Shown here one piece after another: positions 1-64,000 of a DNA stretch of 64,000 bases; position 1 is the stretch's first letter; each line of letters opens with the position of its first letter. Location of the stretch: assembly GCA_965227045.1 (NCBI GenBank), contig OZ245718.1, positions 3,223,528 through 3,287,527 on the forward strand. The letters are read 5' to 3'. The position numbers and the translations under genes were made by a program. The notes under the pieces are model-generated. The model ran no database searches. It saw only the letters and a program-made list of their open reading frames with translations, and was not told where the DNA came from. The DNA is from Actinomycetes bacterium. GTDB taxonomy: Bacteria; Actinomycetota; Actinomycetes; S36-B12.

Positions 1-387
1 AACACTCCGCGCCTTCTACGCCAACTGGGGCTTGAGTACGTGCTGGACTGGAACAATGACGACCAGCCTTACCAGCTGAACGTGCCGGGTATGTTCAGCG
101 TCCCGTACTCCGTCGAAGTAAACGACTTCTCTCTCTTCTTTGGGCAGTTCCTGACCGGGGACCAGTTCTGCCAGGTCCTTCGCGACCAGTTCGACCAGCT
201 ATACGCGGATTCGGAGGATAGCGGACGGGTGATGGCGCTGCCGCTTCATCCCTTCGTTATTGGTCAGCCCTTCAGAGCAAAGTATCTTGACAAGGCGCTC
301 GACTACATCGTCAATCACCCAGACGTGTGGGTTACGACTTCGGACGAGATAGCGAGTCATTACATCGCTGCTCAGTCTGAGTCCTGA
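1..387 (+). CDS. polysaccharide deacetylase / PuuE-like family protein, C-terminal part (5' end outside window)
   Basis: Frame 1 is open from base 1 to the stop at 385-387. The tail LDWNNDDQPY...ALPLHPFVIGQPFRAKYLDKALDYI resembles the C-terminal region of divergent polysaccharide deacetylases. Confidence 0.5.
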   Translation, partial: NTPRLLRQLGLEYVLDWNNDDQPYQLNVPGMFSVPYSVEVNDFSLFFGQFLTGDQFCQVLRDQFDQLYADSEDSGRVMALPLHPFVIGQPFRAKYLDKALDYIVNHPDVWVTTSDEIASHYIAAQSES

Positions 388-405
388 TTGCCTTAGTCAA
401 CTACC

Positions 406-1092
406 ATGGCGACACAGACTCCGCCACCGTGGGCAGACGCGATTTCCGAAGAGGACCGTCGGAGTTTTCGCTGGGCAACGGGTGAACGCCCCATATCGGC
501 TGGCACGCGGCCAGCCGTCGTCGTAGTTGACATGACTCGCGCCTTTGTGGATTCCGCATACCCCACTGGATGGAGCCCCACGGGAAAGCCAGCCGCGACT
601 AATACTGCGCTTCTGCTCGCATGGGCTCGGATGGCCCGGCTGCCGATCTTCTTTACTCACGGCTATCCGAGGCCGGGCGCTACAGAGATCGAGCTGGGAC
701 GTGCTGCGAAGGGGCATCCCGGAGGGATCGCGCTTCCGGAAGGCACGCCTCCGGGTGACGTCATCGTCGACGAGTTGACACCTCACGAAGGGGAGGTCGT
801 CATAGATAAGGGGACTAAACCGAGCGCCTTCTTCGGCACACCGCTCGCGTCGTACCTAATCAATTGCGGTTCGGACACGGTGATCGTCTGCGGCATGACG
901 ACCAGCGGCTGCGTACGGGCAACGGTTCTCGATGCCTACCAATTCAATTTCAGCGTCATGGTTCCTTTCGAATGTTGTGGCGACCGTAGCCAGACCTCAC
1001 ACAAGGTAAGTCTGTTCGACATGCATATGAAGTACGCGGATGTGGTCAACCTTGCAACTGTTCAGAGTTATATCCAGACGCTTCCCCGGTGA
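406..1092 (+). CDS. isochorismatase-family cysteine hydrolase
   Basis: 228 aa. Fold hallmarks present: PAVVVVDMTRAF (Asp), KPSAFFGT (Lys), GMTTSGCVRAT (nucleophile Cys). Confidence 0.8.
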   Translation: MATQTPPPWADAISEEDRRSFRWATGERPISAGTRPAVVVVDMTRAFVDSAYPTGWSPTGKPAATNTALLLAWARMARLPIFFTHGYPRPGATEIELGRAAKGHPGGIALPEGTPPGDVIVDELTPHEGEVVIDKGTKPSAFFGTPLASYLINCGSDTVIVCGMTTSGCVRATVLDAYQFNFSVMVPFECCGDRSQTSHKVSLFDMHMKYADVVNLATVQSYIQTLPR

Positions 1093-1171
1093 GCGGAACC
1101 CAGTCGCCTTGATCAGGGTTTGCATACGCCAGGAGAACCGATAGCGGCTTTAGAGCCAGAAGGAGTCGGCG

Positions 1172-1705
1172 TTGAGCGAAGACATTCCTGGCTTAGAGAT
1201 GACGCTTGAGGAGATTGGCCGATTTCTTGGGGATCCGTCCAGACTCGCCTCCGTAGCTTCGCTGCGTCGTGACGGCTCTCCCGTCATCACCGGGGTTGGC
1301 TTTGACTGGGATGGCGAGGCCATGTACTTCTCCCTACGCAGCACTCGACTTCTCAACAAACGGCTGGCGCGTGACAATCGGGTCGCGATCTATGTCTTCA
1401 ACACGAGTTACCCGGTCGCTTGGGTGCATATGGCGGGTCACGCGGAAATAGTTGCCGACCCTGATTTCGAGCGAGCACTCTCGATCATGCACAAGAGTCT
1501 CGGTCCGAACTCGGAGACACTTGTGCTGAGCAATCTGGACCTAGACGAGTTCGACAGGAACTACGTCTCAGTCGGCCGAACGCTGTACCGAGTACGGCCC
1601 GAGCGGATACTCAGCGAAGATCTCGGCAAGCTCGAACTCGCCGACCATGCGCGTCTCGGCGGGGGAACGAAGGATGCCGGCGCGCGTCGAGAGGGGGATA
1701 CATGA
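1172..1705 (+). CDS. PPOX-class (FMN/F420 split-barrel) family protein
   Basis: Pattern LASVASLRRDGSPVITGVGFDWDGEAMYFS...NRVAIYVF. TTG start at 1172 after AGGAG at 1161; alternative ATG at 1199. The stop overlaps the next start (ATGA at 1702). Confidence 0.6.
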   Translation: MSEDIPGLEMTLEEIGRFLGDPSRLASVASLRRDGSPVITGVGFDWDGEAMYFSLRSTRLLNKRLARDNRVAIYVFNTSYPVAWVHMAGHAEIVADPDFERALSIMHKSLGPNSETLVLSNLDLDEFDRNYVSVGRTLYRVRPERILSEDLGKLELADHARLGGGTKDAGARREGDT

Positions 1706-2445
1706 GTGACTCGAAGGTCGTACTGATCACCGGAGCCGCTCGAGGCCTCGGCAAGGCGACTGCGGAGCGGTTCGCGGAGGCTGGCTACAGGGTCGTCGTT
1801 TCGGACGTCGACCGAATCGAGGCTGAAGAGGCGGCGAGAGATATCGGAGGCGATGCCTTCGGATGGGAACTGGATGTTCGTAGTCCAAAGCAAGTCGAAG
1901 CGGTACTCGCTCGAGTGGCGTCGGACTTAGGCCGACTTGATGTACTCGTGAACAATGCGGGCCTGTGTCCTCCAAAGCCTACTCACCTGGTCAGTGAGGA
2001 GGAGTGGACGAACATCGTTGATATTTGCCTAGGCGGTACCTTTCGATGCTCAAAGTTTGCGTATCCGCTCCTCGCCGCCAGCCGTGGTTCGGTGGTCAAC
2101 ATGTCATCTGGCGCCGGCCTGTTCGGTCACGGGAACCGCGCGCCTTATGCGTCGGCAAAGGCTGGAATCTTGGGTCTGACACGAGACTTGGCGGTGGAGT
2201 GGGCGAAGGACGGAATCCGAGTCAACGCGATCGCTCCAGGTGTATTTCTGACCCGAATTGTGCGACGCAACATTGAGACCAAGCAGTATGACCCGGCCCG
2301 CATGCATGCAGGGATTCCGATGGGCCGGTTCGGTGAGGAGTCGGAACTAGCGGAGACCGTTTTCTTCCTCGCCGAGACCGCCACATACTTCACAGGGCAA
2401 ACGCTCTCCTGCGACGGAGGACTCTCCATAGGGCCGCACTGGTGA
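1702..2445 (+). CDS. SDR family oxidoreductase (paralog 1 of 3)
   Basis: 247 aa with TGAARGLG, NNAG, SSGAG...YASAK. Ends CDGGLSIGPHW like the paralogs at 5815 and 25184. Confidence 0.9.
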   Translation: MSDSKVVLITGAARGLGKATAERFAEAGYRVVVSDVDRIEAEEAARDIGGDAFGWELDVRSPKQVEAVLARVASDLGRLDVLVNNAGLCPPKPTHLVSEEEWTNIVDICLGGTFRCSKFAYPLLAASRGSVVNMSSGAGLFGHGNRAPYASAKAGILGLTRDLAVEWAKDGIRVNAIAPGVFLTRIVRRNIETKQYDPARMHAGIPMGRFGEESELAETVFFLAETATYFTGQTLSCDGGLSIGPHW

Positions 2446-2568
2446 TACGCACACCTGTCAAGCGTCCCACTTGCGGGCAAAATGGACACCAATCCAAGGC
2501 TGGCAGGGAGCCAGCAACAGCCAAGGTCGGGAGCCGCTCGGGTGGGCCAAGATGAGGGAGATGCCACG

Positions 2569-3414
2569 ATGGGCGGCGCATACGAATCTCTCTCGACCAC
2601 GCCAGCCCGACTCTTCATGAAGAGCTCAGAGACGGGTCCGGTGCGCACCGAGATTCGCGGTGGCATCGGTGTCGTCACCCTCGCCAATCCCCGACGACTG
2701 AATGCGATGGGCGTCGATTCCGTCAAGGCTCTTCGGCTTGCGTTCGCATCGATGGGAAACGAGCCCGCCGTAAACGTGGTTGTCTTTCACGGAGAGGGAA
2801 GAGCATTCTGTGCAGGATTGGACTTACAGGCAGGTCTCAGGGACGCGCGATTTGCCGATCCCGTCGAAGCGGCCAACTCCGCGATGCGAGAGTGGGTGGA
2901 CCTGGTCTGGACAATTCGATCAATTCCGCAGCCGGTAGTCGCCGCTATCCATGGGCACGCTGTTGGTGCCGGATTCGCACTCGCAGTCGCATCGGACGTG
3001 CGCTTCGTTTCATCCGATGCGGTGTTCTCTGCTCCCTTCCTTCGGATCGGCATGACGGTGGGGGACGTAGGGCTTTCCTGGTTTCTGTCCCGGATTGTCG
3101 GTGCTGGTCGTGCTGCGGCGCTCTTCTATTCCGCTGGGCGATGGACTGCGAGTCATGCTGTCGAGATCGGTCTCGCTTCCAAGGAGAGCGAGGATCCACT
3201 GGCGGACGCTATGGAGTTTGCGGATCGACTTGCGGCTTTCCCACCCTATGGAGTCCGGGAGAGCAAGCGGTTGCTTGATGCGGGTGCCGCGACGAGCCTG
3301 CGAGATCACCTCGACAGCGAAGCGCGTGCGCAAGTCATCGGTAGCCTCACGGAGAGGGCGCGGGCAGCAATGGCCGATGTGCTGAAACCGCAGGCACCGA
3401 CCAACGATGCCTAG
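2569..3414 (+). CDS. enoyl-CoA hydratase/isomerase (crotonase) family protein
   Basis: GVVTLANPRRLNAM, FCAGLDL, HGHAVGAGFALAVASD. The ORF opens at 2482; ATG 2569 or 2617 are more plausible starts. Confidence 0.85.
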   Translation: MGGAYESLSTTPARLFMKSSETGPVRTEIRGGIGVVTLANPRRLNAMGVDSVKALRLAFASMGNEPAVNVVVFHGEGRAFCAGLDLQAGLRDARFADPVEAANSAMREWVDLVWTIRSIPQPVVAAIHGHAVGAGFALAVASDVRFVSSDAVFSAPFLRIGMTVGDVGLSWFLSRIVGAGRAAALFYSAGRWTASHAVEIGLASKESEDPLADAMEFADRLAAFPPYGVRESKRLLDAGAATSLRDHLDSEARAQVIGSLTERARAAMADVLKPQAPTNDA

Positions 3415-3563
3415 GACATCGCTGGCACTAGTCGAGACATAGGCTTTTGAACTGCCGGCACACTGTCCCGTCTCGCGAATGATTGGCGTCGCGAACTCAT
3501 CAACCGGTAGCCTCCGACCAACCGAGGCGGGCCAGCAACAACGTTGATCCTGCGGGCTCCAGG

Positions 3564-4286
3564 CTAGGGAGTGATCCTCGCGGCAAGCATTGATCTGACG
3601 GTCTCGACGTTGCCAGTGACTCTCAGCGAGTCAGCAGATTCTCGCTTCCATAACGCGAGAAGGACATCGACCGCGGACCCTTCCAGAGTCGCGTCGATCG
3701 CTACCGACGGACCTCCCAAGCCGTCGCCCGCAATCTCGAGTTTCATATCGGGCCGTTCGGTAAGAACAATCCGCACTCCGGGGATCTGAGCCTGGATTGC
3801 GCCGTCGCGCACGTGTCGTGCGTAGAAGAGCTCGATCGTCTCCTCGACACCATCCGCAGCCAGGGTTGCGTCCATCGTCCCCGGCGAGCCGATCGCGCGG
3901 CTTGCGTCACGTAGATGCATCGCCATCTCGTGAGCCTGGCGACGCGACCAGAACAACGCGTGACGTGGTCGCGGCCAGGGGGCCCACGTCGGGGATTCCG
4001 GAGGCTTCGAGCGGAGTTGCGTAATCAACTCGACAACACCGGACTCGAACCAACCAGCGACGTCGTCTGGGTCCGCCGGACGCGGGGGGAAGTCGCACGC
4101 CTGTCCCGACCTAACGATCTTGGTAGCCCACCGATGAACAGTCCCGAGATGGACACCGAGGTCAAGAAGCGTCCAGCCCGGACAGTCAGGCACCTCAGTT
4201 GACCGAGGCGAACTACGCAGAATCTCGGCGAAGGCGACCGCGTTCGACTCTGTCGAGAGGATGTATTCGGATGCCTTGAGGGGCAC
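3564..4286 (-). CDS. DinB-like / mycothiol-dependent maleylpyruvate-isomerase-N-domain family protein
   Basis: 240 aa. N-terminal PDCPGWTLLDLGVHLGTVHRWA pattern. Starts 4 nt after the stop of the upstream thiolase gene on the same strand. Confidence 0.6.
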   Translation of the reverse strand: MPLKASEYILSTESNAVAFAEILRSSPRSTEVPDCPGWTLLDLGVHLGTVHRWATKIVRSGQACDFPPRPADPDDVAGWFESGVVELITQLRSKPPESPTWAPWPRPRHALFWSRRQAHEMAMHLRDASRAIGSPGTMDATLAADGVEETIELFYARHVRDGAIQAQIPGVRIVLTERPDMKLEIAGDGLGGPSVAIDATLEGSAVDVLLALWKRESADSLRVTGNVETVRSMLAARITP

Positions 4287-4289
4287 GCG

Positions 4290-5450
4290 TTAGAGCCGTT
4301 CGATGATGGTTGCATTGGCTTGACCGCCGCCTTCGCACATCGCCTGTAGGCCGTATCGTCCGCCGGTGCGTTCGAGCTCGCCCAAGAGAGTCGTCATCAG
4401 ACGCGCGCCACTGGCTCCGAGAGGATGACCCAATGCGATCGCGCCCCCGAGGACGTTCGTACGCTCGGGGTCGGCGCCCACCTCGTGCATTGTCGCCATG
4501 GGAATAGAGGCGAACGCCTCGTGGAACTCGAAGCGGTCGATGTCGTCCACACTTAACCCGGAGCGCCGAAGGGCGCGCTTGGTAGCAGGGATCGGGGCGG
4601 TCAGGATCATCATGGGGTCATCGCCTATGACTGTCATCTGATGGATCCGCGCTCGGGGCGTTAGCCCGTGCTGCTTGATCCCAGCCTCGCTGGCGATCAG
4701 CAGCGCCGACGCGCCGTCGGATGTCTGCGAGGAGGTTGCCGCGGTGATCCGTCCTCCCTCGCGGAGGGGCTGCAGGGAGGCAATCTTGCTTCGGTCTACT
4801 GGGCGAGGGCCTTCGTCGCTGTTAACACCCTCGAGGGGCAAGATCTCTTCATCGAAGGCGCCAGCTGCCTGCGCGGCCAGAGCGCGCTCGTGAGAGCGAG
4901 CGGCGTACTCATCGAGTTCCTCGCGGGTGAATCCCCATTGTTCGGCGATCATGTCGGCGGCGTGGAACTGCGAAAGAAGGGTCGTCCCGTAGCGCTTGGC
5001 CCATCCGGTGGAAGTGGTGAAGGGGTCGTCGTAACCGAATTGGGCGCCCAGAATCGCGGCTGATGTCAGGGGGATGATCGACATCGACTGCACACCACCG
5101 GCGATGACGAGGTCCTGAGTGCCCGACATGACCGCCTGCGCCGCGAAGTGCACTGCTTGCTGGCTTGCCCCGCACTGCCTGTCCACCGTCATCCCGGGGA
5201 CCGACTCGGGCAGCCCCGCGGCCAGCCAGCAAGTCCTCCCCATTGCGCCGTACTGCGGCCCGATCTGGTCTAGGCATCCAAAGATGACGTCGTCGACGGC
5301 CGCTGGATCGATACCCGTTCGGTCAACCAGGCCGTTAAGAACGTGCGCACCCAGGTCGGCAGGGTGTACGTGCGCAAGCCCACCCTTTCGCCGACCCACC
5401 GGCGTACGCACTGCATCGACGATAAAGGCCTCAGCCACCAGAACCCCCAA
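4290..5450 (-). CDS. acetyl-CoA C-acyltransferase (thiolase)
   Basis: 386 aa. VDAVRTPVGRRKGG, TVDRQCGASQQA (nucleophile Cys), GHPLGASGARL, CEGGGQANA. Confidence 0.9.
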   Translation of the reverse strand: MGVLVAEAFIVDAVRTPVGRRKGGLAHVHPADLGAHVLNGLVDRTGIDPAAVDDVIFGCLDQIGPQYGAMGRTCWLAAGLPESVPGMTVDRQCGASQQAVHFAAQAVMSGTQDLVIAGGVQSMSIIPLTSAAILGAQFGYDDPFTTSTGWAKRYGTTLLSQFHAADMIAEQWGFTREELDEYAARSHERALAAQAAGAFDEEILPLEGVNSDEGPRPVDRSKIASLQPLREGGRITAATSSQTSDGASALLIASEAGIKQHGLTPRARIHQMTVIGDDPMMILTAPIPATKRALRRSGLSVDDIDRFEFHEAFASIPMATMHEVGADPERTNVLGGAIALGHPLGASGARLMTTLLGELERTGGRYGLQAMCEGGGQANATIIERL

Positions 5451-5470
5451 AGTAAGAATCGAGTAGAGCC

Positions 5471-5486
5471 TAGGACAGGTGACCTA
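5471..5486. promoter_or_regulatory. operator-like palindrome TAGGAC-N4-GTCCTA family (1 mismatch)
   Basis: TAGGACAGGTGACCTA, 21 nt upstream of the thiolase start (minus strand). Confidence 0.45.
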
Positions 5487-5703
5487 ACTCTACCAGTGCG
5501 GCCGCACTGGCGCTAGGCGCTGCGGGGGTTGACGATTGCCGTGTGAGCCGCCGCAGGGACCGTGGCCCATTCTCCGCGCGGAGCTTGCGGTCGACTCGTC
5601 AGGATGCGCCCGTCGAACCCACTCGGCTGGACTGCATGAGGGCGCAACATCTGCCATCGAGATTCTCAATGGTGCATCTTCCTAGAGCAGGTCCATAGTA
5701 GTT

Positions 5704-5719
5704 TAGGACGCACGTACTG
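5704..5719. promoter_or_regulatory. operator-like site, TAGGAC-N4-GTAC variant
   Basis: TAGGACGCACGTACTG upstream of SDR 5815. Shares the extended AGTAGTTTAGGACG.ACGTAC with the site at 25131. Confidence 0.45.
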
Positions 5720-5814
5720 GATCGAACTCAAACGTGGGCGTGGCTCTTGCCGTTGCACTGTGCCTCTCGCCCATGAAGTTGGGTTCACTTAATAGTCGTA
5801 AAGGGAGAGACCTC

Positions 5815-6561
5815 ATGACTGAAGAGAAGAAAGTCGTCCTCATCACAGGAGCCGGTCGCGGGTTGGGCAAAGCGACAGGCGTTCGCTTCGCAGCCTCGGG
5901 CTACACGGTGGTGATCACGGACGTCGACCCGGCGTCCGCGAAGCAGGCAGCCGAAGACATTGGGAATGGCGCTGTCGGTTGGGAACTTGACGTGCGCAAC
6001 CCCGAACAGGTTGAGGAAGTGTTTCGCCGGGTCGCCTCAGAACTCGGGCGATTGGACGTCCTCGTCAACAATGCTGGCCTTAGCAGGCCCACACCCACAC
6101 CGGAAGTGACGGAGGAAGACTGGCACAACTTGGTGGATATTTGTTTGGGTGGAACGTTCCGCTGTTCGAAGTTCGCATACCCGCTTCTCCTCAAGAGTGG
6201 AGGATCCGTCGTCAACATGTCATCGGGCGCGGGGACCATCGGTCACGGCGACCGAGCTTCCTACGCCGGCTCCAAGGCGGGTGTGATGGGCCTGACACGC
6301 GACTTGGCTGTCGAGTGGGCGAAAGACGGAATTCGAGTTAACGCGATTGCTCCTGGGGTCTTCATGACCGAGATGGTGAGGAGGAACGCTCGAGAGGGAA
6401 TATATGACCCCACCAAGATGTGCGCAGGCATCCCGATGGCGAGGTTCGGCGAAGAGTCTGAGATTGCCGACACGGTCTTCTTCCTCGCGGAGACTGCTAC
6501 GTACTTCACGGGGCAAGTTCTGCATTGCGACGGTGGCTTGTCGATCGGCCCGCATTGGTAA
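5815..6561 (+). CDS. SDR family oxidoreductase (paralog 2 of 3)
   Basis: ATG 5815 follows AAGGGAGAG; the ORF opens at 5734. TGAGRGLG, NNAG, YAGSK, ends CDGGLSIGPHW. Confidence 0.9.
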   Translation: MTEEKKVVLITGAGRGLGKATGVRFAASGYTVVITDVDPASAKQAAEDIGNGAVGWELDVRNPEQVEEVFRRVASELGRLDVLVNNAGLSRPTPTPEVTEEDWHNLVDICLGGTFRCSKFAYPLLLKSGGSVVNMSSGAGTIGHGDRASYAGSKAGVMGLTRDLAVEWAKDGIRVNAIAPGVFMTEMVRRNAREGIYDPTKMCAGIPMARFGEESEIADTVFFLAETATYFTGQVLHCDGGLSIGPHW

Positions 6562-6697
6562 CCCGCCTGTAGGGCAGGTGGGGCGTCAGGTTGGGCGAAT
6601 CGGACGTGACGCTCCACCAGTCATCTCGTGCGGCCTTCTAATCACTGGTATGTCAGATGGTCGAAGAACGCCACATTTCGGCGATGGGATGACCTGC

Positions 6698-8575
6698 TTA
6701 TGACCCGATTAGGAATGGTCTGAGATTCTCGAGAACCGAAGCGTCCTCGATCGTCGCGGGCACGGGCTCATCCCGGCCATCAGCTATAGCTCTCATGGCG
6801 CGGCGGAGGATCTTTCCGGAACGCGTCTTAGGTAGGGCTGGGACCACGGCGACGGACTTAAGCGAGGCGACAGGACCAATTCCCGCGCGTACTGCCGCGA
6901 TGATCTCGTTAGCCAAGGTGTCATCGTCTACCTCCGCCCCCAGCTTGAGCACGACGAGTGCGCGTGGTACCTGGCCGCGTAGTTCGTCTTGAACACCGAG
7001 CACTGCGCATTCCGCGACTGCGGGGTGAGATGAGACGATTGCCTCCATCGCTCCCGTAGATAGCCGATGTCCGGCAACGTTGATGACGTCGTCGGTACGT
7101 CCCATGACGAATAGATAGCCGTCCTCGTCTACGTAGCCACCATCGCCGGTTGTGTAGAAACCTGGAACCGCAGAGAGGTACTCCTCCACGTAGCGCGCAT
7201 CGTCGTGCCACAAGGTAGGAAGCGTTCCTGGGGGCATAGGGAGCTTGATGACGATTGAGCCCTCGGTGTTCGGAGGCAATTCGAGGCCTCCGTCGTCCAC
7301 GATCCGTACATCGAATCCCGGCACCGGGACACTGGGTGAGCCTGCCTTAATCGGCATTGGATGGAGGCCGCGGAGGTTGGAGGAAATTGGCCAGCCCGTT
7401 TCCGTCTGCCACCAATTGTCGATAACCGGCACATGCAGGTGCCCGGTTGCCCAGTGATACGTGTCGGGGTCGAGCCGCTCTCCCGCGAGGAATAACGCTC
7501 GCATCGAGGAGATGTCGTAGTCCTTGAGGAGTCTGCCTTCCGAGTCAGCGCGCTTGATAACGCGGAGTGCAGTGGGAGACGTGAAGAGCGCGTTGACCTT
7601 ATAGTCCTCGATCACTCGCCAGAATGAGCCTGCGTCGGGAGTGCCTACAGGCTTGCCCTCGTAGAGGACGGTTGCGGCGCCGCAGATCAAGGGCGCGTAC
7701 ACGATGTACGAGTGGCCGACCACCCATCCAATGTCCGACGCAGCCCAGAAAACATCTCGCGACGTGATGCCGTAGACGTTCCTAAGCGACCATGCCATCG
7801 CAACCGCGTGACCACCGTTGTCTCTTACGATGCCTTTCGGTCTGCCTGTGGTTCCGGAGGTGTACAAGACATACAAGGGGTCCGTGGCTGCAACTGGAAC
7901 CACCGGATGCGCTAGGGCGACCGACATCGCCTTAACCCAGTCGATATCGCGTGGGAGCATCTCGGCTCGCAACTCGGGACGCTGCCAGACGATTGTTCGG
8001 TCGGGCTTGTGTGAAGCGAGCGAAATCGCACTATCTATCAGTGGCTTGTACTCGACGATGCGCCCTGGCTCTACTCCGCAGGAGGCGGTGACGATCAGCT
8101 TCGGGCGTGCGTCGTCGATGCGAGACGCCAGTTCAGCGGAAGAAAAGCCGCCAAAGACGACAGAATGAACAGCGCCGAGCCGCGCGCACGCCAGCATGGC
8201 GACGATTGCTTGTGGGATCATCGGCATGTAGACGATGACTCGGTCACCCGTCGCGACGCCGTATTCGGCCAGTACGCCCGCGAATAGGGCGACGTCTGTC
8301 AGCAGCTCTTCGTAACTGATCGTTCGCTTCCTGCCCGTTACCGCACTGTCGTAAAAGATCGCCGGCCTGCCACCGTGGCCATTGGCAACATGACGGTCGA
8401 CAGCGTTGTAGCACGTATTCAAACGCCCGTCAGGGAACCACCGATAGAGAGGCGCCGTACTTCTGTCAAGGATCGTCGACGGAAACTCCTGCCAATCGAT
8501 GAGCTTGGCCGCTTCGGCCCAGAAGAGCTCAGGAGACTCCCGAGAAATGTGCCTCGCCATCGAATAGGGGTCCAT
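6698..8575 (-). CDS. short-chain acyl-CoA synthetase (acetate/propionate-CoA ligase-like)
   Basis: 625 aa. YRWFPDGRLNTCYNAVDRH, YTSGTTGRPKG, YTTGDGGYVDEDGY, PKTRSGKILRR. Confidence 0.85.
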   Translation of the reverse strand: MDPYSMARHISRESPELFWAEAAKLIDWQEFPSTILDRSTAPLYRWFPDGRLNTCYNAVDRHVANGHGGRPAIFYDSAVTGRKRTISYEELLTDVALFAGVLAEYGVATGDRVIVYMPMIPQAIVAMLACARLGAVHSVVFGGFSSAELASRIDDARPKLIVTASCGVEPGRIVEYKPLIDSAISLASHKPDRTIVWQRPELRAEMLPRDIDWVKAMSVALAHPVVPVAATDPLYVLYTSGTTGRPKGIVRDNGGHAVAMAWSLRNVYGITSRDVFWAASDIGWVVGHSYIVYAPLICGAATVLYEGKPVGTPDAGSFWRVIEDYKVNALFTSPTALRVIKRADSEGRLLKDYDISSMRALFLAGERLDPDTYHWATGHLHVPVIDNWWQTETGWPISSNLRGLHPMPIKAGSPSVPVPGFDVRIVDDGGLELPPNTEGSIVIKLPMPPGTLPTLWHDDARYVEEYLSAVPGFYTTGDGGYVDEDGYLFVMGRTDDVINVAGHRLSTGAMEAIVSSHPAVAECAVLGVQDELRGQVPRALVVLKLGAEVDDDTLANEIIAAVRAGIGPVASLKSVAVVPALPKTRSGKILRRAMRAIADGRDEPVPATIEDASVLENLRPFLIGS

Positions 8576-8621
8576 CGTCGCTGCCTCTCTAATTCTGTTG
8601 CTGCAGGGCCGCCGCGTGGAT

Positions 8622-9368
8622 TTATCGTGCTGCCATTCTTAGGGCGCCGTCCATCCGTACGGTCTCTCCGTTCATGTAGTCGTGATCGAGGAGCATTAAC
8701 GCGAGGCGCGCGAATTCGCTCGCCGAGCCAAAGCGCTGAGGAAACGGAACTGACTCAGCAAGTGCGTGGCGAATCTCGCTGCCGAAGGCGTGCATCATCG
8801 GAGTCTCTACGATGCCTGGAGCAATGGTGCAAACGCGGATTCCAAAGCTAGCGAGTTCCCGTGCTGCCGGAAGGGTGATTCCGACTACAGCAGCCTTTGA
8901 CGCAGCGTACGCGGCCTGACCAATCTGACCTTCGTACGCTGCTATCGAAGCCGTATTGACGATTACGCCACGGTGGCCCTCGGCATCCGCGTCTGTCATT
9001 GCCATCTGCTCCGCCGCGAGCGTCATCACCGTGAACGTGCCTACGACGTTGATCTGCAAGACTCTGGCGAAGGCTTCAATGTCGTGCCTGCCGGACCTTC
9101 CTAGTATCCGCATTGAGGGAGCAATTCCTGCGCAGTTGATCACCGAGCGAAGCGGTCCGTGAGCCGAAGCGGCGGCGATCGCTTGCTCTACTTGTGCTTC
9201 GTTAGTAACGTCCACTTCAAGGTAGGTAACGCCGTCCGTCGGTCGTTCGGGCGGGTTCAAATCGATCGCAAAAACGCGCACGCCCTTTGCTGCGAGTGCG
9301 TCTGCAGTCGCAGCGCCCAGGCCAGACGAACCACCGGTAACCACCGCGGAGGTGTTGACGACTCTCAA
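8622..9368 (-). CDS. SDR, type-2 3-hydroxyacyl-CoA dehydrogenase-like
   Basis: 248 aa. VTGGSSGLG, NCAG, YAASKAAV. Upstream of and co-oriented with the acyl-CoA synthetase. Confidence 0.8.
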   Translation of the reverse strand: MRVVNTSAVVTGGSSGLGAATADALAAKGVRVFAIDLNPPERPTDGVTYLEVDVTNEAQVEQAIAAASAHGPLRSVINCAGIAPSMRILGRSGRHDIEAFARVLQINVVGTFTVMTLAAEQMAMTDADAEGHRGVIVNTASIAAYEGQIGQAAYAASKAAVVGITLPAARELASFGIRVCTIAPGIVETPMMHAFGSEIRHALAESVPFPQRFGSASEFARLALMLLDHDYMNGETVRMDGALRMAAR

Positions 9369-9456
9369 TTCTCATCCGTCCATAGCTCTTCGCTTGCCCA
9401 ACACTTCAGAATCGCGGCCAGGCCCAAAGGATCGTCAGCATCGACGCCCCAAAAGA

Positions 9457-9472
9457 TAGTACACGCGTCCTA
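9457..9472. promoter_or_regulatory. operator-like site (TAGTAC-N4-GTCCTA)
   Basis: TAGTACACGCGTCCTA in the divergent region between SDR 9368(-) and the TetR gene 9543(+). Confidence 0.45.
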
Positions 9473-9542
9473 ACGGTCTGCCGGTGCGACACGCTTCCGA
9501 TCTGAGACCGCCCTAGGCGCCCTTTTTGCTACGGTATGGCCC

Positions 9543-10169
9543 ATGACACCCCGGGTTGGGCAGCGAGCGACTGTTCGCACTCATACGTCCGCACGTGCGT
9601 CAGCTACACGTAGCGCCATCGTCGAGGCGGCTACCGAGATCATTTCCGCGCGCGGATACGACGGCGCTTCGCTGCGTGAAATTTCCGATCGTGTCGGCAT
9701 CACTAAGGGCAATCTGACCTATCACTTCTCGGTCAAGGAGGAGTTGCTCTTCGCGATCATGGATGACGTTCACGACATCTTCCTCTTGTTCGCTCAGGAT
9801 TGGCCGAACCTCCGAGCCGACGATCCTGATGAGGCACTCCGAATCGCATTCCGGCAACACGTGGCATTGGTAACGAAGTATCCGGACGCCACGCGAATTT
9901 TCTACGAGTCCTTCCGGAACCTGACGTTTGATCATCGGGACGTCATTATTCGGAAGCGAGACAGATATGAGAAGGCGCTGCGGGTGCTCATCGCGAGGTG
10001 CCGACCGGAATTAGGTTCTCCCACCGGGCGTGAAGTCAGGTTGCGTGCACGTATTGTGATTGGGACATTGAGTTGGCCGTATGAATGGTTCGACCCAAAT
10101 GGGCCGTGGAAGGCTTCATACGTCAATGAAGTGACCGCGGACATGGCGGTTCGCGCGCTTCACGCGTAA
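9543..10169 (+). CDS. TetR/AcrR family transcriptional regulator
   Basis: 208 aa. N-terminal HTH ARGYDGASLREISDRVGITKGNLTYHF. The only regulator gene I can see in the window. Confidence 0.85.
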   Translation: MTPRVGQRATVRTHTSARASATRSAIVEAATEIISARGYDGASLREISDRVGITKGNLTYHFSVKEELLFAIMDDVHDIFLLFAQDWPNLRADDPDEALRIAFRQHVALVTKYPDATRIFYESFRNLTFDHRDVIIRKRDRYEKALRVLIARCRPELGSPTGREVRLRARIVIGTLSWPYEWFDPNGPWKASYVNEVTADMAVRALHA

Positions 10170-10225
10170 ATAGGATAGCTTTCGACGGTTTTGCGGAAGC
10201 GGTTTCTCATTCCTCGCGCGCCATT

Positions 10226-10241
10226 TAGGATGTTTGTCCTA
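10226..10241. promoter_or_regulatory. operator-like site (1 mismatch)
   Basis: TAGGATGTTTGTCCTA between the TetR stop (10169) and the SDR start (10305). Confidence 0.45.
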
Positions 10242-10304
10242 ACCCGCGAGACGCAGCCACTTTGGACAGCGGAGCGCTCGCCTTCTCTCTGGACGGTGGA
10301 AAGA

Positions 10305-11138
10305 ATGGGAACCGATACGGTCTCGAAGTTCAGGCTAGATGGACGTACTGCAATCGTGACGGGTGTCGGGCCAGGCATCGGGGCGCACGTCTCGCGTGCA
10401 TTCGCTTCTGTGGGAGCGAACGTCGTCCTTTGTGCACGAAACGAAGCCCCCTCTGAGGAACTTGCTGCGGCCATCGTCGCTGACGGCGGCAACGCAGTGT
10501 CAGTGGCCGCGGACATCGGAACTCCCGAGGGCGTCGATCGTGTCGTAAAGCGCGCTCAGCAAGCGTTTGGCACCCCCCACGTCCTCTTTCACAACGCCAC
10601 AGCTCGAGGAATCGTTCCGGGCAGGGATCCTCTGGAGATCACCGACGAGGAATGGCTCGCGTGTTTCCAGGTCAACGTAATGGCAGTCGTTCGGCTGTCA
10701 CGCGCCCTCGTCCCGGGCATGAAGCTCGAAGGCGGATCAATCATCACGGTTCTCTCGACTGCCGCCTTCGTGCCCACTCTCGACATCTCCGGGTGGGCCT
10801 ATGCGACTACAAAGTCGGCCCTTCTAACACTTACCCAGAATATTGCCGTGGAGTGCGCACCGCACGTGCGGGCCAATGCCATATGCCCCGGCACGATTGC
10901 GCCCGCCGTCCAGCACGACGATCCTCGCGTAAACCTGTGGAAGAGCCAGGTCGACGCCACGCCTCTGGGGCGCATCGGGCTTGCTTCCGAAGTTGAAGCA
11001 ACGGCGCTCTATCTCGCTTCGGAAGCATCGAGCTATGTGACTGGCCAGGTCATCTTCGTCGATGGCGGCCGGGTCGTTGCTGGCGGAAACCTCAGCGGGA
11101 ACGGATACCGGGCTCCTACAAACCAGTCATGGGAATGA
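10305..11138 (+). CDS. SDR family oxidoreductase
   Basis: ATG 10305 follows GGTGGAAAG; the ORF opens at 10191. TGVGPGIGAHV, YATTKSAL. Confidence 0.85.
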   Translation: MGTDTVSKFRLDGRTAIVTGVGPGIGAHVSRAFASVGANVVLCARNEAPSEELAAAIVADGGNAVSVAADIGTPEGVDRVVKRAQQAFGTPHVLFHNATARGIVPGRDPLEITDEEWLACFQVNVMAVVRLSRALVPGMKLEGGSIITVLSTAAFVPTLDISGWAYATTKSALLTLTQNIAVECAPHVRANAICPGTIAPAVQHDDPRVNLWKSQVDATPLGRIGLASEVEATALYLASEASSYVTGQVIFVDGGRVVAGGNLSGNGYRAPTNQSWE

Positions 11139-11205
11139 CGGGCTGAACCGTAAGGCTGGGTCTTGTCATCCCCAATGTCATGTGGCATCATCGGTCGCAT
11201 CGACT

Positions 11206-11221
11206 TGGGACGTTCGTCCTA
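11206..11221. promoter_or_regulatory. operator-like site (1 mismatch)
   Basis: TGGGACGTTCGTCCTA, 68 nt upstream of 11289. Confidence 0.4.
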
Positions 11222-11288
11222 ATATGCGCTGTGCAGTCGACGAATCGGTTACCGCAGCGAACGCGTGGAACCCTAGTGCGGAGGTCTT

Positions 11289-12449
11289 GTGGCAGCAGTA
11301 GTGTCAGGAGTCGGAATCTTTCGGCCGGAGCCAGACTCGACGGCCGCCGAAGTCATGGCGATAGAGGCCGTTGTACGAGCGTGCGCCGATGCGGGTATTG
11401 ACCCTGCGGAGGTAGACGGCCTCGTCAAGTACAGTTACGACGGGTCAATCTCGACGATGGCGATGGCTCGAGAGTTGAACTCCCGAGAGTCTCGTTTCTC
11501 CATCGAGTTCCCACACGGCGGCGGGGCATCTGGCACGCTACTCGAGACGGCACGCATGGCCGTCGAGTCGGGCGTCGCGCAGAACGTGGTGTGCTTCCGA
11601 TCAGTGTCAGGCGATCTCTACAAGAAGCAACTCAACATGGCGGACTGGAACCGTCCGTACTATCTGGACACGGTCAACTACCTGCGTCGCGCGGGATTCA
11701 CGACATACCTGCACCTGTTCGCCCCTATTTTCGACGAGCACGCGCGTCGATATGGCACGACGAAGGAGACGTTGGGGCGCATCGCGATCGAGCTTCGGGA
11801 CAACGCGATTGCCTCGGGGAACCGATCTCCAGACGAAGCCCTCGACATGGCCGCTTACATGGCCGAGGCGCCGTATGTCGGTGAGCTCGGCGACTTGGAC
11901 GACTTTACGGTCATCGACGTAGCGTCCGCGTTCGTTGTTACCTCCGAGGAACGCGTCAGCGACAGGACCCGACCCGTAGTAGAAATCGTGGCGGCTGCTC
12001 AAAGCCACGGAACCAACCCGATGGGCTGGCACGACTTGATGCCGCTGAGCCCCACAGGTCTAGACAATCCCGCCCGTCACGTCGCTGACCGGCTGTGGGA
12101 GGACTCCGGCATGAGTCCCGACGATATCGACGTTGCCTGCCTTTACGATTGCACGTCGGTCACCTTCATGTATCTGCTCGAACAGACCGGCCTTTGCAAG
12201 GCAGGTTCAGTGCCGGAGCTGGTCGCGGACGCCGGAGTATTCAGTGCGACGGGAGCACGGCCAGCTAACCTCGACGGCGGTGATCTTGAAGCGGGCTACA
12301 CGCACGGGTTCCGTCATATCGTCGAAGCAGTGCAGCAGCTGCGTGCCACCTCGACCAACCAAGTGGTCAACGCCGAAACAGCGTTGGTCATGGGCGGGCC
12401 AGGAAGCGTCACTTCCGGAGCGGTGCTTCGACGAAAGGATCTCTCATGA
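11289..12449 (+). CDS. thiolase-fold (SCP-x/Ltp-type) protein lacking the thiolase nucleophile; Ltp2-like aldolase candidate
   Basis: 386 aa. Where Ltp 27900 has NNNCSTGSS this protein has HGGGASG, and its GHP motif reads GYTHG. The stop overlaps the DUF35 gene start (ATGA at 12446). Confidence 0.75.
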   Translation: MAAVVSGVGIFRPEPDSTAAEVMAIEAVVRACADAGIDPAEVDGLVKYSYDGSISTMAMARELNSRESRFSIEFPHGGGASGTLLETARMAVESGVAQNVVCFRSVSGDLYKKQLNMADWNRPYYLDTVNYLRRAGFTTYLHLFAPIFDEHARRYGTTKETLGRIAIELRDNAIASGNRSPDEALDMAAYMAEAPYVGELGDLDDFTVIDVASAFVVTSEERVSDRTRPVVEIVAAAQSHGTNPMGWHDLMPLSPTGLDNPARHVADRLWEDSGMSPDDIDVACLYDCTSVTFMYLLEQTGLCKAGSVPELVADAGVFSATGARPANLDGGDLEAGYTHGFRHIVEAVQQLRATSTNQVVNAETALVMGGPGSVTSGAVLRRKDLS

Positions 12450-12895
12450 GCAGTCTCGGTGCATGTCCGGTGGAGCGAGGCTTCACAGCAATCGCCAGAG
12501 ACTACCGAGACGTGATCCGCGAAAGTCGAGCACCGATTGTTCAAGCTTGCGTCAATTGCAATGCTGCGTACTGGCCCCCCAGGCTTCGCTGTTCGTGCGG
12601 CGCGGGTGATCTGCATTGGTTTCCGGCCGGGCCAACAGGTCGCATCGTGAGTACCGTGGGCGTCAAGATCGACCCCAATCAGGTGATCGAGCGAATGGTG
12701 CCGCGGCAATTCGTGGACCGCCTTCCTTACACGACAGTTGTCGTAGAGCCCCTGGATTGGGCCAATGTGCGCATGATGTTCCTGGCAGACGGGCTCGAGC
12801 TTACAAACTCCGAGACAGGTGCCACGGTCGCTTTGTCGGCCGAGGCCATCGACGAGAAGACCGTGACATTGATCGCTACCGCCGAGAAGGGTTGA
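12446..12895 (+). CDS. DUF35 OB-fold / zinc-ribbon protein
   Basis: 149 aa. CVNCNAAYWPPRLRCSCG zinc ribbon followed by an OB-like region. This is the classic partner position after a thiolase-fold gene. Confidence 0.8.
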   Translation: MSSLGACPVERGFTAIARDYRDVIRESRAPIVQACVNCNAAYWPPRLRCSCGAGDLHWFPAGPTGRIVSTVGVKIDPNQVIERMVPRQFVDRLPYTTVVVEPLDWANVRMMFLADGLELTNSETGATVALSAEAIDEKTVTLIATAEKG

Positions 12896-12899
12896 GAAG

Positions 12900-13943
12900 A
12901 TGACTGAGACTGTCGCCCGCCCAGCGGCCGGCCAGGTAGTTACAAAGCCGCCAACTCATAAGTACCACTGGGAGGATGGTGTCCCAGCGTCGTGGTACTG
13001 CGTGGCGTGGTCAGACGAGGTACGCGAGGACAGTGTGCTGGATCTGCGCTACTTCGGCGCCGACCTGATCTGCTTCCGATCCCCATCAGGAGAGGCGAGG
13101 GTCTTTGATGCGCACTGCCCGCACCTGGGCGCGCATCTCGGTGACGGTTGCATGATCGACGGTGAGGTTGAATGCCCCTTTCACGGGTGGCGATGGAATA
13201 GCGACGGCGAGAACACGCTCATTCCGTACGCAGAGAAGACCACACGTCGGACTCTGATCCCATGGCTCGTGCACGAAGTTAACGGAATGGTGTTCGTTTG
13301 GTATGACCCATCCGGCAGCGAACCGACGTGGCGTATCCCGGCGTACGAACAGCACGGCAGCGATGAGTACCTCAACTTCTATCCCGACTTCTGTCGGCGC
13401 TGGCCGGCTATGAAGCTTCATCCGCAGCAGAGCGTCGAGAACACGACCGACCCAGCGCACGTTACGTACGTGCATCATGCATCTGAGGTGCCTCTCATCT
13501 CTTGGCACGGCGCCGAGGGGCCTGTGTTCAAGACCGAAATGCGGTACGAGTGGGGAGGCGGCAAGCAGTCCACCTGGCTGACTCCAGATGGGCCTGTCGA
13601 TGGGGGGCTTCTAGCTGAATGTTGGGGAATCGGCTTCATCGCGACGACGTATATCGGGATCCATCCGACCATTCAGTTCACTGCTGTCACGCCTGTCGAC
13701 GAGCAGGGCAAGGAGAGCGTCTTCTTCAGCGCGATCACAGGCGCGAAAGGGAACTCCGGCAGGCTTAGTGGTCCCGAGTTCGCGCAGCGTCTCGCCGACT
13801 ACTTCTTCGAGCAAGTTTCGTCCGACGAGCCGATTTGGGCCCGCCAAACACTGATTGAGCATCCCCCATATCCGAAGTTGGAAGCCCGCGCATACGCTGA
13901 CATGCGCGCATGGGCAGCGACGTTCTACGGAGAAGAAAAGTGA
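12900..13943 (+). CDS. Rieske [2Fe-2S] non-heme iron oxygenase, KshA-like (alpha subunit only)
   Basis: 347 aa. CPHLGAHL...CPFHGWRW Rieske ligands and the ENTTDPAHVTYVHH mononuclear Fe motif. Confidence 0.85.
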   Translation: MTETVARPAAGQVVTKPPTHKYHWEDGVPASWYCVAWSDEVREDSVLDLRYFGADLICFRSPSGEARVFDAHCPHLGAHLGDGCMIDGEVECPFHGWRWNSDGENTLIPYAEKTTRRTLIPWLVHEVNGMVFVWYDPSGSEPTWRIPAYEQHGSDEYLNFYPDFCRRWPAMKLHPQQSVENTTDPAHVTYVHHASEVPLISWHGAEGPVFKTEMRYEWGGGKQSTWLTPDGPVDGGLLAECWGIGFIATTYIGIHPTIQFTAVTPVDEQGKESVFFSAITGAKGNSGRLSGPEFAQRLADYFFEQVSSDEPIWARQTLIEHPPYPKLEARAYADMRAWAATFYGEEK

Positions 13944-15508
13944 CTTCAGTACAGGCGCGGGCGCGACGCAGGATCGACGGGGTCTGGCCTACCTTGGACT
14001 TGGCTCGCGATGTCAATATCTGCAATGCAATCAGTAAGTCGATGCGTGCGATGCCGGACAAGACGGCGCTGGTGTTTGGCGACCAGCGAGTGACCTACTC
14101 AGAGCTGGACGCTGCGATACGGCGAGTGGGCGGGCAACTTCGAGCCGCCGGAATTGGCGAGGGCGAGTTCGTCGTGACGATCGGGCGCAGTTCAGCCCAT
14201 CTGCTCGTGCTGTACCTCGCGCTTGCACACATCGGAGCCGTCAATGTTCCGTTGAATCCATGGCTGACGACGCCGGAAGTGCTGGCGTTGATCGAGCGCA
14301 CGTCGCCGGCAGTGGTGATTCACACGTCGGAGTACGTCGAAATTTCTGCCGCGGCGAAGGACTCCGGATACGACGTCTTGACGATGCCGGAGACGCCTGC
14401 GGAACTAACTACGGAGGGCTGGTTCAACCCGTTCTCCGGCCCAGTTCCAGACGATCCCCCTGCCCCAGGAGGGTCTCGACCTGCGATGGTTGTGTTTACG
14501 TCGGGCTCGACGGCCCTGCCAAAAGGGTGCATTAAGAGCCACGAGAACCTCCTGTGGCACGTTGCGAACGGTCGGGTCAAGTGGCCCCGAACCGCGGACG
14601 ATGTCGAGTACTTCTGTGTACCGATGTCAGGGGTGGGGGTTGGCAACTTCCTTCTTCCCACGTTGGATGCAGGGGCAACTCTTGTGATCGACCGGCCGTC
14701 GGCTGAGTCCGGGGCAATCGTCGAGCGGGAACGTGTCTCCACGACGCTGCTGCCGCCTTCGGTAGCAGAGGCCATCTTGCTTTCGGAGGATGGAAAGGCT
14801 CGAGACTTCTCCCGCTTGCGAATTGTGTGGACCTCATTCCGGATCACTCACGAGGTACGCACCGCCTTCGTCGAGAGGGTTGGCCCGATCTTCCGATACG
14901 GATTTGGAATGACTGAAGGCAGTTTCGTCGCTGCGCCGGCCGACGTGTTCATTAGCAAGCCCACCTCCGCGGGCCCGCCCGATGGAGTCGACGAGATCGT
15001 TATCGGTGATCCGGAGACAGGCGCGCCGCTTCCCGTCGGAGAGAGCGGGGAAATCCTGATCAAAGGTCCCAGCGTGATGCTCGGCTACCTCGATGACCCG
15101 GACACCACAGCGGAAACCCTGCGTGGAGGCTGGCTCCATACGGGGGATCTCGGTCACATCGACGAGGACGGGCATATGCACTTCGATGGAAGGATTAAGG
15201 ACACGATCAAGACCGGTGGTCTGAACGTCTCGGCCGAAGAAGTCGAAGGCGTAATTACTACTCTGGTAGGCGTGAAGGACGTGGCCGTGATTGGAGTTCC
15301 GGACGACCACTGGGGCGAGGCCGTGCGAGCAGTCGTCGTGCTCGATGCTGGGAGTAGTTGGACGGAAGAGTCGATGATTCTCGAGCTTCGTAAGACCATG
15401 GCTGGCTACAAGACTCCGAAGTCGGTTGTATTCGCGTCGGAGCTGCCGCGCAATCCTGGCTTAGGAAAACTCGCAAAGGGTGAGATCGCAAAGATGTACG
15501 GCAGCTAG
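13940..15508 (+). CDS. acyl-CoA synthetase (AMP-forming)
   Basis: GTG 13940 overlaps the upstream stop (GTGA); the ORF opens at 13910. FTSGSTALPKG, GWLHTGDLGHIDEDGH, IKTGG. Confidence 0.85.
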   Translation: MTSVQARARRRIDGVWPTLDLARDVNICNAISKSMRAMPDKTALVFGDQRVTYSELDAAIRRVGGQLRAAGIGEGEFVVTIGRSSAHLLVLYLALAHIGAVNVPLNPWLTTPEVLALIERTSPAVVIHTSEYVEISAAAKDSGYDVLTMPETPAELTTEGWFNPFSGPVPDDPPAPGGSRPAMVVFTSGSTALPKGCIKSHENLLWHVANGRVKWPRTADDVEYFCVPMSGVGVGNFLLPTLDAGATLVIDRPSAESGAIVERERVSTTLLPPSVAEAILLSEDGKARDFSRLRIVWTSFRITHEVRTAFVERVGPIFRYGFGMTEGSFVAAPADVFISKPTSAGPPDGVDEIVIGDPETGAPLPVGESGEILIKGPSVMLGYLDDPDTTAETLRGGWLHTGDLGHIDEDGHMHFDGRIKDTIKTGGLNVSAEEVEGVITTLVGVKDVAVIGVPDDHWGEAVRAVVVLDAGSSWTEESMILELRKTMAGYKTPKSVVFASELPRNPGLGKLAKGEIAKMYGS

Positions 15509-15516
15509 GGACTTCG

Positions 15517-15561
15517 CTCAGTTCGCGGGGCCGAATGAAGTATGCGGCGTCGCGAACTGAG
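15517..15561. terminator. hairpin between convergent genes
   Basis: CTCAGTTCGCG ... CGCGAACTGAG: 11-bp stem, 23-nt loop, no T-tract. Confidence 0.35.
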
Positions 15562-15714
15562 TCGGTCCACGGCACCGTAGGGAGCGTGTATTGACTCCGA
15601 GCCGAAGATTGTCGGTGTCCCGGTCCTAAGTGGCTCGGGGACAATCGGTTCTGGCAGCACATATTGCGTGATCCTCAGGGACGCCGAACAGGCGGACGAA
15701 CATCATGACGCGGG

Positions 15715-16479
15715 TCAGCGGGCAGAGTCGGAATCCGGAACTCTTTCAAGGAATGTGAGGATCTCCCACCACGCAACGGAGCATGCATCTGCCCACTCCG
15801 CAAAGGCGCGGTCGAAGAACGAATGAGGAGCTCCCGCGAAGACAACGGTCTTAACCGCTGCACCAGCTTCGCGCATTTGTGCGGCAAGACCGAGCTGGTC
15901 CTCGACAGGCGTCACTGCGTCCGCACCGGCAATCAGCATAAGTGTTGGTAGCCGTGCACGATCAGCGTACTCACCCACGCGTGTGGGTTGCCCGTAGAAT
16001 CCGATGCACCCGTCCAGATCGAGCGATCCCTCGGCTTGGCGCCACGCGTTGCTTCCACCGAAGCAGAAACCTAGTACGAAGGCCTTCGCGCTTGGACCGG
16101 TACAGGATCGAACTTTTGCCAGGGCAACTGCAGTGTCGTCATCTATCTGGATAACGCTTGTCTGCCTTAAGTGGTCCATGTATTCGAAGTTTGCGTCTCT
16201 ACCGGCCTCAGGTACGAGGCCGGCGGTGCGCCCGAAGTAGTCGATCGCAATCGCAGCAAACCCGGACTCAGCTAGACCCCCAACTAGCTTTATGTAGTAG
16301 CCGTGCAATCCGCGAGCATCAGGGAGAACAACGATCACGCCCCTCGACTGAGTCTTAGGTAGAGCGAGAGCCGCAGAGAAAGGCTCGCCGTCGGAGGATC
16401 GCAACGTGATGGTTCGTACGTGTCCAACGTTCCTGGGAAATGGTGGAAATGGCGGTGCATCATTTGGGTCATGACACAT
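15715..16479 (-). CDS. dienelactone hydrolase family protein
   Basis: ATG at 16479; the ORF is open to 16614. VVLPDARGLHGYY, GFCFGG nucleophile elbow, GAPHSF. Confidence 0.75.
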   Translation of the reverse strand: MCHDPNDAPPFPPFPRNVGHVRTITLRSSDGEPFSAALALPKTQSRGVIVVLPDARGLHGYYIKLVGGLAESGFAAIAIDYFGRTAGLVPEAGRDANFEYMDHLRQTSVIQIDDDTAVALAKVRSCTGPSAKAFVLGFCFGGSNAWRQAEGSLDLDGCIGFYGQPTRVGEYADRARLPTLMLIAGADAVTPVEDQLGLAAQMREAGAAVKTVVFAGAPHSFFDRAFAEWADACSVAWWEILTFLERVPDSDSAR

Positions 16480-16502
16480 TGGGTGGTCTACTCCGCGGAC
16501 TG

Positions 16503-17336
16503 CTAGAGCAGCATCGCGCCAGCATCGACAGGGATGGTTGCTCCTGTGATGTAGCGAGACTCGTCCGAAGCTAGAAACGCAACAAGATCGGAAACATCCG
16601 ACGTCTCGATCCACGGCACCGGAATCGCGTGGAGCCGCGACGAGACCGCGCTGAACTGGTCCAGGGTGGGAATGTCTTCATCTGGGACGAATCGATGCAT
16701 GATCAGGTCATTCATGATCATTTCAGTGTTCACCTGAGTGGGATGAATGGTATTGACACGGATCTTGTGGGGAGCAACTTCAAGAGCAAGAGTGCGCATC
16801 AGCCCGACAAGACCATGCTTCGACGCAACGTACGCTCCCGCATGTGCTCGTCCAAGCAAACCCGCGACCGACGAGGTGAAGATCATCGAGCCGCCGCGTT
16901 CCCCCCTGATGATGTGGGGGAGTGAGACCTTAGCCGTGAGCCATGCGCCCATCAGATTTGTGTCGATGACGTCTCGCCAAGCTTCGATCGGGGTTTCGAT
17001 TACCGACCCGAGAGATATGATCCCGGCATTGGCATTGACGATGTCGAGACCTCCGAACCTGTCCACGCCTTCGGACACCGCATTGGAGAGGGCCTCAACA
17101 TCTCGGACGTCGGCGATCCGGGCATGTATTGTTCCGCCGCAATCCTCAATGAGTCGAACCGTCTCAGCGAGATCTTCTTCGGTTCCGAGGCTGTAGTCAA
17201 CGGATTCGATGTGTTCGCATCTGTCCACGCCGATGATCATCGCGCCATGCTGAGCAAGCCTCACGGCGTTGCTGCGGCCCTGACCGCGCGCCACGCCAGT
17301 AACGAACGCGACCTTGCCTGCGAGCTCTCTAGGCAT
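16503..17336 (-). CDS. SDR of the carveol-dehydrogenase / mycofactocin-associated subgroup
   Basis: 277 aa. GKVAFVTGVARGQGRSNAVRLA plus the characteristic insertion VDRCEHIESVDYSLGTEEDL; YVASKHGL. Confidence 0.75.
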   Translation of the reverse strand: MPRELAGKVAFVTGVARGQGRSNAVRLAQHGAMIIGVDRCEHIESVDYSLGTEEDLAETVRLIEDCGGTIHARIADVRDVEALSNAVSEGVDRFGGLDIVNANAGIISLGSVIETPIEAWRDVIDTNLMGAWLTAKVSLPHIIRGERGGSMIFTSSVAGLLGRAHAGAYVASKHGLVGLMRTLALEVAPHKIRVNTIHPTQVNTEMIMNDLIMHRFVPDEDIPTLDQFSAVSSRLHAIPVPWIETSDVSDLVAFLASDESRYITGATIPVDAGAMLL

Positions 17337-17400
17337 TGAATCTTAACCCTTCGACGAAGCTGCTGACCCGATCGTGCCGCGAGGGACCGTACCACAAGAA

Positions 17401-17416
17401 TAGGACGCCCGTCCTG
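17401..17416. promoter_or_regulatory. operator-like site (1 mismatch)
   Basis: TAGGACGCCCGTCCTG in the divergent region 17337-17667. Confidence 0.4.
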
Positions 17417-17521
17417 CACGAGATCTGCTGTAAGAAGAGTCAATCTGCTGGAAGAAGGGTCTTCAGGTTACTGAGCAGCTGCGTCCCGAATCCAGCCGAG
17501 AACGCTGAACCGGGTCGCCGG

Positions 17522-17537
17522 TAGGACGTCAGGCCTA
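17522..17537. promoter_or_regulatory. operator-like site (1 mismatch)
   Basis: TAGGACGTCAGGCCTA in the divergent region 17337-17667. Confidence 0.4.
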
Positions 17538-17633
17538 CTCGTCGGAAGAGTCTTTCCCGAAAAATTCCTAGGTGATGCCGGATTGTTATGTCGAAACGAG
17601 GGTTGATATGGCAAGGTGCTTCACACGAGTCCG

Positions 17634-17649
17634 TAAGACGGGCGTCCTA
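17634..17649. promoter_or_regulatory. operator-like site (1 mismatch)
   Basis: TAAGACGGGCGTCCTA ends 18 nt before ATG 17668. The geometry matches the sites before SBP paralogs 31012 and 35806. Confidence 0.5.
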
Positions 17650-17667
17650 GTGAGTCTTGGAGTGCTG

Positions 17668-18813
17668 ATGAACAGATCTGTGAATGTCCTCGTCGCAGTG
17701 AGCGTATCTGGGCTGCTGGTGGGAGGGGCAATTGCGCCTTCTGCATCCGCGCTCGCGGGATCGACCGACTCGACGGTTACGGCCGCGGTTGATAAGGGCC
17801 TTCTGCGTGCTAAGCAGATCGTCGCTAAGTACGCAGCCAACCCCAAGACAATTGGGGTCACGACGAAACTCACGAAGAAGCCTCGGACGGGTTTGACGAT
17901 CGCATATGTGTACACGGGCACGTCGACGTCGCAGGTCGTGGGCGAGAACCTGGTTCAAGCCGCGAGCTTGTTCGGTTGGGACGTGAAGCTCTTTCCCGGT
18001 GCAACCACGCCGGAGAAGTATCAGCAGTTGATGTCTGCGGCATTGGACCTCAAGCCGACCGCAATTGTCAGCCCAACTAGTGAGCCGTCGGCCATGGGGC
18101 AGTCGATCATTCAGCGTTCGATCGATCAGAACACGTTCATAGTTTGCACGAGTTGCATCGAGGCGCCGCCCGCGAAGAACTGGAATACAAGAGGCATCTC
18201 GGGCCTGTCTCTGCCTGCGTTGCAAGGTCAGATCCTCGCTGCTGCAGTCGTCGCAGCGTCGGGGGGGACCGCGAACACGCAGGTAATCTCAGCTCCGCTG
18301 CTGGCGACGTCACTCATCACCACGGATACCTTCAATAAGTCGATGAAGGCGATGTGCCCAAAGTGCAAGGTGACTGAGAACCAGTTCGCTGTCGGTGACG
18401 TAGGGACGAAGATTCCGGGCGCAATGGTCTCGATCGTGCAACGAGATCCTTCGGTCAACTGGATCGTTGGAATTGGGGCGTTCCTGACTGGTGTCCAGCC
18501 GGCCCTGTCGACGGCAGGATTCGGCGGTGGCAAGGTTCAGCTCGCTTCCTACAGCGGCTCGCCGGCGAATATCGCGGCCCTGCGTGCTGGAACTCAGGCC
18601 GCTGAGGTCCCCAGCTCTCTGCCGATCAACGCTTACCGGGCGGTCGACGCCGTGGCGCGATGGGTGAATAAGCAGCCGCAGTTGACAACGTCCATTCCGC
18701 TCCAACTCCTGACAAATGTGAACGTCAACTCGGCCGTGTACGACTCGGCAGGTGTCTATCTCGCAGTCCCAGGCGCGCTCGACCAGTTCAAGCGAATTTG
18801 GCTGATGAAGTAG
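17668..18813 (+). CDS. secreted periplasmic-binding-protein type I substrate-binding protein (group A paralog 1)
   Basis: ATG 17668 follows GGAG; the ORF opens at 17572. Signal peptide ending PSASA with no lipobox. Close paralog of 31012 and 35806; ends DQFKRIWLMK. Confidence 0.75.
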   Translation: MNRSVNVLVAVSVSGLLVGGAIAPSASALAGSTDSTVTAAVDKGLLRAKQIVAKYAANPKTIGVTTKLTKKPRTGLTIAYVYTGTSTSQVVGENLVQAASLFGWDVKLFPGATTPEKYQQLMSAALDLKPTAIVSPTSEPSAMGQSIIQRSIDQNTFIVCTSCIEAPPAKNWNTRGISGLSLPALQGQILAAAVVAASGGTANTQVISAPLLATSLITTDTFNKSMKAMCPKCKVTENQFAVGDVGTKIPGAMVSIVQRDPSVNWIVGIGAFLTGVQPALSTAGFGGGKVQLASYSGSPANIAALRAGTQAAEVPSSLPINAYRAVDAVARWVNKQPQLTTSIPLQLLTNVNVNSAVYDSAGVYLAVPGALDQFKRIWLMK

Positions 18814-18888
18814 GCGATCTGCAAGACGTACCTCTCCGCGAAGGCGGAAACTTGCAGTGCAATCACTCCACCTATCTCAGGGAATCCC

Positions 18889-20418
18889 ATGACCACCGCT
18901 GTGCCCGCGCTCTCGGTTCGCGACGCCTCGAAGATCTTCGGTGGTCAAGTTGCACTGGATCACGTGAATATCGAGGTCGCTGCGGGCGAGATACGAGCGC
19001 TCGTCGGACAGAACGGATGCGGCAAGTCGACTCTTATCAAGATCCTGGCTGGCTTTCATCAGCCTGAGCCCGGAATTCGTGTGACCGTGGGTGGCGTGGA
19101 ACTTGAGATGAGCGACCCGAGTTCCAGCGCGAAGGTCGGGTTGCGCTTCGTCCATCAGGACCTAGGTCTCGTCGCGGATCTAGATGCCGTAGACAACATT
19201 TCTCTTGGCAAGGGCTACGAGACAAACTTCCTGAAGTCGATCAACTGGCGTCAGGAGCGACGTGTCGCCCGCGAAGCGCTTGCAAGCTTGGGATACGACA
19301 TCGACGTACGTCGGAATGTCGGACAGCTCAAGATGAGCGAACGCACAGCGGTAGCAATTGCGCGCGCGATGTCCGACCGCCAGTCGGACCCGAGGGTGCT
19401 GATTCTCGACGAGCCAACAGCAAACCTCCCGGTGGCTGAGGCCAGACGGCTCTATGCGTTGGTACGCCGAGTGGCTGCTGCGGGTATTGCCGTGCTCTTT
19501 GTCTCTCACCACTTTGACGAGGTGTTCGAGATGGCCGATTCGGTCACCGTGCTTCGTGATGGACGTCTCGTGGAGACTCGTCCTGTAGCGGGCCTCAACG
19601 AGGACCAGCTCATAGCACTGGTGATCGGCCGTGAGCTTGACGCGTTCGAACGCAACCCTGAGGCGCGCGCGCATGGCGGGCCGATATTTGTTGTAGAGCA
19701 CCTAAGCGGCAAGTCAGTCGCGGACGTCAGTTTCACGCTGCACAAAGGTGAAGTCCTGGGCATTGCAGGAATCACCGGATCTGGTCGCGAAGACATAGCT
19801 CCGATGCTGTTCGGCGGAGCAAGTCGCCATGGACAGATAACCGTCGCTGGCGATGAGTTGCCAGAGCAGAGACCGGACATTTCGATGGACCATGGAGTTG
19901 CGCTCGTACCCGCTGAACGGCATACCAACGCGTCGTTCATGTTGCACACGTTGCGTGAGAACGTCACGATCGTGGATCCGGCTCGCCACTGGAACAGCGG
20001 GGTTCTGCGCTACGGCAAGGAGCGCGCTGACGTGAGTGGGTGGCTCGAGCGACTCGACGTGCGTCCGCCGAAGCCAGAGTTCGCGATGAGCCAACTCTCG
20101 GGAGGGAACCAGCAGAAAGTCGTGCTTACGCGGTGGCTCCGTCAGGAGCCAAAGGTGCTCATTCTTGATGAACCAACGCAAGGCGTCGACGTTGGTTCGA
20201 AAGCGGATATCCACAGATTCGTGGACGAGGCCGCCGCTCAGGGAACAGCCGTACTGGTCGTCTCGACCGATCACGAAGAGCTGGTCCGCGTCTGCGACCG
20301 TGTGCTAATTCTTCGGCGTGGTCGCATAGTTGACGAGATCGCTGGTGCGCATCTCACGAATGACAACCTAACCGCGGCCACCATCGGGCGCGACTCCGCA
20401 GAAGCGCCAGCTGACTGA
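18889..20418 (+). CDS. sugar-type (CUT2-like) ABC transporter ATP-binding protein, two cassettes
   Basis: 509 aa. GQNGCGKST / LILDEPT in cassette 1; GITGSGRED, LSGGNQQKV, LILDEPTQGVD in cassette 2. Confidence 0.9.
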   Translation: MTTAVPALSVRDASKIFGGQVALDHVNIEVAAGEIRALVGQNGCGKSTLIKILAGFHQPEPGIRVTVGGVELEMSDPSSSAKVGLRFVHQDLGLVADLDAVDNISLGKGYETNFLKSINWRQERRVAREALASLGYDIDVRRNVGQLKMSERTAVAIARAMSDRQSDPRVLILDEPTANLPVAEARRLYALVRRVAAAGIAVLFVSHHFDEVFEMADSVTVLRDGRLVETRPVAGLNEDQLIALVIGRELDAFERNPEARAHGGPIFVVEHLSGKSVADVSFTLHKGEVLGIAGITGSGREDIAPMLFGGASRHGQITVAGDELPEQRPDISMDHGVALVPAERHTNASFMLHTLRENVTIVDPARHWNSGVLRYGKERADVSGWLERLDVRPPKPEFAMSQLSGGNQQKVVLTRWLRQEPKVLILDEPTQGVDVGSKADIHRFVDEAAAQGTAVLVVSTDHEELVRVCDRVLILRRGRIVDEIAGAHLTNDNLTAATIGRDSAEAPAD

Positions 20419-20437
20419 CCAACCAGTTCGAAGTCGA

Positions 20438-21448
20438 GTGTCCGATTCCCGATCAGCAATTGGAGAGATTTTCGTGTCTGACGTTCAAGCGGAGCCCCGC
20501 CGAAGAATCAACCTTGGCTTCGAGCGATTCAGCGGCATCTACGTGTGGATCCTGCTCATCATTGTCTTCTCGCTTTGGATTCCGGACCTTTTCCTCAGCG
20601 TCGACACGGGCCAGAACGTGCTCAGCAACGAAGCCATCACAGCGATGATGGCGCTCGCCGTCATCGTTCCGCTCGCCGCCGGCGTGTTTGACCTTTCATT
20701 CGCGAGCGTACTGTCGGTTTCCGCTTGCTGGACGGCTTGGGCTCTTACGAATCACTACGGAATCGTGATCGCGGCTGGAGGCGCGCTTGCGATCGGCGTC
20801 ACGGTTGGCCTAATCAACTCCTTCGTCGTGGTACGCCTCGGGGTCGACTCGATCATTGCCACCCTGGGCATGATGAGCATCCTTGCCGCGATCGCCTACG
20901 TCATCACCAACGGCGGACAACTAACGATCCCCGAGGATGGGTACTACCCGTTTCTGGACTTCGGACGGACCTTGGTGTTCGGATTGCCGCTGCCCGTGTA
21001 CTACGTGGCGGTGGTCGCCCTGATCATGTGGTGGGTGCTCGACTACACCCCGGCGGGGCGATATCTCTACGCGACAGGTGGTAACCCGGTGGCTGCTCGC
21101 TTAGCGGGCGTTCGCACCGGCAAGGTCACCATGTTCGCATTCGTGACTACCGGATTCCTCTCCGCGCTTGCCGGAATCATTCTTGCCGCACGGTTGGGAA
21201 TTGCTGAAGCCGCGATCGGCGCGCCGTACCTACTACCAGCGTTCACGGCGGTATTCCTCGGAGCGACACAGGTCCGACCTGGCCGGATGAATGTCTTCGG
21301 AACACTCATAGCAATCCTCTTGCTCGCTACTGGCGTCAAGGGCCTCCAGTTGGTCGGCGCTCCGTACTACACGACCGAAATATTCAACGGCCTAGCCCTG
21401 ATCGTCGCGGTCGCGCTCGCGGCCCGTACGGCTCGCAAACGCAGTTGA
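20438..21448 (+). CDS. ABC transporter permease (RbsC/AraH-like)
   Basis: Multi-TM hydrophobic protein with GGNPVAARLAGV motif. Start is GTG 20438, or GTG 20474 after TGGAGAG. Confidence 0.85.
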   Translation: MSDSRSAIGEIFVSDVQAEPRRRINLGFERFSGIYVWILLIIVFSLWIPDLFLSVDTGQNVLSNEAITAMMALAVIVPLAAGVFDLSFASVLSVSACWTAWALTNHYGIVIAAGGALAIGVTVGLINSFVVVRLGVDSIIATLGMMSILAAIAYVITNGGQLTIPEDGYYPFLDFGRTLVFGLPLPVYYVAVVALIMWWVLDYTPAGRYLYATGGNPVAARLAGVRTGKVTMFAFVTTGFLSALAGIILAARLGIAEAAIGAPYLLPAFTAVFLGATQVRPGRMNVFGTLIAILLLATGVKGLQLVGAPYYTTEIFNGLALIVAVALAARTARKRS

Positions 21449-21486
21449 TCCTCGAACTTCACCAGCCTCGAACGGGAGTGACCGTC

Positions 21487-22620
21487 ATGCGAAACTCAAT
21501 CCTCGGTGTCGCCACCGCCGTAGTCGCCACCATGGTTCTCGCAGGATGCGTGATGCCAGGTGACGATCCCAACTTTGGACTTCGGGAGCCTGGTGTCGGG
21601 GAGGCGGGGAGCAGTTCGGATGGCGCAGCCGCAATCCTGGCGCAGTCTTCCGCCGCACCGACAACGATTGGGATCGACACACCGCTCACGGCAAAGCCCG
21701 ATGCGGGAAAGCTCATCGTTAGCGTTTCCGACGGGACGCCAGCTGATGCCACACTCACCAAGTCGATTGCGGCTGCGGCCGAGACTTTGGAATGGACGCT
21801 CACGGTCCTTCCCGTGGACGGGACCCCGGAGTCAGCTCAGGCTGCATTTGAGGAGGCCATTAGGCTCAAGCCGTCAGGCATTCACGTAACAGGTTCGCAG
21901 GAGGAGTTCCTTGCCGCCTCCCTGGCTTCTGCCGAGGAGGCTGGGATCCCGGTCGTATGCACGGGATGCGCGGGCGAGGAACTGGGATCCGTGAAGGACA
22001 CCGCGATTGCCGGCCCCGCTCAGATGGACGAATGGGCACGGATGCTGGCGGCCTTCATTGCGCAGGCATCTAGTGGCGATGCGAGCATCGACTACATCAC
22101 TCACCCGGCGTCTCCAGGGCTCGCATACTTCACAAACGCCTTTATTACCGAACTGCCTGAGTTCTGCCCAGTTTGTTCGGTGAATCAGGTCGCGTTCGAT
22201 CCGTCGATCGATGTGGATGCCGCTAACGCGGCCGCAAACGCGGTCAGCGTCGACATTCTCGCGAACTGGCTACTGACTGACGATGGCGCAGGATTCACTG
22301 GAGTGGAAGGGGCGCTCGACGCCGCTGGTGTTCTCGAGCAGGTCCAGATTGCGGGCAACATGGGCAGCGCGGAGAACATCAAGGGACTGCTCGACAAGAC
22401 CCAGGCCGCATGGACGGCCTACTCAATCCCGATCGCGGGTTGGCGTGTCATCGACTCATTTGCGCGACTCTTCGAGGGCGGTCCAGCGTCGGACGCCCTG
22501 CTCCCGACTCAACTCATGACGCAGGATAATGCGGCGTCTCTCGTTCTTGACGATGCCGGCAACTACGTCGGAGTTGCCGACTATCAGGACCAGTTCACAG
22601 CACTGTGGAAGGTGAGTTAG
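21487..22620 (+). CDS. lipoprotein substrate-binding protein (group B-like)
   Basis: ATG 21487 follows GGGAG; the ORF opens at 21445. Lipobox MVLAGC. Ends QFTALWKVS. Confidence 0.7.
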   Translation: MRNSILGVATAVVATMVLAGCVMPGDDPNFGLREPGVGEAGSSSDGAAAILAQSSAAPTTIGIDTPLTAKPDAGKLIVSVSDGTPADATLTKSIAAAAETLEWTLTVLPVDGTPESAQAAFEEAIRLKPSGIHVTGSQEEFLAASLASAEEAGIPVVCTGCAGEELGSVKDTAIAGPAQMDEWARMLAAFIAQASSGDASIDYITHPASPGLAYFTNAFITELPEFCPVCSVNQVAFDPSIDVDAANAAANAVSVDILANWLLTDDGAGFTGVEGALDAAGVLEQVQIAGNMGSAENIKGLLDKTQAAWTAYSIPIAGWRVIDSFARLFEGGPASDALLPTQLMTQDNAASLVLDDAGNYVGVADYQDQFTALWKVS

Positions 22621-22689
22621 GCGGGCAGCGGATATCGAAGCAATCCGAATGAGTTCGTTGCCCCGGAGTTCGCCGAGTCGGAACCAGAG

Positions 22690-23769
22690 ATGAGGCCGGC
22701 CATACCGGACGGGCTTCAGGAGAGCAGCCGCGGCGTCGGGCCAGTTCGTGATGCCATCGACGTGCGACATCCGAACTTTGCGAGTTGGCTCCGCGACTGC
22801 GGCCTCGGCTCTGGCCCGGTCTCAGCGGTGGTGCCGTTGGCCGGCGGAACCCAGAATGTGATGTACGCGTTCCGCTTCGGTGGTAGGGACTTTGTCATTC
22901 GCGCAGGCCCGGAACATCCTCGTTTGGGTTCAGATGCGGCCATACGAAGAGAAGTTCGTGTACTAAGTGCTCTTGGCGACACTGGGGTTCCTCATCCGAG
23001 GATTGTTGCGGCTGTCAACGAAACAATCGATGCAGTTGGCCCGCCCGCGTACGTGATGGAGTATGTCGTCGGGTTCAATCCCGGAGTTGAACTGCCCGAG
23101 CCGTATCGCTCCAATCGGGGGCTTCGATACCGGAGTGGACGCGCCGTGGTCGACGCTCTGGCACAGGTGCACGCAGTGGACCCAGAGTCGATTGGACTCC
23201 AAGATCTCGGCCGGCCAGAGGGATTCCTTGCGCGCCAGGTTCCCCGTTGGCTGCATGAGCTTGAGCGCTACTCGGAGCTTCCTGGTTACACCCATCCGCA
23301 GTTGCCCGGAATCGAGGAGCTCGGCGAATGGCTCGGAGAGAATCGTCCAGACCAAGGAGAGCCTGCTCTGGTCCACGGCGATATACACCTTGCAAACCTC
23401 ATCCTGACTCCGACTTCGGGCAAGGTCGCAGCTCTAGTTGACTGGGAGATGTCCACGCTTGGAGATCCCTTGCTAGACCTCGGGTGGCTCGTTGTCATGT
23501 GGCCACACGGGGAGGGGCCGCAAGTGCTCGAAACCCCGATCGGGTTGGCCGGTGGGCTTCCGCGTCCCGAGGAGCTCATCTCGTTCTATGCCTGCAACTC
23601 CGATCGGGATCTAAGCGCTGTCGAGTGGTACGTCGAACTGGCGCGATTCAAGCTGGCAATCCTCCTAGAAGGTACCTATGCCCGGTCGCTCTCCGGACTC
23701 GCGAGCCCGGTCCATGGCGAGCGACTCCATTCCGCGGCTTTGCTGCTGCTCGCTAAGTCACGCCGTTGA
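22690..23769 (+). CDS. phosphotransferase (APH/kinase-like) family protein
   Basis: 359 aa. HGDIHLANLIL catalytic loop and DWEMSTLGDPLLDLG. Confidence 0.8.
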   Translation: MRPAIPDGLQESSRGVGPVRDAIDVRHPNFASWLRDCGLGSGPVSAVVPLAGGTQNVMYAFRFGGRDFVIRAGPEHPRLGSDAAIRREVRVLSALGDTGVPHPRIVAAVNETIDAVGPPAYVMEYVVGFNPGVELPEPYRSNRGLRYRSGRAVVDALAQVHAVDPESIGLQDLGRPEGFLARQVPRWLHELERYSELPGYTHPQLPGIEELGEWLGENRPDQGEPALVHGDIHLANLILTPTSGKVAALVDWEMSTLGDPLLDLGWLVVMWPHGEGPQVLETPIGLAGGLPRPEELISFYACNSDRDLSAVEWYVELARFKLAILLEGTYARSLSGLASPVHGERLHSAALLLLAKSRR

Positions 23770-23790
23770 ACTGTCTGCGATGGAGGGGTC

Positions 23791-25062
23791 GTGTTTGAAG
23801 TGAGCCAGCGCGCAGACCATTTGGTCCAGTCCATGTCGCGATTCATGGAGGAGGAGGTGTATCCAGCTGAAGTTACGTTCGAAGAGCAGTGCCGCGAGAG
23901 AGCGGAGAGCCATGAGCAACCTCCCATACTGGAACATCTCAAAGCGCGAGCGCGGGAGGCGGGTCTGTGGAACCTCTTCCTCCCACACGCAGAAGCAGGG
24001 CACGACCCGCTGCGTAATGTTGAGTACGCACCCATCGCGGAGTTATCGGGGCGCAGCATCAACCTCGCTCCCGAGGCAATGAACTGCTCCGCTCCTGACA
24101 CCGGCAACATGGAGTTGCTCTCGCTGTTTGGCACTCCTGAACAGAAGGAGCGCTGGCTGAGGCCGCTGATGGACGGGCTCGCCCGGTCGTCGTACGCCAT
24201 GACTGAACCGCTGGTGGCGTCGAGTGATGCGAGCAACATCCAGACCACCGTAACCAGGCGAGGCGACGAGTGGGTCTTGTCGGGACGAAAATGGTGGATT
24301 ACGGGCGCGCTTCGCGAGCGAAACACGCTGCTTATGGTCATGGGTATCACTGATCCGACGGGCGATGCTCCGAGACATCAACGGCACAGCATCATCCTCG
24401 TTCCAAGAGAAACTCCAGGGATCACTATCGAACGGGAACTAAGTTTCATGGGTCACCTCCCGTTCGAGAGTCACGTGGAGATGACGCTGGACGATGTGCG
24501 AGTACCAGTAGCGAATATTCTGGGTAAACCAGGTGCAGGATTTGCCATGTCCCAAGCGCGCTTAGGCCCAGGTCGGATACATCACTGCATGCGCCTTGTG
24601 GGCGCCGCGGAGCGCGCGCTTGAGCTTATGATCGCCCGTGCCCGGGCGCGCACCACATTTGGCGTAGACCTCATTGATCAGGGAGTGATTCGAGAGTGGA
24701 TCGCTGAGTCCAGAATCGCAATCGATCAGGCTCGCCTCTATACCCTCTACACCGCGTACTTGATGGACACGGTCGGAAACAAAGCTGCGGCGAGCGAGAT
24801 CTCGGGAATCAAAGTGGCGGTCCCGAAGATGGCCCTAGATGTGCTCGACCGCGCCATGCGAGTGTTCGGTGCTGGAGGATTCTCTGGCGATTACGTCTTG
24901 TTCAGCCTTTACGCCGAAGCCAGGAAGATCAGCATTGCTGACGGTCCTGACGAGGTACACAAGCGGGCAGTCGCGAGAACTGAGTTGCGGCGCTTTGATG
25001 GCCTCATGGCTCCGCGGCCGTCGGGCGCTGCGGCGCACCTCGCCCACGTGAAGCGGCTATAG
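23791..25062 (+). CDS. acyl-CoA dehydrogenase (ACAD10/11-like)
   Basis: 423 aa from a GTG start. YAMTEPLVASSDASNI and a C-terminal helical domain. Follows the kinase-like gene, as in ACAD10/11-type pairs. Confidence 0.85.
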   Translation: MFEVSQRADHLVQSMSRFMEEEVYPAEVTFEEQCRERAESHEQPPILEHLKARAREAGLWNLFLPHAEAGHDPLRNVEYAPIAELSGRSINLAPEAMNCSAPDTGNMELLSLFGTPEQKERWLRPLMDGLARSSYAMTEPLVASSDASNIQTTVTRRGDEWVLSGRKWWITGALRERNTLLMVMGITDPTGDAPRHQRHSIILVPRETPGITIERELSFMGHLPFESHVEMTLDDVRVPVANILGKPGAGFAMSQARLGPGRIHHCMRLVGAAERALELMIARARARTTFGVDLIDQGVIREWIAESRIAIDQARLYTLYTAYLMDTVGNKAAASEISGIKVAVPKMALDVLDRAMRVFGAGGFSGDYVLFSLYAEARKISIADGPDEVHKRAVARTELRRFDGLMAPRPSGAAAHLAHVKRL

Positions 25063-25130
25063 GTCCGCCCTAGTACTCAGAACTCCGGATCCGCTGAGCC
25101 GGTTTACTTTGGCTAGCCGGGGCAGTAGTT

Positions 25131-25146
25131 TAGGACGGACGTACCA
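25131..25146. promoter_or_regulatory. operator-like site, TAGGAC-N4-GTAC variant
   Basis: TAGGACGGACGTACCA, 37 nt upstream of SDR 25184. Its extended flank matches the site at 5704. Confidence 0.45.
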
Positions 25147-25183
25147 ATTGTTCTTTCGCGAGGTGTCCTCGAAGGGGTAATGA

Positions 25184-25927
25184 ATGGGCCAGGCAAAGGT
25201 CGTACTCATCACCGGTGCCGGCCGCGGTCTGGGAAAAGCTTCAGCGGTCCGATTCTCTACTGCGGGTTATGTCGTCGTCGTAACCGATGTCGACCCCGCG
25301 AGCGCAGAGCAGGCCGCCCAGGATGTCGGAGGTCAAGCGCTCGGATGGGGGCTCGATGTTCGCGACCCTGCGCAGGTTGAGGAGGCGATGGCCCGTGTGG
25401 AGTTGGAGCTCGGCCGTCTCGACGTGCTCGTGAACAACGCTGGATTCAGTCGTCCGAAACGGACCCCTGAAGTCACGGAGGAGGAATGGAACAATCTCGT
25501 CGATATCTGTCTTGGCGGGACGTTCCGGTGTTCGAAGTTCGCATATCCGCTGCTCGCCCGGAACGGAGGAGCGATCGTCAACATGTCGTCGGGTGCCGGA
25601 CTGATCGGGCACGGCGACCGAGCATCGTATGCGGCTTCTAAGGCTGGAATCTTAGGGTTGACTCGCGACCTCGCCGTCGAATGGGCCAAGGACGGTATTC
25701 GAGTTAACGCAATCACGCCAGGCGTCTTCCTCACGCAAATGCTGCGCACCAACATCGAAGCAGGCGAATACACCCCGGACCGCCTAATTGCTGGAATACC
25801 AATGCGTCGTCTGGGGGAGGAAAGTGAGATGGCCGAGACGGTCTTCTTTCTGGCCGATACGGCCACCTACTTCACGGGTCAGACGTTGGCCTGTGACGGT
25901 GGCCTGACGATTGGACCCCATTGGTAG
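25184..25927 (+). CDS. SDR family oxidoreductase (paralog 3 of 3)
   Basis: 247 aa. TGAGRGLG, NNAG, YAASK, ends CDGGLTIGPHW. Confidence 0.9.
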   Translation: MGQAKVVLITGAGRGLGKASAVRFSTAGYVVVVTDVDPASAEQAAQDVGGQALGWGLDVRDPAQVEEAMARVELELGRLDVLVNNAGFSRPKRTPEVTEEEWNNLVDICLGGTFRCSKFAYPLLARNGGAIVNMSSGAGLIGHGDRASYAASKAGILGLTRDLAVEWAKDGIRVNAITPGVFLTQMLRTNIEAGEYTPDRLIAGIPMRRLGEESEMAETVFFLADTATYFTGQTLACDGGLTIGPHW

Positions 25928-25983
25928 CCGGTCCTCCAGTCTCCAGTCTGTAACCCCATACTCCTCACACGAAAGGCAATAGC

Positions 25984-26787
25984 GTGCCCCGAATCGAAGC
26001 GAACGGCTGCAACTTCTACTACGAAGACGACAACTTCACCGATCCGTGGACGAGTCCCAGCACCGTGGTAATTCAGCATGGGGCTTTCCGCAGTAGCCGT
26101 TTCTGGTATCACTGGGTCCCCTCACTTGCTACCAGACATCGAGTGATCCGCCGAGACTTGCGCGGCAACGGTCGCTCGTCTGCCCCGAGCCAGGATTACG
26201 TCTGGTCAACAGAAGGCCAGGTAGAAGACCTCCTTGCGTTTCTCGACGCGCTCGGACTCGAGCGCGTGCACTTCGTCGGTGAGTCTCTCGGAGGGATCAT
26301 TGGCGCGGCTTTTGCAGCAGAGCATCCCGAGCGCCTTCACAGTCTGATCTTGTGTTCTACACCTATGACGCTTACTGAGGAGAAGCTGAATGGGCGCAGG
26401 ATCCAGGAGTCCATCAGTTCATTCGTTGATGACCGATGGAGCGAGGGTGTACTTACCCCATTGGACGAGGCGCAGCAAGGGTGGGTGAAAGCGGAATGGA
26501 ATCGCAACCCCAAAGAGATCATTGACGGCATCGTGAACTGGGCACCCTCCATCGATCTCTCTAACGACCTGCCGCGGATCAACGTTCCTACTCTCCTCAT
26601 CTCGCCCCTCCGTAGTCCGCTGACCTCTCCGGAGGAGCAGCAGGAGTTCCATGAGGCCATCAGGGGGTCAGTGATTGAGCCGATAGATGGATACGGTCAC
26701 GAGCTGTACTGGGATCGTCCCGAAGAATGTCTGCGCGTGTTGAATGCATTTCTCGATGAGCGCGATCAGGCCGACGCTCCTAGGTGA
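25984..26787 (+). CDS. alpha/beta hydrolase
   Basis: 267 aa. GTG start after GAAAGG. GESLGG nucleophile elbow; C-terminal GYGHELYWDRPEE. Confidence 0.8.
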   Translation: MPRIEANGCNFYYEDDNFTDPWTSPSTVVIQHGAFRSSRFWYHWVPSLATRHRVIRRDLRGNGRSSAPSQDYVWSTEGQVEDLLAFLDALGLERVHFVGESLGGIIGAAFAAEHPERLHSLILCSTPMTLTEEKLNGRRIQESISSFVDDRWSEGVLTPLDEAQQGWVKAEWNRNPKEIIDGIVNWAPSIDLSNDLPRINVPTLLISPLRSPLTSPEEQQEFHEAIRGSVIEPIDGYGHELYWDRPEECLRVLNAFLDERDQADAPR

Positions 26788-26803
26788 GGTCGGCGTCATG
26801 GAA

Positions 26804-26819
26804 CAGGACCCGCGTCCTA
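26804..26819. promoter_or_regulatory. operator-like site (1 mismatch)
   Basis: CAGGACCCGCGTCCTA in the 185-nt gap before the crotonase gene at 26973. Confidence 0.45.
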
Positions 26820-26972
26820 GACGCTGTGCTAAGTTGCCGACACCGCGAACTCGTCAATTGGACGCGAATGCCGCCAGCGCCACCCACAGTGCACTGAGAT
26901 CGGCCGCTCCGGCTGCCGTGGGTCAAGCGAATCATGCTCCGCTCGGACTGACGGCGAACTAAGGAGATCAGG

Positions 26973-27827
26973 TTGAGAGAGTTCATTCGAACGGAGCACC
27001 CCGCCGACGGGGTGGCACGAATAGTGCTCGCTCGTCCAAGCAAACGGAACGCGCAAAGCCCTGCGCTGCTTCGCGAGTTGGACGCGGCCCTCGTTGAAGC
27101 AGTGGCGGACGAGAGTGTCGTGGTCATCATCGTTGCCGCGGACGGTCCTGACTTCTCGTCCGGGCATGACCTGCGCGCCGGATTCGCTCTAGATGGGTCC
27201 CCGATCGCGACGATGGAAGCGTCTTCCGAAGGTCCAGGAATTGAAGGCCACTTCGCTTTCGAATGTGAGATGTACCTGGGACTCTGCTTGCGATGGCGTG
27301 ACATTCCCAAACCCACCATCGCGCAGGTAAACGGTAGGGTCATCGCCGGCGGGCTCATGGTGATGTGGCCGATGGACATCATCGTGGCCGCAGAGAATGC
27401 CACGTTTCAGGACCCCGTAGTCGCGTTCGGTGTCAATGGTGTCGAATACTTCACGCACGTTTGGGAGGTCGGTGCCCGTAAGGCGAAGGAGATGCTTTTC
27501 GCTGGCGAAGCGCTCAGCGCCAGCGACGCCCACCGGCTCGGGATGGTAAATCACGTCGTGCCAATTGAGGAACTCGAGAGCTTCACACTTGCACTCGCAA
27601 GTCGTATTGCGCAACGACCTCCTTTCGCGCTTCGCCTTGCCAAGGCGAGTGTGAACCAGTGTCTAGACGCCCAAGGCCAACGCCACGCGGTACAGGCAAT
27701 TCTCTCAACCCACAACCTGGGACACGCGAACAATCTGGCGCAGTTTGGCTCGATCGTGAGGGCGGATGGTGAGCAAGCTATCCGCGCGGGAGTTGCCCCG
27801 CCGATCTCGGGTCGCCGCGATCCGTAA
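26973..27827 (+). CDS. enoyl-CoA hydratase/isomerase family protein
   Basis: 284 aa. TTG start after AAGGAG. VVIIVAADGPDFSSGHDL and VNGRVIAGGLMVMWPMD. Confidence 0.85.
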   Translation: MREFIRTEHPADGVARIVLARPSKRNAQSPALLRELDAALVEAVADESVVVIIVAADGPDFSSGHDLRAGFALDGSPIATMEASSEGPGIEGHFAFECEMYLGLCLRWRDIPKPTIAQVNGRVIAGGLMVMWPMDIIVAAENATFQDPVVAFGVNGVEYFTHVWEVGARKAKEMLFAGEALSASDAHRLGMVNHVVPIEELESFTLALASRIAQRPPFALRLAKASVNQCLDAQGQRHAVQAILSTHNLGHANNLAQFGSIVRADGEQAIRAGVAPPISGRRDP

Positions 27828-27899
27828 GCAACCAAGCAACTACCCGCCCCAGAATCGACAAGCGATGGGTCATACACAAGGAAGCAAGGAGGAAGGCTC

Positions 27900-29090
27900 A
27901 TGACAGACAAGGTGGTCGTCGCCGGAGTCGGTATGATTCCGTTCACAAAGCCGGGTAGGAGCGAGGCCTACGACGTGATGGGCGCTGAAGCGGCGCGTCG
28001 CGCGCTGACAGACGCTGGACTTGACTACTCGGCTGTGCAGCAGGCCTACGTCGGATACGTGTATGGCGACTCGACGTCGGGCCAGAAGGCGCTCTACCAC
28101 CTGGGCCAGAGCGGTATCCCGGTGGTGAATGTCAACAACAACTGCTCGACCGGCTCGTCGGCGCTCTTCCTGGCGCGACAAGCGGTTGCAAGCGGTGTCG
28201 TCGACGTCGCGCTAGCTCTCGGTTTCGAGCAGATGACGCCAGGGGCGCTGACCAACGTTTACACCGACCGGCCGTCCGCGACGGAGCGATTCGAGGAGGT
28301 GCGCGATCGGGCAAACGGGGGTGCGTTCGAAGGTGTACCCACGGCAGCTCTCTTCTTCGGAGGCGCCGGGCAAGAGTACGTCGACGAGCACGGAATGGAT
28401 CCCTCGGTCTTCGGTCGCATTACGGTGAAGTCTCGTCTGCACGCGGCGAACAACCCATACGCTGTGTTCCGCGATCCGCTGACGCTGGAAGAGGTCATGG
28501 CGTCTCCGCACATTTTCGGCCCGCTCACTCGGTTCCAGTGCTGCCCGCCCACCTGTGGAGCCGCTGCCGCTGTCATCGTCTCTCAGGACTACGCCAAGAG
28601 GCACGGGCTCCGCTCCGATGTTGTCATCGCTGGTCAGTCTCTGTTCACGGACATGTCGACCACATTCGAAACGGATCGAAAGAGGCTGATCGGATTCGAC
28701 ATGGCCGCGCGAGCCGCGGCTGCGGTGTACGAAGAAAGTGGCATCGGACCCGACGACATTCGTGTGGTGGAGTTGCATGACTGCTTCACCACCAACGAGT
28801 TCCTCACGTATGAGGCCCTGGGGCTCACCGCCGAGGGAACAGCAGAGAGGTTCGTCATGGATGGTGACAACACATACGGTGGCCGTGTAGTAACAAATCC
28901 GTCGGGCGGCCTCATCTCGAAGGGGCATCCCTTGGGCGCGACGGGCTTGGCGCAATGCGCAGAACTCGTGTGGCAGTTGCGTGGTGAAGCAGACGCGCGG
29001 CAGGTCGAAGGTGTCAATGCTGCGCTTCAGCACAATGTTGGCATTGGCGGGGCGTGCGTTGTCACGATGTACCAGAAGGTCGATGCATGA
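27900..29090 (+). CDS. SCP-x/Ltp-type thiolase (nucleophile Cys present)
   Basis: 396 aa. VAGVGMIPFTK, NNNCSTGSSALF, GHPLGATG, NVGIGGAC. Confidence 0.85.
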   Translation: MTDKVVVAGVGMIPFTKPGRSEAYDVMGAEAARRALTDAGLDYSAVQQAYVGYVYGDSTSGQKALYHLGQSGIPVVNVNNNCSTGSSALFLARQAVASGVVDVALALGFEQMTPGALTNVYTDRPSATERFEEVRDRANGGAFEGVPTAALFFGGAGQEYVDEHGMDPSVFGRITVKSRLHAANNPYAVFRDPLTLEEVMASPHIFGPLTRFQCCPPTCGAAAAVIVSQDYAKRHGLRSDVVIAGQSLFTDMSTTFETDRKRLIGFDMAARAAAAVYEESGIGPDDIRVVELHDCFTTNEFLTYEALGLTAEGTAERFVMDGDNTYGGRVVTNPSGGLISKGHPLGATGLAQCAELVWQLRGEADARQVEGVNAALQHNVGIGGACVVTMYQKVDA

Positions 29091-29548
29091 TGGCGCTATC
29101 CCCATCGTTGATCGGAAGCACCAGATCGGGAGGCACCCTCTTAGTTACCCGTAACCGGCTTCGATTCTTCGCCAAGGCAACCGGTCAAACCGACCCCGTC
29201 TTCGTAGATGTCGACGCGGCGAAGCGCGCGGGTCACCCCGACCTGCCGGTCCCGCCGACCTTCTACTTCGGGGTTGATCTGGAGATGCCAGACCCCTTCG
29301 GCTATCTCGACGATGCAGGTGTGGACCTAAATACCGTGCTTCACGGAAGTCAGAAGTTCACATATCATGAGCTCGCCTTTGCTGGCGACGAGTTGAGCAG
29401 CTCGTCGGTCGTGGCGGACGTGTACGAAAAGAAGGGCGGCGCCCTTCAGTTCATGATCACGGACACGCCGGTGTTGAACCAGCATGGTTATACGGTTGTC
29501 ACGATGCGGAACACGCTCGTTGTACGCCCCAAGCGAGGTTCGGAGTGA
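29087..29548 (+). CDS. MaoC-N / FAS1-like dehydratase domain protein (hydratase subunit)
   Basis: ATG 29087 overlaps the upstream stop (ATGA). About 153 aa, hot-dog-like. Precedes the MaoC gene with an overlap. Confidence 0.7.
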   Translation: MMALSPSLIGSTRSGGTLLVTRNRLRFFAKATGQTDPVFVDVDAAKRAGHPDLPVPPTFYFGVDLEMPDPFGYLDDAGVDLNTVLHGSQKFTYHELAFAGDELSSSSVVADVYEKKGGALQFMITDTPVLNQHGYTVVTMRNTLVVRPKRGSE

Positions 29549-29967
29549 CCCCCCTGAGTGAAGGAGCTGAGCTCGAGAAGCTCTCGCTGCCTCCCATCTC
29601 CCGGTCGACTTTGGCGCTATTCGCGGGCGCATCCGGTGATCACAACTCGATTCACATTGATATTGATGTCGCAAAGTCCGTTGGCCTAGAGGACGTATTC
29701 GCGCAGGGCATGCTTTCCATGGCATACCTAGCGCGCATGCTGACGAACAACGTTCCTGTAGAGCGGATCCGCTCCTTTGAGGTCAAATTCGTCGCTATCA
29801 CGCCCCTCTACGGCGAACCCACATGTTCGGGGAGGGTCCGTCGGGTCGATGCCACCAGCAGCGAGCGGATTGCAATCGTGGATGTCGAGGTGAAGCTGGC
29901 GGATGGGACCGTGACGCTCATCGGCTCCGCAGAGGTCAGCAGCATGCCTCTCGATGAATCGTCGTAA
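29545..29967 (+). CDS. MaoC-like (R)-hydratase hot-dog protein
   Basis: 140 aa. GASGDHNSIHIDIDVAKSVG hydratase motif. GTGA overlap with the upstream gene. Confidence 0.8.
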   Translation: MTPLSEGAELEKLSLPPISRSTLALFAGASGDHNSIHIDIDVAKSVGLEDVFAQGMLSMAYLARMLTNNVPVERIRSFEVKFVAITPLYGEPTCSGRVRRVDATSSERIAIVDVEVKLADGTVTLIGSAEVSSMPLDESS

Positions 29968-29991
29968 ACACACATCACGGATAGGAAACCT

Positions 29992-30816
29992 ATGGGAAAG
30001 CTCGAAGGAAAATCTGCTCTCGTCACTGGCGCTGGTCGCGGCATCGGCCGGGCTGTCGCATTCAAACTCGCGGCAGAAGGTGCGCGGGTTGTTGTGAATG
30101 ACCTTGACGAGCAGCCGGCTATCGATGTCGTCAATGCAATTGTCGATGGGGGCGGATCCGCCGTCGCAGTCCCCGGGAACATTACCGAGGCTGGTTTTGC
30201 CGACAGGTTCGTCTCAACAGCCGTCGAAGCGTTCGGTGGCGTCGACATCGTCATCAACAATGCTGGGTACACCTGGGATGCGGTGATCCAGAAGATGACC
30301 GACGAGCAATGGCACGCAATTCTCGACCTCCACCTGAAGGCTCCCTTTGACATCCTGCGAGCAGCGCAACCAGTCATCAGCGCCGCCGTTAAGTCAGAGC
30401 GCGAGGCCGGAATCTCCGTCCATCGGAAGGTGGTTAACATCTCATCGATCGCTGGCATTTTCGGTAACGCGGGACAGGCGAACTATGGCGCGGCGAAGGC
30501 CGGCATCGTCGGGTTGACCAAGACTCTTGCCAAAGAGTGGGGTCGATACAACGTCAATGTGAACTGCGTTGCATTTGGCGTAATCAGTACCCGTCTGACT
30601 GCCAGTACCAGTGAGGGCGCGACGATCGATGTCGACGGGCGGACTCTAAAGATCGGCATCAACCCGCAGGTACTCGAAGCAGTCAGTGCCGCGATTCCTC
30701 TTGGTCGTCCTGGCACGCCAGAGGAGGCTGCCGGATCCGTAGTAATGCTCACCTACCCCGAAGCCGACTACGTCTCAGGACAGGTGCTGATTACTGCTGG
30801 CGGCTTCGAAGGCTGA
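29992..30816 (+). CDS. SDR family oxidoreductase (FabG-like)
   Basis: 274 aa. TGAGRGIGRAVA, NNAG, YGAAKAGIVGL. Confidence 0.9.
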   Translation: MGKLEGKSALVTGAGRGIGRAVAFKLAAEGARVVVNDLDEQPAIDVVNAIVDGGGSAVAVPGNITEAGFADRFVSTAVEAFGGVDIVINNAGYTWDAVIQKMTDEQWHAILDLHLKAPFDILRAAQPVISAAVKSEREAGISVHRKVVNISSIAGIFGNAGQANYGAAKAGIVGLTKTLAKEWGRYNVNVNCVAFGVISTRLTASTSEGATIDVDGRTLKIGINPQVLEAVSAAIPLGRPGTPEEAAGSVVMLTYPEADYVSGQVLITAGGFEG

Positions 30817-30977
30817 TCTGCAAACCCAGCCCGCTGTGCAGTGGGCAGCTGTCTGCCGAAGTAAATGGATGATCACTTGCGGCGGTGTTGCTGTGAGAAG
30901 ACGACGTTGCCTATTTGTTATCAAGATTTCGTATGTAGCGCAGCAGTTCGTGTGCAATGGTGAGCCCATCATCAGAT

Positions 30978-30993
30978 TAGGACTGTAGTCCTA
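30978..30993. promoter_or_regulatory. perfect TAGGAC-N4-GTCCTA palindrome
   Basis: TAGGACTGTAGTCCTA ends 18 nt before ATG 31012. Confidence 0.6.
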
Positions 30994-31011
30994 GCAAATA
31001 TTGGAGAGTTC

Positions 31012-32154
31012 ATGAACAGAACTTCGCGCGCCCTTTTGGGCGCGGGCATGTCGACGTTGCTGGTGGGGGTTGTTCTCATGCCTGTAGCTTCCGCGGCATC
31101 GGCTTCCGGAGGTTCCTCTGCACCGACGGCCGTGGACAAGGGTCTACTTCGGGCCCAAAAGATTGTCCAGCAGTACGCGCCAAACCCGAAGTCGATCGGT
31201 GTCACCACAAAGCTCACCAAGAAGCCTGGGACGGACGTCACAATCGCAGTAGTCCGGAGCGGGTCACCTGCGTCGCAGACCATCTTCGACTACATTTCTC
31301 AGGCAGCGACGCTATTCGGTTGGACCGTCAAAGACTTCGCCGGTGCGACCACTGCAGAGCGGCATCAGCAGTTGTTCTCTGCCGCACTCGACCTAAAGCC
31401 GGTGGCGATTATCGATCCGACAGGCGAGCCCTCAATCGTTGGCTCGACCAACGTACAGCGGTCCACCGCACAGAATACATTCGTCGTCTGCAGCAGCTGC
31501 GTTGAACCTTCACCAGCAAAGAACTGGAGTTCGACGATCACTGGGCCGGCCAACTCGAAGCTTCTTGGGCAGGTTCTGGCCGCGGGCGTGGTGGCTGCGT
31601 CCAAAGGTGCTGCGAACATCCAGATGATCACGGTGCCCCTTGTCGTCACCCAGACGTTAACGACGGCATCCTTCATAGCGTCAGTAAAGGCAATGTGTAG
31701 TAAGTGCCAGATCGCAGACAACCCCTTCACGAACGCAGACGCGGGTACGAAGATTCCCGGTGCAATGGTCTCCCTCGTCCAACGCAACCCGGGGGTCAAC
31801 TGGGTAGTCGGAGGCGGATTCTTGCTCACCGGCATCCAGCCAGCGCTGACTGCTGCGGGATACGGGGGCGGAAAGGTTCAGCTTGCGTCCTACAGTGGTT
31901 CTCCGCCCAACTACGCAGCGTTGCGTGCTGGCACCCAGGCCGCAGACGCGGCGAGCGCGCAGCCCATCATCAGCTACCGCGCTGTGGATGCGGTTGCCCG
32001 GTGGGTCAATGGTCAGGCCCAGGTTAGCAACCCGCTGCCGGTGCAGTTGCTGACGAACGTGAACATCAACTCAGCAGTGTTCTATCCAGACGGAAACTAC
32101 GTTGGAGTACAAGGGGCCTTGGATCAGTTCAAGCGGCTCTGGCTGATGCGGTAG
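31012..32154 (+). CDS. secreted type I substrate-binding protein (group A paralog 2, orphan)
   Basis: 380 aa. Signal peptide ending ASAASA. Ends DQFKRLWLMR. No adjacent permease or ATPase. Confidence 0.75.
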   Translation: MNRTSRALLGAGMSTLLVGVVLMPVASAASASGGSSAPTAVDKGLLRAQKIVQQYAPNPKSIGVTTKLTKKPGTDVTIAVVRSGSPASQTIFDYISQAATLFGWTVKDFAGATTAERHQQLFSAALDLKPVAIIDPTGEPSIVGSTNVQRSTAQNTFVVCSSCVEPSPAKNWSSTITGPANSKLLGQVLAAGVVAASKGAANIQMITVPLVVTQTLTTASFIASVKAMCSKCQIADNPFTNADAGTKIPGAMVSLVQRNPGVNWVVGGGFLLTGIQPALTAAGYGGGKVQLASYSGSPPNYAALRAGTQAADAASAQPIISYRAVDAVARWVNGQAQVSNPLPVQLLTNVNINSAVFYPDGNYVGVQGALDQFKRLWLMR

Positions 32155-32163
32155 GTATGCGAA

Positions 32164-32200
32164 TGACCGGTGCGAGGCAGAAGATGCCTCGCACCGGTCA
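32164..32200 (+). terminator. strong hairpin after the SBP gene
   Basis: TGACCGGTGCGAGGCA-GAAGA-TGCCTCGCACCGGTCA: 16-bp perfect stem, 5-nt loop, 10 nt after the stop. No T-tract. Confidence 0.6.
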
Positions 32201-32335
32201 CACCGTGGTCCTGGCTATCGGTGGAGGACCGAGTGGTGCAACAGTGTTCTGGTCAGGCATTCGCGCGCGGGCGGCCGGGCGCGCGGAGATCAAGATGGTG
32301 GCCGTCCCGTCTCGACTACATCGGAGTGACACGCA

Positions 32336-33190
32336 ATGGCATCAACGTATCGAACGTACAACGCGCCTTCGGACACCGGAGATTTCGGAATTCTGGATTT
32401 GGCTCCCTTCCCGATCGATCTTGACGGACTGCCTCCGCGGGGTTCGCTTCCGGCAGTCCTCGACGGTCACGTAAAACTCCTCCAACTAGCAGGCTTGGTC
32501 GATGTCGGCTATTGCGATGAAGTCCTGACCGCACTGTCTGCAGTCGCATTCAAGGACTATGGCGCCAAAGCGATCAAAGCATCAGCGGATGACGATCGCC
32601 CGACCCTGAAGATCGGACCTACTGCGCACTGGCAGTTCGAGGAAGAGGAGAACGGACTCGAGCTCTACTTCAGCGAAGCAGCATCCACGCACGCTGAACT
32701 GCGACAGCGCTTCAGCGGAGCAGGGATCGTCGACCCGCTCGATTTGCTCGTCGCGATACTCAAGTATCTATGGAGCGGGACTGTCGAAATTGCTACAGAG
32801 GGCGACAAGCAGTACTTCGCGGGCGTGGTGCGTTCCGTTACCGGTGGCGCGGACCCGCATACGGACAACGCGCAGCGCACGCCCGAGCTAGCGATTGGCA
32901 AAGTTGTGTCGCAGGGATCGATCCTTCTCTACCTTCGTATGCCCCCAGCTGGTGGGGGCGTGAAGGTGTTCCACAAGCGACCCGAATCCCCAGTTCCGAT
33001 CGACGGTTTGGGATGGCGCGGCGTTGCAGGTCTGCAGTTCAGCGGCGCTACCCCCTCCGCCGGGGACGTAGTGATCTTCCCGACGACCTACATGCACGCC
33101 GTCGAGCCGGTTATCGGAGAGGGTGAGCGGGTGACGATCTCCTCGTTCTTCGGTGCTCTCCCTGACGGCCGACTAGTTGTCTGGTCCTAG
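32336..33190 (+). CDS. 2OG-Fe(II) oxygenase-like protein (putative)
   Basis: 284 aa. Candidate facial triad H-x-D (PHTDNA) ... H (YMHAVEPV) and R-x-S (RVTISSF) in the expected order. Family assignment is tentative. Confidence 0.5.
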   Translation: MASTYRTYNAPSDTGDFGILDLAPFPIDLDGLPPRGSLPAVLDGHVKLLQLAGLVDVGYCDEVLTALSAVAFKDYGAKAIKASADDDRPTLKIGPTAHWQFEEEENGLELYFSEAASTHAELRQRFSGAGIVDPLDLLVAILKYLWSGTVEIATEGDKQYFAGVVRSVTGGADPHTDNAQRTPELAIGKVVSQGSILLYLRMPPAGGGVKVFHKRPESPVPIDGLGWRGVAGLQFSGATPSAGDVVIFPTTYMHAVEPVIGEGERVTISSFFGALPDGRLVVWS

Positions 33191-33219
33191 CGCGCGGCGA
33201 CGGAAGAAGGAGGCTGACC

Positions 33220-34014
33220 GTGGAGGGACTTGTCCGACCTGTCGATGACTTGCTTGCTTTCGACACTGGCTACCCTCGTCATCGGGCGCAGGTCTTATCG
33301 CAGGCAGAGAGCGCCCTCGTCTTCGCGAGTACAGTCGGCGAGGGTGGATGTGCTGCGGGGCTTCACTACCACCACTTCGATCAGATGTACTTCTTGTTCG
33401 AAGGCCAGATGTCCGCACGGCTGGGCGACGATGTTCGTGAACTAACTGTGGGGACGTTCGTCCATATTCCCGCCGGCCTTGCGCATTGCAACTGGAACGA
33501 CGGACCTGGGCAGGAGACACATCTGGAAATCTGCGCGCCAAGTCCCGCGATCCCGGGTAGCAAGCTCGCGTTCGCCGTAGACGGTCCCGAGGATGTGCCA
33601 GCGGATGTGCGCGCGACGCGCAAAGCGACCGTTCGGGCGGTAGACCCGGACGATCTAGTTCAACTCGCCTCAGGTGCGCGCTATCAGTCCTTGGCAGAAA
33701 GTACGGACGGCATCGAGTCCGCTGCCGTCTACTATGTTGAAACGGAGCCGGGCTTAGGAAGACGGCTCATGCACCTGCACGAGTTCGACCAGTACTACTT
33801 CGTCCTGGGTGGTCGACTCACCGTCGACTTCGCGATCGGGTCGCTTGAGGTACCCGCTCGCCACCTATTGTTTCTGCCGGCGGGTGTTCCCCACCGGCTG
33901 TCGAACGCCGGAAGCACCACAGAGACGCACCTTGCTATGGACATCCCACCCCCGGTCGGCACGGATTGGGACCACGTTGTGGAGATCTCACCCGCAAGAG
34001 ACCAGCTGTCATAG
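33220..34014 (+). CDS. bicupin protein
   Basis: 264 aa. GTG start after GAAGGAGG. Two cupin motifs: GLHYHHFDQMYF...HIPAGLAHCNWN and LMHLHEFDQYYF...FLPAGVPHRLSN. Confidence 0.65.
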   Translation: MEGLVRPVDDLLAFDTGYPRHRAQVLSQAESALVFASTVGEGGCAAGLHYHHFDQMYFLFEGQMSARLGDDVRELTVGTFVHIPAGLAHCNWNDGPGQETHLEICAPSPAIPGSKLAFAVDGPEDVPADVRATRKATVRAVDPDDLVQLASGARYQSLAESTDGIESAAVYYVETEPGLGRRLMHLHEFDQYYFVLGGRLTVDFAIGSLEVPARHLLFLPAGVPHRLSNAGSTTETHLAMDIPPPVGTDWDHVVEISPARDQLS

Positions 34015-34068
34015 CGGCGAGGACTACGAAGTGACCCACCGAACGTAGGAGTAGGAGTAGGAGTCCTC

Positions 34069-35691
34069 ATGTACTTCCATGAAGCGATCGCTCGGTCCCT
34101 TTCTGACCAAGGGATCACCGACATCTTCGGCGTGCTGGGCGACGCGAATCTGTTCATGATGGAGTACTTCGACCGAGAAACCGGAGGAAGCTTCTACTCT
34201 GTGGCTCACGAGGCGGCGGGGGTCCTGGCTGCGTACGGATATGCGCAGACGACAGGCCGCTTAGGTGTAGCGTCCGTTACTCACGGTGGTGGGCTGACCA
34301 ACACCGTGTCTGCGCTGATCGAATGCGTCAAGGACCGAACTCCCCTGCTCCTGCTCGCAGGGGACACGCCAGTTGCCGATCGGGACAACTGGCAGAGCAT
34401 TCCACAAAGAGACGTAATCGTCGCGACTGGAGCGGGATTCGAGCAGGTGCGGACTCCCGCGACCGTCGCGGAGGATGTAGTCACGGCTATCCGCCGCGCT
34501 TGGCTTGAGCGAAGGCCCGTCGTCCTTAACGTCCCAGTCGACTTTCAGTGGACAGAGGTCGAGTACGAGCCGGTCTCGCCGCGCTTTGTTGGTATTCAGT
34601 CGCCGGCACCCGATCCCGCGGCCCTCGAGGCCGCAGTCGGGGTCCTCGCCTCTTCGCGGCGCCCGGTGGTGCTGGCTGGCCTAGGCGCGACCTCCACGCG
34701 GGCACGGGCCTCGCTCCTCACTCTTGCGGAGCGGCTGGGCGCACCAGTGGCCACGACACTGCGGGCCAAGGATCTATTCCGCGGTGAACCGTTTGACCTC
34801 GGAATCTCAGGAACGCTCTCACACGAAGTGGGGCTGGAGGCGCTTAACCAGAGCGATTGCATCATTGCCTTCGGAGCGAGTCTCAACATCATGACGACCG
34901 CGCACGGCTCCTTCGAGTCAGGAAAGCACATCGTGCACGTCGACGTCAATCCCGAAAGCATCGGGCGCTACACCTACGCCACGGTTGGAGTCGTGGGAGA
35001 TGCCGCCACCGTCGCCGACCAACTTGTAGCACTTCTCGATGAGGCCGAGCTGCCACCCACGGGCTTCGCCTCTCCAAGGCTTTCTGCGGCACTCGCCGGG
35101 AGGTCAGACTCGGATTTCGTCGACCAGAGCGGTGACGGCACGGTGGATATTCGCTCGGTGCTGCTACGTGTAGACGAGGTCTTTCCAGAGGAACACACAC
35201 TGGTCACCGATGCGGGACGCTTCGTCATGCACTGTTTCGCGAGGGCGCATGTTCCGCATCCCTCGGCGTATGTCCACGCAGTGAACTACGCGTGTGTGGG
35301 TCTCGGTCTGGGGACCGCAATCGGGGCTGCCGTGGGCGCCCCGCACAGGCCAACCCTTGTTTACTGCGGGGACGGCGGGATGATGATGGGTGGCCTATCA
35401 GAATTCAACACGGCAGTGCGCCTCGGACTTGATCTAGTCGTTGTCGTCCTCAATGATGGTTCGTACGGCGCGGAGCACCGTCACCTCCGCCTTAGGGAGA
35501 TGGATCCCAGCATCTCGTTGTTCGTCTGGCCAGAGTTTGCTCCACTCGCCGATGCGCTCGGCGGGCAGGGCTTTACCGTACGTTCGCTTAGCGAACTTGA
35601 CGATGCGCTTGAGGCGATCGTCACCCGGTCGGGGCCAGTCCTCATCGACGTCAAACTCGATCCTGACAAGGTCGCGTTCGTCGGGATGTAG
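34069..35691 (+). CDS. thiamine-diphosphate-dependent enzyme (acetolactate-synthase/benzoylformate-decarboxylase superfamily)
   Basis: 540 aa. N-terminal HEAAG and the ThDP motif GDGGMMMGGLSEFNTAVRLGLDLVVVVLNDGSYG. Confidence 0.85.
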   Translation: MYFHEAIARSLSDQGITDIFGVLGDANLFMMEYFDRETGGSFYSVAHEAAGVLAAYGYAQTTGRLGVASVTHGGGLTNTVSALIECVKDRTPLLLLAGDTPVADRDNWQSIPQRDVIVATGAGFEQVRTPATVAEDVVTAIRRAWLERRPVVLNVPVDFQWTEVEYEPVSPRFVGIQSPAPDPAALEAAVGVLASSRRPVVLAGLGATSTRARASLLTLAERLGAPVATTLRAKDLFRGEPFDLGISGTLSHEVGLEALNQSDCIIAFGASLNIMTTAHGSFESGKHIVHVDVNPESIGRYTYATVGVVGDAATVADQLVALLDEAELPPTGFASPRLSAALAGRSDSDFVDQSGDGTVDIRSVLLRVDEVFPEEHTLVTDAGRFVMHCFARAHVPHPSAYVHAVNYACVGLGLGTAIGAAVGAPHRPTLVYCGDGGMMMGGLSEFNTAVRLGLDLVVVVLNDGSYGAEHRHLRLREMDPSISLFVWPEFAPLADALGGQGFTVRSLSELDDALEAIVTRSGPVLIDVKLDPDKVAFVGM

Positions 35692-35745
35692 ACCGGGCCA
35701 AGTCCGACTCCTTGTGGGCGATTTTGCATTCTCGCCCCAGTCCGG

Positions 35746-35761
35746 TAGGACTGTCGTTTAC
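35746..35761. promoter_or_regulatory. operator-like half-palindrome
   Basis: TAGGACTGTCGTTTAC, 8 nt upstream of the perfect site at 35770. Confidence 0.35.
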
Positions 35762-35769
35762 AAAATGTT

Positions 35770-35785
35770 TAGGACTATCGTCCTA
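35770..35785. promoter_or_regulatory. perfect TAGGAC-N4-GTCCTA palindrome
   Basis: TAGGACTATCGTCCTA ends 20 nt before ATG 35806. Confidence 0.6.
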
Positions 35786-35805
35786 ATAACCCTTTTGGAG
35801 CGTGA

Positions 35806-36951
35806 ATGAAAAGAACGACGCGCGCGCTCTTGGCCGCGACCTTGTCCTCGATGCTGGTTGGCGGACTGCTGGTTCCCGCTGCGTCCGCGGCTTCAACGTC
35901 AAATGACACCGAGTTGCCGGCAGCAGTGGATAAGGGCTTGTTGCGCGCCCAGGCGATTGTCAAACAGTACGCACCCAATCCTAAATCCGTCGGGGTGACT
36001 GCCAAGCTCTCGAAGAGGCCCCCGGCAGGCGTGACTATCGCCGTCGTGCACAGCGGCTCGGCGGCTGCACAAGTTATTTACTCGTATGTAGTCGAAGCGG
36101 CGCTGCTCTTTGGCTGGAAGGTCGAGAACTTCTCGGGTGCGACGACTGCGGAGAAGCATCAGCAGTTGTTCTCCGCAGCCCTCGATATCAAGCCCACTGC
36201 GATCATTGATCCGACCGGCGAACCATCGGTGGTGGGCTCGACCAACGTTCAGCGGTCGACCGCTCAGAACACTTTCGTCGTTTGCTCCAGCTGCATCGAG
36301 CCTGCCCCCGCGAAGAACTGGAACTCGACGATCAGTGGGCCCGCCAACGCGCAGCTTCTCGGTCAGGTTCTGTCCGCTGGTGTCGTGTCGGCATCTAAGG
36401 CGAACGCAAACATTCAGATGGTCACCGTTCCGCTGATTGCGACGCAGAAGCTTACTGCCGCGGCATTTGCTAGGTCCACGACTACGCTGTGCCCGAAGTG
36501 TCAGGTTGGGGACAATCCCTTTGCGATTTCGGATGCCGGCTCGAAGATTCCCGCTGCAATGGTTTCGATCGCTCAGCGCAACTCGGCGGTGAACTGGATT
36601 GTTGGCGGTGGCTTCTTGCTCACGGGCATTCAGCCAGCGCTCACGGCCGCAGGCTACGGTGGAGGAAAGGTTCAGCTTGCCTCCTATAGCGGCTCTGCGG
36701 GCAACTACGACGCCATGCGTGCAGGCACCCAAGCTGCCGACGCCGCCAGCGGACAACCGATTGTGAGCTACCGCTCCGTCGATGCGGTGGCTAGGTGGGT
36801 CAACAAGCAGACGCAGGTGAGCAACCCTCTACCTGTCCAGCTATTGACGAACGTGAACATCAAGTCGGCGATCTTTAGCTCAGACGGCAGCGTTTACATC
36901 GGAGTTGCCGGCGCGCTAGATCAGTTCAAGAGACTGTGGCTGATGAAGTAG
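35806..36951 (+). CDS. secreted type I substrate-binding protein (group A paralog 3, orphan)
   Basis: 381 aa. Signal peptide ending ASAASTS. Ends DQFKRLWLMK. Confidence 0.75.
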   Translation: MKRTTRALLAATLSSMLVGGLLVPAASAASTSNDTELPAAVDKGLLRAQAIVKQYAPNPKSVGVTAKLSKRPPAGVTIAVVHSGSAAAQVIYSYVVEAALLFGWKVENFSGATTAEKHQQLFSAALDIKPTAIIDPTGEPSVVGSTNVQRSTAQNTFVVCSSCIEPAPAKNWNSTISGPANAQLLGQVLSAGVVSASKANANIQMVTVPLIATQKLTAAAFARSTTTLCPKCQVGDNPFAISDAGSKIPAAMVSIAQRNSAVNWIVGGGFLLTGIQPALTAAGYGGGKVQLASYSGSAGNYDAMRAGTQAADAASGQPIVSYRSVDAVARWVNKQTQVSNPLPVQLLTNVNIKSAIFSSDGSVYIGVAGALDQFKRLWLMK

Positions 36952-36963
36952 TTCCACGTTCAG

Positions 36964-37005
36964 CATGCGGGTGGGGCCTGGCGACAACTGGTCCCCACCC
37001 GCATG
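36964..37005. terminator. hairpin between convergent genes
   Basis: CATGCGGGTGGGG ... CCCCACCCGCATG: 13-bp stem, 16-nt loop. Confidence 0.45.
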
Positions 37006-37037
37006 TCGTCGTGAGGAGAGGAGAGCCTCGGCCTCGG

Positions 37038-37972
37038 CTAGCTCGCGAGCATCTCCTCCGATACTCGCCACAGTCGAGCGGCGAGCTCCGGATCCGTCGA
37101 GTATGGGGCGTACCCGGTGCGCTCTCCGGGCATGTTCGGCCCGGCCTCGTTGCAGTCCTCGAAGTAGCGTCCACCGATACCTTCGACCAGCGGAGACCCG
37201 GCGAGTAGGGTCGAAGTCGCGGCGCCCTGCTCGACCGTCTTGAAGTCGACGACGTGATTCCCGCGCAGCCTGTCGAAGTCCTCCTGCGACACATGGCGAA
37301 TCAGCTTCGTCTGGATCACACCAGGCATGAGGGCGTTGGCGCTTATGCCTTCGTCCGCCCATCTGTTCGCTAACTCGACGGCGAACAGGATGTTCGCGGT
37401 CTTCGACTGGCCGTAAGCGGTCCAAGGGTTGTACTTGCGGTCGTCGTCGTGGACGTCTTCGAACACGACTGGGGAGTAGAGGTGCCCAGCTGAGCTCACC
37501 GCCATAACGCGGGCACGGCCGGCCGCGGCCAGGTTGGCGCGAAGGCCCGTCGTCAGCGCGTGATGCCCGAGGTGATTGGTAGCGAGCTGCAGTTCGCAAC
37601 CTTCGGGAGTGCGTGTCAGGGGCGTGGCCATCACGCCTGCATTGTTGACGAGAATGTGCAGGGGTCCTTCCCAGACGGCGACGAAGGAGGCGACGCTTGC
37701 TCGATCGCTGAGATCCAGCGGTCCACGGAGATGGTCCCGTCCCGATCAGCGATCTCTGAAGTCGCTCGCGCGCCAGCATCCACGTCACGGACGGCAAGGG
37801 TGACTTCCGCTCCGGCTGAGGCGAGGGCTCGGCCCGTTTCCAATCCGATACCGGAAGATCCGCCGGTTACGATCGCGCGTTTGCCCGAGAGATCGACCCC
37901 TTCCAAGACCTCTGCTGCGGTCGATCTAGCACCGAACGGTGTGAGGGCGCTGCGGCGGTTGGCGTTGTTCAT
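37038..37972 (-). pseudogene. frameshifted SDR (retinol-dehydrogenase/WWOX-like)
   Basis: Two ORFs (37631..37972 and 37038..37634) together form one SDR (TGGSSGIG ... YGQSK). Shifting frame near 37718-37726 restores LDLSDRASVASFVAVWEGPLHILVNNAGVMATPL. Confidence 0.7.
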
Positions 37973-38046
37973 GAAGCCCCCGTTCCTGTGCGAGTCATTG
38001 ACTCTTCAGCGTGAAATCACGACCCGCGCAATGAAGTGAACTTCTA

Positions 38047-39081
38047 CTATTCTTTGCCGGGATAGAAGGTTGCCGCCCATTCCCTCAGGTCGTGATAGGC
38101 GCGTGCTTCCAGCTTCGGGTACGGGGGATGCTCGATGAGTGTCTGTCGCGACCAGATGGGCATGTCAGCCTCGACCTGCTCGAAGAAGTGACAAGAGAGA
38201 CGCGTGGCGAACTCGGGTCCACTTAGCCGGCCCATACTGCCTTTAGCACCGATGAGCGCAGAGAAGAAGTCCGACGCTTTGCCCTGCGCATCAATTGGCG
38301 TCACTGCTGTCAGCTGCATCGTCGGGTGGATGCCTTCGTATGTGGTCGCAATGAAGCCGAGACCCCAGCAGTCCATGTGCGACGCGCCGTCGATGGGACC
38401 GTCTGGTGTCAGCCAAGTGGAGGGCTTGCCGCCTCCCCAGGTGTAGCGCAGTTCCGTGGCGAAGAGCGGCCCATCGGCGCCGGACCGGGCGACTTCCGGG
38501 ACTTCGGCGGAGTGATGCACGAAACGAACATGCGCAGGGTCGGCGACGTTCTCGACTGCCTGTTGCGGATGGACGCTGACGCTAGGCCAGACTCGGCAGT
38601 AATCGGGGTAATAGCAGAGGTAGTCGTTGCTGGCGCACTGGTGGTACGCAGGAATGCGCCAGGTCGGTTTGCTGCCCGCAGAGTCGTACCAGACAAAGAT
38701 CATGCCGTTGACCTCGTGCACGAGCCACGGGGCCAACGCGCAACGGCTCGTCTCGCCCGTACAGGAGATGGCTGTGTTCTCGCCGGCGCTGTTTCTCCGC
38801 AAGCCATGGAATCGGCACCTCAGTTGGCCGTCAGCTTGGTGGCCTCTTTCGAGATCGTCGCCGAGGCGGGGGGAGTGCGCATCGGAGACTCGCGCCTCTC
38901 CCGACGAAGTTCGGAAGCAAATCAGGTCGGCACCGAAGTAGCGCAGATTCAAGGTCGTGTCACCGCGTACCTGCTCGGACCATGCGACGCAGTACCACGA
39001 AGTCGGAATGCCCTGCTCATAGTGGTATCGATGCACGGGCGGTCGCACCGCGACATCGGTCGACAACATCCGGGTCACCAA
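38047..39081 (-). CDS. Rieske-oxygenase paralog with degenerate Rieske ligands (intact ORF)
   Basis: 344 aa, colinear with 12900..13943. CPH has become SPR while CRFH is retained. The mononuclear Fe motif ENVADPAHVRFVHH is retained. Confidence 0.7.
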   Translation of the reverse strand: MVTRMLSTDVAVRPPVHRYHYEQGIPTSWYCVAWSEQVRGDTTLNLRYFGADLICFRTSSGEARVSDAHSPRLGDDLERGHQADGQLRCRFHGLRRNSAGENTAISCTGETSRCALAPWLVHEVNGMIFVWYDSAGSKPTWRIPAYHQCASNDYLCYYPDYCRVWPSVSVHPQQAVENVADPAHVRFVHHSAEVPEVARSGADGPLFATELRYTWGGGKPSTWLTPDGPIDGASHMDCWGLGFIATTYEGIHPTMQLTAVTPIDAQGKASDFFSALIGAKGSMGRLSGPEFATRLSCHFFEQVEADMPIWSRQTLIEHPPYPKLEARAYHDLREWAATFYPGKE

Positions 39082-39096
39082 CTCCTAGGCTAGGAT

Positions 39097-39112
39097 TAGG
39101 ACGAGAGGCCTA
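39097..39112. promoter_or_regulatory. operator-like site (1 mismatch)
   Basis: TAGGACGAGAGGCCTA, 16 nt upstream of the start of 39081(-). Confidence 0.45.
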
Positions 39113-39309
39113 AGATACCAGCGGCCTCCCGGCGACACCAGTACCAGAGGTTTGCAACTCGACCATCAGGAGCCGAAGCCGAGTTGCTCGGCACCGCGGC
39201 TTCGTGGGTTGACTGGTTGGAGCAACGCGACATTCGCGCGGTCGCTCGTAACGTTTTGATTTCGGGCCTTGCCGCTGCACGCGGGTGATGGCATGATCCG
39301 GCAATCGAC

Positions 39310-39325
39310 TAGGACACCAGTCCTA
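39310..39325. promoter_or_regulatory. perfect TAGGAC-N4-GTCCTA palindrome
   Basis: TAGGACACCAGTCCTA upstream of ABC operon 2. An extra GTCCTA half-site lies at 39340-39345. Confidence 0.6.
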
Positions 39326-39368
39326 GTCCTCGGTCGGGCGTCCTATTCGTGGCGCCCTAGCAGCTAGC

Positions 39369-40943
39369 GTGTTCGGAGGGCTTTGTGCTGGGAAATGCGG
39401 GCGCGAACCCTGTGGTGTCGCGGTGACGCGGTTCGACGCGACCGCACCCGCGCTTCGCTTGCGCGGCGTGTCAAAGACCTTTCCGGGAGTGCGAGCCCTG
39501 AGCGGCTTGGACCTCGACGTTCGCACGGGGACTGTCCATGCGCTCCTGGGCCACAACGGTTCGGGCAAGTCGACGGCAATCAAGCTGCTAGCTGGCTTGT
39601 ATTCGGCGGACCCGGGCAGCGAGGCGTGGGTGGGCGGTCAGCGTTTGCATCTAGGCGATGCTGCAGCGGCGTCGAGATGCGGTTTGCGTTTCGTCCACCA
39701 GGACCTCGGGATCGTGCCCGAGTTGAGCGTGGCCGAGAATTTTGCGCTCGGCACTGGGTTCGAGCGTGGTCGTTTCGGCCTGATCGACTGGCCCGCGCAG
39801 CGTGCTCAGGCTCAGGCGCTGCTGGCGCGATTCGGCTTCGACATTGACGTGGATGCACCGCTAGGGGCGGCGAGCCCTTCAGCGCGCGCTGCGGTTGCGA
39901 TCGTGCGCGCCATTACCGACTGGCCGGAGGCCGGCGGGGTGCTTGTGCTCGACGAGCCCACAGCCGCCTTGGCGGCGCGCGAGGTGGACCGCCTCTTCGA
40001 GCTGGTGCGCGCGGTGACTCGAGAGGGCGGAACGGTGATCTTTGTCGGCCATCGGCTGGACGAGATCATGACGATCGCGGACAACGCGACGCTTCTGCGC
40101 GATGGCCTGGTGGTATGGGATGGACCGCTGGCGGACACGAGTCTGCAGGGGCTGGTCAGCATGATCGCCAATGACGAGGACGCGGTTCTCGAAACGGGGA
40201 CGAAGCGACAAGCGGTGGGCTCCGCGCCTGCGGCGCAGGTTGTGCTGGACTGCCGCGGGATCGAGGGTGAGTTCCTGAACGGAGTCGATCTAGTCGTTCG
40301 TTCGGGAGAGATCGTCGGCGTAGCGGGGCTACTCGGCTCTGGCCGCGAGGAACTCCCATACCTACTCGGCGGCGACCCTCAGTCGGTTGCTCGGGGAGAT
40401 CTCGCCTCGGTGCAGGCCGGTTCGGGTACGGGGATCAGCTTCGTGCCAGCCGACCGCTTGCGTGAGTCCATATTCGAAGGGTTCACGACTGCGGAGAACG
40501 TCTCCCTCGCAGGGTTGCCCTCCATCCGGCAGCGGGGCGTGGTCACGTACGCCGCTGAGCGCCGCGCGGTCGAGAGCTGGCTCGCGGCGACAAACACCGA
40601 CGTGGCGTACGCGCCGCGACCGATCCTTACGTTGAGCGGCGGTAACCAGCAGAAGGCGGTCCTCGCCCGGGCGCTGTCGACTAACCCGTCAGTGCTTGTG
40701 CTCTCCGAGCCGACCGCCGGCGTTGACATCGGTGCACGCCGAGTCATCTACGAAGAACTGAAGCGTCGGGCTGGCGATGGCCTGGCCATCGTGGTCGCAT
40801 CCTCCGACGTCGAGGACCTACTTGCCTGCTGCACTCGTGTGGTGGTCCTGCGGGACGGGAAAGTCACGGCGGAGTTCGACGCTCCGCTGTCCAAGACGGC
40901 CATTACCTACGCGATCGAAGGTGCACATGAACAACAAGACTGA
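39369..40943 (+). CDS. sugar-type (CUT2-like) ABC transporter ATP-binding protein, two cassettes
   Basis: GHNGSGKST, LVLDEPT, GLLGSGREE, LSGGNQQKA, LVLSEPTAGVD. The likely true start is GTG at 39417 or 39423. Confidence 0.9.
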   Translation: MFGGLCAGKCGREPCGVAVTRFDATAPALRLRGVSKTFPGVRALSGLDLDVRTGTVHALLGHNGSGKSTAIKLLAGLYSADPGSEAWVGGQRLHLGDAAAASRCGLRFVHQDLGIVPELSVAENFALGTGFERGRFGLIDWPAQRAQAQALLARFGFDIDVDAPLGAASPSARAAVAIVRAITDWPEAGGVLVLDEPTAALAAREVDRLFELVRAVTREGGTVIFVGHRLDEIMTIADNATLLRDGLVVWDGPLADTSLQGLVSMIANDEDAVLETGTKRQAVGSAPAAQVVLDCRGIEGEFLNGVDLVVRSGEIVGVAGLLGSGREELPYLLGGDPQSVARGDLASVQAGSGTGISFVPADRLRESIFEGFTTAENVSLAGLPSIRQRGVVTYAAERRAVESWLAATNTDVAYAPRPILTLSGGNQQKAVLARALSTNPSVLVLSEPTAGVDIGARRVIYEELKRRAGDGLAIVVASSDVEDLLACCTRVVVLRDGKVTAEFDAPLSKTAITYAIEGAHEQQD

Positions 40944-41991
40944 GGCATCGAGCCGACCGGCATCGGTAGGTTCCGCAGTTGCCCCCTCGCGCAGGTCCTG
41001 GCTGCGCAAGTTCAGCTTTGTAAACATCAGCGTGCTTTATGTGTTGATCGTTGTCATCATCATCTTCTCGCTGTGGGCACCGGAAACCTTCCCGACTTGG
41101 ACTACCGCGCGATCGATCCTTAATGGCATGGCCGTCCCCGGCTTCATGGCACTGGCCGCCATCCTGCCGCTGTCGGCACGACAGTTCGACCTCTCGATCG
41201 GAGCCTCGATGGGCTTCGCAAACATGCTGGTGGCATTCCTGCTCGTTACCCAGGGCATGCCGGTCGTGCCCGCGATTCTGATCACCTTGTGCGCTGGGCT
41301 GGTGATGGGTGTGATCAATGGAGTCGTGGTGGTCAACGCCCGCATCGACGCCATCATCGGCACTCTTGCGACCGCGGCCCTGTTCACATCAGCGACGTCG
41401 ATCATCTCTGGGCAAACGATCACAGGTGTGGTCATGTTCGGCGACTTCGCGAAGATCGCCACCACCAGCATCGGTGGGATTACCCTCCCGGTCATCCTCA
41501 TGCTTCTTACTGGGCTCGTTATCTGGGTCTTTCAACGGTTCACCGTCACGGGCCGCCGCATCTACGCCATCGGCTATAACGAACGCGGCGCGGAACTTCT
41601 CGGTATCAACCTCAAGAGGCTCAAATACCTTGCTTTGATCATTGGTGCCGTTGTCGCCGTCATTGCCGGAATCATCTTGGCCTCGACCGTGAGTTCCGGC
41701 ACCCCCGGAATTGGTGCGCCCTACCTTCTCAATGCCTACGCAGCGGCCTTTCTCGGATCTACACAGTTCGGAGGGAAGTTCAACGTCTGGGGCACAGTGC
41801 TGGCCGTCCTGATGCTCACGACCGCCACTAACGGCATTTACCTTGTCGGCGGCGCAGTGTGGGTTCAGGGACTTTTCAGTGGCTTCGTTCTACTTTTCGC
41901 GCTTGGCGCATCCAACCTCGAACGGGCCATTCAGGCACGCAACTGGGTCCGCCGCAAACGCTCCAACAGTGGACAGCAGGCACCGGCCTGA
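40927..41991 (+). CDS. ABC transporter permease (RbsC/AraH-like)
   Basis: ATG 40927 overlaps the ATPase 3' end by 17 nt; the ORF opens at 40777. Multi-TM protein with motif IGYNERGAELLGIN. Confidence 0.85.
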   Translation: MNNKTEASSRPASVGSAVAPSRRSWLRKFSFVNISVLYVLIVVIIIFSLWAPETFPTWTTARSILNGMAVPGFMALAAILPLSARQFDLSIGASMGFANMLVAFLLVTQGMPVVPAILITLCAGLVMGVINGVVVVNARIDAIIGTLATAALFTSATSIISGQTITGVVMFGDFAKIATTSIGGITLPVILMLLTGLVIWVFQRFTVTGRRIYAIGYNERGAELLGINLKRLKYLALIIGAVVAVIAGIILASTVSSGTPGIGAPYLLNAYAAAFLGSTQFGGKFNVWGTVLAVLMLTTATNGIYLVGGAVWVQGLFSGFVLLFALGASNLERAIQARNWVRRKRSNSGQQAPA

Positions 41992-42080
41992 AGTCCAGCT
42001 CCCGGGCATCACCTGTACGACGCGATCCCGGCGCGCCCCGCCCAACCCACGCAATGTCATACGAGAGGAAAGACCGTTCT

Positions 42081-43292
42081 ATGTCTATCATCCGAGGCAG
42101 ATCCGCCCGCACCCTCGCAGCGTCCGTCGCTATCGCGGCCGCCCTCATCGCGACCACAGCAGCTTGTGGCAGCAGCAGCACGGCCGACTCCACTGCATCG
42201 ATCGAATCTGGCGGTCCCTCAGATGCGTCGACCGCATCTACAGATCCGTCGACCGCGCCGTCCGCGGAAACCATGAAGGAGATTGCTGCGGCAGCCGTCG
42301 CGGAGTACATCGACGCGCCTGCCACCATCGGTATCGCGGAACCGCTCGGTCAGGCCGTTCCCGCGGACAAGACGGTTGCGTTCATCACTGCGGGCCCGGG
42401 TGGTACGGGCATCGCGCTGACCCAGAAGGCACTGCAAGAGGCGGCCGAGAAGGTCGGATGGACGATCAAGGTGATCGAACCCGAGTCTCCGGCACCGCAG
42501 GCTATGCAGCAGGCGCTCACTCAAGCGATTCAGCTGAATCCAGATGCCGTAATCATGAACTCGGGTGATGTGACCGCACTCAAGACTCAGCTCGCCGAGC
42601 TGAAAGACAAAGGTATCCCAGTCGTACAGACTTTTGGATTTACCAGCCAAGAGGATCAGGTCGACCTGAGCTTCTTCTCCACTGGGGAGATGGCGAGACT
42701 CGCGGGGCTCACGGCTGATGCGGCAGTGGCGAAGCTAGACGCACCAGGAGAGTTCGGTGTCGTAACGATCGAGGGTTATCCGGCTGCGGACGAAACCGTC
42801 AAGGGTTTCACCGACAGGCTTACAGAACTCTGCTCCGAATGCACGACCGTGCCGATCGTGCTGTCCCTAGCTTCCCTCGGCGGTAGCGCTGGTACGGACA
42901 TCGTCAATGCCTACCGCGCCAATCCGAACATGCAGGGCATCTTCGTTCCATTCGATCAGCTGAGCGCCGCTCTGTTCCCCGCGGCACAGCAGGCTGGCGT
43001 CGACCTGCCCCCCGTCTACGTCCTAGCGACGGTCCCCGGCACCATTCTTAGCCTCCAGAGCGGCGATATCGAGGCCGCTGTTCAGGTCGACAACCAGTCG
43101 CTGGGCTGGCGTTACGTAGATGCATTGTCCCGCATCTTCACCGACCAGATCGAGTCAGCCAAGGCCGTTCAGCAGCTCCCGTCCCAGCTTTGGTCCAACG
43201 CTTACGACAACGTTCCCGAAGTTCCTTCTGATGGGACATTCCCGACGCTTGTGGAGGACTACAAGGACCAGTACGAGGCGCTCTGGAAGTAG
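42081..43292 (+). CDS. lipoprotein substrate-binding protein (group B)
   Basis: ATG 42081 follows GAGAGGAAAG; the ORF opens at 41859. Lipobox TTAAC, S/T/A/P-rich linker. Ends QYEALWK. Paralog of 53724..54929. Confidence 0.75.
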   Translation: MSIIRGRSARTLAASVAIAAALIATTAACGSSSTADSTASIESGGPSDASTASTDPSTAPSAETMKEIAAAAVAEYIDAPATIGIAEPLGQAVPADKTVAFITAGPGGTGIALTQKALQEAAEKVGWTIKVIEPESPAPQAMQQALTQAIQLNPDAVIMNSGDVTALKTQLAELKDKGIPVVQTFGFTSQEDQVDLSFFSTGEMARLAGLTADAAVAKLDAPGEFGVVTIEGYPAADETVKGFTDRLTELCSECTTVPIVLSLASLGGSAGTDIVNAYRANPNMQGIFVPFDQLSAALFPAAQQAGVDLPPVYVLATVPGTILSLQSGDIEAAVQVDNQSLGWRYVDALSRIFTDQIESAKAVQQLPSQLWSNAYDNVPEVPSDGTFPTLVEDYKDQYEALWK

Positions 43293-43301
43293 AACTGTCC
43301 C

Positions 43302-43340
43302 GAAGCAGGTGGGGACTCCTGAGAAGTCCCCACCTGCTTC
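43302..43340 (+). terminator. strong hairpin after ABC operon 2
   Basis: GAAGCAGGTGGGGACT-CCTGAGA-AGTCCCCACCTGCTTC: 16-bp perfect stem, 7-nt loop. Confidence 0.6.
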
Positions 43341-43408
43341 TGCAGTGTCTTGGAAGTCAACCCGGCGGCATGTGACCGGCTAGCCGGGTCAAGTCAAGAG
43401 GAGGCGCG

Positions 43409-45805
43409 ATGCAGGATTCGTCGGTCCGCGGTGTTTCGACTAGCACGCCGGACGGCATCATCCGTAATCGGCAGGTGGACATGGCGAAGTTGGAGCCGGG
43501 GGCGTGGGACGGTCGGGGGCTTCCGTACCTTCCGCAGATCGATTTGCGTATCGATCCGAGCCTGAAGCTCCACACGGGGTTCGATCTTGATGTCGATCCG
43601 ATCACCTACCAAGTGCTGCGGTCTCGGTTCTGGAACTTGAATCTGGACCACTCGGACACCATCAAGCGGATGTCGGGCTCGGCCGTCGTCGTCTACATGG
43701 ACGACCTGAATACCTCGTTGCTCACGGAGAACGGCGACACGATCGTAGCTGGGCCGTCAATTCAGTACTTCACGGGTCATGGGGACTTGGTAGTGAAGTG
43801 GACTCTGGAGAACCGCAGCGCAAACCCGGGCATCGAAGATGGAGATGTGTTCCTGCAGAACGACCCCTATATCGGCACGGCTCACCAAAACGACGTGATG
43901 ACGTATGCCCCGATCTTCTGGGAGGGAGCACTCTTCTGCTGGGTACTTAGCGCCACGCACGTCGGGGATATTGGGGGGACCCAGCCTGGAGGGTTCTGCC
44001 CCGATGCTCCCGACATCTTCAGCGAAGCCACACCAGTCCCTCCTATCAAGTTCGTCCGTGCCGGAATTCCGCAAGACGACGTCGTGGACATGTTCGCGCG
44101 CAAGAGTCGTGCTCCCGATCAGATCCGACTTCAGTTACGCAGCCAGCTCGCAGGCCTTCGCCTCACTCGTGAGCGGATCCACGAGATGCTGGAGGAGTAC
44201 GGCCCCTTGGTCGTCAAGGGCACGATGCGCGCGATGATCCGTGACTGCTCTGAGGCGGTGGGTCGTCGTCTGGAACAGATTCCCGACGGGGAGTGGACAG
44301 AGACCCTGTACATCGCCAATGTGGCGCCTGGCGATCGTGCGGTCCACCGTCTCGTCACGACGGTTCGCAAGGAGGGCGACAGGCTCTACCTCACCAATGA
44401 GGGCAGCGATCCCCAGTTCGGCGCTGGTAACGCACCTTTCACGGCGTGGCGCTCCAGCCTCATGTGCGCGGGGGCGGCCCTGTTTGGCTACGACCAGTTC
44501 AACTGCCCCGCCGGAGTCGTTGACCATATGGAGTTCTTGCCGATACCCGGCACCATGACCTGCGCGCGGTACCCCGCAGCCGTGACGACTCCGGCCGCAT
44601 CGCTTGTCATTGTCTACTTGGCGAGTCAGGTCCTGAGCAAGATGGCGCTCGCCGGACCGCCTGATGTGCGAAAGACCGCGAACGCGACGGGTGGTACATC
44701 CTGCCCCAGTTTCTGGGTAGGCGTAGGACTGGACCGAAAAGGCAGGTTCGTCGCGGAGGTGCCCGGAGACCCCCTTGCAGGTTCTATCGGGGCATTTCCC
44801 GATCGCGACGGCGTCGATACCGGCGGCGCGTGGTGGTGGCCGAATTCCAACGCTGGCAACGTCGAGAACTGGGAGGCCGCCTCACCGATCCTGTATCTGT
44901 TCCGCCGTGAGCAGGCCGACAGCGGCGGTGCCGGGCTCTGGCGCGGCGGCAACGGACTCGAACTCTGTGTCGTTCCGCACAAGACTGAGCAGTTCACAGC
45001 ACAGATCGTTTCCAATGATCCCGCGATCAACACGTCCGCTGGCCTCGCAGGTGGGATGCCTGGTCACCCGGGAAACCACCTCGCCAGTCTGGGCTCGTCG
45101 ATTCAGGAGGGGTTCAAGGCGGGCAAGCTGCCGGCCTCGCGGGCTGAACTCGAGGAGGCGTTTGGAGCAATGCGTCGGCTCGATCCCAAGACCGTTGCCC
45201 AACTAGACAGCAGCGACGTCCTTCTTGTGGGCTTTAGCGGTGGAGGAGGATACGGCGATCCATTGCTACGGAAAGTTGATCTCGTGGTGTCTGATCTCGC
45301 CCGCGGCCAGATCAGCGATGAGCATGCGCGCACTCACTTCGGTTGTGTCGTCGAGCGCGGCGAGGTCGACGTTGTGGCCACCGAGCGGTACCGGTCCAGG
45401 GTCGTTCGGTCGCGATTAGACCATTCCCGCTTGCGCGTCACGGAAATCGACGGCTTCTCCGAACTCGCGAAGGTTCGACGAGTGTCGGAGCTACTCGGAA
45501 TCAGCTTCGAGTCGGATGTCCCTCAGTGGGCGTGTTGTGGGTGCGGTCAGCTGCTCGGAAGTGCTGATGCGAACTTCAAGGACGGGACTTGTATCAACGA
45601 GGCGAGCCCATTCGATATCGATCCCGTGGCCTATCCGAATCCGGCGGACTTCTGTGACGTTCCCTTCGTGCTTCGCAGGTATCTGTGTCCCTCGTGCGGT
45701 GTGTGCCTCGGTTCCGAATGCGCTGCTACCGAGGATCCGCCAGCACACGACATGAAGCTTCTGCCCGCCGGCCTTCGCGCACTCGCCCAAACCGTAAACC
45801 TATGA
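43409..45805 (+). CDS. hydantoinase B/oxoprolinase (HyuB)-family subunit with C-terminal Cys-rich gamma-subunit-like domain, copy 1
   Basis: 798 aa. ATG follows AAGAGGAGG. HyuB-type blocks (NDPYIGTAHQNDV, GGAGLWRGGNG). C-terminal WACCGCG...NFKDG...RRYLCPSCGVCLGSE. Confidence 0.8.
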   Translation: MQDSSVRGVSTSTPDGIIRNRQVDMAKLEPGAWDGRGLPYLPQIDLRIDPSLKLHTGFDLDVDPITYQVLRSRFWNLNLDHSDTIKRMSGSAVVVYMDDLNTSLLTENGDTIVAGPSIQYFTGHGDLVVKWTLENRSANPGIEDGDVFLQNDPYIGTAHQNDVMTYAPIFWEGALFCWVLSATHVGDIGGTQPGGFCPDAPDIFSEATPVPPIKFVRAGIPQDDVVDMFARKSRAPDQIRLQLRSQLAGLRLTRERIHEMLEEYGPLVVKGTMRAMIRDCSEAVGRRLEQIPDGEWTETLYIANVAPGDRAVHRLVTTVRKEGDRLYLTNEGSDPQFGAGNAPFTAWRSSLMCAGAALFGYDQFNCPAGVVDHMEFLPIPGTMTCARYPAAVTTPAASLVIVYLASQVLSKMALAGPPDVRKTANATGGTSCPSFWVGVGLDRKGRFVAEVPGDPLAGSIGAFPDRDGVDTGGAWWWPNSNAGNVENWEAASPILYLFRREQADSGGAGLWRGGNGLELCVVPHKTEQFTAQIVSNDPAINTSAGLAGGMPGHPGNHLASLGSSIQEGFKAGKLPASRAELEEAFGAMRRLDPKTVAQLDSSDVLLVGFSGGGGYGDPLLRKVDLVVSDLARGQISDEHARTHFGCVVERGEVDVVATERYRSRVVRSRLDHSRLRVTEIDGFSELAKVRRVSELLGISFESDVPQWACCGCGQLLGSADANFKDGTCINEASPFDIDPVAYPNPADFCDVPFVLRRYLCPSCGVCLGSECAATEDPPAHDMKLLPAGLRALAQTVNL
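43410..43680 (+). repeat. near-identical tract shared with 46298..46568
   Basis: Over 271 nt I find one mismatch by eye (43518 G versus 46406 A). The offset between copies is 2888 nt. Confidence 0.85.
45525..45783 (+). repeat. near-identical tract shared with 48413..48671
   Basis: Over 259 nt I find one mismatch by eye (45667 C versus 48555 T). Same 2888-nt offset. Confidence 0.85.
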
Positions 45806-46131
45806 GAGAGATGGTTCCGATGACGGTCCTTGAAGTCGTACAGATTGACGTCCTACCCGGCCACGAGGAGGAGTTCGAGGCAGTCCTCCTCGACGTCGGA
45901 AAGGCCTTGCTGTCCGACGCTCAGGGTTTCGTCGAGTTCAACGCCTATGGGTGGGGAGTCGAGAGGCCGTCTGTCTACCTCTTCTCCGTTCGCTGGCAAA
46001 CAGTCGCCGACCATGTCGCGGCCAGCGCTAGCGACCGCTTCGCGCAGTGGCGTGACCTCATGGTGCCGCACTTCGCGGCTCGACCAGTCGCGGAGCACTT
46101 CCAGCTTCGGGAGGATGGGGAGTCTGCCTAG
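45802..46131 (+). CDS. ABM (antibiotic-biosynthesis-monooxygenase/Dabb) fold protein
   Basis: ATG 45802 overlaps the upstream stop (ATGA); alternative ATG at 45820. VLEVVQIDVLPGHEEEFE...YLFSVRWQTVADHV...FAQWRDLMVPHF...EHFQL is a typical ABM pattern. Confidence 0.6.
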   Translation: MREMVPMTVLEVVQIDVLPGHEEEFEAVLLDVGKALLSDAQGFVEFNAYGWGVERPSVYLFSVRWQTVADHVAASASDRFAQWRDLMVPHFAARPVAEHFQLREDGESA

Positions 46132-46209
46132 TCCAGGGCTCCCTACTTCGAGCGAAACCCCAAACGTACTTGCCGTTCGCCTCGTGCCCTGAAATGCTAC
46201 TTCAGGATG

Positions 46210-46225
46210 TAGGACAAATGTCCTA
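46210..46225. promoter_or_regulatory. perfect TAGGAC-N4-GTCCTA palindrome
   Basis: TAGGACAAATGTCCTA, 71 nt upstream of the start of HyuB-like copy 2. Confidence 0.6.
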
Positions 46226-46296
46226 GATTGCAGTCCATACGATTCGTCGCCCGGTTGAGTCCAATCGCGGACTCAAGGCTTCTTGGAGGATTCTTG

Positions 46297-48690
46297 TTGC
46301 AGGATTCGTCGGTCCGCGGTGTTTCGACTAGCACGCCGGACGGCATCATCCGTAATCGGCAGGTGGACATGGCGAAGTTGGAGCCGGGGGCGTGGGACGG
46401 TCGGGAGCTTCCGTACCTTCCGCAGATCGATTTGCGTATCGATCCGAGCCTGAAGCTCCACACGGGGTTCGATCTTGATGTCGATCCGATCACCTACCAA
46501 GTGCTGCGGTCTCGGTTCTGGAACTTGAATCTGGACCACTCGGACACCATCAAGCGGATGTCGGGCTCACCCATCGTCATCTACATGGACGACTTCAATA
46601 CCTCGTTGCTCACGGAGAACGGCGACACCATCGTCTCGGGGCCGTCGGTCCAGTACTTCACGGGTCATGGGGACTTGGTAGTGAAGTGGACTCTGGAGAA
46701 CCGCAGCGCAAACCCGGGCATCGAAGACGGAGACATTTTCCTGCAGAACGACCCTTACATTGGGACTGAACATCAGATGGATGTGATGACCTACGCCCCG
46801 ATCTTCTGGGAGGGAGCGCTCTTCTGCTGGGTGCTCAGCAACGCGCACATCGGAGACATCGGGGGCACCGAACCGGGGAGCTTCTGTCCGCAAGCACCCG
46901 ACATCTTCAGCGAGGCCACACCAGTCCCCCCGATCAAGCTTGCGCGTGCTGGGGTCCTGCAGGAGGACGTCGTGGACATGTTCGCGCGCAAGAGCCGAAC
47001 GCCCGACCAGGTCCGACTACAACTCCGTAGCCAGTTGGCGGGGCTCCGTGTGACCCGTGAGCGGATCCACGAGATGCTGGAGGAGTACGGCCCCTTGGTC
47101 GTCAAGGGCACGATGCGCGCGATGATCCGTGACTGCTCTGAGGCGGTGGGTCGCCGTCTGGAACAGATTCCCGACGGGGAGTGGACAGAGACGCTGTACA
47201 TCGGAAGTGCCTCGCCAGGTGACAGGGGCGTGCATCGAATCTCGACGACGGTTCGCAAGGAGGGCGACAGGCTCTACCTCACCAATGAGGGCAGCGATCC
47301 CCAGTTCATGTCAGCAAGCGCGCCGTTCTCGGCGTGGCGCTCGAGCCTCATGTGCGCGGGGGCGGCCCTGTTTGGCTACGACCAGTTCAACTGCCCCGCT
47401 GGAGTGGCAGATCACATGGAGTTCTTGCCGATACCCGGCACCATGACCTGCGCGCGGTACCCCGCAGCAGTGGGAACCCTGACCGCTGCCCTGCTCACGG
47501 TCTACCTGGCGAGTCAGGTCCTGAGCAAGATGGCGCTCGCCGGACCGCCGAATGTGCGAAAGACCGCGAACGCCAGCGGTGGTATTTCATGCCCGAGCTT
47601 CTGGGTAGGCGTGGGACTGGACCGCAATGGCAAGTTCGTCGCTGAGTCGCCGGGTGACCCCACCGCCGGTTCTATCGGGGCATTTCCCGATCGCGACGGT
47701 ATCGATACCGGCGGCGCGTGGTGGTGGCCGAATTCCAACGCTGGCAACGTCGAGAACTGGGAGGCCGCCTCACCGATCCTGTATCTGTTCCGCCGTGAGC
47801 AGGCCGACAGCGGCGGTGCCGGGCTCTGGCGCGGCGGCAACGGTATTCAGGTTTGCGTCATCCCCCATAAGACGACGAACTTCACGGCAATGATCGTTTC
47901 GAATGACCCGGCGATCAACACATCAGCTGGTCTCGCAGGTGGGATGCCCGGCCACCCGGGAAACCATCTAGCGAGTATGGGGTCCTCCATCAGAGAACTA
48001 TTTGGAGATGGCAAACTCCCTGCTTCCAGATCGGACTTGGAAGACGTTTTCGGGACGATGACGCGCATCGACCCCAAGACGGTATCCGGGCTAACAGACG
48101 CGGATGTCCTCGTAATCGATTTCAGTGGTGGCGGGGGGTACGGCGATCCTTTGCTTCGCGAGCTCGACCACGTCGCTTCGGACCTCGAGCATGGCTTGAT
48201 CAGTGAGGACCACGCGCGAGAGCATTATGGAGTCGTCGTCGACAGCGGCGTCCTCGACGTAGGGGCCAGCGAGTTTCAGCGCGTACAAGCCGTCCAAGTG
48301 CGCATGAGCCGTTCGCGGCCTCCGATCTCTCCAGTGCTGGGTTCTGTCGACGCCTCCCGGGTTCGGCCCTTGTCAGGAGCCTTGGGCGTCAGCTTTGAGC
48401 GCGGCTCCGCGGAGTGGGCGTGTTGTGGGTGCGGTCAGCTGCTCGGAAGTGCTGATGCGAACTTCAAGGACGGGACTTGTATCAACGAGGCGAGCCCATT
48501 CGATATCGATCCCGTGGCCTATCCGAATCCGGCGGACTTCTGTGACGTTCCCTTTGTGCTTCGCAGGTATCTGTGTCCCTCGTGCGGTGTGTGCCTCGGT
48601 TCCGAATGCGCTGCTACCGAGGATCCGCCAGCACACGACATGAAGCTTCTGCCCGCCGGCCTTCGCGCACTTGCCGAAGCCGCGTCCTAA
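46297..48690 (+). CDS. HyuB-family subunit with C-terminal Cys-rich gamma-subunit-like domain, copy 2
   Basis: TTG 46297 follows GGAGGA and is colinear with ATG 43409 of copy 1; the ORF opens at 46228. Same length core and same C-terminal Cys motifs. Confidence 0.8.
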   Translation: MQDSSVRGVSTSTPDGIIRNRQVDMAKLEPGAWDGRELPYLPQIDLRIDPSLKLHTGFDLDVDPITYQVLRSRFWNLNLDHSDTIKRMSGSPIVIYMDDFNTSLLTENGDTIVSGPSVQYFTGHGDLVVKWTLENRSANPGIEDGDIFLQNDPYIGTEHQMDVMTYAPIFWEGALFCWVLSNAHIGDIGGTEPGSFCPQAPDIFSEATPVPPIKLARAGVLQEDVVDMFARKSRTPDQVRLQLRSQLAGLRVTRERIHEMLEEYGPLVVKGTMRAMIRDCSEAVGRRLEQIPDGEWTETLYIGSASPGDRGVHRISTTVRKEGDRLYLTNEGSDPQFMSASAPFSAWRSSLMCAGAALFGYDQFNCPAGVADHMEFLPIPGTMTCARYPAAVGTLTAALLTVYLASQVLSKMALAGPPNVRKTANASGGISCPSFWVGVGLDRNGKFVAESPGDPTAGSIGAFPDRDGIDTGGAWWWPNSNAGNVENWEAASPILYLFRREQADSGGAGLWRGGNGIQVCVIPHKTTNFTAMIVSNDPAINTSAGLAGGMPGHPGNHLASMGSSIRELFGDGKLPASRSDLEDVFGTMTRIDPKTVSGLTDADVLVIDFSGGGGYGDPLLRELDHVASDLEHGLISEDHAREHYGVVVDSGVLDVGASEFQRVQAVQVRMSRSRPPISPVLGSVDASRVRPLSGALGVSFERGSAEWACCGCGQLLGSADANFKDGTCINEASPFDIDPVAYPNPADFCDVPFVLRRYLCPSCGVCLGSECAATEDPPAHDMKLLPAGLRALAEAAS
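46298..46568 (+). repeat. near-identical tract shared with 43410..43680
   Basis: See the partner feature at 43410..43680. Confidence 0.85.
48413..48671 (+). repeat. near-identical tract shared with 45525..45783
   Basis: See the partner feature at 45525..45783. Confidence 0.85.
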
Positions 48691-48722
48691 CAGTGCCTGA
48701 CGCCAGCGAAAGGGAAAGTTCG

Positions 48723-50834
48723 ATGACTACTGCACCTGTCCAGGGAACCACCTATGCCATCGGTGTTGACATCGGAGGTACCTTCACTGACTGCGTGCTG
48801 CTAGGTAGCGAGGGAACGATTGTTGGCGCCAAGTCGCCGACGACGCCGAATGACCGGTCCGAGGGCTTCTTCAACTCCATCGCGGAGGCAGGAGATCGGG
48901 TAGGTCTCTCTGTCGGGGAGCTGTTTGCGAGAACTAGCAGGATCGTGCATGGCACTACTACAGGCACAAATGCGATTGTCTCGCGCGCCGGCGCTGCGGT
49001 CGGTCTCATCACCACGGCAGGTCACGGCGACATTATGTTCATCATGCGCGGCGGAGGTCGGACCGCGGGGCTGTCGCCAGATGAGGCACTGCGTGTGCAC
49101 ACCACCTACAAGCCCGACCCTATCGTGCCGAAGACATTGATCGCGGAAATCCCTGAACGCATAGACATCGACGGTGATGTGGTCGTGCCGCTCGACGAAG
49201 TAGCGACGCGAGAAGCAATCCAGCGAGTAATTGGCGCTGGCGCCGAGGCCATTGCCATCAGCCTTCTGTGGAGCTTCCGCAACCCCCGCCATGAGCGACG
49301 CGTTCGCGAACTTGTCCGCGAGATCGCCCCGGACATGTTCGTGAGCTGTGCAAGCGACTTGGTCGCACAAATCGGTGAGTATGAGCGGACGACGACTGCC
49401 GTAATGAACGCTTACATCGGCCCCCTCATGAATCGCTACGTCAATCAGATCGTCCTAGGGGCCCGTGAACGCGGTTTCGACGGGCATGTGCTGTTCGCCC
49501 AGTGTGGAGGTGGGGCGATCACCGCGGAGGAAGCGCGATCGGCGCCAATACTTACCGTTCAGTCAGGTCCCGTTGCAGGCATCGTCAGTTCGGCCTTGCT
49601 ATGCAAGCAATTGGGCTTCGAAGATGCGCTTCTAGCGGATATGGGTGGTACGACATTTGACGTTAGCGTCATCCGTCACGGCGACCCCATCAGGCGTCGT
49701 ACATCAGTCTTTCAACGCTACGAACTCGCGCTACCGATGCTCGATGTCGAGTCCGTTGGAGCCGGGGGCGGCAGCCTCGTGTGGACGGATGAATCCGGTC
49801 GTCTGAACGTTGGGCCTCAGAGCGCAGGAGCGTTCCCTGGGCCTGCGTGCTACGAAAAGGGCAATGACATTGCCACTGTCACCGATGCCGACGTCACGCT
49901 CGGCGTGATCGATCCGAGCACTTTCTTGGACGGACGGATGAAGATCAGTGGCGAGGCGGCGGAGAGGAGCATTGCGACGGTCGCAGAGCAGTTCTCGCTG
50001 AGTGTGCCCGAGATCGCCGCGGGCGTGAACCGTCTGGTAGATGCGAAGATGGCCGACCTGATTAGGCGCATGAGCGTCATGCGTGGCCTAGATCCACGTA
50101 AGTTCGTGATGCTCGCGTTCGGTGGCGGAGGCCCTGTCCATGCATGCGCCGTCGCCAGGGAGGCTGGTGTCGGGAGAGTCATCATTCCCTTGCCCCACGT
50201 GGCCGCGATGTGGTCTGCTCTCGGGGCTGCTCTCTCCGATGTGACCCACAGCTTCTCTACGCCGCTGGAGCTGACGCTGCCCTTAGAGGGCGAAGAGCTT
50301 CGCGAGGTTTTCGCCACTATGCAGAAGCGCGCACGCGACACGTTCAACGAAACTGGCTTTGAAGGCGACGAGCCTACCTTCCAGTACACCGTCCGTATGA
50401 AGTACGCGGCGCAGGTGTTGGACGTTGAGGTGCCAATCTCCGCCGACCACCTTCAGGGCGATGTGTCGGCCAAGTTAGCTGACACGTTTGCGGATATCTA
50501 CATCGAACTGTTCGGCAAGGGTTCGGGATACGCTGCTGCAGGGATAGAAATCACCGATGGGACGGTCCATGCGACTGTTGCCACACCGAAGCCCGAGTTT
50601 CGTCGTGTTGACAATTCAGTCGCGACCCCGGTCACCCGAACGACCCGCAATGTGCACTGGGCCGAAGCCGGCACGGAGCTTCCGACCTCTGTCCTCCGAT
50701 TGAAGTCGGGCGTCGTGCCGGGCGCGATCCCAGGGCCGGCTCTGATCGAACTCCCAGATACTGTTGTCGTCGTTGGGCCGCACGACACGGCGCACTTCGA
50801 TGAGTTCGGAAACATCATCGTAGATATTGGCTAA
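48723..50834 (+). CDS. hydantoinase A/oxoprolinase (HyuA)-family ATPase subunit
   Basis: 703 aa. ATG 48723 follows GAAAGGGAAAG; the ORF opens at 48573 in the shared tract. YAIGVDIGGTFTDCVL and LADMGGTTFDV. Confidence 0.9.
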   Translation: MTTAPVQGTTYAIGVDIGGTFTDCVLLGSEGTIVGAKSPTTPNDRSEGFFNSIAEAGDRVGLSVGELFARTSRIVHGTTTGTNAIVSRAGAAVGLITTAGHGDIMFIMRGGGRTAGLSPDEALRVHTTYKPDPIVPKTLIAEIPERIDIDGDVVVPLDEVATREAIQRVIGAGAEAIAISLLWSFRNPRHERRVRELVREIAPDMFVSCASDLVAQIGEYERTTTAVMNAYIGPLMNRYVNQIVLGARERGFDGHVLFAQCGGGAITAEEARSAPILTVQSGPVAGIVSSALLCKQLGFEDALLADMGGTTFDVSVIRHGDPIRRRTSVFQRYELALPMLDVESVGAGGGSLVWTDESGRLNVGPQSAGAFPGPACYEKGNDIATVTDADVTLGVIDPSTFLDGRMKISGEAAERSIATVAEQFSLSVPEIAAGVNRLVDAKMADLIRRMSVMRGLDPRKFVMLAFGGGGPVHACAVAREAGVGRVIIPLPHVAAMWSALGAALSDVTHSFSTPLELTLPLEGEELREVFATMQKRARDTFNETGFEGDEPTFQYTVRMKYAAQVLDVEVPISADHLQGDVSAKLADTFADIYIELFGKGSGYAAAGIEITDGTVHATVATPKPEFRRVDNSVATPVTRTTRNVHWAEAGTELPTSVLRLKSGVVPGAIPGPALIELPDTVVVVGPHDTAHFDEFGNIIVDIG

Positions 50835-50942
50835 AGCCTCGCGCGTCGCCTGGCAGTCTGAACTCGCACAGGCCCGGTCGCTGCGAGTGCGGTCGGATTC
50901 ATGTATTTGATCGTCCGGCTCGAGGTGAGTCAGCATTCTCCG

Positions 50943-51905
50943 CTAAACGATATGTTTCTTCGCGCGAGGTCCAAGGACTCCTTGGGCCAGCCCCGCGCCG
51001 ATCACCACGACGACGGCACCCAAGACCTGATACCAGGCTAGTACCTCGCCAAGCAGCGCAACTCCCGCGGCGATTGCGACGAGAGGGACAAAGTATGTGA
51101 TGGAACTCGCAGTCGTCGAGTCGGTTTGCTTCACTACGTAGAGAACTAGAACAGCAACCACGCCGCTGCTAAGAGTGCCGACCGCGATCATCCCGATCAA
51201 CGCTGACGGGACTAGGGGAGCATGAGTTCCGCCAAGAACGATTGAAAAGGGCAGCACCTCCAACGTCGCTAGGAAGAACGTCACGGCCGAGAGGGCGATG
51301 GGGGAGGTGCTGACGTTCGCCTTCCCGCCCGTGAGAAAGCGGTGCGAGTAGGGGAGTGAGAACGCGTAGAGCAATACGGCTAGGAGCTGCGCACCAATGC
51401 CCACGACAGTGCCAGAGCCAACCCCATTCCACACTCCGATCACAACGAGGATCCCTGCAAATCCCAGGAAGATTCCTGCCACGCGAGTTGGCGACGCGCG
51501 TTGCTCGGGGAAGAACAGCAGGTTTAAGACGAAGACCCAGATTGCTGTCATGCTTCCTAAGACGGCGACGATCGACGTGGCAACGTGGGTGACCGCAACT
51601 CCGAGAAGCACCCACGGCACCGACGCAACCAAAAGTGAGTACACGACCAGGCGCGGCCACAAGGCAAGAGGTGGCAGGCGAGTCCTCGTAACGAGGCAGA
51701 CGAGGAGCAGCGTCGTAGCGCCTAGGACGCTGCTTCCTAGCGAGACGCCAATCGGCGTAAACGTGACGAGAGTCCAGGACGTGAACAGAAAGGTCAAACC
51801 CCATGCCAGTACGATCGCGAGGTACGCGAGGATCCAGCTCTTCGATTCAAATGGTCTGTGAGTGGACCAGTCTTCGGCGGGACTTTCACCATGTGCACCA
51901 GTCAA
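50943..51905 (-). CDS. EamA/DMT family transporter
   Basis: 320 aa, about 10 hydrophobic segments in two halves. TTG start overlaps the amidase stop (TTGA). Confidence 0.8.
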   Translation of the reverse strand: MTGAHGESPAEDWSTHRPFESKSWILAYLAIVLAWGLTFLFTSWTLVTFTPIGVSLGSSVLGATTLLLVCLVTRTRLPPLALWPRLVVYSLLVASVPWVLLGVAVTHVATSIVAVLGSMTAIWVFVLNLLFFPEQRASPTRVAGIFLGFAGILVVIGVWNGVGSGTVVGIGAQLLAVLLYAFSLPYSHRFLTGGKANVSTSPIALSAVTFFLATLEVLPFSIVLGGTHAPLVPSALIGMIAVGTLSSGVVAVLVLYVVKQTDSTTASSITYFVPLVAIAAGVALLGEVLAWYQVLGAVVVVIGAGLAQGVLGPRAKKHIV

Positions 51906-53389
51906 GCTGAAGAGCTGCCCAACATCCTCAGTACTTCTGGGGATTCTTCCAAGTGGTGATCTGTTACCAATTGAAAGGCGTCTGCGGCCCGAAACACGTC
52001 CGACTCCCGGAAGGCGCCGCCGGCAAGTTGCAACCCCACCGGCAGGCCACGCGACGTTTGGCCCATGGGTATCGACATCGCTGGAAAGCCTGCGCCGTCC
52101 CAGTAGGGGGTCAGCGCAGCGCCGGCTAGCGTTGCAAAGTTGAGTTCATCGACTCTCAGGGGTCCGCGCATGCAGGTTGGCGAGACGAGAACGTTGTGAT
52201 CGCGAAATACGTTGGCCAGTTCCTTCAAGGCGACTCTCCGAACCCTTTGGGCCTGAACGTAGTCTGCCCCAGTAACCAGCGCGCCGAGCCCCAGAGTGAA
52301 TCGGCTTTCCCAGCCGTAGTCATCCCAGCGTTCGATCAGGTCGGGTCGGTGATAGGTGAAGCCGTCGGCGGTAGCCATGCTGAGCGCGCACGTAGTCAAC
52401 TCGTCGAATAGCGGGAACTGAATCTCACGTACGTCGGCCCCTGCCTGACTGAAGACCTCTACCGCCGCGCGGGTGAGCAGCGCGACGTCCGGATCGCACT
52501 CCGGGCGCGACAGGAACGACATGTCTACGCCAATGATCATTCCCTCCACTGAACCGGTCAGGGCGCCGATGTAGTCGTCAACAGGATGACGGATACTGGA
52601 GTGGTCGCTGGTATCGTGGCCAGCGATCACTCCCAAGATGGCAGCCGTATCACGGGCGCTTCTGGCCATCGGCCCGATGTGGTCAGTACTGAATCCAAGA
52701 GGAACACTCCCCGACCGTGGGACTCGTCCGTAGGTTTGCTTCATTCCGCTGATGCCACACCACGACGAGGGCACTCGGATGCTGCCACCGGTGTCTGTGC
52801 CCAGGCCGCCGAGGAACAGTCCCGCTGCTACACCACTTCCGGTTCCCGAGCTCGATCCGCCGGCCCAATAGTCGAGGTCAAACGGGTTGAGTGGAGTCGG
52901 ATATCCCTTGCTGGGATCAGGCAACCCGACTGCGTACTCCATCGTGGTGGTCTTGCCAGTGATCACGGCGCCGGCAGTTCTCAGCCGCGCAATTACCACG
53001 GCGTCGCCCTGCTGCCCAAACTCAGGACGAAGGATTAGGCTCTGCCCAGTAGTTCGTGCGTCCGACGTCGCAATGATGTCCTTTATGCCCATGGGAATCC
53101 CATGCAGCGGGCCGCGGTCCAGACCTGCGGCGAGTTCTTCGTCGGCTTTGGCCGCCGCCGCCATCACTGCATCTCCAGCGACGCGGTTGATATAAACTCC
53201 CAAGGCTTCATCTAGTGCGTCAGCCCGAGCCTGGACGGCCTGAACCAACTCAACCGCCCTGAGCGATCCGTCGCGCAGTTTGACGGCTGCCGCAGCGATG
53301 GTGAGTGGGAGGTGGTCTGAAGCGGACGAATACTCCTTCGGTCGAACGTGCGCGGCCGTCATACTCGAACTATCGTCTTGACCTGACAT
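51902..53389 (-). CDS. amidase-signature (GatA/AtzE-like) amidase
   Basis: 495 aa. GPLHGIPMGIKD, GGSSSGTGSGVAAG, GTDTGGSIRVPS. Confidence 0.9.
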   Translation of the reverse strand: MSGQDDSSSMTAAHVRPKEYSSASDHLPLTIAAAAVKLRDGSLRAVELVQAVQARADALDEALGVYINRVAGDAVMAAAAKADEELAAGLDRGPLHGIPMGIKDIIATSDARTTGQSLILRPEFGQQGDAVVIARLRTAGAVITGKTTTMEYAVGLPDPSKGYPTPLNPFDLDYWAGGSSSGTGSGVAAGLFLGGLGTDTGGSIRVPSSWCGISGMKQTYGRVPRSGSVPLGFSTDHIGPMARSARDTAAILGVIAGHDTSDHSSIRHPVDDYIGALTGSVEGMIIGVDMSFLSRPECDPDVALLTRAAVEVFSQAGADVREIQFPLFDELTTCALSMATADGFTYHRPDLIERWDDYGWESRFTLGLGALVTGADYVQAQRVRRVALKELANVFRDHNVLVSPTCMRGPLRVDELNFATLAGAALTPYWDGAGFPAMSIPMGQTSRGLPVGLQLAGGAFRESDVFRAADAFQLVTDHHLEESPEVLRMLGSSSA

Positions 53390-53400
53390 GTTCCTGCCCT

Positions 53401-53589
53401 CTAGACGTTAGTCGGGTCGAATGTGAGCTGGGGTTCTTCTTCGCGGATCATGGGCACCGCGTACAGAGCGTCGAGGCCAGCCCTCCAGAACGGATACGCC
53501 TCAACGAAGGCCGCCTTGTCGTCGTCTGGAACTGTTAGTCCTGCGGCGGCAAACAGAACATTGACTGACTCTTCGGCTGTTGGGGTCAT
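53401..53589 (-). CDS. small AtzG/GatC-like (DUF4089-like) protein, putative amidase partner
   Basis: 62 aa. GAGGA RBS. Its stop lies 11 nt before the amidase ATG. The pattern AAAGLTVPDDD...EEEPQLTFDP resembles small subunits paired with AtzE-type amidases. Confidence 0.45.
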   Translation of the reverse strand: MTPTAEESVNVLFAAAGLTVPDDDKAAFVEAYPFWRAGLDALYAVPMIREEEPQLTFDPTNV

Positions 53590-53676
53590 GGCTCGAAATC
53601 CTCACGCTCGTCGTTTGAGATCTGTGTCGTACGAGTGACCTCGGACGTATACGGCGAAAGCCACATACGTCCAGGG

Positions 53677-53715
53677 CGTGGGCTGGCAGTCTCGTTCGGC
53701 CACTGCCAGCCCACG
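53677..53715 (-). terminator. hairpin after the SBP gene (minus strand)
   Basis: CGTGGGCTGGCAGT ... ACTGCCAGCCCACG: 14-bp stem, 11-nt loop, 9 nt beyond the stop of 53724. Confidence 0.55.
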
Positions 53716-53723
53716 TTGGCCGC

Positions 53724-54929
53724 CTACTTGCCCCAAAGGGCGATGTACTGGTCTTTGTAGTCCGGGACTAGGACAGGCTGGAAGCCATCAGCAGGCAGTG
53801 CGGGTACGTTCCCGTATTCCTTCGACCAGATCTGAGTGGGCAGCTGCTGGGACTCCTTGGCTGACTCGGGCTGGCCGGTAAACAGACGTGCGAGAGCGTC
53901 AACAGAACGCCACCCCATGTCGGTTTCATCGATGGCCATAGACGCCGTTAGATCTCCGCTTTCCAGATTTCCCAGGCTGGTGACGCGCGGCGCGATGGAA
54001 TAGACAGGCGGAAGATCAACTCCCGCGGCTTCGGCCGCCGGATAGAGCGCTCCGCCGAGGCCGTCGAATGCCAGGAACAGCGCCTTCATGTCTGGAGTGG
54101 CGCGGTAGGCGTTGACAATGTCAGTACCGGCACTGCCGCCGAGCGAAGCAAGGGAGAGGACGATCGGCACGGTCGTGCACTCCGGACAAAGTTCAGCAAC
54201 ACGGTCGGTGAAGCCCTTTGCGTAACGGTCCGTTGTGGCATAGCCCTCGATGGTGACCACACCAAGCGGACCAGGAGTATCGATCTTCGAGAGCGCAGCG
54301 TCGGCATCTGTGGCGGCGAGTTTTGCCATGTCTGCGGTGGACGCAAAACTCAGTGCCACCTGGTCATCCTGATCATCAAACCCGTAGAAGTTGACGACAT
54401 GGATGCCCTGGTCCTTCAGGTCGGCGAGCTGGGTCGTTAGCGGAGTCAGATCCACGGCTGTTAGGTAGATCGCATCCGGGCTCAACTGCGCAGCTTGCTG
54501 GAGGGCTTGTTGGATCAGTTGCGGCGTCGGGGACTCGGGGGAGATCACCTTGACCGTCCATCCAAGTACGTCAGCTGCTTCCTCGATGGCCTTTACTTTG
54601 TCTGGAGTGTCCGCGGGACCTGCAGTGATCACGACCAAGTTCTTTCCTGATGGAATTGCCTTTCCCACCGGCTCGGTGATGCCGATAGTGGTGGGTGCGT
54701 CTTTGAAAGCCGCTACGGCTGCGGCGGCCTTCTCCTGCATGGTTTGTGCTGCCGATGCGCTGGACGCTTGGGAGGGTGCAGTCGACGCATCCGAAGATGC
54801 ACTGGATTCCGGTGCAGCCGTCGCTTCTGTGCTGGTAGTACTGCCGCACGCAGTAGTAGCAGCCACGGCTGCTAACACGGCGGCCGATGCTGCGAGCTTC
54901 ACTGCGGATCTCACACGGACAGTTGACAT
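53724..54929 (-). CDS. lipoprotein substrate-binding protein (group B, orphan)
   Basis: ATG at 54929; the ORF is open to 54947. Lipobox ATTAC, S/T/A-rich linker. Ends QYIALWGK. Paralog of 42081. Confidence 0.75.
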   Translation of the reverse strand: MSTVRVRSAVKLAASAAVLAAVAATTACGSTTSTEATAAPESSASSDASTAPSQASSASAAQTMQEKAAAAVAAFKDAPTTIGITEPVGKAIPSGKNLVVITAGPADTPDKVKAIEEAADVLGWTVKVISPESPTPQLIQQALQQAAQLSPDAIYLTAVDLTPLTTQLADLKDQGIHVVNFYGFDDQDDQVALSFASTADMAKLAATDADAALSKIDTPGPLGVVTIEGYATTDRYAKGFTDRVAELCPECTTVPIVLSLASLGGSAGTDIVNAYRATPDMKALFLAFDGLGGALYPAAEAAGVDLPPVYSIAPRVTSLGNLESGDLTASMAIDETDMGWRSVDALARLFTGQPESAKESQQLPTQIWSKEYGNVPALPADGFQPVLVPDYKDQYIALWGK

Positions 54930-55072
54930 ATGGCGGTATCTCCTCACCTAGATGTCGCTACGACTCGTGTCGAGCGGCTTCACACGTCTAGCGATGACCA
55001 GGCCAGCTCTCCCAGACGCTGTGTGTCGCCGAGAGCTAGTAGGTCCGCAACGGAATGATCTGCTGAGGACGG

Positions 55073-55116
55073 TCTGGTCGTATATCTAGGACTACGGTCC
55101 TAGATATACGACCAGA
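55073..55116. promoter_or_regulatory. 44-bp perfect palindrome containing a perfect TAGGAC-N4-GTCCTA core (55087..55102)
   Basis: TCTGGTCGTATATCTAGGAC-TACG-GTCCTAGATATACGACCAGA: 20-bp arms with a 4-nt centre. Lies in the divergent region between SBP 54929(-) and amidase 55402(+). Confidence 0.65.
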
Positions 55117-55312
55117 TCATGACAGTGGTGCGGAGTGGCCGCAAGAGGCGTCACCGAAACGTAACTTTGAGTGTTTGCTGTCACGAGAATGTAACGAGCA
55201 GCGCGCAATTTCGACAGTCGTACAGCCTGAACCCCTAGTTCTTCGGAGACAGATACCTCAGTTCTTCAGTAGGTTGCGAACGACTTGTGCATGTGCCATA
55301 TTTGCGCACACA

Positions 55313-55328
55313 TAGGACGGGCGTGCTA
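55313..55328. promoter_or_regulatory. operator-like site (1 mismatch)
   Basis: TAGGACGGGCGTGCTA, 73 nt upstream of amidase ATG 55402. Confidence 0.45.
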
Positions 55329-55401
55329 GATCCAAAACCTCTGCCCATGGGGCAGCGGATGGGCTCGGCACGTTTCGCGACACTTCGACGGAAGGACCGG
55401 C

Positions 55402-56805
55402 ATGAGCGCCGAAGACCTCATCTTCACACCGATTTCAGAGATCGCGCCGCGCATCAGGAGCAAGGAGCTGTCTCCAGTCGATGTGGTCCAGGCCACGCTC
55501 GACCGCATCGAGGCCGTCGATTCAAAGGTCGCCTCCTACTACACGGTATTCGCAGAGGATGCGATGTCCGAGGCGAAGAAGGCTGAGGCGGACATCGCAG
55601 GGGGAAACTACAAAGGACCTCTGCACGGCATCCCGATCGGCCTGAAGGACGTCATCTTCGATCGCCGGACAACGGGCGGCTCAAAGACCAGGGAGCACTT
55701 CATCGCCCCCGAGAAGGCGACGTTGGTCCGGAATCTGGAGAAGCACGGCGCGATCGTCGCTGGCAAGCTCGCCACCTACGAGTTCGCGGTCGGCACGCCC
55801 ACACTTGCGTCCTACTTTCCTCCTGCGCGCAATCCATGGGATTTGACAAAAGAGCCAGCAGGATCATCCTCCGGACCCGGCGCTGCGGTCGCTGCCGGCA
55901 CGGCTTTTGCATCAATCGGAACTGACACGATGGGTTCGGTCCGATACCCTGGATTCGCGACCGGGACCAACGCGATCAAACCAACGTATGGGCGAGTCAG
56001 TCTGGCGGGTACGTTCCCGTGCGCATTCACCATGGACAATCCCGGGCCGATCACTCGCACGGTGCTCGACAACGCATTGATGCTCAATGGGTGCGCGGGC
56101 TACGATCCGCGCGATTCCGCGAGCGCGGACGTTCCAGTCCCGGATTTCACGGCCGGTATCGAGGGCGGCGTAGCGGACCTGAGAATCGGCGTACCGTGGA
56201 GCCTGTTCGAGACGACGAATATTCAACCCGACATTCTCGAAGGGTTCAAGGCTGCACTCGCGGTCATGGAAGGCCTAGGGGCCACGATCGTCGACCTGCC
56301 GGGCCCGGACCATTCTACGATGATGGCGGCCAGCTGGATCATTGTGGCGACAGAGTTCGCCGCGGCGTACAAGGAAGCGGTCAAGGCTGATCACCACGGC
56401 TTCAGCAGAGACTCGGTCTACCTAACTGGCTTCGGATCGATCATCCCTTCTGCTCTTTATGTAAATGCACAACGCGTTCGCGAGCAACTGCGTATGAGCA
56501 TGCTTGACCAGCTTCAACAAGTCGACCTCTTCATGCTTCCGACCGCGGGCCGGCCGGCGCCATCGATCCTGGACAAGGCGCCCGAGAGGTGGATGGGCGA
56601 GAGCGAGGAACTGCTCCTCTTCTATACGCCCATCTTCGACCTTACGGGCTTTCCGGCACTCTCCACGCCCTGCGGCATTCTGGATGCTGGAACACCCAAC
56701 GGATTCCAACTCGCGGCACGGCCGTTCGACGAGGCAACGGTCTACCGAGCCGCGTATGCCTATGAGCAAGCCACACGCTGGTGCGATCGTCACGCACAGC
56801 TCTAA
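55402..56805 (+). CDS. amidase-signature (GatA/AtzE-like) amidase
   Basis: 467 aa. GPLHGIPIGLKD, AGSSSGPGAAVAAG, GTDTMGSVRYPG. Confidence 0.9.
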   Translation: MSAEDLIFTPISEIAPRIRSKELSPVDVVQATLDRIEAVDSKVASYYTVFAEDAMSEAKKAEADIAGGNYKGPLHGIPIGLKDVIFDRRTTGGSKTREHFIAPEKATLVRNLEKHGAIVAGKLATYEFAVGTPTLASYFPPARNPWDLTKEPAGSSSGPGAAVAAGTAFASIGTDTMGSVRYPGFATGTNAIKPTYGRVSLAGTFPCAFTMDNPGPITRTVLDNALMLNGCAGYDPRDSASADVPVPDFTAGIEGGVADLRIGVPWSLFETTNIQPDILEGFKAALAVMEGLGATIVDLPGPDHSTMMAASWIIVATEFAAAYKEAVKADHHGFSRDSVYLTGFGSIIPSALYVNAQRVREQLRMSMLDQLQQVDLFMLPTAGRPAPSILDKAPERWMGESEELLLFYTPIFDLTGFPALSTPCGILDAGTPNGFQLAARPFDEATVYRAAYAYEQATRWCDRHAQL

Positions 56806-56833
56806 TCGCCGATCTCGAACACTTGGAGTTTCA

Positions 56834-57019
56834 ATGGACAACAATTCACTCATCGCGGCAAAGCTGAACGAGGCGGGCCTGACGTTTTTCGGAGAGACGG
56901 CCATCGAGGATCTCTCGAACCTCTATCAGGGCGTCCTGTATTGGCAGACCCTTCTCGAGGATCAGCTTAAGTTTGAAACGGCGCCCGCCGCTGTTTTCAA
57001 TGCGGCGCAAAGACCCTGA
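56834..57019 (+). CDS. small AtzG/GatC-like protein, putative amidase partner
   Basis: 61 aa. ATG follows GGAG, 28 nt after the amidase stop. NEAGLTFFGETAIEDL...ETAPAAVFNA parallels the 53401..53589 product. In the ORF track it is hidden inside the longer ORF 56504..57019. Confidence 0.4.
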   Translation: MDNNSLIAAKLNEAGLTFFGETAIEDLSNLYQGVLYWQTLLEDQLKFETAPAAVFNAAQRP

Positions 57020-57166
57020 TCGCAGTACCTATCCACGTCCGGGGCTGAGAAGGCGAAACTCTTGGGTCGCGCGTGCCAGTCTCGGTGGCTCGTGACAAAC
57101 GCGTGATCGGGCTCCCGCGCGGGTCCGGAGCGCCCTAAATTGGGGGAACTGTTGTCCAACATCGCG

Positions 57167-58147
57167 ATGACTGCGGCAGAGATGGTGGAATACCTCGATG
57201 CGTCCCCGGTGGCTGCATTCGGGACCATTCTGGCTGGTGGTCTGCCTTACGTAGAGCCGTCGTCCTATGTGCGCGACGGGCGCGAAATCTACATGACTGC
57301 GAACCGCCAAGTAGAACCGGTTCGCATGACTCACAGCGAGGCAATGGAGTTCCTCTCGAACTACCGCCATCCACACGTAGGGACGCCGCTGCTCCTCTCT
57401 GCAGCGACGGTGCGCAAAGACGGCACGTGCTATGTCTCTCCATTGGGTTTGTATTGGGACGGCAGCCACGTCTACTTCCACCTGTTGGAGAGTAGGTCGA
57501 TGCTCCTTCGCCTGGAGCGAAACCCACGTATAGCTATAGCCACCTTCACGAGAGATTTTCCGCTGAGAGCGGTTGCCGTAGAAGGCGTTGCCGTCAGGGT
57601 TGCGAAGGACGACCCGGCGCAGGCCTATTCTCACGAAATCGTCCGGCAGAATTTCGAGTCTCCCGTGTACGCCGGGCTTCTCGCTGCAGACGCCCTCGAC
57701 AATCACGAGGCTATTCCGTCGATTCTGTTCCGCATTGAACAACGGAGCATGGTCGCTTGGGACGAGTCCAAGCGTCCGACCGCGGTCACCTCGGCAGCGC
57801 AGACGCGGATCGCTGACACAGCTCGTATCTTCATGTCGATGACTACGACCCACATGCCGTTGCAGGTCTTCAATGCCGTAGGCGATGCGGAGAGAGTTGA
57901 AGATGCCGAGGAAGCGACTAGGTGGGCCGCACTCATTCAGGAACGTCATTGCCGCCTTACGGCAAAGCCGCTGCTCGTCCACGAGCCGACTCTGGAACGA
58001 AGCGTCTTCAAGGTGACACTGGACAAGGTCATGGCTTGGGATCAAGCCAAGGACGTCTCGACCTTCGAGGACGGCTCGGGTGCGGCCGACACCGTTGCCC
58101 CGTGGGTATCTGCGAGCGAACTCTGGCGCACAGATGCTGGGAAATGA
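57167..58147 (+). CDS. atypically long PPOX-like split-barrel protein (hypothetical)
   Basis: The ORF opens at TTG 57140, with ATG at 57167. Contains MTHSEAMEFL...DGTCYVSPLGLYWDGSHVYFHL...NPRIAIATF plus partial repeats of the same pattern. Codon usage favours this strand over the antisense ORF. Confidence 0.45.
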   Translation: MTAAEMVEYLDASPVAAFGTILAGGLPYVEPSSYVRDGREIYMTANRQVEPVRMTHSEAMEFLSNYRHPHVGTPLLLSAATVRKDGTCYVSPLGLYWDGSHVYFHLLESRSMLLRLERNPRIAIATFTRDFPLRAVAVEGVAVRVAKDDPAQAYSHEIVRQNFESPVYAGLLAADALDNHEAIPSILFRIEQRSMVAWDESKRPTAVTSAAQTRIADTARIFMSMTTTHMPLQVFNAVGDAERVEDAEEATRWAALIQERHCRLTAKPLLVHEPTLERSVFKVTLDKVMAWDQAKDVSTFEDGSGAADTVAPWVSASELWRTDAGK

Positions 58148-58175
58148 AGAACACACTGACAACGAAGAAGGGGCG

Positions 58176-59570
58176 ATGAGAAGTCCTGGCTATACGTTAG
58201 TTGCGAGACTGCGTGTCACGGCGGAGTTGCATTTGTCTGGCCGTATCACCACAACGCTTGCCGAAAATGGGTATGTCGTCATCGGACTGGACGTAGTCGA
58301 AGCAGGACATCTCGAGATCGTCCTCGATGTCACCTGCAGGACGACGCTGGACGACGACGGCGTCCGGATGCGGGAAATACTCGCCTCCATGGGGGGATGC
58401 TCGGTAGAGCACGTTAGTGACGCGACCTTCCTTGTACACCTAGGCGGGAAGCTCGAGGTGCGTTCGACGGCCCCGCTCAAAACGCGCGACGACCTATCTC
58501 GCGCCTACACTCCCGGTGTTGCGCGCGTGTGTCTAGCAATCCACGAGAACCCCGCTAATGCACGTCATCTGACCATCAAGCGCAACACGGTCGCAGTGGT
58601 CACGGACGGATCCGCGGTCCTAGGTCTCGGAAATCTCGGACCGGAAGCGGCGATGCCTGTCATGGAAGGCAAAGCGGCTCTGTTCAAGGCGTTCGCAAAC
58701 GTGGACGCCTGGCCGATTGCGCTAGATACGCAGGATGTCGACGAGATTGTTCGGGCCGTGGAACTCATCGCTCCCGGATTTGGGGGCATCAATCTCGAAG
58801 ACATCTCGGCACCCCGATGCTTCGAGATTGAAAGACGCCTCCGGAAGTCGTTGCATATTCCGGTCTTTCACGACGATCAACACGGAACCGCAGTTGTGGT
58901 CCTAGCCGCATTGCTTAACGCGAGCAGAGTAGTGTCGAAGGACTTCGCGCGGCTGCGCGTTGTTCTGGCAGGCGCCGGAGCGGCCGGTGCTGCAGTCGCA
59001 CATCTTCTCTTGGCTGCCGGAGTTTCCGACATCACATTATTTGATTCCTCCGGTCCCGTCCATGTGGGTCGGACCGACCTGGATCCCGTTCGCCTCGAAC
59101 TCGCTCGCCGCACAAATTCACGGCGGCACGTTGGTTCGATAGCCGAGGCTTTGGTGGGAGCGGACGCGTTCATTGGCCTGTCTCGGCCCAATGTGATCTG
59201 CGGCGACGACATCGCAGCGATGGCCTCCAGCCCAATCGTCTTTGCTCTTGCCAACCCGGATCCGGAAATCGACCCTCAGGTAGCGTCGGAGTATGCCGCC
59301 GTTGTCGCGACGGGCAGAAGTGACTACCCAAACCAGATCAATAACGTTCTCGCGTTTCCAGGGATCTTCAGGGGTCTGCTAGACACTGGGACCGCAGAAA
59401 TCTCAGACAGCATGCTGCTGGCGGCAGCTCATGCAATCGCCAGTGTGGTGCTCGACGATGCCCTCTCAGCTGCCTACATAGTCCCGAGCGTTTTTGACCC
59501 GCTGGTCGCACCTGCAGTTGCTCGAGCGGTTGCTGACACGGCGGGACGCCTTGCGCCGAGGAATCCGTGA
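58176..59570 (+). CDS. NAD(P)-dependent malic enzyme with N-terminal ACT-like domain
   Basis: ATG 58176 follows GAAGAAGGGG; the ORF opens at 58080. YTPGVARVC, VTDGSAVLGLGNLG, FGGINLEDI, FHDDQHGTA, GAGAAG. Confidence 0.85.
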   Translation: MRSPGYTLVARLRVTAELHLSGRITTTLAENGYVVIGLDVVEAGHLEIVLDVTCRTTLDDDGVRMREILASMGGCSVEHVSDATFLVHLGGKLEVRSTAPLKTRDDLSRAYTPGVARVCLAIHENPANARHLTIKRNTVAVVTDGSAVLGLGNLGPEAAMPVMEGKAALFKAFANVDAWPIALDTQDVDEIVRAVELIAPGFGGINLEDISAPRCFEIERRLRKSLHIPVFHDDQHGTAVVVLAALLNASRVVSKDFARLRVVLAGAGAAGAAVAHLLLAAGVSDITLFDSSGPVHVGRTDLDPVRLELARRTNSRRHVGSIAEALVGADAFIGLSRPNVICGDDIAAMASSPIVFALANPDPEIDPQVASEYAAVVATGRSDYPNQINNVLAFPGIFRGLLDTGTAEISDSMLLAAAHAIASVVLDDALSAAYIVPSVFDPLVAPAVARAVADTAGRLAPRNP

Positions 59571-60748
59571 CCGTCCGTAGCCAGTTCGGGTCTGACGTCC
59601 TGATCACGGGATGGTCGCATTCCGAGTTTGGGAAGTTGGCAGATCACGACGTGGAATCGCTTGTTGTGGGCGTCGCTACGGAGGCAGTAGCGAACGCGGG
59701 ACTCGAGTTCGCTGACATCGACGCGATCTACGTTGGCAATTTCAACTCCGGATTGACCCCCCTGTCTTTCGTGTCGTCGCTCGCGCTCCAGTCGTCAGAT
59801 TCTCTGCTGTGCATCCCGGCGACACGCGTCGAGAACGCGTGCGCCTCCGGTTCCGCGGCCGTGCACGCGGGGATTATCGCGCTGCTTGCGGGAGTTGCGC
59901 GGAATGTCTTGGTCGTTGGTGTGGAGAAGATGACGCATGCCTCTGCCTCATCCGTTGGAAGCGCGCTCTTAGGTGCGGATTACGATCTAGCGGGCGAGGC
60001 CTCTTCGTCGGGATTTGCTGGCATATTCGCCACCGTTGCTGACGCGTACACCTCGCGGTATGGGGACTGCTCGGATTCTTTGGCGATGATCGCGGCCAAG
60101 AGCCATCGCAACGCGATGGACAACCCCTATGCCCATCTTCGTAAGGACCTAGGGCTCGAATTCTGTCGGACGGTGTCAGACAAGAATCCCGTAGTCGCGG
60201 GCCAACTACGCAGGACCGATTGTTCTCCGGTCTCAGACGGTGCGGCCGCGCTCGTCTTGTCCACGGCGGCGTCGGCGACTACGTCAGCCGTGAGGATGAT
60301 CGGCTTCAGTCACGCCAATGACTTCCTGCCGGGAAGCAAGCGAGATCCTCTTGCGTTCGTGGGGAGCGAGATGGCGTGGAATCGAGCCCTGGAGATGGCG
60401 GGCGTTACGGTGACCGATCTTAGCCTCGTCGAGTTGCACGACTGCTTCACCATCGCCGAGCTCAATCTGTATGAAGTGCTCGGGATCACGGAGCGGGGTC
60501 GCGCACGCGAAGCGCTGGACGAGGGCTGGGTGTTCGCCGGCGGGCGGATACCTGTCAACCGATCTGGTGGCCTGAAGTCGAAAGGCCACCCGGTTGGGGC
60601 GACTGGAGTAAGCCAATACGTAATGGCCGCCCAGCAGCTGACAGGATCAGCGGGCGCGATGCAGCTGCCGAACGTCGCGAGAGTCGCCGTGCACAATATG
60701 GGAGGCTTAGCAGTGGCCAACTATGTCGGCGTCCTGGAATTGGCGTAG
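59567..60748 (+). CDS. thiolase-domain protein (Cys and His catalytic residues present)
   Basis: 393 aa. GTG start overlaps the upstream stop (GTGA). VENACASGSAAV, KGHPVGATG, HNMGG. Confidence 0.8.
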   Translation: MTVRSQFGSDVLITGWSHSEFGKLADHDVESLVVGVATEAVANAGLEFADIDAIYVGNFNSGLTPLSFVSSLALQSSDSLLCIPATRVENACASGSAAVHAGIIALLAGVARNVLVVGVEKMTHASASSVGSALLGADYDLAGEASSSGFAGIFATVADAYTSRYGDCSDSLAMIAAKSHRNAMDNPYAHLRKDLGLEFCRTVSDKNPVVAGQLRRTDCSPVSDGAAALVLSTAASATTSAVRMIGFSHANDFLPGSKRDPLAFVGSEMAWNRALEMAGVTVTDLSLVELHDCFTIAELNLYEVLGITERGRAREALDEGWVFAGGRIPVNRSGGLKSKGHPVGATGVSQYVMAAQQLTGSAGAMQLPNVARVAVHNMGGLAVANYVGVLELA

Positions 60749-60794
60749 TGCGCGTTCCCATCTGGGCGGCAGAAGTCGGAGATTCACTAACGCG

Positions 60795-61673
60795 TCAACG
60801 AGCGCAAGATTGCCTCTCAAACACTTCCGTCGTCGTCTCTGCTAGCAGGCGTGTCGCGTCTGCAGGTTCCATCATACCGAGCGTGTCGGATAACACCTCG
60901 ACCGAAACTGGAGCAGAAACTCCGGAGGAGTACATCGTTGATAGCAAAGAGTCGATGTCGAAGCCTCCACGCCCGGGAGCTTCCCGCAGGTGAAAGGCTT
61001 CCTCGAGAAAGCTGACATCTTCCGCGGGCGTTGCAGTTCCGTCGCCGACCTGAATCAGGATGACTCGATCGGCGGGGACGGCGCGGATCAGCTCCAGGTC
61101 GGCTGCTCCCCGGAAGTGGTGCCAGAAGTCGATGAGCAGACCGCCGTTGGCGCGATTCGCCTCCTCGACGAGGCGCAAGGCGGCGCCGGCATCCGGGATG
61201 TTTGTTGTGGGGACGAACGCGAGGGCGACGAGAAGGTCTACTTCGGCAGCCCGATCGCAGAGCTCAGCGAAACGTTCCACCGCGTTGGGCTCCAGATCCG
61301 CGTCGAATGCCCCCATCGCGGCGAGGTGCCGGCAGCCGAAGGTATCGGCGATCGCAAACATCGCTTCTATGTCTGCTGCAGGCGTATAGCCGTAGCGGTC
61401 GTAGAACCGCGAGCCCGCTTGGTCTGCGTCGACGGCAAACCCTGCAGCCACCTCCAGCTCGCTAAAGCTCACTCCGTTGGAGGTCAGAATCGACTTCATC
61501 TCTTGTGGAGTGGTGCCAGTTGCGACCGTCTCACGATACGCGGAGAGACTCATTCCGATCGAGTCGAATCCCGCTGAGGCCGCTGCCTCCACTCTCTCGG
61601 CGAAGGACCTCGTTCTGATCGTCGACATGTTCGCAAGGATCATGGGCTGCATAGACCCGTTGACGTTCAGCAA
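60795..61673 (-). CDS. sugar-phosphate isomerase/epimerase (xylose-isomerase-like TIM barrel) family protein
   Basis: 292 aa. AGFDSIGMS, LIDFWHHFRG, IQVGDG: pattern typical of AP-endonuclease-2/TIM-barrel proteins. Confidence 0.7.
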   Translation of the reverse strand: MLNVNGSMQPMILANMSTIRTRSFAERVEAAASAGFDSIGMSLSAYRETVATGTTPQEMKSILTSNGVSFSELEVAAGFAVDADQAGSRFYDRYGYTPAADIEAMFAIADTFGCRHLAAMGAFDADLEPNAVERFAELCDRAAEVDLLVALAFVPTTNIPDAGAALRLVEEANRANGGLLIDFWHHFRGAADLELIRAVPADRVILIQVGDGTATPAEDVSFLEEAFHLREAPGRGGFDIDSLLSTMYSSGVSAPVSVEVLSDTLGMMEPADATRLLAETTTEVFERQSCAR

Positions 61674-61710
61674 CAGTTGACTCCTAAGGATCAGCGACTC
61701 ACATCGATCT

Positions 61711-61726
61711 TAGTACGTACGTCCAA
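61711..61726. promoter_or_regulatory. operator-like site (degenerate)
   Basis: TAGTACGTACGTCCAA in the divergent region 61674-61827. Confidence 0.35.
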
Positions 61727-61827
61727 TTTTCTGTAGTATTTCACAACGCATCAGATGATCCGAGTCCACAGCTTCGCGCGCGTCCGGAGCGGTATTGGTG
61801 GACAACGACATTTCACACGGAGGTGCC

Positions 61828-62640
61828 ATGACCGGTCGTGCCATAAGGGTGCAGGGATCTCTCGATCTTTGGATGGGAGGATCGGTGACTTCATCAACTA
61901 GATGCATACTTGCTCCGAATCCTTCTGCGATGACCCTAGAAGGCACCAACACGTGGCTCCTGGGCGCTCCAGGGAGCAGTAGGACTGTCGTCGTCGATCC
62001 AGGCCCGGACGAGCAGGAACACCTCGATGCAATTGCCGACACGGCAGCCGGAACAGTCGCGGAAATACTGCTCACTCACGGCCATGCCGATCACTCCGCG
62101 GGCGCACGTTCACTGGCTCAGCGGCTCGGAGTTCGTGTCCGTGCTATGGATCCGCAGCACCAGCTCGGGTCAGAGGGGTTGGTTGGTGGAGATGTCCTCG
62201 ACCTAGGGGAGTGGGTCATCGAGGTGGTCGCTACTCCGGGGCATAGCACGGACAGTTTGTGCTTCGTCATCCCACACGAGGGCGCGATTCTGACGGGCGA
62301 CACGGTGCTAGGAAGAGGCCCGTCGGTCGTCGACTGGCCAAACGGGAATCTCCGCGACTATCTCGACAGCCTGCGTCTGCTGCGTGACGTTGTTGCGGTT
62401 CGAAACGTGGGTGCTTTGCTGCCTGGACATGGTCCCGCGCTCTCGGATCCCGGAGGTGTCATAGACGCGTACTTGGAGCACCGAAGTTTGCGCTTGAGCG
62501 CAGTGCAAGCCGCACTGGATTCCGGCATTCGCGAACCATTAGACATCGTCCGTCGCGTCTATGCTGACGTTCCAGAGGCAGCCTGGCCATACGCCGAGAT
62601 GTCGGTTCGAGCCCAGTTGGAATACCTCTCGGGGCTGTAA
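61828..62640 (+). CDS. MBL-fold metallo-hydrolase
   Basis: ATG 61828 follows GGAGG; the ORF opens at TTG 61795. LLTHGHADHSAGA, TPGHSTDSL, LPGHG. Confidence 0.8.
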   Translation: MTGRAIRVQGSLDLWMGGSVTSSTRCILAPNPSAMTLEGTNTWLLGAPGSSRTVVVDPGPDEQEHLDAIADTAAGTVAEILLTHGHADHSAGARSLAQRLGVRVRAMDPQHQLGSEGLVGGDVLDLGEWVIEVVATPGHSTDSLCFVIPHEGAILTGDTVLGRGPSVVDWPNGNLRDYLDSLRLLRDVVAVRNVGALLPGHGPALSDPGGVIDAYLEHRSLRLSAVQAALDSGIREPLDIVRRVYADVPEAAWPYAEMSVRAQLEYLSGL

Positions 62641-62673
62641 AGCCAAGCCAGGCTGAGGTCTGCCCATTAAGCC

Positions 62674-63672
62674 TCACGGCCACGAGATGACAACTTTTCC
62701 GATCTGGCGCCCTGAGGCCATGTATTCATACGCCTGCATCGCCTCTGCGAAACGGAAGGTGCGGTCGATCACGGGGGATATGCGATGCTCGATCAGAAAG
62801 GCGAGCATTGACTCGAAGTGCGCCCTTGACCCCACTAGGACGCCCTGAAGGTCCACGGCCCGAACGGCAAGCTCGGAAGGGTCAATCGTTCCAGCGGCGA
62901 GACCTCCGATCAGGGAAATCTTGCCTCCAACCTTGCAGGCCTTGATCGAGCCGCTGACAGATGCACCGCCAACCGTCTCGACCACGTTGTCGACTCCCTG
63001 ACCGTCGGTCAGTTCACGGACCTTGGCCGGCCACTTGTCGTCACGCTGATCCACGACTGCTACCGCTCCCAGGCTCGACAAAGTGGGGAACTTGGCGGGC
63101 GTGGTCGACGTTGCGATCACGTGTGCGCCTCGCGCCAACGCAAACTGGAGCGCGAATATCGAGACGCCTCCGGAGCCTTGGACCAAGACACAATCGCCGG
63201 CTTCGATCTGGCCGACTGCGTTCCACGCGGTTACCGCCGCACAGGGAAGGGTCGCGGCACTTCGAGGATCGACGCCGTTTGGGATCTTCACGGTGCCTTC
63301 GGCGGAAAGTAGGCAGTACTCCGCGAGCACGCCGTCCCTGGTCCCTCCCAGAGCAGAGCTGAGGTACTCCTTCTTGATTGGTCCATCGATCCACGACTGG
63401 AAGAATGTGCCCGCGACCATGTCACCTGGTGACACGCGCTGCGCACCCGGTCCGCACGACACCACTTCGCCAACGCCGTCCGATAACGGGACGAAGCCAT
63501 CGATGCGGCTGTACGTTCCGTCCTTAACCCCCCGGAGCATGATTAGGTCTCGATAGTTGAGGGACGCGGCCCGTAGTCGGACTAGGACCTCTCCCGGGCC
63601 CGGGGTCGGCATCTCTTCGTCGACGGTTTCTACTCCGTATGCACCCTGCGACGTGAACCGATATGCCTTCAT
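62674..63672 (-). CDS. MDR-family NAD(P)-dependent oxidoreductase (quinone-oxidoreductase-like)
   Basis: ATG 63672 follows AAGGAGA; the ORF is open to 63759. GEVLVRLRAASLNYRDL and GSGGVSIFALQFA. Confidence 0.85.
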   Translation of the reverse strand: MKAYRFTSQGAYGVETVDEEMPTPGPGEVLVRLRAASLNYRDLIMLRGVKDGTYSRIDGFVPLSDGVGEVVSCGPGAQRVSPGDMVAGTFFQSWIDGPIKKEYLSSALGGTRDGVLAEYCLLSAEGTVKIPNGVDPRSAATLPCAAVTAWNAVGQIEAGDCVLVQGSGGVSIFALQFALARGAHVIATSTTPAKFPTLSSLGAVAVVDQRDDKWPAKVRELTDGQGVDNVVETVGGASVSGSIKACKVGGKISLIGGLAAGTIDPSELAVRAVDLQGVLVGSRAHFESMLAFLIEHRISPVIDRTFRFAEAMQAYEYMASGRQIGKVVISWP

Positions 63673-63783
63673 CCGTGATCTCCTTTGGACGGACAACGTC
63701 GAAGCGATAAGGCTCGAGACGCGCGCCAACTCGCCTTTTCCACGCCCTATTGTGCACACCGGTCGGAATGCCGACTCACCCGG

Positions 63784-63799
63784 TAGGACGGATGGCCTA
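63784..63799. promoter_or_regulatory. operator-like site (1 mismatch)
   Basis: TAGGACGGATGGCCTA in the divergent region 63673-63849. Confidence 0.4.
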
Positions 63800-63849
63800 A
63801 TATCTCATCTGGAAACGACTGCTGGCCCATCGTTGAGAAAGGAGGATCT

Positions 63850-64000
63850 GTGTGTGCGTTGGAAATAAGCCAATCTGCCCGCCAACCCGAAGACTGGACG
63901 GAGCCAGGAGTCTTTGAGGTTTCTCCAGGCGTCTATCGCGTTCCATTGCCCCTCCCTCTTGACGGGCTGCGTGCCGTCAACGTGTACCTGATCGTGGGTG
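63850..64000 (+). CDS. MBL-fold hydrolase-like protein, N-terminal fragment (3' end outside window)
   Basis: GTG 63850 follows AAGGAGG. Translation ...EPGVFEVSPGVYRVPLPLPLDGLRAVNVYLIVG is a typical MBL-fold N-terminus. Open to the window end. Confidence 0.45.
   Translation, partial: MCALEISQSARQPEDWTEPGVFEVSPGVYRVPLPLPLDGLRAVNVYLIVG

Follow-up and report, generated by a model that had tools for sequence, protein, structure and literature searches.

TAGGAC-N4-GTCCTA is the predicted operator of a TetR-family repressor in an actinobacterial catabolic gene cluster

KstR2 (Rv3557c) represses a steroid-catabolic subregulon, responds to a CoA thioester (HIP-CoA) and has the box consensus AnCAAGnnCTTGnT. 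Two other described elements are near neighbors in sequence space of those considered here: the NemR box, TAGACC-N4-GGTCTA, of the palindrome TAGGAC-N4-GTCCTA, and the QacR helix, SKGNLYYHF, of the recognition helix of the TetR protein discussed below. KstR (Rv3574) governs the mycobacterial cholesterol and lipid catabolic regulon, for which 16–31 motif instances and 74–83 genes have been described (PMC1995591). The C-terminal domain of AibR (PDB 5K7F, 5K7H and 5K7Z) accommodates an acyl-CoA, and a Lys and a Tyr of its helix α3 read a near-perfect palindrome (PMC5389471). In DarR, a Lys-Gly pair of helix α3 reads the T-x-C element of a 5-N4-5 palindrome, ATACT-N4-AGTAT (PMC10636190).

The locus that we analyzed, a 64-kb stretch of DNA referred to as the window, resembles the KstR regulon in that its regulator would be an autoregulated repressor of the TetR family, a short palindromic box lies between many operons and clusters beside the regulator gene, and both regulons contain fad, ech, ltp, KshA-like and transporter genes. 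It differs in that the 14-bp KstR box, TnnAACnnGTTnnA, has no match in the window, in that SBP-dependent ABC systems replace the Mce4 uptake of the KstR regulon (PMC1995591), and in the addition of hydantoinase/carboxylase-like enzymes and amidases. Because the box is absent and the regulator is not orthologous to Rv3574, we rejected a KstR regulon. A KstR2 regulon was also rejected, since the consensus given above has no match in the window, the recognition helix is unlike that of KstR2 and the similarity of the regulator to Rv3557c is weak and distant. The original prediction had set the palindrome apart from the KstR box and had not recognized it as a described operator; both points stand, and our literature searches found no earlier description of a TAGGAC-N4-GTCCTA operator. 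Sequence comparison gives good support to reading the cluster as a conventional KstR-type regulon with an undescribed operator sequence.

The five perfect copies of the 16-bp palindrome lie exactly where they had been predicted (30978, 35770, 39310, 46210 and 55087); 0.02 are expected in the window, and none of 100 shuffles contained five or more. With up to two mismatches, 22 matches are observed in the window versus 1.2 expected, and 20 of them are intergenic, despite an intergenic share of ~8%. The other two, at 57252 (PNPOx-like gene) and 61980 (MBL gene), carry two mismatches each and are at chance level. Real sites are sharply separated from background, since all 13 three-mismatch matches fall in coding DNA. 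No other palindrome in the window shows intergenic enrichment, and only the two half-sites carry information, apart from a weak preference for G7 and C10, with flanks near zero. Fifteen degenerate copies with one or two mismatches had also been proposed, and 14 were recovered at this threshold. The remaining one, 35746 (TAGGACTGTCGTTTAC), is a half-site only: its left half is perfect, its right half differs at four positions, and it precedes the perfect copy at 35770 by 24 bp. Besides the two coding matches, the earlier list had lacked an intergenic copy at 39330. Intergenic calls use corrected starts (SBP ATG 17668, SDR ~10305, HydB2 TTG 46297 and last ORF GTG ~63850), and with these all real sites lie outside genes, as had been claimed. 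Sites had been said to precede almost every transcription unit; an upstream copy is present for 21 of 21 units between 3.5 and 64 kb. Scanning 25–44 kb for sigma-70-type promoters and for terminators gave nothing above shuffle level and no consensus promoter at the operator sites there, the sigma-70 model being uninformative for this host.

At the left of the cluster, a one-mismatch site (5471–5486) lies 20 nt upstream of a minus-strand thiolase gene (4290–5450) in an operon with an MDMPI gene, and a two-mismatch site (5704–5719) lies 14 nt upstream of an SDR gene (5734–6561). The copy at 9457–9472 (one mismatch) lies 70 nt ahead of the TetR gene, in the region from which this gene and the minus-strand SDR/acyl-CoA synthetase genes diverge, and is the predicted autoregulatory site of TetR. 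Past the TetR stop codon by 56 nt, a one-mismatch copy (10226–10241) precedes the SDR gene starting at ~10305, and another (11206–11221) lies 67 nt upstream of the 11289–15508 operon, for which Pfam identifies an Ltp-like thiolase, DUF35, a KshA-like Rieske oxygenase and an AMP-ligase. Three one-mismatch sites follow: 17401–17416, 64 nt upstream of a minus-strand SDR/DLH operon; 17522–17537, upstream of an SBP/ABC operon; and 17634–17649, which ends 18 nt before the SBP ATG at 17668 of an operon extending to ~25062. A two-mismatch site (25131–25146) lies 37 nt upstream of the SDR gene at 25184, and a one-mismatch site (26804–26819) 153 nt upstream of the 26973–30816 operon (ECH, thiolase-like protein, ChsH-like hydratase pair and SDR).

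The perfect site at 30978–30993 ends 18 nt before the SBP ATG at 31012, in an operon that also encodes a 2OG oxygenase, a cupin and a TPP enzyme, while the half-site 35746 and perfect copy 35770 together (35746–35785) end 20 nt before the ATG of an SBP paralog at 35806. The three group-A SBP paralogs are 59–74% identical to one another, and their spacings of 18, 18 and 20 nt from site to ATG match the 18–20 nt originally given. Upstream of a KshA-like oxygenase gene (38047–39081, minus strand) by 15 nt is a one-mismatch site (39097–39112). It is followed by a tandem pair (39310–39345) in which the perfect copy and the two-mismatch copy at 39330, both intergenic, start 20 bp apart; the operon downstream, from 39369, encodes an ABC ATPase, a permease, an SBP and HydB1. 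The perfect site at 46210–46225 lies 71 nt upstream of the corrected TTG start (46297) of HydB2 in the HydB2-HydA operon. The perfect site at 55087–55102, 139 nt upstream of a minus-strand SBP/amidase/EamA operon, is the center of a perfect 40-bp palindrome (55075–55114). A one-mismatch site (55313–55328) lies 73 nt upstream of the amidase gene at 55402, and a two-mismatch site (61711–61726) separates a TIM-barrel gene (minus) from the MBL gene (plus). The last site (63784–63799, one mismatch) is 24 nt from a minus-strand Zn-ADH gene on one side and is followed on the other by a plus-strand ORF (GTG ~63850), and the regulon may extend past the window end here.

Pfam scans of all ~57 ORFs in the 64-kb window found no regulator besides the TetR gene at 9543–10169 (plus strand), in agreement with the prediction that this gene, bracketed by the copies at 9457 and 10226, is the only local regulator. 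Its 208-aa product, the proposed repressor, joins an N-terminal HTH (PF00440 TetR_N, E = 1.2e-13, residues 26–72) containing the recognition helix G-I-T-K-G-N-L-T-Y-H-F to a C-terminal ligand-binding and dimerization domain (PF17932 TetR_C_24, E = 3.7e-22, residues 93–206). The features expected of the family are all present: HTH, C-terminal domain and a 16-bp dyad at promoters, including that of its own gene. Its domain content places the protein in the acyl-CoA-sensing TetR_C_24 group, and the likely inducer would then be a CoA-thioester of the pathway. Among the best 60 of 112 PDB sequence matches, the closest solved relatives are 3vpr, 3dcf and AibR (E = 2e-21 to 1e-15), and KstR does not appear. 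Alignments to 3vpr, 3dcf and KstR2 are full-length, the one to KstR2 (4w97) running almost end to end over residues 17–196 (E = 8e-9, 38.5 bits). The best match in species-representative genomes is a Mycobacterium TetR of 44% identity in a different gene context.

The comparison with AibR and DarR extends to the DNA-reading residues. The AibR operator is ACCTACCG-N2-CGGTAGGT, and its base-reading Tyr51 corresponds to Thr58 of the window TetR and its Gly49 to Asn56. The window protein shares the Lys-Gly pair of DarR (K54-G55), and the half-site GTCCTA contains TCC; however, the DarR half-site is otherwise different in sequence, and in DarR and in QacR two dimers together cover 20–28 bp. By analogy, dimer-pair binding may occur at the 40-bp palindrome around 55087 or at the tandem sites.

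Homologous loci had been proposed as a check on conservation. Among contigs encoding TetRs 55–61% identical to that of the window, three of the four found have the motif adjacent to the TetR gene or to the common cassette, with perfect copies on these three; TonB-dependent receptor genes are present on two of them. In L001 (55% identity), a perfect TAGGACGATCGTCCTA lies 46 nt ahead of the thiolase-like gene of the cassette and occurs again after the TetR gene. L002 (60%) has four operator sites, all intergenic, and L159 (61%) has a perfect site 3′ of the TetR gene. The site upstream of the 11289–15508 operon has equivalents before the corresponding cassette in L001 (4412) and L002 (13136), and the post-TetR layout seen at 10226 recurs in L001 (10807), L003 (10751) and L159 (856). 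The motif is absent from contigs with TetR homologs of 38–44% identity and altered helices (KGHLTYYF in L004; P0006–P0008), most of these contigs being ~1 kb.

The motif also tracks the recognition helix. We compared 82 loci with HTH-similar TetR genes, 17 with the helix KGNLTY[HY]F and 65 with other helices. The motif occurs within 3 kb with at most one mismatch in 11 of the 17 and with at most two in all 17, versus none of the 65 at one mismatch or fewer (Fisher p = 9e-10 for helix association). In all 17 it is in promoter position, often in tandem, across phyla and unrelated gene contexts. Examples are Lachnospiraceae MatE-TetR operons, with tandem sites 24–69 nt before the operon, and the Gammaproteobacteria loci L035, L057, L060 and L074, which repeat the 20-bp tandem layout of 39310/39330. 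A reverse search of metagenomes with the exact 16-mer uncovered a second TetR clade, resembling PDB 3DPJ and carrying the helix RGNFYYHF, with tandem sites 30–150 nt from its own TetR gene. No KGNLTYHF regulators were among the 76 matches of that search; about three-quarters had no detectable TetR, and many of these are chance matches in coding regions or lie on very short contigs. For none of three TetRs (that of the window, the Lachnospiraceae protein and the 3DPJ-like protein) did searches of NCBIfam and PDB give a characterized equivalog.

These observations make it likely, as far as sequence can indicate, that the TetR-family repressor encoded at 9543–10169 has TAGGAC-N4-GTCCTA as its operator. 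The homologous loci and the helix-motif association support the earlier proposal of a single dimeric, autoregulated TetR over the cluster. It is also possible, if unlikely, that a regulator encoded outside the window (a TetR paralog with the same helix or a protein of another family) binds the palindrome, leaving the local TetR to govern its immediate neighbors or nothing here. The single-regulator result covers the 64-kb window only, and the identical 16-mer serves at least two other TetR clades. On the CPR-like contig L116 it flanks a non-TetR regulator-like gene; the palindrome is thus not exclusive to TetR proteins, and its binding protein cannot be identified from sequence alone. However, the helix type of the local TetR is precisely the one that accompanies the motif, its gene is bracketed by operator copies, and three of the four contigs with close homologs described above bear the motif beside their TetR genes or the common cassette.

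How might the local TetR act? Its binding to the operator is predicted: a homodimer would place one HTH on each 6-bp half-site, with the Lys-Gly pair of the helix T-K-G-N-L-T-Y-H-F probably reading the T-x-C of GTCCTA, as in DarR. We infer that it acts by repression rather than activation. Bound at promoters or just downstream, it would keep at least 21 transcription units off (~55 genes over at least 58 kb), including those for SBP-dependent ABC uptake, CoA ligases, acyl-CoA dehydrogenases, hydratases, Ltp-type aldolase/thiolases, KshA-like Rieske oxygenases, hydantoinase/carboxylase-like enzymes and amidases, and would silence the TetR gene as well. The ligand, which we infer to be an intermediate CoA-thioester of the pathway, would most likely bind the TetR_C_24 domain and release the repressor.

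It is not certain in which direction the ligand acts, because AibR, among the closest solved relatives, binds its operator only with isovaleryl-CoA (PMC5389471). By this logic the CoA-thioester would be a co-repressor needed for DNA binding, shutting off the pathway by feedback. We consider this improbable, since the regulon is catabolic (uptake, CoA activation, and β-oxidation-like and oxygenase steps) and catabolic regulons, such as that of KstR, are normally derepressed by a substrate or intermediate (PMC1995591).

Action at the RNA level, through a 6-bp stem and 4-nt loop in 5′ UTRs affecting translation, stability or termination, is very improbable, and we rejected it. Several copies do lie 14–20 nt ahead of start codons, immediately 5′ of the ribosome-binding site, and that at 35770 scores as terminator-like on the minus strand. 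However, the variant arms GACCTA, GGCCTA, TAGTAC and TAAGAC each face an unchanged partner; most such single-arm mismatches break pairing (a few allow G-U wobble), and in no case does the other arm carry a compensating change. Moreover, divergent genes on the two strands share a single site, some sites lie 139–153 nt upstream of the gene, and across phyla the motif co-varies with the type of DNA-binding helix. The chance that we are dealing with a MITE- or REP-like dispersed repeat, or with promoters carried along by gene duplication, without a regulatory role, is close to nil: the cluster is rich in paralogs (3 + 2 SBPs, two HydB, two KshA-like genes and numerous SDRs) and the flanks of 17634 and 30978 are still identical at 40 of 80 positions, but mean flank identity over all pairs is 22.9/80 with information near zero outside the 16 bp, no terminal repeats or target duplications were found around the copies, and the motif is kept beside TetR genes in other phyla.

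If the local TetR is the repressor, the regulon map is an experimentally tractable one (one repressor, ~20 operators, 21 transcription units), and TetR with TAGGAC-N4-GTCCTA would be a clean repressor-operator pair for synthetic biology; general understanding of TetR regulation is unchanged. The shared operator joins ~55 poorly annotated catabolic genes and is the strongest available clue to one pathway. More tentatively, the findings can be read as a transferable TetR recognition code and as an undescribed pathway whose ~55 genes are tightly co-regulated, in an actinobacterium-like lineage that the species-representative genomes scanned do not include. Three or more TetR clades with no other relationship may pair a (K/R)-G-N-(L/F)-(T/Y)-Y-H-F helix with this palindrome: the acyl-CoA type with TetR_C_24, a MatE-linked clade (Lachnospiraceae and Gammaproteobacteria) and an OsmC-linked, 3DPJ-like clade. 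The operators in these clades often come in tandem, 20–37 bp apart. The pairing of the operator with KGNLTYHF or RGNFYYHF recurs across phyla and could predict targets of uncharacterized TetRs; if the code is true, operators would be predictable for many orphan TetRs. The substrate degraded may be a steroid-like or alicyclic carboxylate or lactam, and the cassette of Ltp-type aldolase, DUF35, KshA-like Rieske oxygenase and CoA ligase may recall, by analogy, the hydroxylation-dependent bile-salt side-chain route of Sphingomonadaceae.

The cluster had been called an island; the word is a loose one, since its base composition gives no indication of foreign origin. A minus-strand ORF at 57029–58162 was discarded as spurious, and we prefer the PNPOx-like plus-strand gene at 57140–58147.

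A pattern search placed five perfect copies of TAGGAC-N4-GTCCTA in the window, at exactly the positions first claimed for them (30978, 35770, 39310, 46210 and 55087); 0.02 are expected from dinucleotide-preserving shuffles. With up to two mismatches allowed, there are 22 matches compared with 1.2 expected and at most five in any shuffle. Fourteen of the 15 degenerate copies in the original prediction were recovered at this threshold. The other, 35746, is only a half-site, with a perfect left half and four mismatches in the right; it precedes the perfect copy at 35770 by 24 bp. An intergenic copy that the prediction lacked, 39330, follows 39310 by 20 bp. When 5-N(0–12)-5 palindromes were enumerated without bias, this motif was the only one enriched in the intergenic DNA of the window.

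The gene map combined ORFs, codon-position GC and Pfam/NCBIfam scans (~57 ORFs), and four starts were corrected: the first substrate-binding protein (SBP) gene to ATG 17668, which has a GGAG ribosome-binding site ahead of it, the SDR gene after the TetR gene to ~10305, HydB2 to TTG 46297 by alignment with an 83%-identical paralogue, and the last ORF to GTG ~63850. On this map, 20 of the 22 matches are intergenic, as had been proposed, with intergenic DNA making up ~5 kb (8%) of the window. The remaining two (57252 in a PNPOx-like gene and 61980 in an MBL gene) have two mismatches each and are as many as chance predicts. Since all 13 three-mismatch matches lie in coding sequence, real sites separate cleanly from background, and the observation of a promoter-proximal palindrome is confirmed.

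The sites were said to precede almost every transcription unit; from 3.5 kb to the right window end, all 21 units counted have at least one upstream site. Divergent gene pairs share the sites at 5471/5704, 9457, 17401–17634, 39097–39330, 55087/55313, 61711 and 63784. The distance from site end to start codon ranges from 14 to 153 nt and, for the three group-A SBP paralogues (59–74% identical), measures 18, 18 and 20 nt, within the predicted 18–20 nt. The first 5.4 kb of the window contains no site. As the rightmost site is 200 bp from the right end, the regulon may extend past the window. A sigma-70 consensus scan of 25–44 kb found no recognizable promoters at the sites, so that any overlap of operator and promoter here is putative. 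On contig L001, which carries a homologous TetR gene, visual reading suggests a plausible promoter, TTGTCA-17-TATCGA, and the perfect site at 4412 follows it within a few bases, where it would overlie the transcription start.

The ORF at 9543–10169 (TetR_N, E = 1e-13; TetR_C_24, E = 4e-22) is indeed the only regulator among the ~57 ORFs scanned, and it is bracketed by sites as described: 9457, shared with a divergent SDR/acyl-CoA synthetase operon, is 70 nt upstream and 10226 is 56 nt downstream. This TetR is a rare protein, with only seven homologues at E < 1e-10 in a database of 5.8 billion sequences (best identity 61%); in a species-representative genome collection, the best match is a Mycobacterium protein that is 44% identical. 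The motif is kept at homologous loci. L001 and L002, whose TetR proteins are 55% and 60% identical to that of the window, are probably Gram-negative, since both carry TonB-dependent receptor genes. Both share with the window (11289–13943) a cassette encoding an Ltp-like thiolase, a DUF35 protein and a KshA-like Rieske oxygenase, followed directly by an AMP-ligase gene in the window and L001; in L002 this gene is elsewhere on the contig. The resulting blocks lie beside the TetR gene at 11289–15508 in the window, 4458–8715 in L001 and 13241–15867 in L002. In L001, one perfect TAGGACGATCGTCCTA is 46 nt ahead of the cassette and a second separates the TetR gene from that of a KshB-like reductase; in L002 there are four copies with zero or one mismatch, all intergenic and ahead of operons. 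L159, encoding a 61%-identical TetR, has a perfect copy 107 nt past the TetR stop codon, and a site likewise follows the TetR gene in the window (10226), L001 (10807) and the Mycobacterium locus L003 (10751). The KshB-like reductase gene accompanies the L001 cassette, as does a gene of the sodium/bile-acid symporter family.

We also surveyed 82 loci with TetR genes resembling the window TetR in the helix-turn-helix (HTH). All 17 loci with the recognition helix KGNLTY[HY]F have TAG(G/T)AC-N4-GT(C/A)CTA at a promoter-like position, 11 of them at one mismatch or less, and no copy at one mismatch or less lies within 3 kb in any of the 65 loci with other helices (Fisher p = 9e-10). Positive loci come from Actinomycetota, from Gammaproteobacteria, where tandem pairs 20 bp apart recur as at 39310/39330 in the window, and from Lachnospiraceae, where tandem sites lie 24–69 nt ahead of a MatE-TetR operon. 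The MatE-linked TetR has a different C-terminal domain (PF13972) and only the HTH in common with the window TetR. Since the motif accompanies this helix across differing contexts, it tracks the DNA-reading helix rather than gene context. Both the homologous loci and the helix class thus support the original prediction of a single TetR repressor with a palindromic operator, and we consider it likely that the TetR at 9543–10169 pairs with TAGGAC-N4-GTCCTA as its putative operator. In six Lachnospiraceae MAGs (L007, L009, L010, L012, L015 and L017), one or two copies precede MatE efflux-TetR operons; in L009, they are at 8524 and 8554, with the MatE start at 8593.

A reverse search found the exact 16-mer TAGGACGATCGTCCTA on 76 metagenome contigs, none of which encodes the KGNLTYHF helix. 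At least 10 (L083, L088, L108, L109, L121, L124, L131, L141, L152 and L158) encode another TetR clade, with helix [IL]SRGNFY[YFH]HF, 4–150 nt from the site, and on most of these contigs another copy (one mismatch or less) lies 20–37 bp away. This clade is homologous to 3DPJ, an uncharacterized structural-genomics PDB entry, and in L141 its gene is divergent from an OsmC-like gene. The two helices share (K/R)-G-N-x-x-Y-H-F. DarR uses the Lys-Gly pair of its helix alpha-3 to read a T-x-C element (PMC10636190). Since TCC occurs within the half-site GTCCTA and K54-G55 is present in the window TetR, a DarR-like reading of TCC by this pair is plausible. The base-reading residues of AibR, G49 and Y51, align with N56 and T58 of the window TetR, consistent with its different half-site. 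On L116, a CPR-like contig (GC 35%), four TAGGACGATCGTCCTA copies (0–1 mismatch) at 10282–11215 flank a 223-aa ORF that looks like a regulator with a PaaX/Cas2-like domain, not a TetR; another protein family may use the same palindrome there.

How might the regulon be controlled? A TetR homodimer on each 16-bp dyad would block initiation or early elongation at the 21 promoters and would limit its own synthesis. At 55087, the perfect operator is the center of a perfect 40-bp palindrome (55075–55114, tggtcgtatatcTAGGACtacgGTCCTAgatatacgacca), a dyad far longer than that of any other copy, which two dimers or a second factor may occupy; two-dimer binding of the kind known for DarR and QacR may occur at this palindrome and at the tandem sites. 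The closest solved relatives of the window TetR by sequence are 3vpr, 3dcf and AibR (5K7F), with KstR2 more distant, among the best 60 of 112 PDB matches. KstR2 responds to a CoA thioester. AibR binds isovaleryl-CoA (PMC5389471). From these relatives, a CoA-thioester intermediate is the most likely ligand, such that substrate uptake and activation would generate a CoA thioester that releases TetR. Ligand-dependent DNA binding, as in AibR, is a minor alternative to release by ligand. Less confidence attaches to the inducer logic and to the ligand class than to the pairing of TetR with its operator.

An RNA stem is disfavored as the reason for the dyad. A few mismatched copies give G-U wobbles, but most break the dyad on one arm (for example GACCTA, GGCCTA (three times), TAGTAC, TAAGAC and GTGCTA) and none of the window sites has a compensating change on the partner arm, which fits independent protein contacts at each half-site. 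A MITE or REP-type repeat is rejected since, in 19 sites aligned with 12-bp flanks, information is confined to the two 6-bp half-sites, apart from spacer positions 1 and 4, which weakly favor G and C, respectively, and the flanks are at background, their ungapped identity between site pairs averaging 22.9 of 80 and peaking at 40 of 80 for 17634 and 30978, both ahead of paralogous SBP genes. Two sites ahead of SDR genes, 5704 and 25131 (two mismatches each), share the left flank AGTAGTT and a variant right arm GTAC and were probably duplicated along with their promoters.

Among the best 60 of 112 PDB matches, KstR does not appear and KstR2 is only distantly similar, so the window TetR is an orthologue of neither; both boxes are also missing from the window. 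The KstR2 box has the consensus AnCAAGnnCTTGnT; the KstR box, from which the motif had been correctly distinguished, is TnnAACnnGTTnnA. KstR is nevertheless the closest functional analogue, as a TetR repressor with a short intergenic palindrome and a multi-operon catabolic regulon: it is autoregulated, its palindrome occurs in 16–31 intergenic regions, and its 74–83 lipid and steroid-catabolic genes cluster beside the regulator (PMC1995591). This type of system is already known and mechanistically unsurprising. The operator consensus, common to several TetR clades, appears previously undescribed: the curated NCBIfam equivalogs, PDB entries and papers that could be searched gave no account of it, sources such as RegPrecise being outside the search. 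Its use lies in a regulon map and a possible helix-operator code.

By Pfam/NCBIfam scans, the putative regulon encodes five to six Peripla_BP_4 SBPs and two ABC systems, three CoA ligases, ACAD/APH pairs, ECH and ChsH-like MaoC hydratases, four Ltp- or thiolase-like proteins (one with a DUF35 partner), two KshA-like Rieske oxygenases, many SDRs, two amidases, a 2OG oxygenase, a cupin and a TPP enzyme. There are also two hydantoinase-B/acetone-carboxylase-gamma fusions and one hydantoinase-A, weakly caprolactamase- or acetophenone-carboxylase-like. The CoA ligase, ACADs, KshA-like oxygenase and amidase recall, as a resemblance only, a proposed hydroxylation-dependent cluster for bile-salt side chains in Sphingomonadaceae (bioRxiv 10.1101/2021.06.24.449856).

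The two fusion genes are in tandem (43409–48690), separated by a small ABM-domain gene (45811–46132) and an operator copy. They are 83% identical and nearly identical over the first ~65 residues, which suggests recent duplication or gene conversion. An SDR gene at 37038–37972 (-), downstream of a KshA-like gene in an operator-preceded unit, is broken into two ORFs whose frames differ (113 aa N-terminal, 198 aa C-terminal). The reading frame switches ahead of the LVNNAGV motif, and the gene has either become a pseudogene or been given a frameshift in assembly. Finally, the longest ORF in its region, 57029–58162 (-), appears spurious because it is Arg-rich and without a Pfam match; the overlapping ORF 57140–58147 (+) encodes the PNPOx-like protein.

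Follow-up and report, generated by a model that had tools for sequence, protein, structure and literature searches.

Two tandem genes for fused catalytic subunits are followed by one gene for a kinase subunit at the locus described here. We read it, with moderate confidence, as encoding two isoforms of a probable carbonyl-compound carboxylase that arose by an old tandem duplication with gene conversion and that use one common kinase subunit. The sequence analysed, called the window below, is a 64 kb stretch of a 3.46-Mb contig. Four genes were found on the + strand. HyuB1 (43409-45805) starts with ATG behind a GAGGAGG Shine-Dalgarno sequence and encodes a beta-gamma fusion catalytic subunit of 798 aa. 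It is followed by the gene for an ABM-fold protein (45820-46131) and by HyuB2 (46297-48690), a beta-gamma fusion paralogue of 797 aa with a TTG start and a GGAGG Shine-Dalgarno sequence. HyuA (48723-50834), the alpha (ASKHA kinase) subunit of 703 aa, starts 32 nt after the stop codon of HyuB2, and the two genes are presumably co-transcribed. The tandem HyuB genes of about 800 aa and the single HyuA gene downstream were thus found where the first-pass annotation had placed them, and the window contains two HyuB genes and one HyuA gene. Upstream on the same strand, Pfam identified a CUT2-type ABC importer operon (39369-43292) with ORFs for a tandem-ABC ATPase (39369-40943), a BPD_transp_2 permease (40777-41991) and a Peripla_BP_4 binding protein (41859-43292). 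The permease and binding-protein genes probably have their true starts 3' of the preceding stop codons.

The domain composition of the HyuB proteins was analysed with Pfam. In both copies, Hydantoinase_B (PF02538) covered residues 63-618 with an E of about 1e-98 and Acetone_carb_G (PF08882) covered residues 703-783 with 33 bits against a cut-off of 21, as expected from the proposed HyuB-gamma fusions. Since the C-terminal 4-Cys domain of each HyuB corresponds by homology to the gamma subunits of the acetone and acetophenone carboxylases, each protein is a beta-gamma fusion; the four-Cys zinc gamma of the ketone carboxylases is present here as a module fused to beta and not as a separate subunit. 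The C-terminus of the HyuB family profile matched the gamma chains 5l9w_C (ApcB, 8.6e-11) and 5m45_C (AcxC, 3e-7), and residues 684-784 of HyuB1 aligned with the separate gamma gene of a haloarchaeal relative. An AlphaFold2 model of HyuB1 (pLDDT 82.7) matched PDB beta chains as well as gamma chains, with Foldseek TM-scores, normalised to target length, of 0.67-0.83 to ApcD, AcxB and CapB.

[quoted passage not shown] 2017 (PMC5214803). With ligands assigned according to PMC5543143, the metal is bound in HyuB1 by D99, H159, D162 and H184, and the same set occurs in HyuB2. The zinc ligands C709, C712, C760 and C763 of HyuB1 are invariant in the family and are the same in HyuB2. All other family-invariant columns were likewise retained in both copies.

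HyuA is composed of the Pfam domains Hydant_A_N, Hydantoinase_A and Hydant_A_C. The ATP-binding motifs of the ASKHA proteins, defined as DxGGTxTD, DxGGT and GxxPGP (PMC8453981), are intact as DIGGTFTD at residue 16, DMGGT at 306 and GAFPGP at 369, so that HyuA has the ASKHA alpha subunit with ATP motifs that is typical of the same family.

To what extent the locus is unusual was analysed by comparison with its relatives. The fused beta-gamma family is common and hundreds of homologues were found; this fused two-gene branch occurs widely among Actinomycetota and Proteobacteria of soil and marine origin and is uncharacterised. In the roughly 100 related loci inspected, one fusion gene always adjoined one HyuA gene. 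The 42 loci from genomes, the 68 from metagenomes and the 3 contigs contained neither a tandem copy nor an ABM gene. In the top 120 protein clusters, the contig of the window was the only one with two members. The first-pass annotation had called the whole locus unusual. This holds for the duplication and the ABM gene, whereas the underlying unit of fusion gene and HyuA is widespread. Its statement that the arrangement is not a described one agrees with the uniqueness of the layout among the related loci and with NCBIfam scores far under the equivalog cut-offs. Because the tandem copy and the ABM gene are missing from the related loci, the duplicated layout is, judging from this survey, a lineage-specific tandem duplication. 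An origin from a known plasmid island was considered and rejected: megablast of positions 43000-51000 against plasmids was empty, and the protein-mode search returned only relatives of at most 37% identity.

The chemistry of the enzyme was approached through the family scores and the gene neighbourhood. SDR genes and genes for an acyl-CoA ligase or CoA-transferase recurred near the relatives and were operonic in several of them, although many of these loci are phylogenetically redundant Solirubrobacterales MAGs and the SDR enrichment is not corrected for the general frequency of SDR genes. Neighbourhood clustering found no conserved genes beyond HyuA, SDR and, in the close clade, the ABC importer. 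Together with the gamma domain, the SDR and acyl-CoA ligase/CoA-transferase context leans towards carboxylation of a carbonyl compound. Since no catalytic role is known for the gamma subunit (PMC5214803), its presence is a mere correlate of carboxylases. The metal ligands are also kept in the hydrolase CapB and do not discriminate a carboxylase from a lactamase.

A possible, though rather unlikely, alternative is an ATP-dependent hydrolase of lactams, hydantoins or cyclic amides, in which the copies would cleave two related ring substrates, with the neighbouring amidases acting on the products. The best NCBIfam score of HyuA was indeed to CapA (513 bits), CapB and NMHase were good structural matches, and two amidase genes and an EamA transporter gene lie within 5 kb in the same regulon. 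The CUT2-type ABC importer, which adjoins the HyuB-gamma/HyuA pair in the closest relatives too, suggests a polar substrate, unlike acetone or acetophenone. However, a gamma subunit is absent from the characterised hydrolases of the family (PMC5214803), and the HyuB family profile scored 246 bits with ApcD and 240 with AcxB, about 45-60 bits higher than with CapB (196) and NMHase (187). The CapA score of HyuA was also far under the cut-off of 1000, as were the CapB scores of the HyuB copies (158-168 bits against 1000). The EamA transporter and the amidases had been taken as a hint to an amide or lactam substrate. This hint has little support because these genes form a separate convergent unit on the opposite strand and, of 33 related loci, only 1 has an amidase among the neighbours, whereas SDR and acyl-CoA ligase or CoA-transferase genes recur.

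We then compared the two HyuB copies with each other. They are paralogues with 83% amino-acid identity, differing at 133 residues, and their DNA shows a mosaic pattern. Five blocks, with the N-terminal 80 residues and the gamma domain among the identical stretches, are near-identical including their synonymous sites (dS 0.016). In the divergent blocks of the HyuB domain dS was 0.68 and dN/dS 0.13, and in the linker between the HyuB and gamma domains, which is among the diverged parts, dS was saturated. A test on synonymous sites supported the mosaic with P = 2e-44. In every segment HyuB1 and HyuB2 were mutually closest, ahead of any outgroup. The mosaic suggests that the duplication is old and was followed by patchy gene conversion, although imported foreign patches instead of conversion between the copies could also be its source. 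Because dS outside the converted blocks lies between 0.68 and saturation, both copies appear to have been maintained for a long time, and by their dN/dS their diverged regions are under purifying selection. Differences between HyuB1 and HyuB2 were over-represented beside the metal ligands: 6 of the 20 flanking positions differ, compared with a background of 10.5% (P = 0.014). The paralogy and the mosaic had not been mentioned in the first-pass annotation. Asymmetric divergence, as a sign that one copy had neofunctionalised or decayed, was looked for and rejected: 52 positions in one copy and 57 in the other were closer to the outgroups, and at conserved columns the numbers were 6 and 6.

From the purifying selection and the family-invariant residues retained in both copies it is therefore plausible that the two HyuB isoforms share HyuA. 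This rests on the gene content within the 64 kb window of the 3.46-Mb contig, and a further HyuA gene may lie elsewhere.

The regulation of the two copies was then analysed. A perfect operator palindrome, TAGGACAAATGTCCTA, is located at 46210-46225, 71 nt 5' of HyuB2, and its 3' end overlaps a -10-like hexamer, TAGATT. The motif search found no operator-type site between 39345 and 46210, which bears out the claim of a perfect operator for copy 2 and of none for copy 1. With at most 2 mismatches allowed, the window contained 22 sites of the motif family of this palindrome, TAGGAC-N4-GTCCTA, where chance would give 1.2; 18 of the 22 were intergenic, 14-300 nt 5' of ORF starts. The 46210 operator is not specific for the locus but is one of about 20 sites of a regulon across the whole window. 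Two adjacent palindromes of this type, a perfect one at 39310-39325 and one with 2 mismatches at 39330-39345, precede the ABC importer operon, 23-43 nt 5' of the start of the ATPase ORF. The candidate regulator is a TetR-family gene (TetR_N and TetR_C_24; 9543-10169, + strand) with an operator-type site of its own at 9457-9472, 70 nt 5' of its start. The predicted sites, lying in promoter regions including that of the candidate TetR gene itself, probably constitute a window-wide, TetR-controlled regulon.

Between the importer operon and HyuB1, folding revealed a perfect 16-bp stem-loop (43302-43340, + strand) just past the operon stop at 43292. A terminator of the ABC operon had been proposed here; the hairpin is present, but without a T-run, and the terminator scan did not pick it up. 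It is possibly a partial terminator or an RNA-stabilising hairpin. A sigma-70 promoter scan of 16.5 kb, which is uninformative for this organism, gave zero matches, and no similarity was found between the upstream regions of HyuB1 and HyuB2 or of these with other promoter regions.

Besides separate isoforms, the two copies might be obligate partners in a mixed core, A-B1-B2-A, with a specialised role for each HyuB-gamma subunit, comparable to the alpha and alpha' subunits of Apc. HyuB-type subunits form the dimer at the core of every solved complex (PMC8453981, PMC5214803), both copies are conserved, and the N-terminal 80 residues and gamma domain held by conversion would preserve common contacts. 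Apc is also an example of specialisation among paralogous subunits of a single complex. Nevertheless, we consider the mixed core unlikely. The roughly 100 other loci use a single HyuB-gamma subunit, so that a homodimeric core is sufficient for the family; the full metal ligands and invariant residues of both copies and their symmetric divergence also argue against it, and the different promoter arrangements of HyuB1 and HyuB2 fit separate use better than a fixed 1:1 ratio.

The gene between the two copies encodes a protein that scored 36.7 bits with the ABM profile PF03992 (cut-off 23.1). Its AlphaFold2 model had the topology E-H-E-E-H-E and the top Foldseek matches were ABM proteins, so that fold and Pfam score both place it in the ABM superfamily, whose members have a ferredoxin-like beta-alpha-beta fold of about 100 aa. 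It is not a member of the heme-degrading IsdG/HmuQ subgroup (HmuQ 20 bits against a cut-off of 130). The first-pass annotation described a 109 aa gene translationally coupled to HyuB1 by an ATGA overlap. This overlap exists at 45802-45805, but the coupling is doubtful and only one possible reading because the homologue alignment and the database gene call start at the ATG at 45820, giving 103 aa. Two further ideas on this gene were discarded. Its only close homologues lie in ABM-ABM-Rv1265-like, unrelated contexts, which speaks against a regular partner of HyuB and HyuA, and its GC3 of 0.77 is similar to that of the neighbouring genes, giving no sign of foreign origin by composition.

A composite enzyme of the paralogues and a recruited ABM protein seems improbable to us. 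It could take the form of a mixed B1/B2 core with two sites that would perform different chemistry on one imported polar carbonyl compound, or of a B1-ABM pair that would link enol-phosphate formation or carboxylation, driven by ATP, to cofactor-free oxygenation or isomerisation. Least probable of all, one copy would be redundant or decaying, most likely HyuB1, which lacks an operator and lies behind the strong hairpin, and the mosaic would reflect ongoing homogenisation by the active gene conversion; against this stand the dN/dS of 0.13 in the diverged blocks, the absence of frameshifts and stops, the strong Shine-Dalgarno sequences and complete invariant columns of both copies, their symmetric divergence from the outgroups and the long retention implied by their synonymous divergence.

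Taken together, these results are best accommodated by the two carboxylase isoforms with a common kinase subunit. The ancestral unit, which elsewhere still consists of a beta-gamma gene and, behind it, the alpha (HyuA) kinase gene, would have undergone tandem duplication of the beta-gamma gene long ago in this genome. The ABM-fold gene and the operator-bearing promoter region would have arrived later between the copies. Patchy gene conversion would hold the five blocks identical while the remainder diverges under purifying selection. By analogy to the Acx, Apc and CapAB structures, HyuA would phosphorylate the enolised carbonyl substrate at the expense of ATP, and the phosphorylated intermediate would move along an internal channel and reach the metal site of the HyuB-gamma subunit, where it would be carboxylated or, less likely, hydrolysed. 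The HyuB-type subunits would form the dimeric core with one HyuA bound per HyuB. One HyuA could thus give the isoforms A-B1-B1-A and A-B2-B2-A, presumably with differing substrate preferences, and a mixed core would also be possible. HyuB2-HyuA would be transcribed from its own operator-controlled promoter and HyuB1-ABM would sit behind the operator-controlled ABC importer operon, with all units in one regulon, probably TetR-controlled, across a 64-kb catabolic island.

ATP-driven carboxylases and ring-opening enzymes are of interest for biotin-independent CO2 fixation and mild lactam hydrolysis. The locus is a natural experiment in which catalytic paralogues that differ mainly at the metal site and in the linker apparently work with the same kinase subunit; their comparison could reveal the residues that set specificity and the way the subunit types recognise each other. 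It is also a clean bacterial case of patchy gene conversion between tandem paralogues. Nothing at the locus overturns current understanding: the novelty, the duplication and the ABM gene, is real but local, a variation on a common two-gene enzyme family.

None of the characterised orthologous groups in NCBIfam accommodated the proteins, with all scores far below the ApcD, CapB and CapA cut-offs, and a literature search revealed no publication describing a beta-gamma fusion enzyme or a duplication of hyuB. The hyuAB pair of Gulosibacter molinativorax (PMC9477822) differs in gene order and is not related to the locus. Two plasmid loci, of Haloterrigena alkaliphila (NZ_CP084319) and Rhodococcus opacus (pCP105), are members of this wider family and encode proteins 32-39% identical to HyuB1 and HyuA. 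The former encodes HyuA, HyuB and a separate 99-aa gamma protein, then an AMP-binding ligase; the latter has the order SDR, HyuA, fused HyuB-gamma, SDR and acyl-CoA ligase with a TetR gene nearby. Both are uncharacterised and differ from our locus in having a single catalytic gene, HyuA before HyuB and no ABM gene.

Two genes, capB followed by capA, encode CapAB, which assembles into an (alpha-beta)2 'ABBA' complex around a CapB dimer. CapAB and the N-methylhydantoinase (6yra, 9h03) have no gamma domain, unlike HyuB here: a beta subunit of about 580 aa without gamma contrasts with one of about 800 aa with gamma, and the equivalog scores are not reached. AcxABC of Xanthobacter autotrophicus and Aromatoleum aromaticum (5svb, 5m45) likewise combines an ASKHA kinase, a HyuB-type metal-site subunit and a 4-Cys zinc gamma. 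The ligands E89/H150/D153/H175 of XaAC align to D99/H159/D162/H184, the first ligand being Asp here and Glu in XaAC. The beta and gamma genes are adjacent in acx operons, which is likely the origin of the beta-gamma fusion. However, AcxB is only about 23% identical to HyuB, below orthologue level, and the NCBIfam scan returned no Acx family. AcxABC is encoded by three separate genes in the order acxA-B-C, whereas here a fused catalytic subunit, in two paralogues, precedes the kinase, and the associated ABC importer suggests a polar substrate, in contrast to AcxABC.

The best profile and structural match was ApcABCDE of Aromatoleum aromaticum (5l9w), with ApcD corresponding to HyuB, ApcB to the gamma domain and ApcC to HyuA (E = 1e-117). 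The NCBIfam scores were nevertheless low (159-170 bits for the HyuB copies with ApcD and 416 for HyuA with ApcC, each against a cut-off of 1500). Apc needs an epsilon subunit and has a second kinase paralogue, ApcA, whereas only one HyuA lies in the window. Apc is a precedent for paralogous subunits in one complex, but there the kinase subunit is duplicated (alpha, alpha') and here it is the catalytic subunit.

The ORF list and a reading of the sequence gave four genes in the same direction. HyuB1 (43409-45805, ATG start, GAGGAGG Shine-Dalgarno, 798 aa) and HyuB2 (46297-48690, TTG start, GGAGG Shine-Dalgarno, 797 aa) are separated by a small ORF with its stop at 46131 and followed by HyuA (48723-50834, 703 aa), which starts 32 nt past the HyuB2 stop. 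In Pfam, both HyuB proteins matched Hydantoinase_B at residues 63-618 (E = 9e-98 and 2e-99) and Acetone_carb_G at residues 703-783 (33 bits, cut-off 21). HyuA contained Hydant_A_N, Hydantoinase_A and Hydant_A_C with all three ATP motifs, and the small ORF matched ABM (36.7 bits, cut-off 23.1). No further HyuA, HyuB or ABM copy was found when the 64-kb window was searched by tblastn with the locus proteins. The first-pass annotation, supported in part in its overall interpretation, was thus confirmed with minor corrections for the tandem HyuB pair, ABM gene and one HyuA. It had also coupled the ABM gene to HyuB1 by ATGA. This overlap is present at 45802-45805, but 45820, 14 nt past the HyuB1 stop, is more likely the start, since the database gene call (103 aa) and all three homologues start with the residue that the ATG there encodes.

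The 400 nucleotide differences between HyuB1 and HyuB2 were strongly clustered. When analysed per block (Nei-Gojobori), codons 1-80, 121-140, 261-300, 469-515 and 706-790 gave a dS of 0.016 with 3 synonymous differences, and their dN/dS is uninformative with 3 differences of each kind. The rest of the HyuB-domain blocks had a dS of 0.68 and a dN/dS of 0.13, whereas in the linker (codons 561-705) dS was saturated (pS 0.80) and dN/dS not calculable. With the background rate, the chance that 192 sites would show at most three synonymous differences is 2e-44. Across the family, other regions are more constrained than these identical blocks: residues 1-80 and 706-790 share 99% identity between the copies but only 68% and 56% with outgroups. 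The mosaic is what an old duplication followed by patchy gene conversion leaves behind, and repeated patch-wise recombination is the less likely source. Symmetric divergence from outgroups (52 vs 57 positions) and the retention of every family-invariant column in both copies speak against decay of either.

The Mn ligands E89, H150, D153 and H175 of the Xanthobacter autotrophicus acetone carboxylase XaAC (PMC5543143) align with D99, H159, D162 and H184, all present in both HyuB copies. With these ligands and all invariant columns kept, neither copy carries the inactivating changes in conserved residues that had been considered at first. The ligands indicate an intact active site but do not tell which chemistry it performs, since the hydrolase CapB keeps them too. 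Within three residues of the ligands, the copies differ by L100F, A158E, N161M, A182N, T183A and V185I, an enrichment (6 of 20 positions against a background of 10.5%, P = 0.014) that suggests, without proving it, a diverged active-site environment. In the AlphaFold2 model of HyuB1, residues 91-98, just before D99, and 456-487, a glycine-rich region, had low confidence; the former correspond roughly to the mobile Mn-proximal helix of XaAC (PMC5543143).

For comparison we used 42 reference-genome loci, 68 metagenome loci and three contigs with the closest relatives. Wherever a contig carried both genes, one fusion gene stood beside one HyuA, usually in the order fusion gene to HyuA and occasionally reversed; neither a tandem fusion gene nor an ABM homologue was found in this set. 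The closest non-self homologue was 68-69% identical, HyuB1 and HyuB2 were 83% identical, and in every segment they were nearer each other than any outgroup. The layout reads as a lineage-specific tandem duplication. In several Solirubrobacterales MAGs (L009, L011, L015), a second HyuB-HyuA pair that is only distantly related (about 26% and 38% identity) lies some 7 kb downstream of the pair from the fused family, at about 19340-22340, with a Peripla_BP_4 binding-protein gene before it. The ABM gene was recruited into the locus, since its only three close homologues (about 60% identity) sit in ABM-ABM-Rv1265-like contexts with HyuB and HyuA absent nearby. Its composition is native-like (GC3 0.77), and its predicted structure resembles a generic ABM fold. 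The homologues form tandem pairs of 121 aa and about 100 aa (L047 3582-4237; L049 231-907), followed in two of three contexts (L048, L049/L050) by a Rv1265_N/Mb1296_C-domain protein; the partner gene of the pair is missing from the 64-kb window.

The palindrome TAGGAC-N4-GTCCTA occurred at 22 sites with two or fewer mismatches (span 5471-63799) against 1.2 expected, a count reached in 0 of 100 shuffles. Eighteen fell between genes, 14-300 nt ahead of an ORF start; examples of the sites are 9457, 30978, 35770, 39310, 46210 and 55087, and a TetR-family gene (9543-10169, TetR_C_24-type) has one of them 70 nt upstream. The sites suggest a single large regulon that controls a catabolic island across the window. 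The first-pass annotation had given HyuB2 a perfect operator and placed HyuB1, with none, after the terminator of the ABC operon (39369-43292). Both operator statements held: HyuB2-HyuA has its own perfect site at 46210, overlapping a TAGATT hexamer like a -10 element, and HyuB1-ABM has none and follows the ABC operon, whose operators are 39310 and 39330. However, the 16-bp hairpin between them lacks a T-run, and the 46210 operator is one of the 22, not confined to HyuB2. HyuB1-ABM may plausibly be co-transcribed with the importer. The EamA and amidase genes run convergently on the opposite strand and form a different unit, with operators 55087 and 55313 in its promoter region. Operator 55087 lies inside a longer perfect palindrome at 55076-55113 (ggtcgtatatc TAGGACTACGGTCCTA gatatacgacc), between divergent SBP and amidase genes.

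Across the window, the catabolic island encodes SDR dehydrogenases, thiolases, enoyl-CoA hydratases, an APH/ACAD pair, CoA ligases, a TPP enzyme, a cupin, a 2OG oxygenase and two amidases. It has two KshA-like Rieske oxygenases (Rieske + KshA_C; 12900-13943, plus strand; 38047-39081, minus strand) and several SCP-x/Ltp-type thiolases (Thiolase_C_1), a set like those that degrade the side chains of steroids or terpenoids. It also encodes two complete CUT2-type ABC systems and five paralogous Peripla_BP_4 binding proteins (17572-22620, 31012-32154, 39369-43292, 53724-54947); two of the latter (31012-32154, 53724-54947) lie outside both systems, and most have an operator upstream. A 381-aa ORF (35806-36951, plus strand) without a Pfam or NCBIfam match is probably a real regulon member, since a perfect operator lies 20 nt upstream of its start. 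A 293-aa ORF (36916-37797, minus strand) had no Pfam match. The pair of APH-type phosphotransferase and acyl-CoA dehydrogenase genes (22690-25062) recurs at 28-30% identity beside the HyuA-HyuB-gamma cluster of a Haloterrigena plasmid (L119 1-2780), which adjoins an acetoacetate-decarboxylase-family gene. Such a pathway association may recur across domains of life.

[quoted passage not shown] By analogy, the single HyuA would serve both paralogues, either as two isoforms or, possibly, within a mixed core. We lean towards a carboxylase. That the enzyme is a hydrolase, as the closeness of HyuA to CapA in NCBIfam and a gamma subunit without known catalytic role (PMC5214803) would allow, is less likely: the gamma module is known from carboxylases alone (PMC5214803), and a profile built from 19 family members scored the carboxylase chains ApcD (246 bits) and AcxB (240) above CapB (196) and N-methylhydantoinase (187). 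Moreover, relatives are operonic with SDR and acyl-CoA ligase or CoA-transferase genes, one adjoins an acetoacetate-decarboxylase-family gene, and an amidase neighbours only 1 of 33 related loci. This rarity and their separate convergent unit weaken the EamA and amidase genes as the substrate hint for which they had been taken. For the favoured carboxylase, the relatives' operon partners fit a route that turns a secondary alcohol into a ketone, then a beta-keto acid and a CoA ester. As a caution, the closest clade always adjoins a CUT2 ABC importer, which suggests that the substrate is polar, as acetone and acetophenone are not.

Although it belongs to the superfamily, the enzyme lies outside every characterised orthologous group, since its NCBIfam scores are far under all equivalog cut-offs: ApcD 159-170 bits (cut-off 1500), CapB 158-168 (1000), CapA 513 (1000) and ApcC 416 (1500). 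This agrees with the initial view that the arrangement is not a described system. The fused family is large (374 homologues at E <= 1e-10; the best 120 all about 745-830 aa with at least 44% identity) and occurs in Actinomycetota, Gammaproteobacteria, Sphingobium and other groups; our literature search found no publication describing it. New here are the tandem-paralogue arrangement, unique among the loci compared, the apparently ongoing gene conversion and the recruited ABM gene.

Each HyuB polypeptide is a beta subunit joined to a gamma subunit, as four lines of evidence show. Besides the catalytic chains matched by the 19-member profile, its positions 686-790 separately matched the gamma chains of acetophenone carboxylase (5l9w_C, 8.6e-11) and acetone carboxylase (5m45_C, 3e-7). 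The predicted HyuB1 structure (pLDDT 82.7, pTM 0.88) matched 5l9w_A, 5m45_A, 9h03_A and 6yra_B and, as distinct hits, the gamma chains 5svb_C, 5m45_C and 5l9w_C. The gamma zinc site is defined by four cysteines (PMC5214803, PMC5543143), and C709, C712, C760 and C763 are invariant across the fused family. On the Haloterrigena plasmid, in contrast, gamma is not fused: HyuA and HyuB are accompanied by a separate 99-aa "acetone carboxylase subunit gamma" gene, which aligns with HyuB1 residues 684-784 (33% identity, E = 2e-9). Since the catalytic and gamma genes adjoin in acx operons (PMC5214803), the joining of neighbouring genes is the obvious origin of the fusion.
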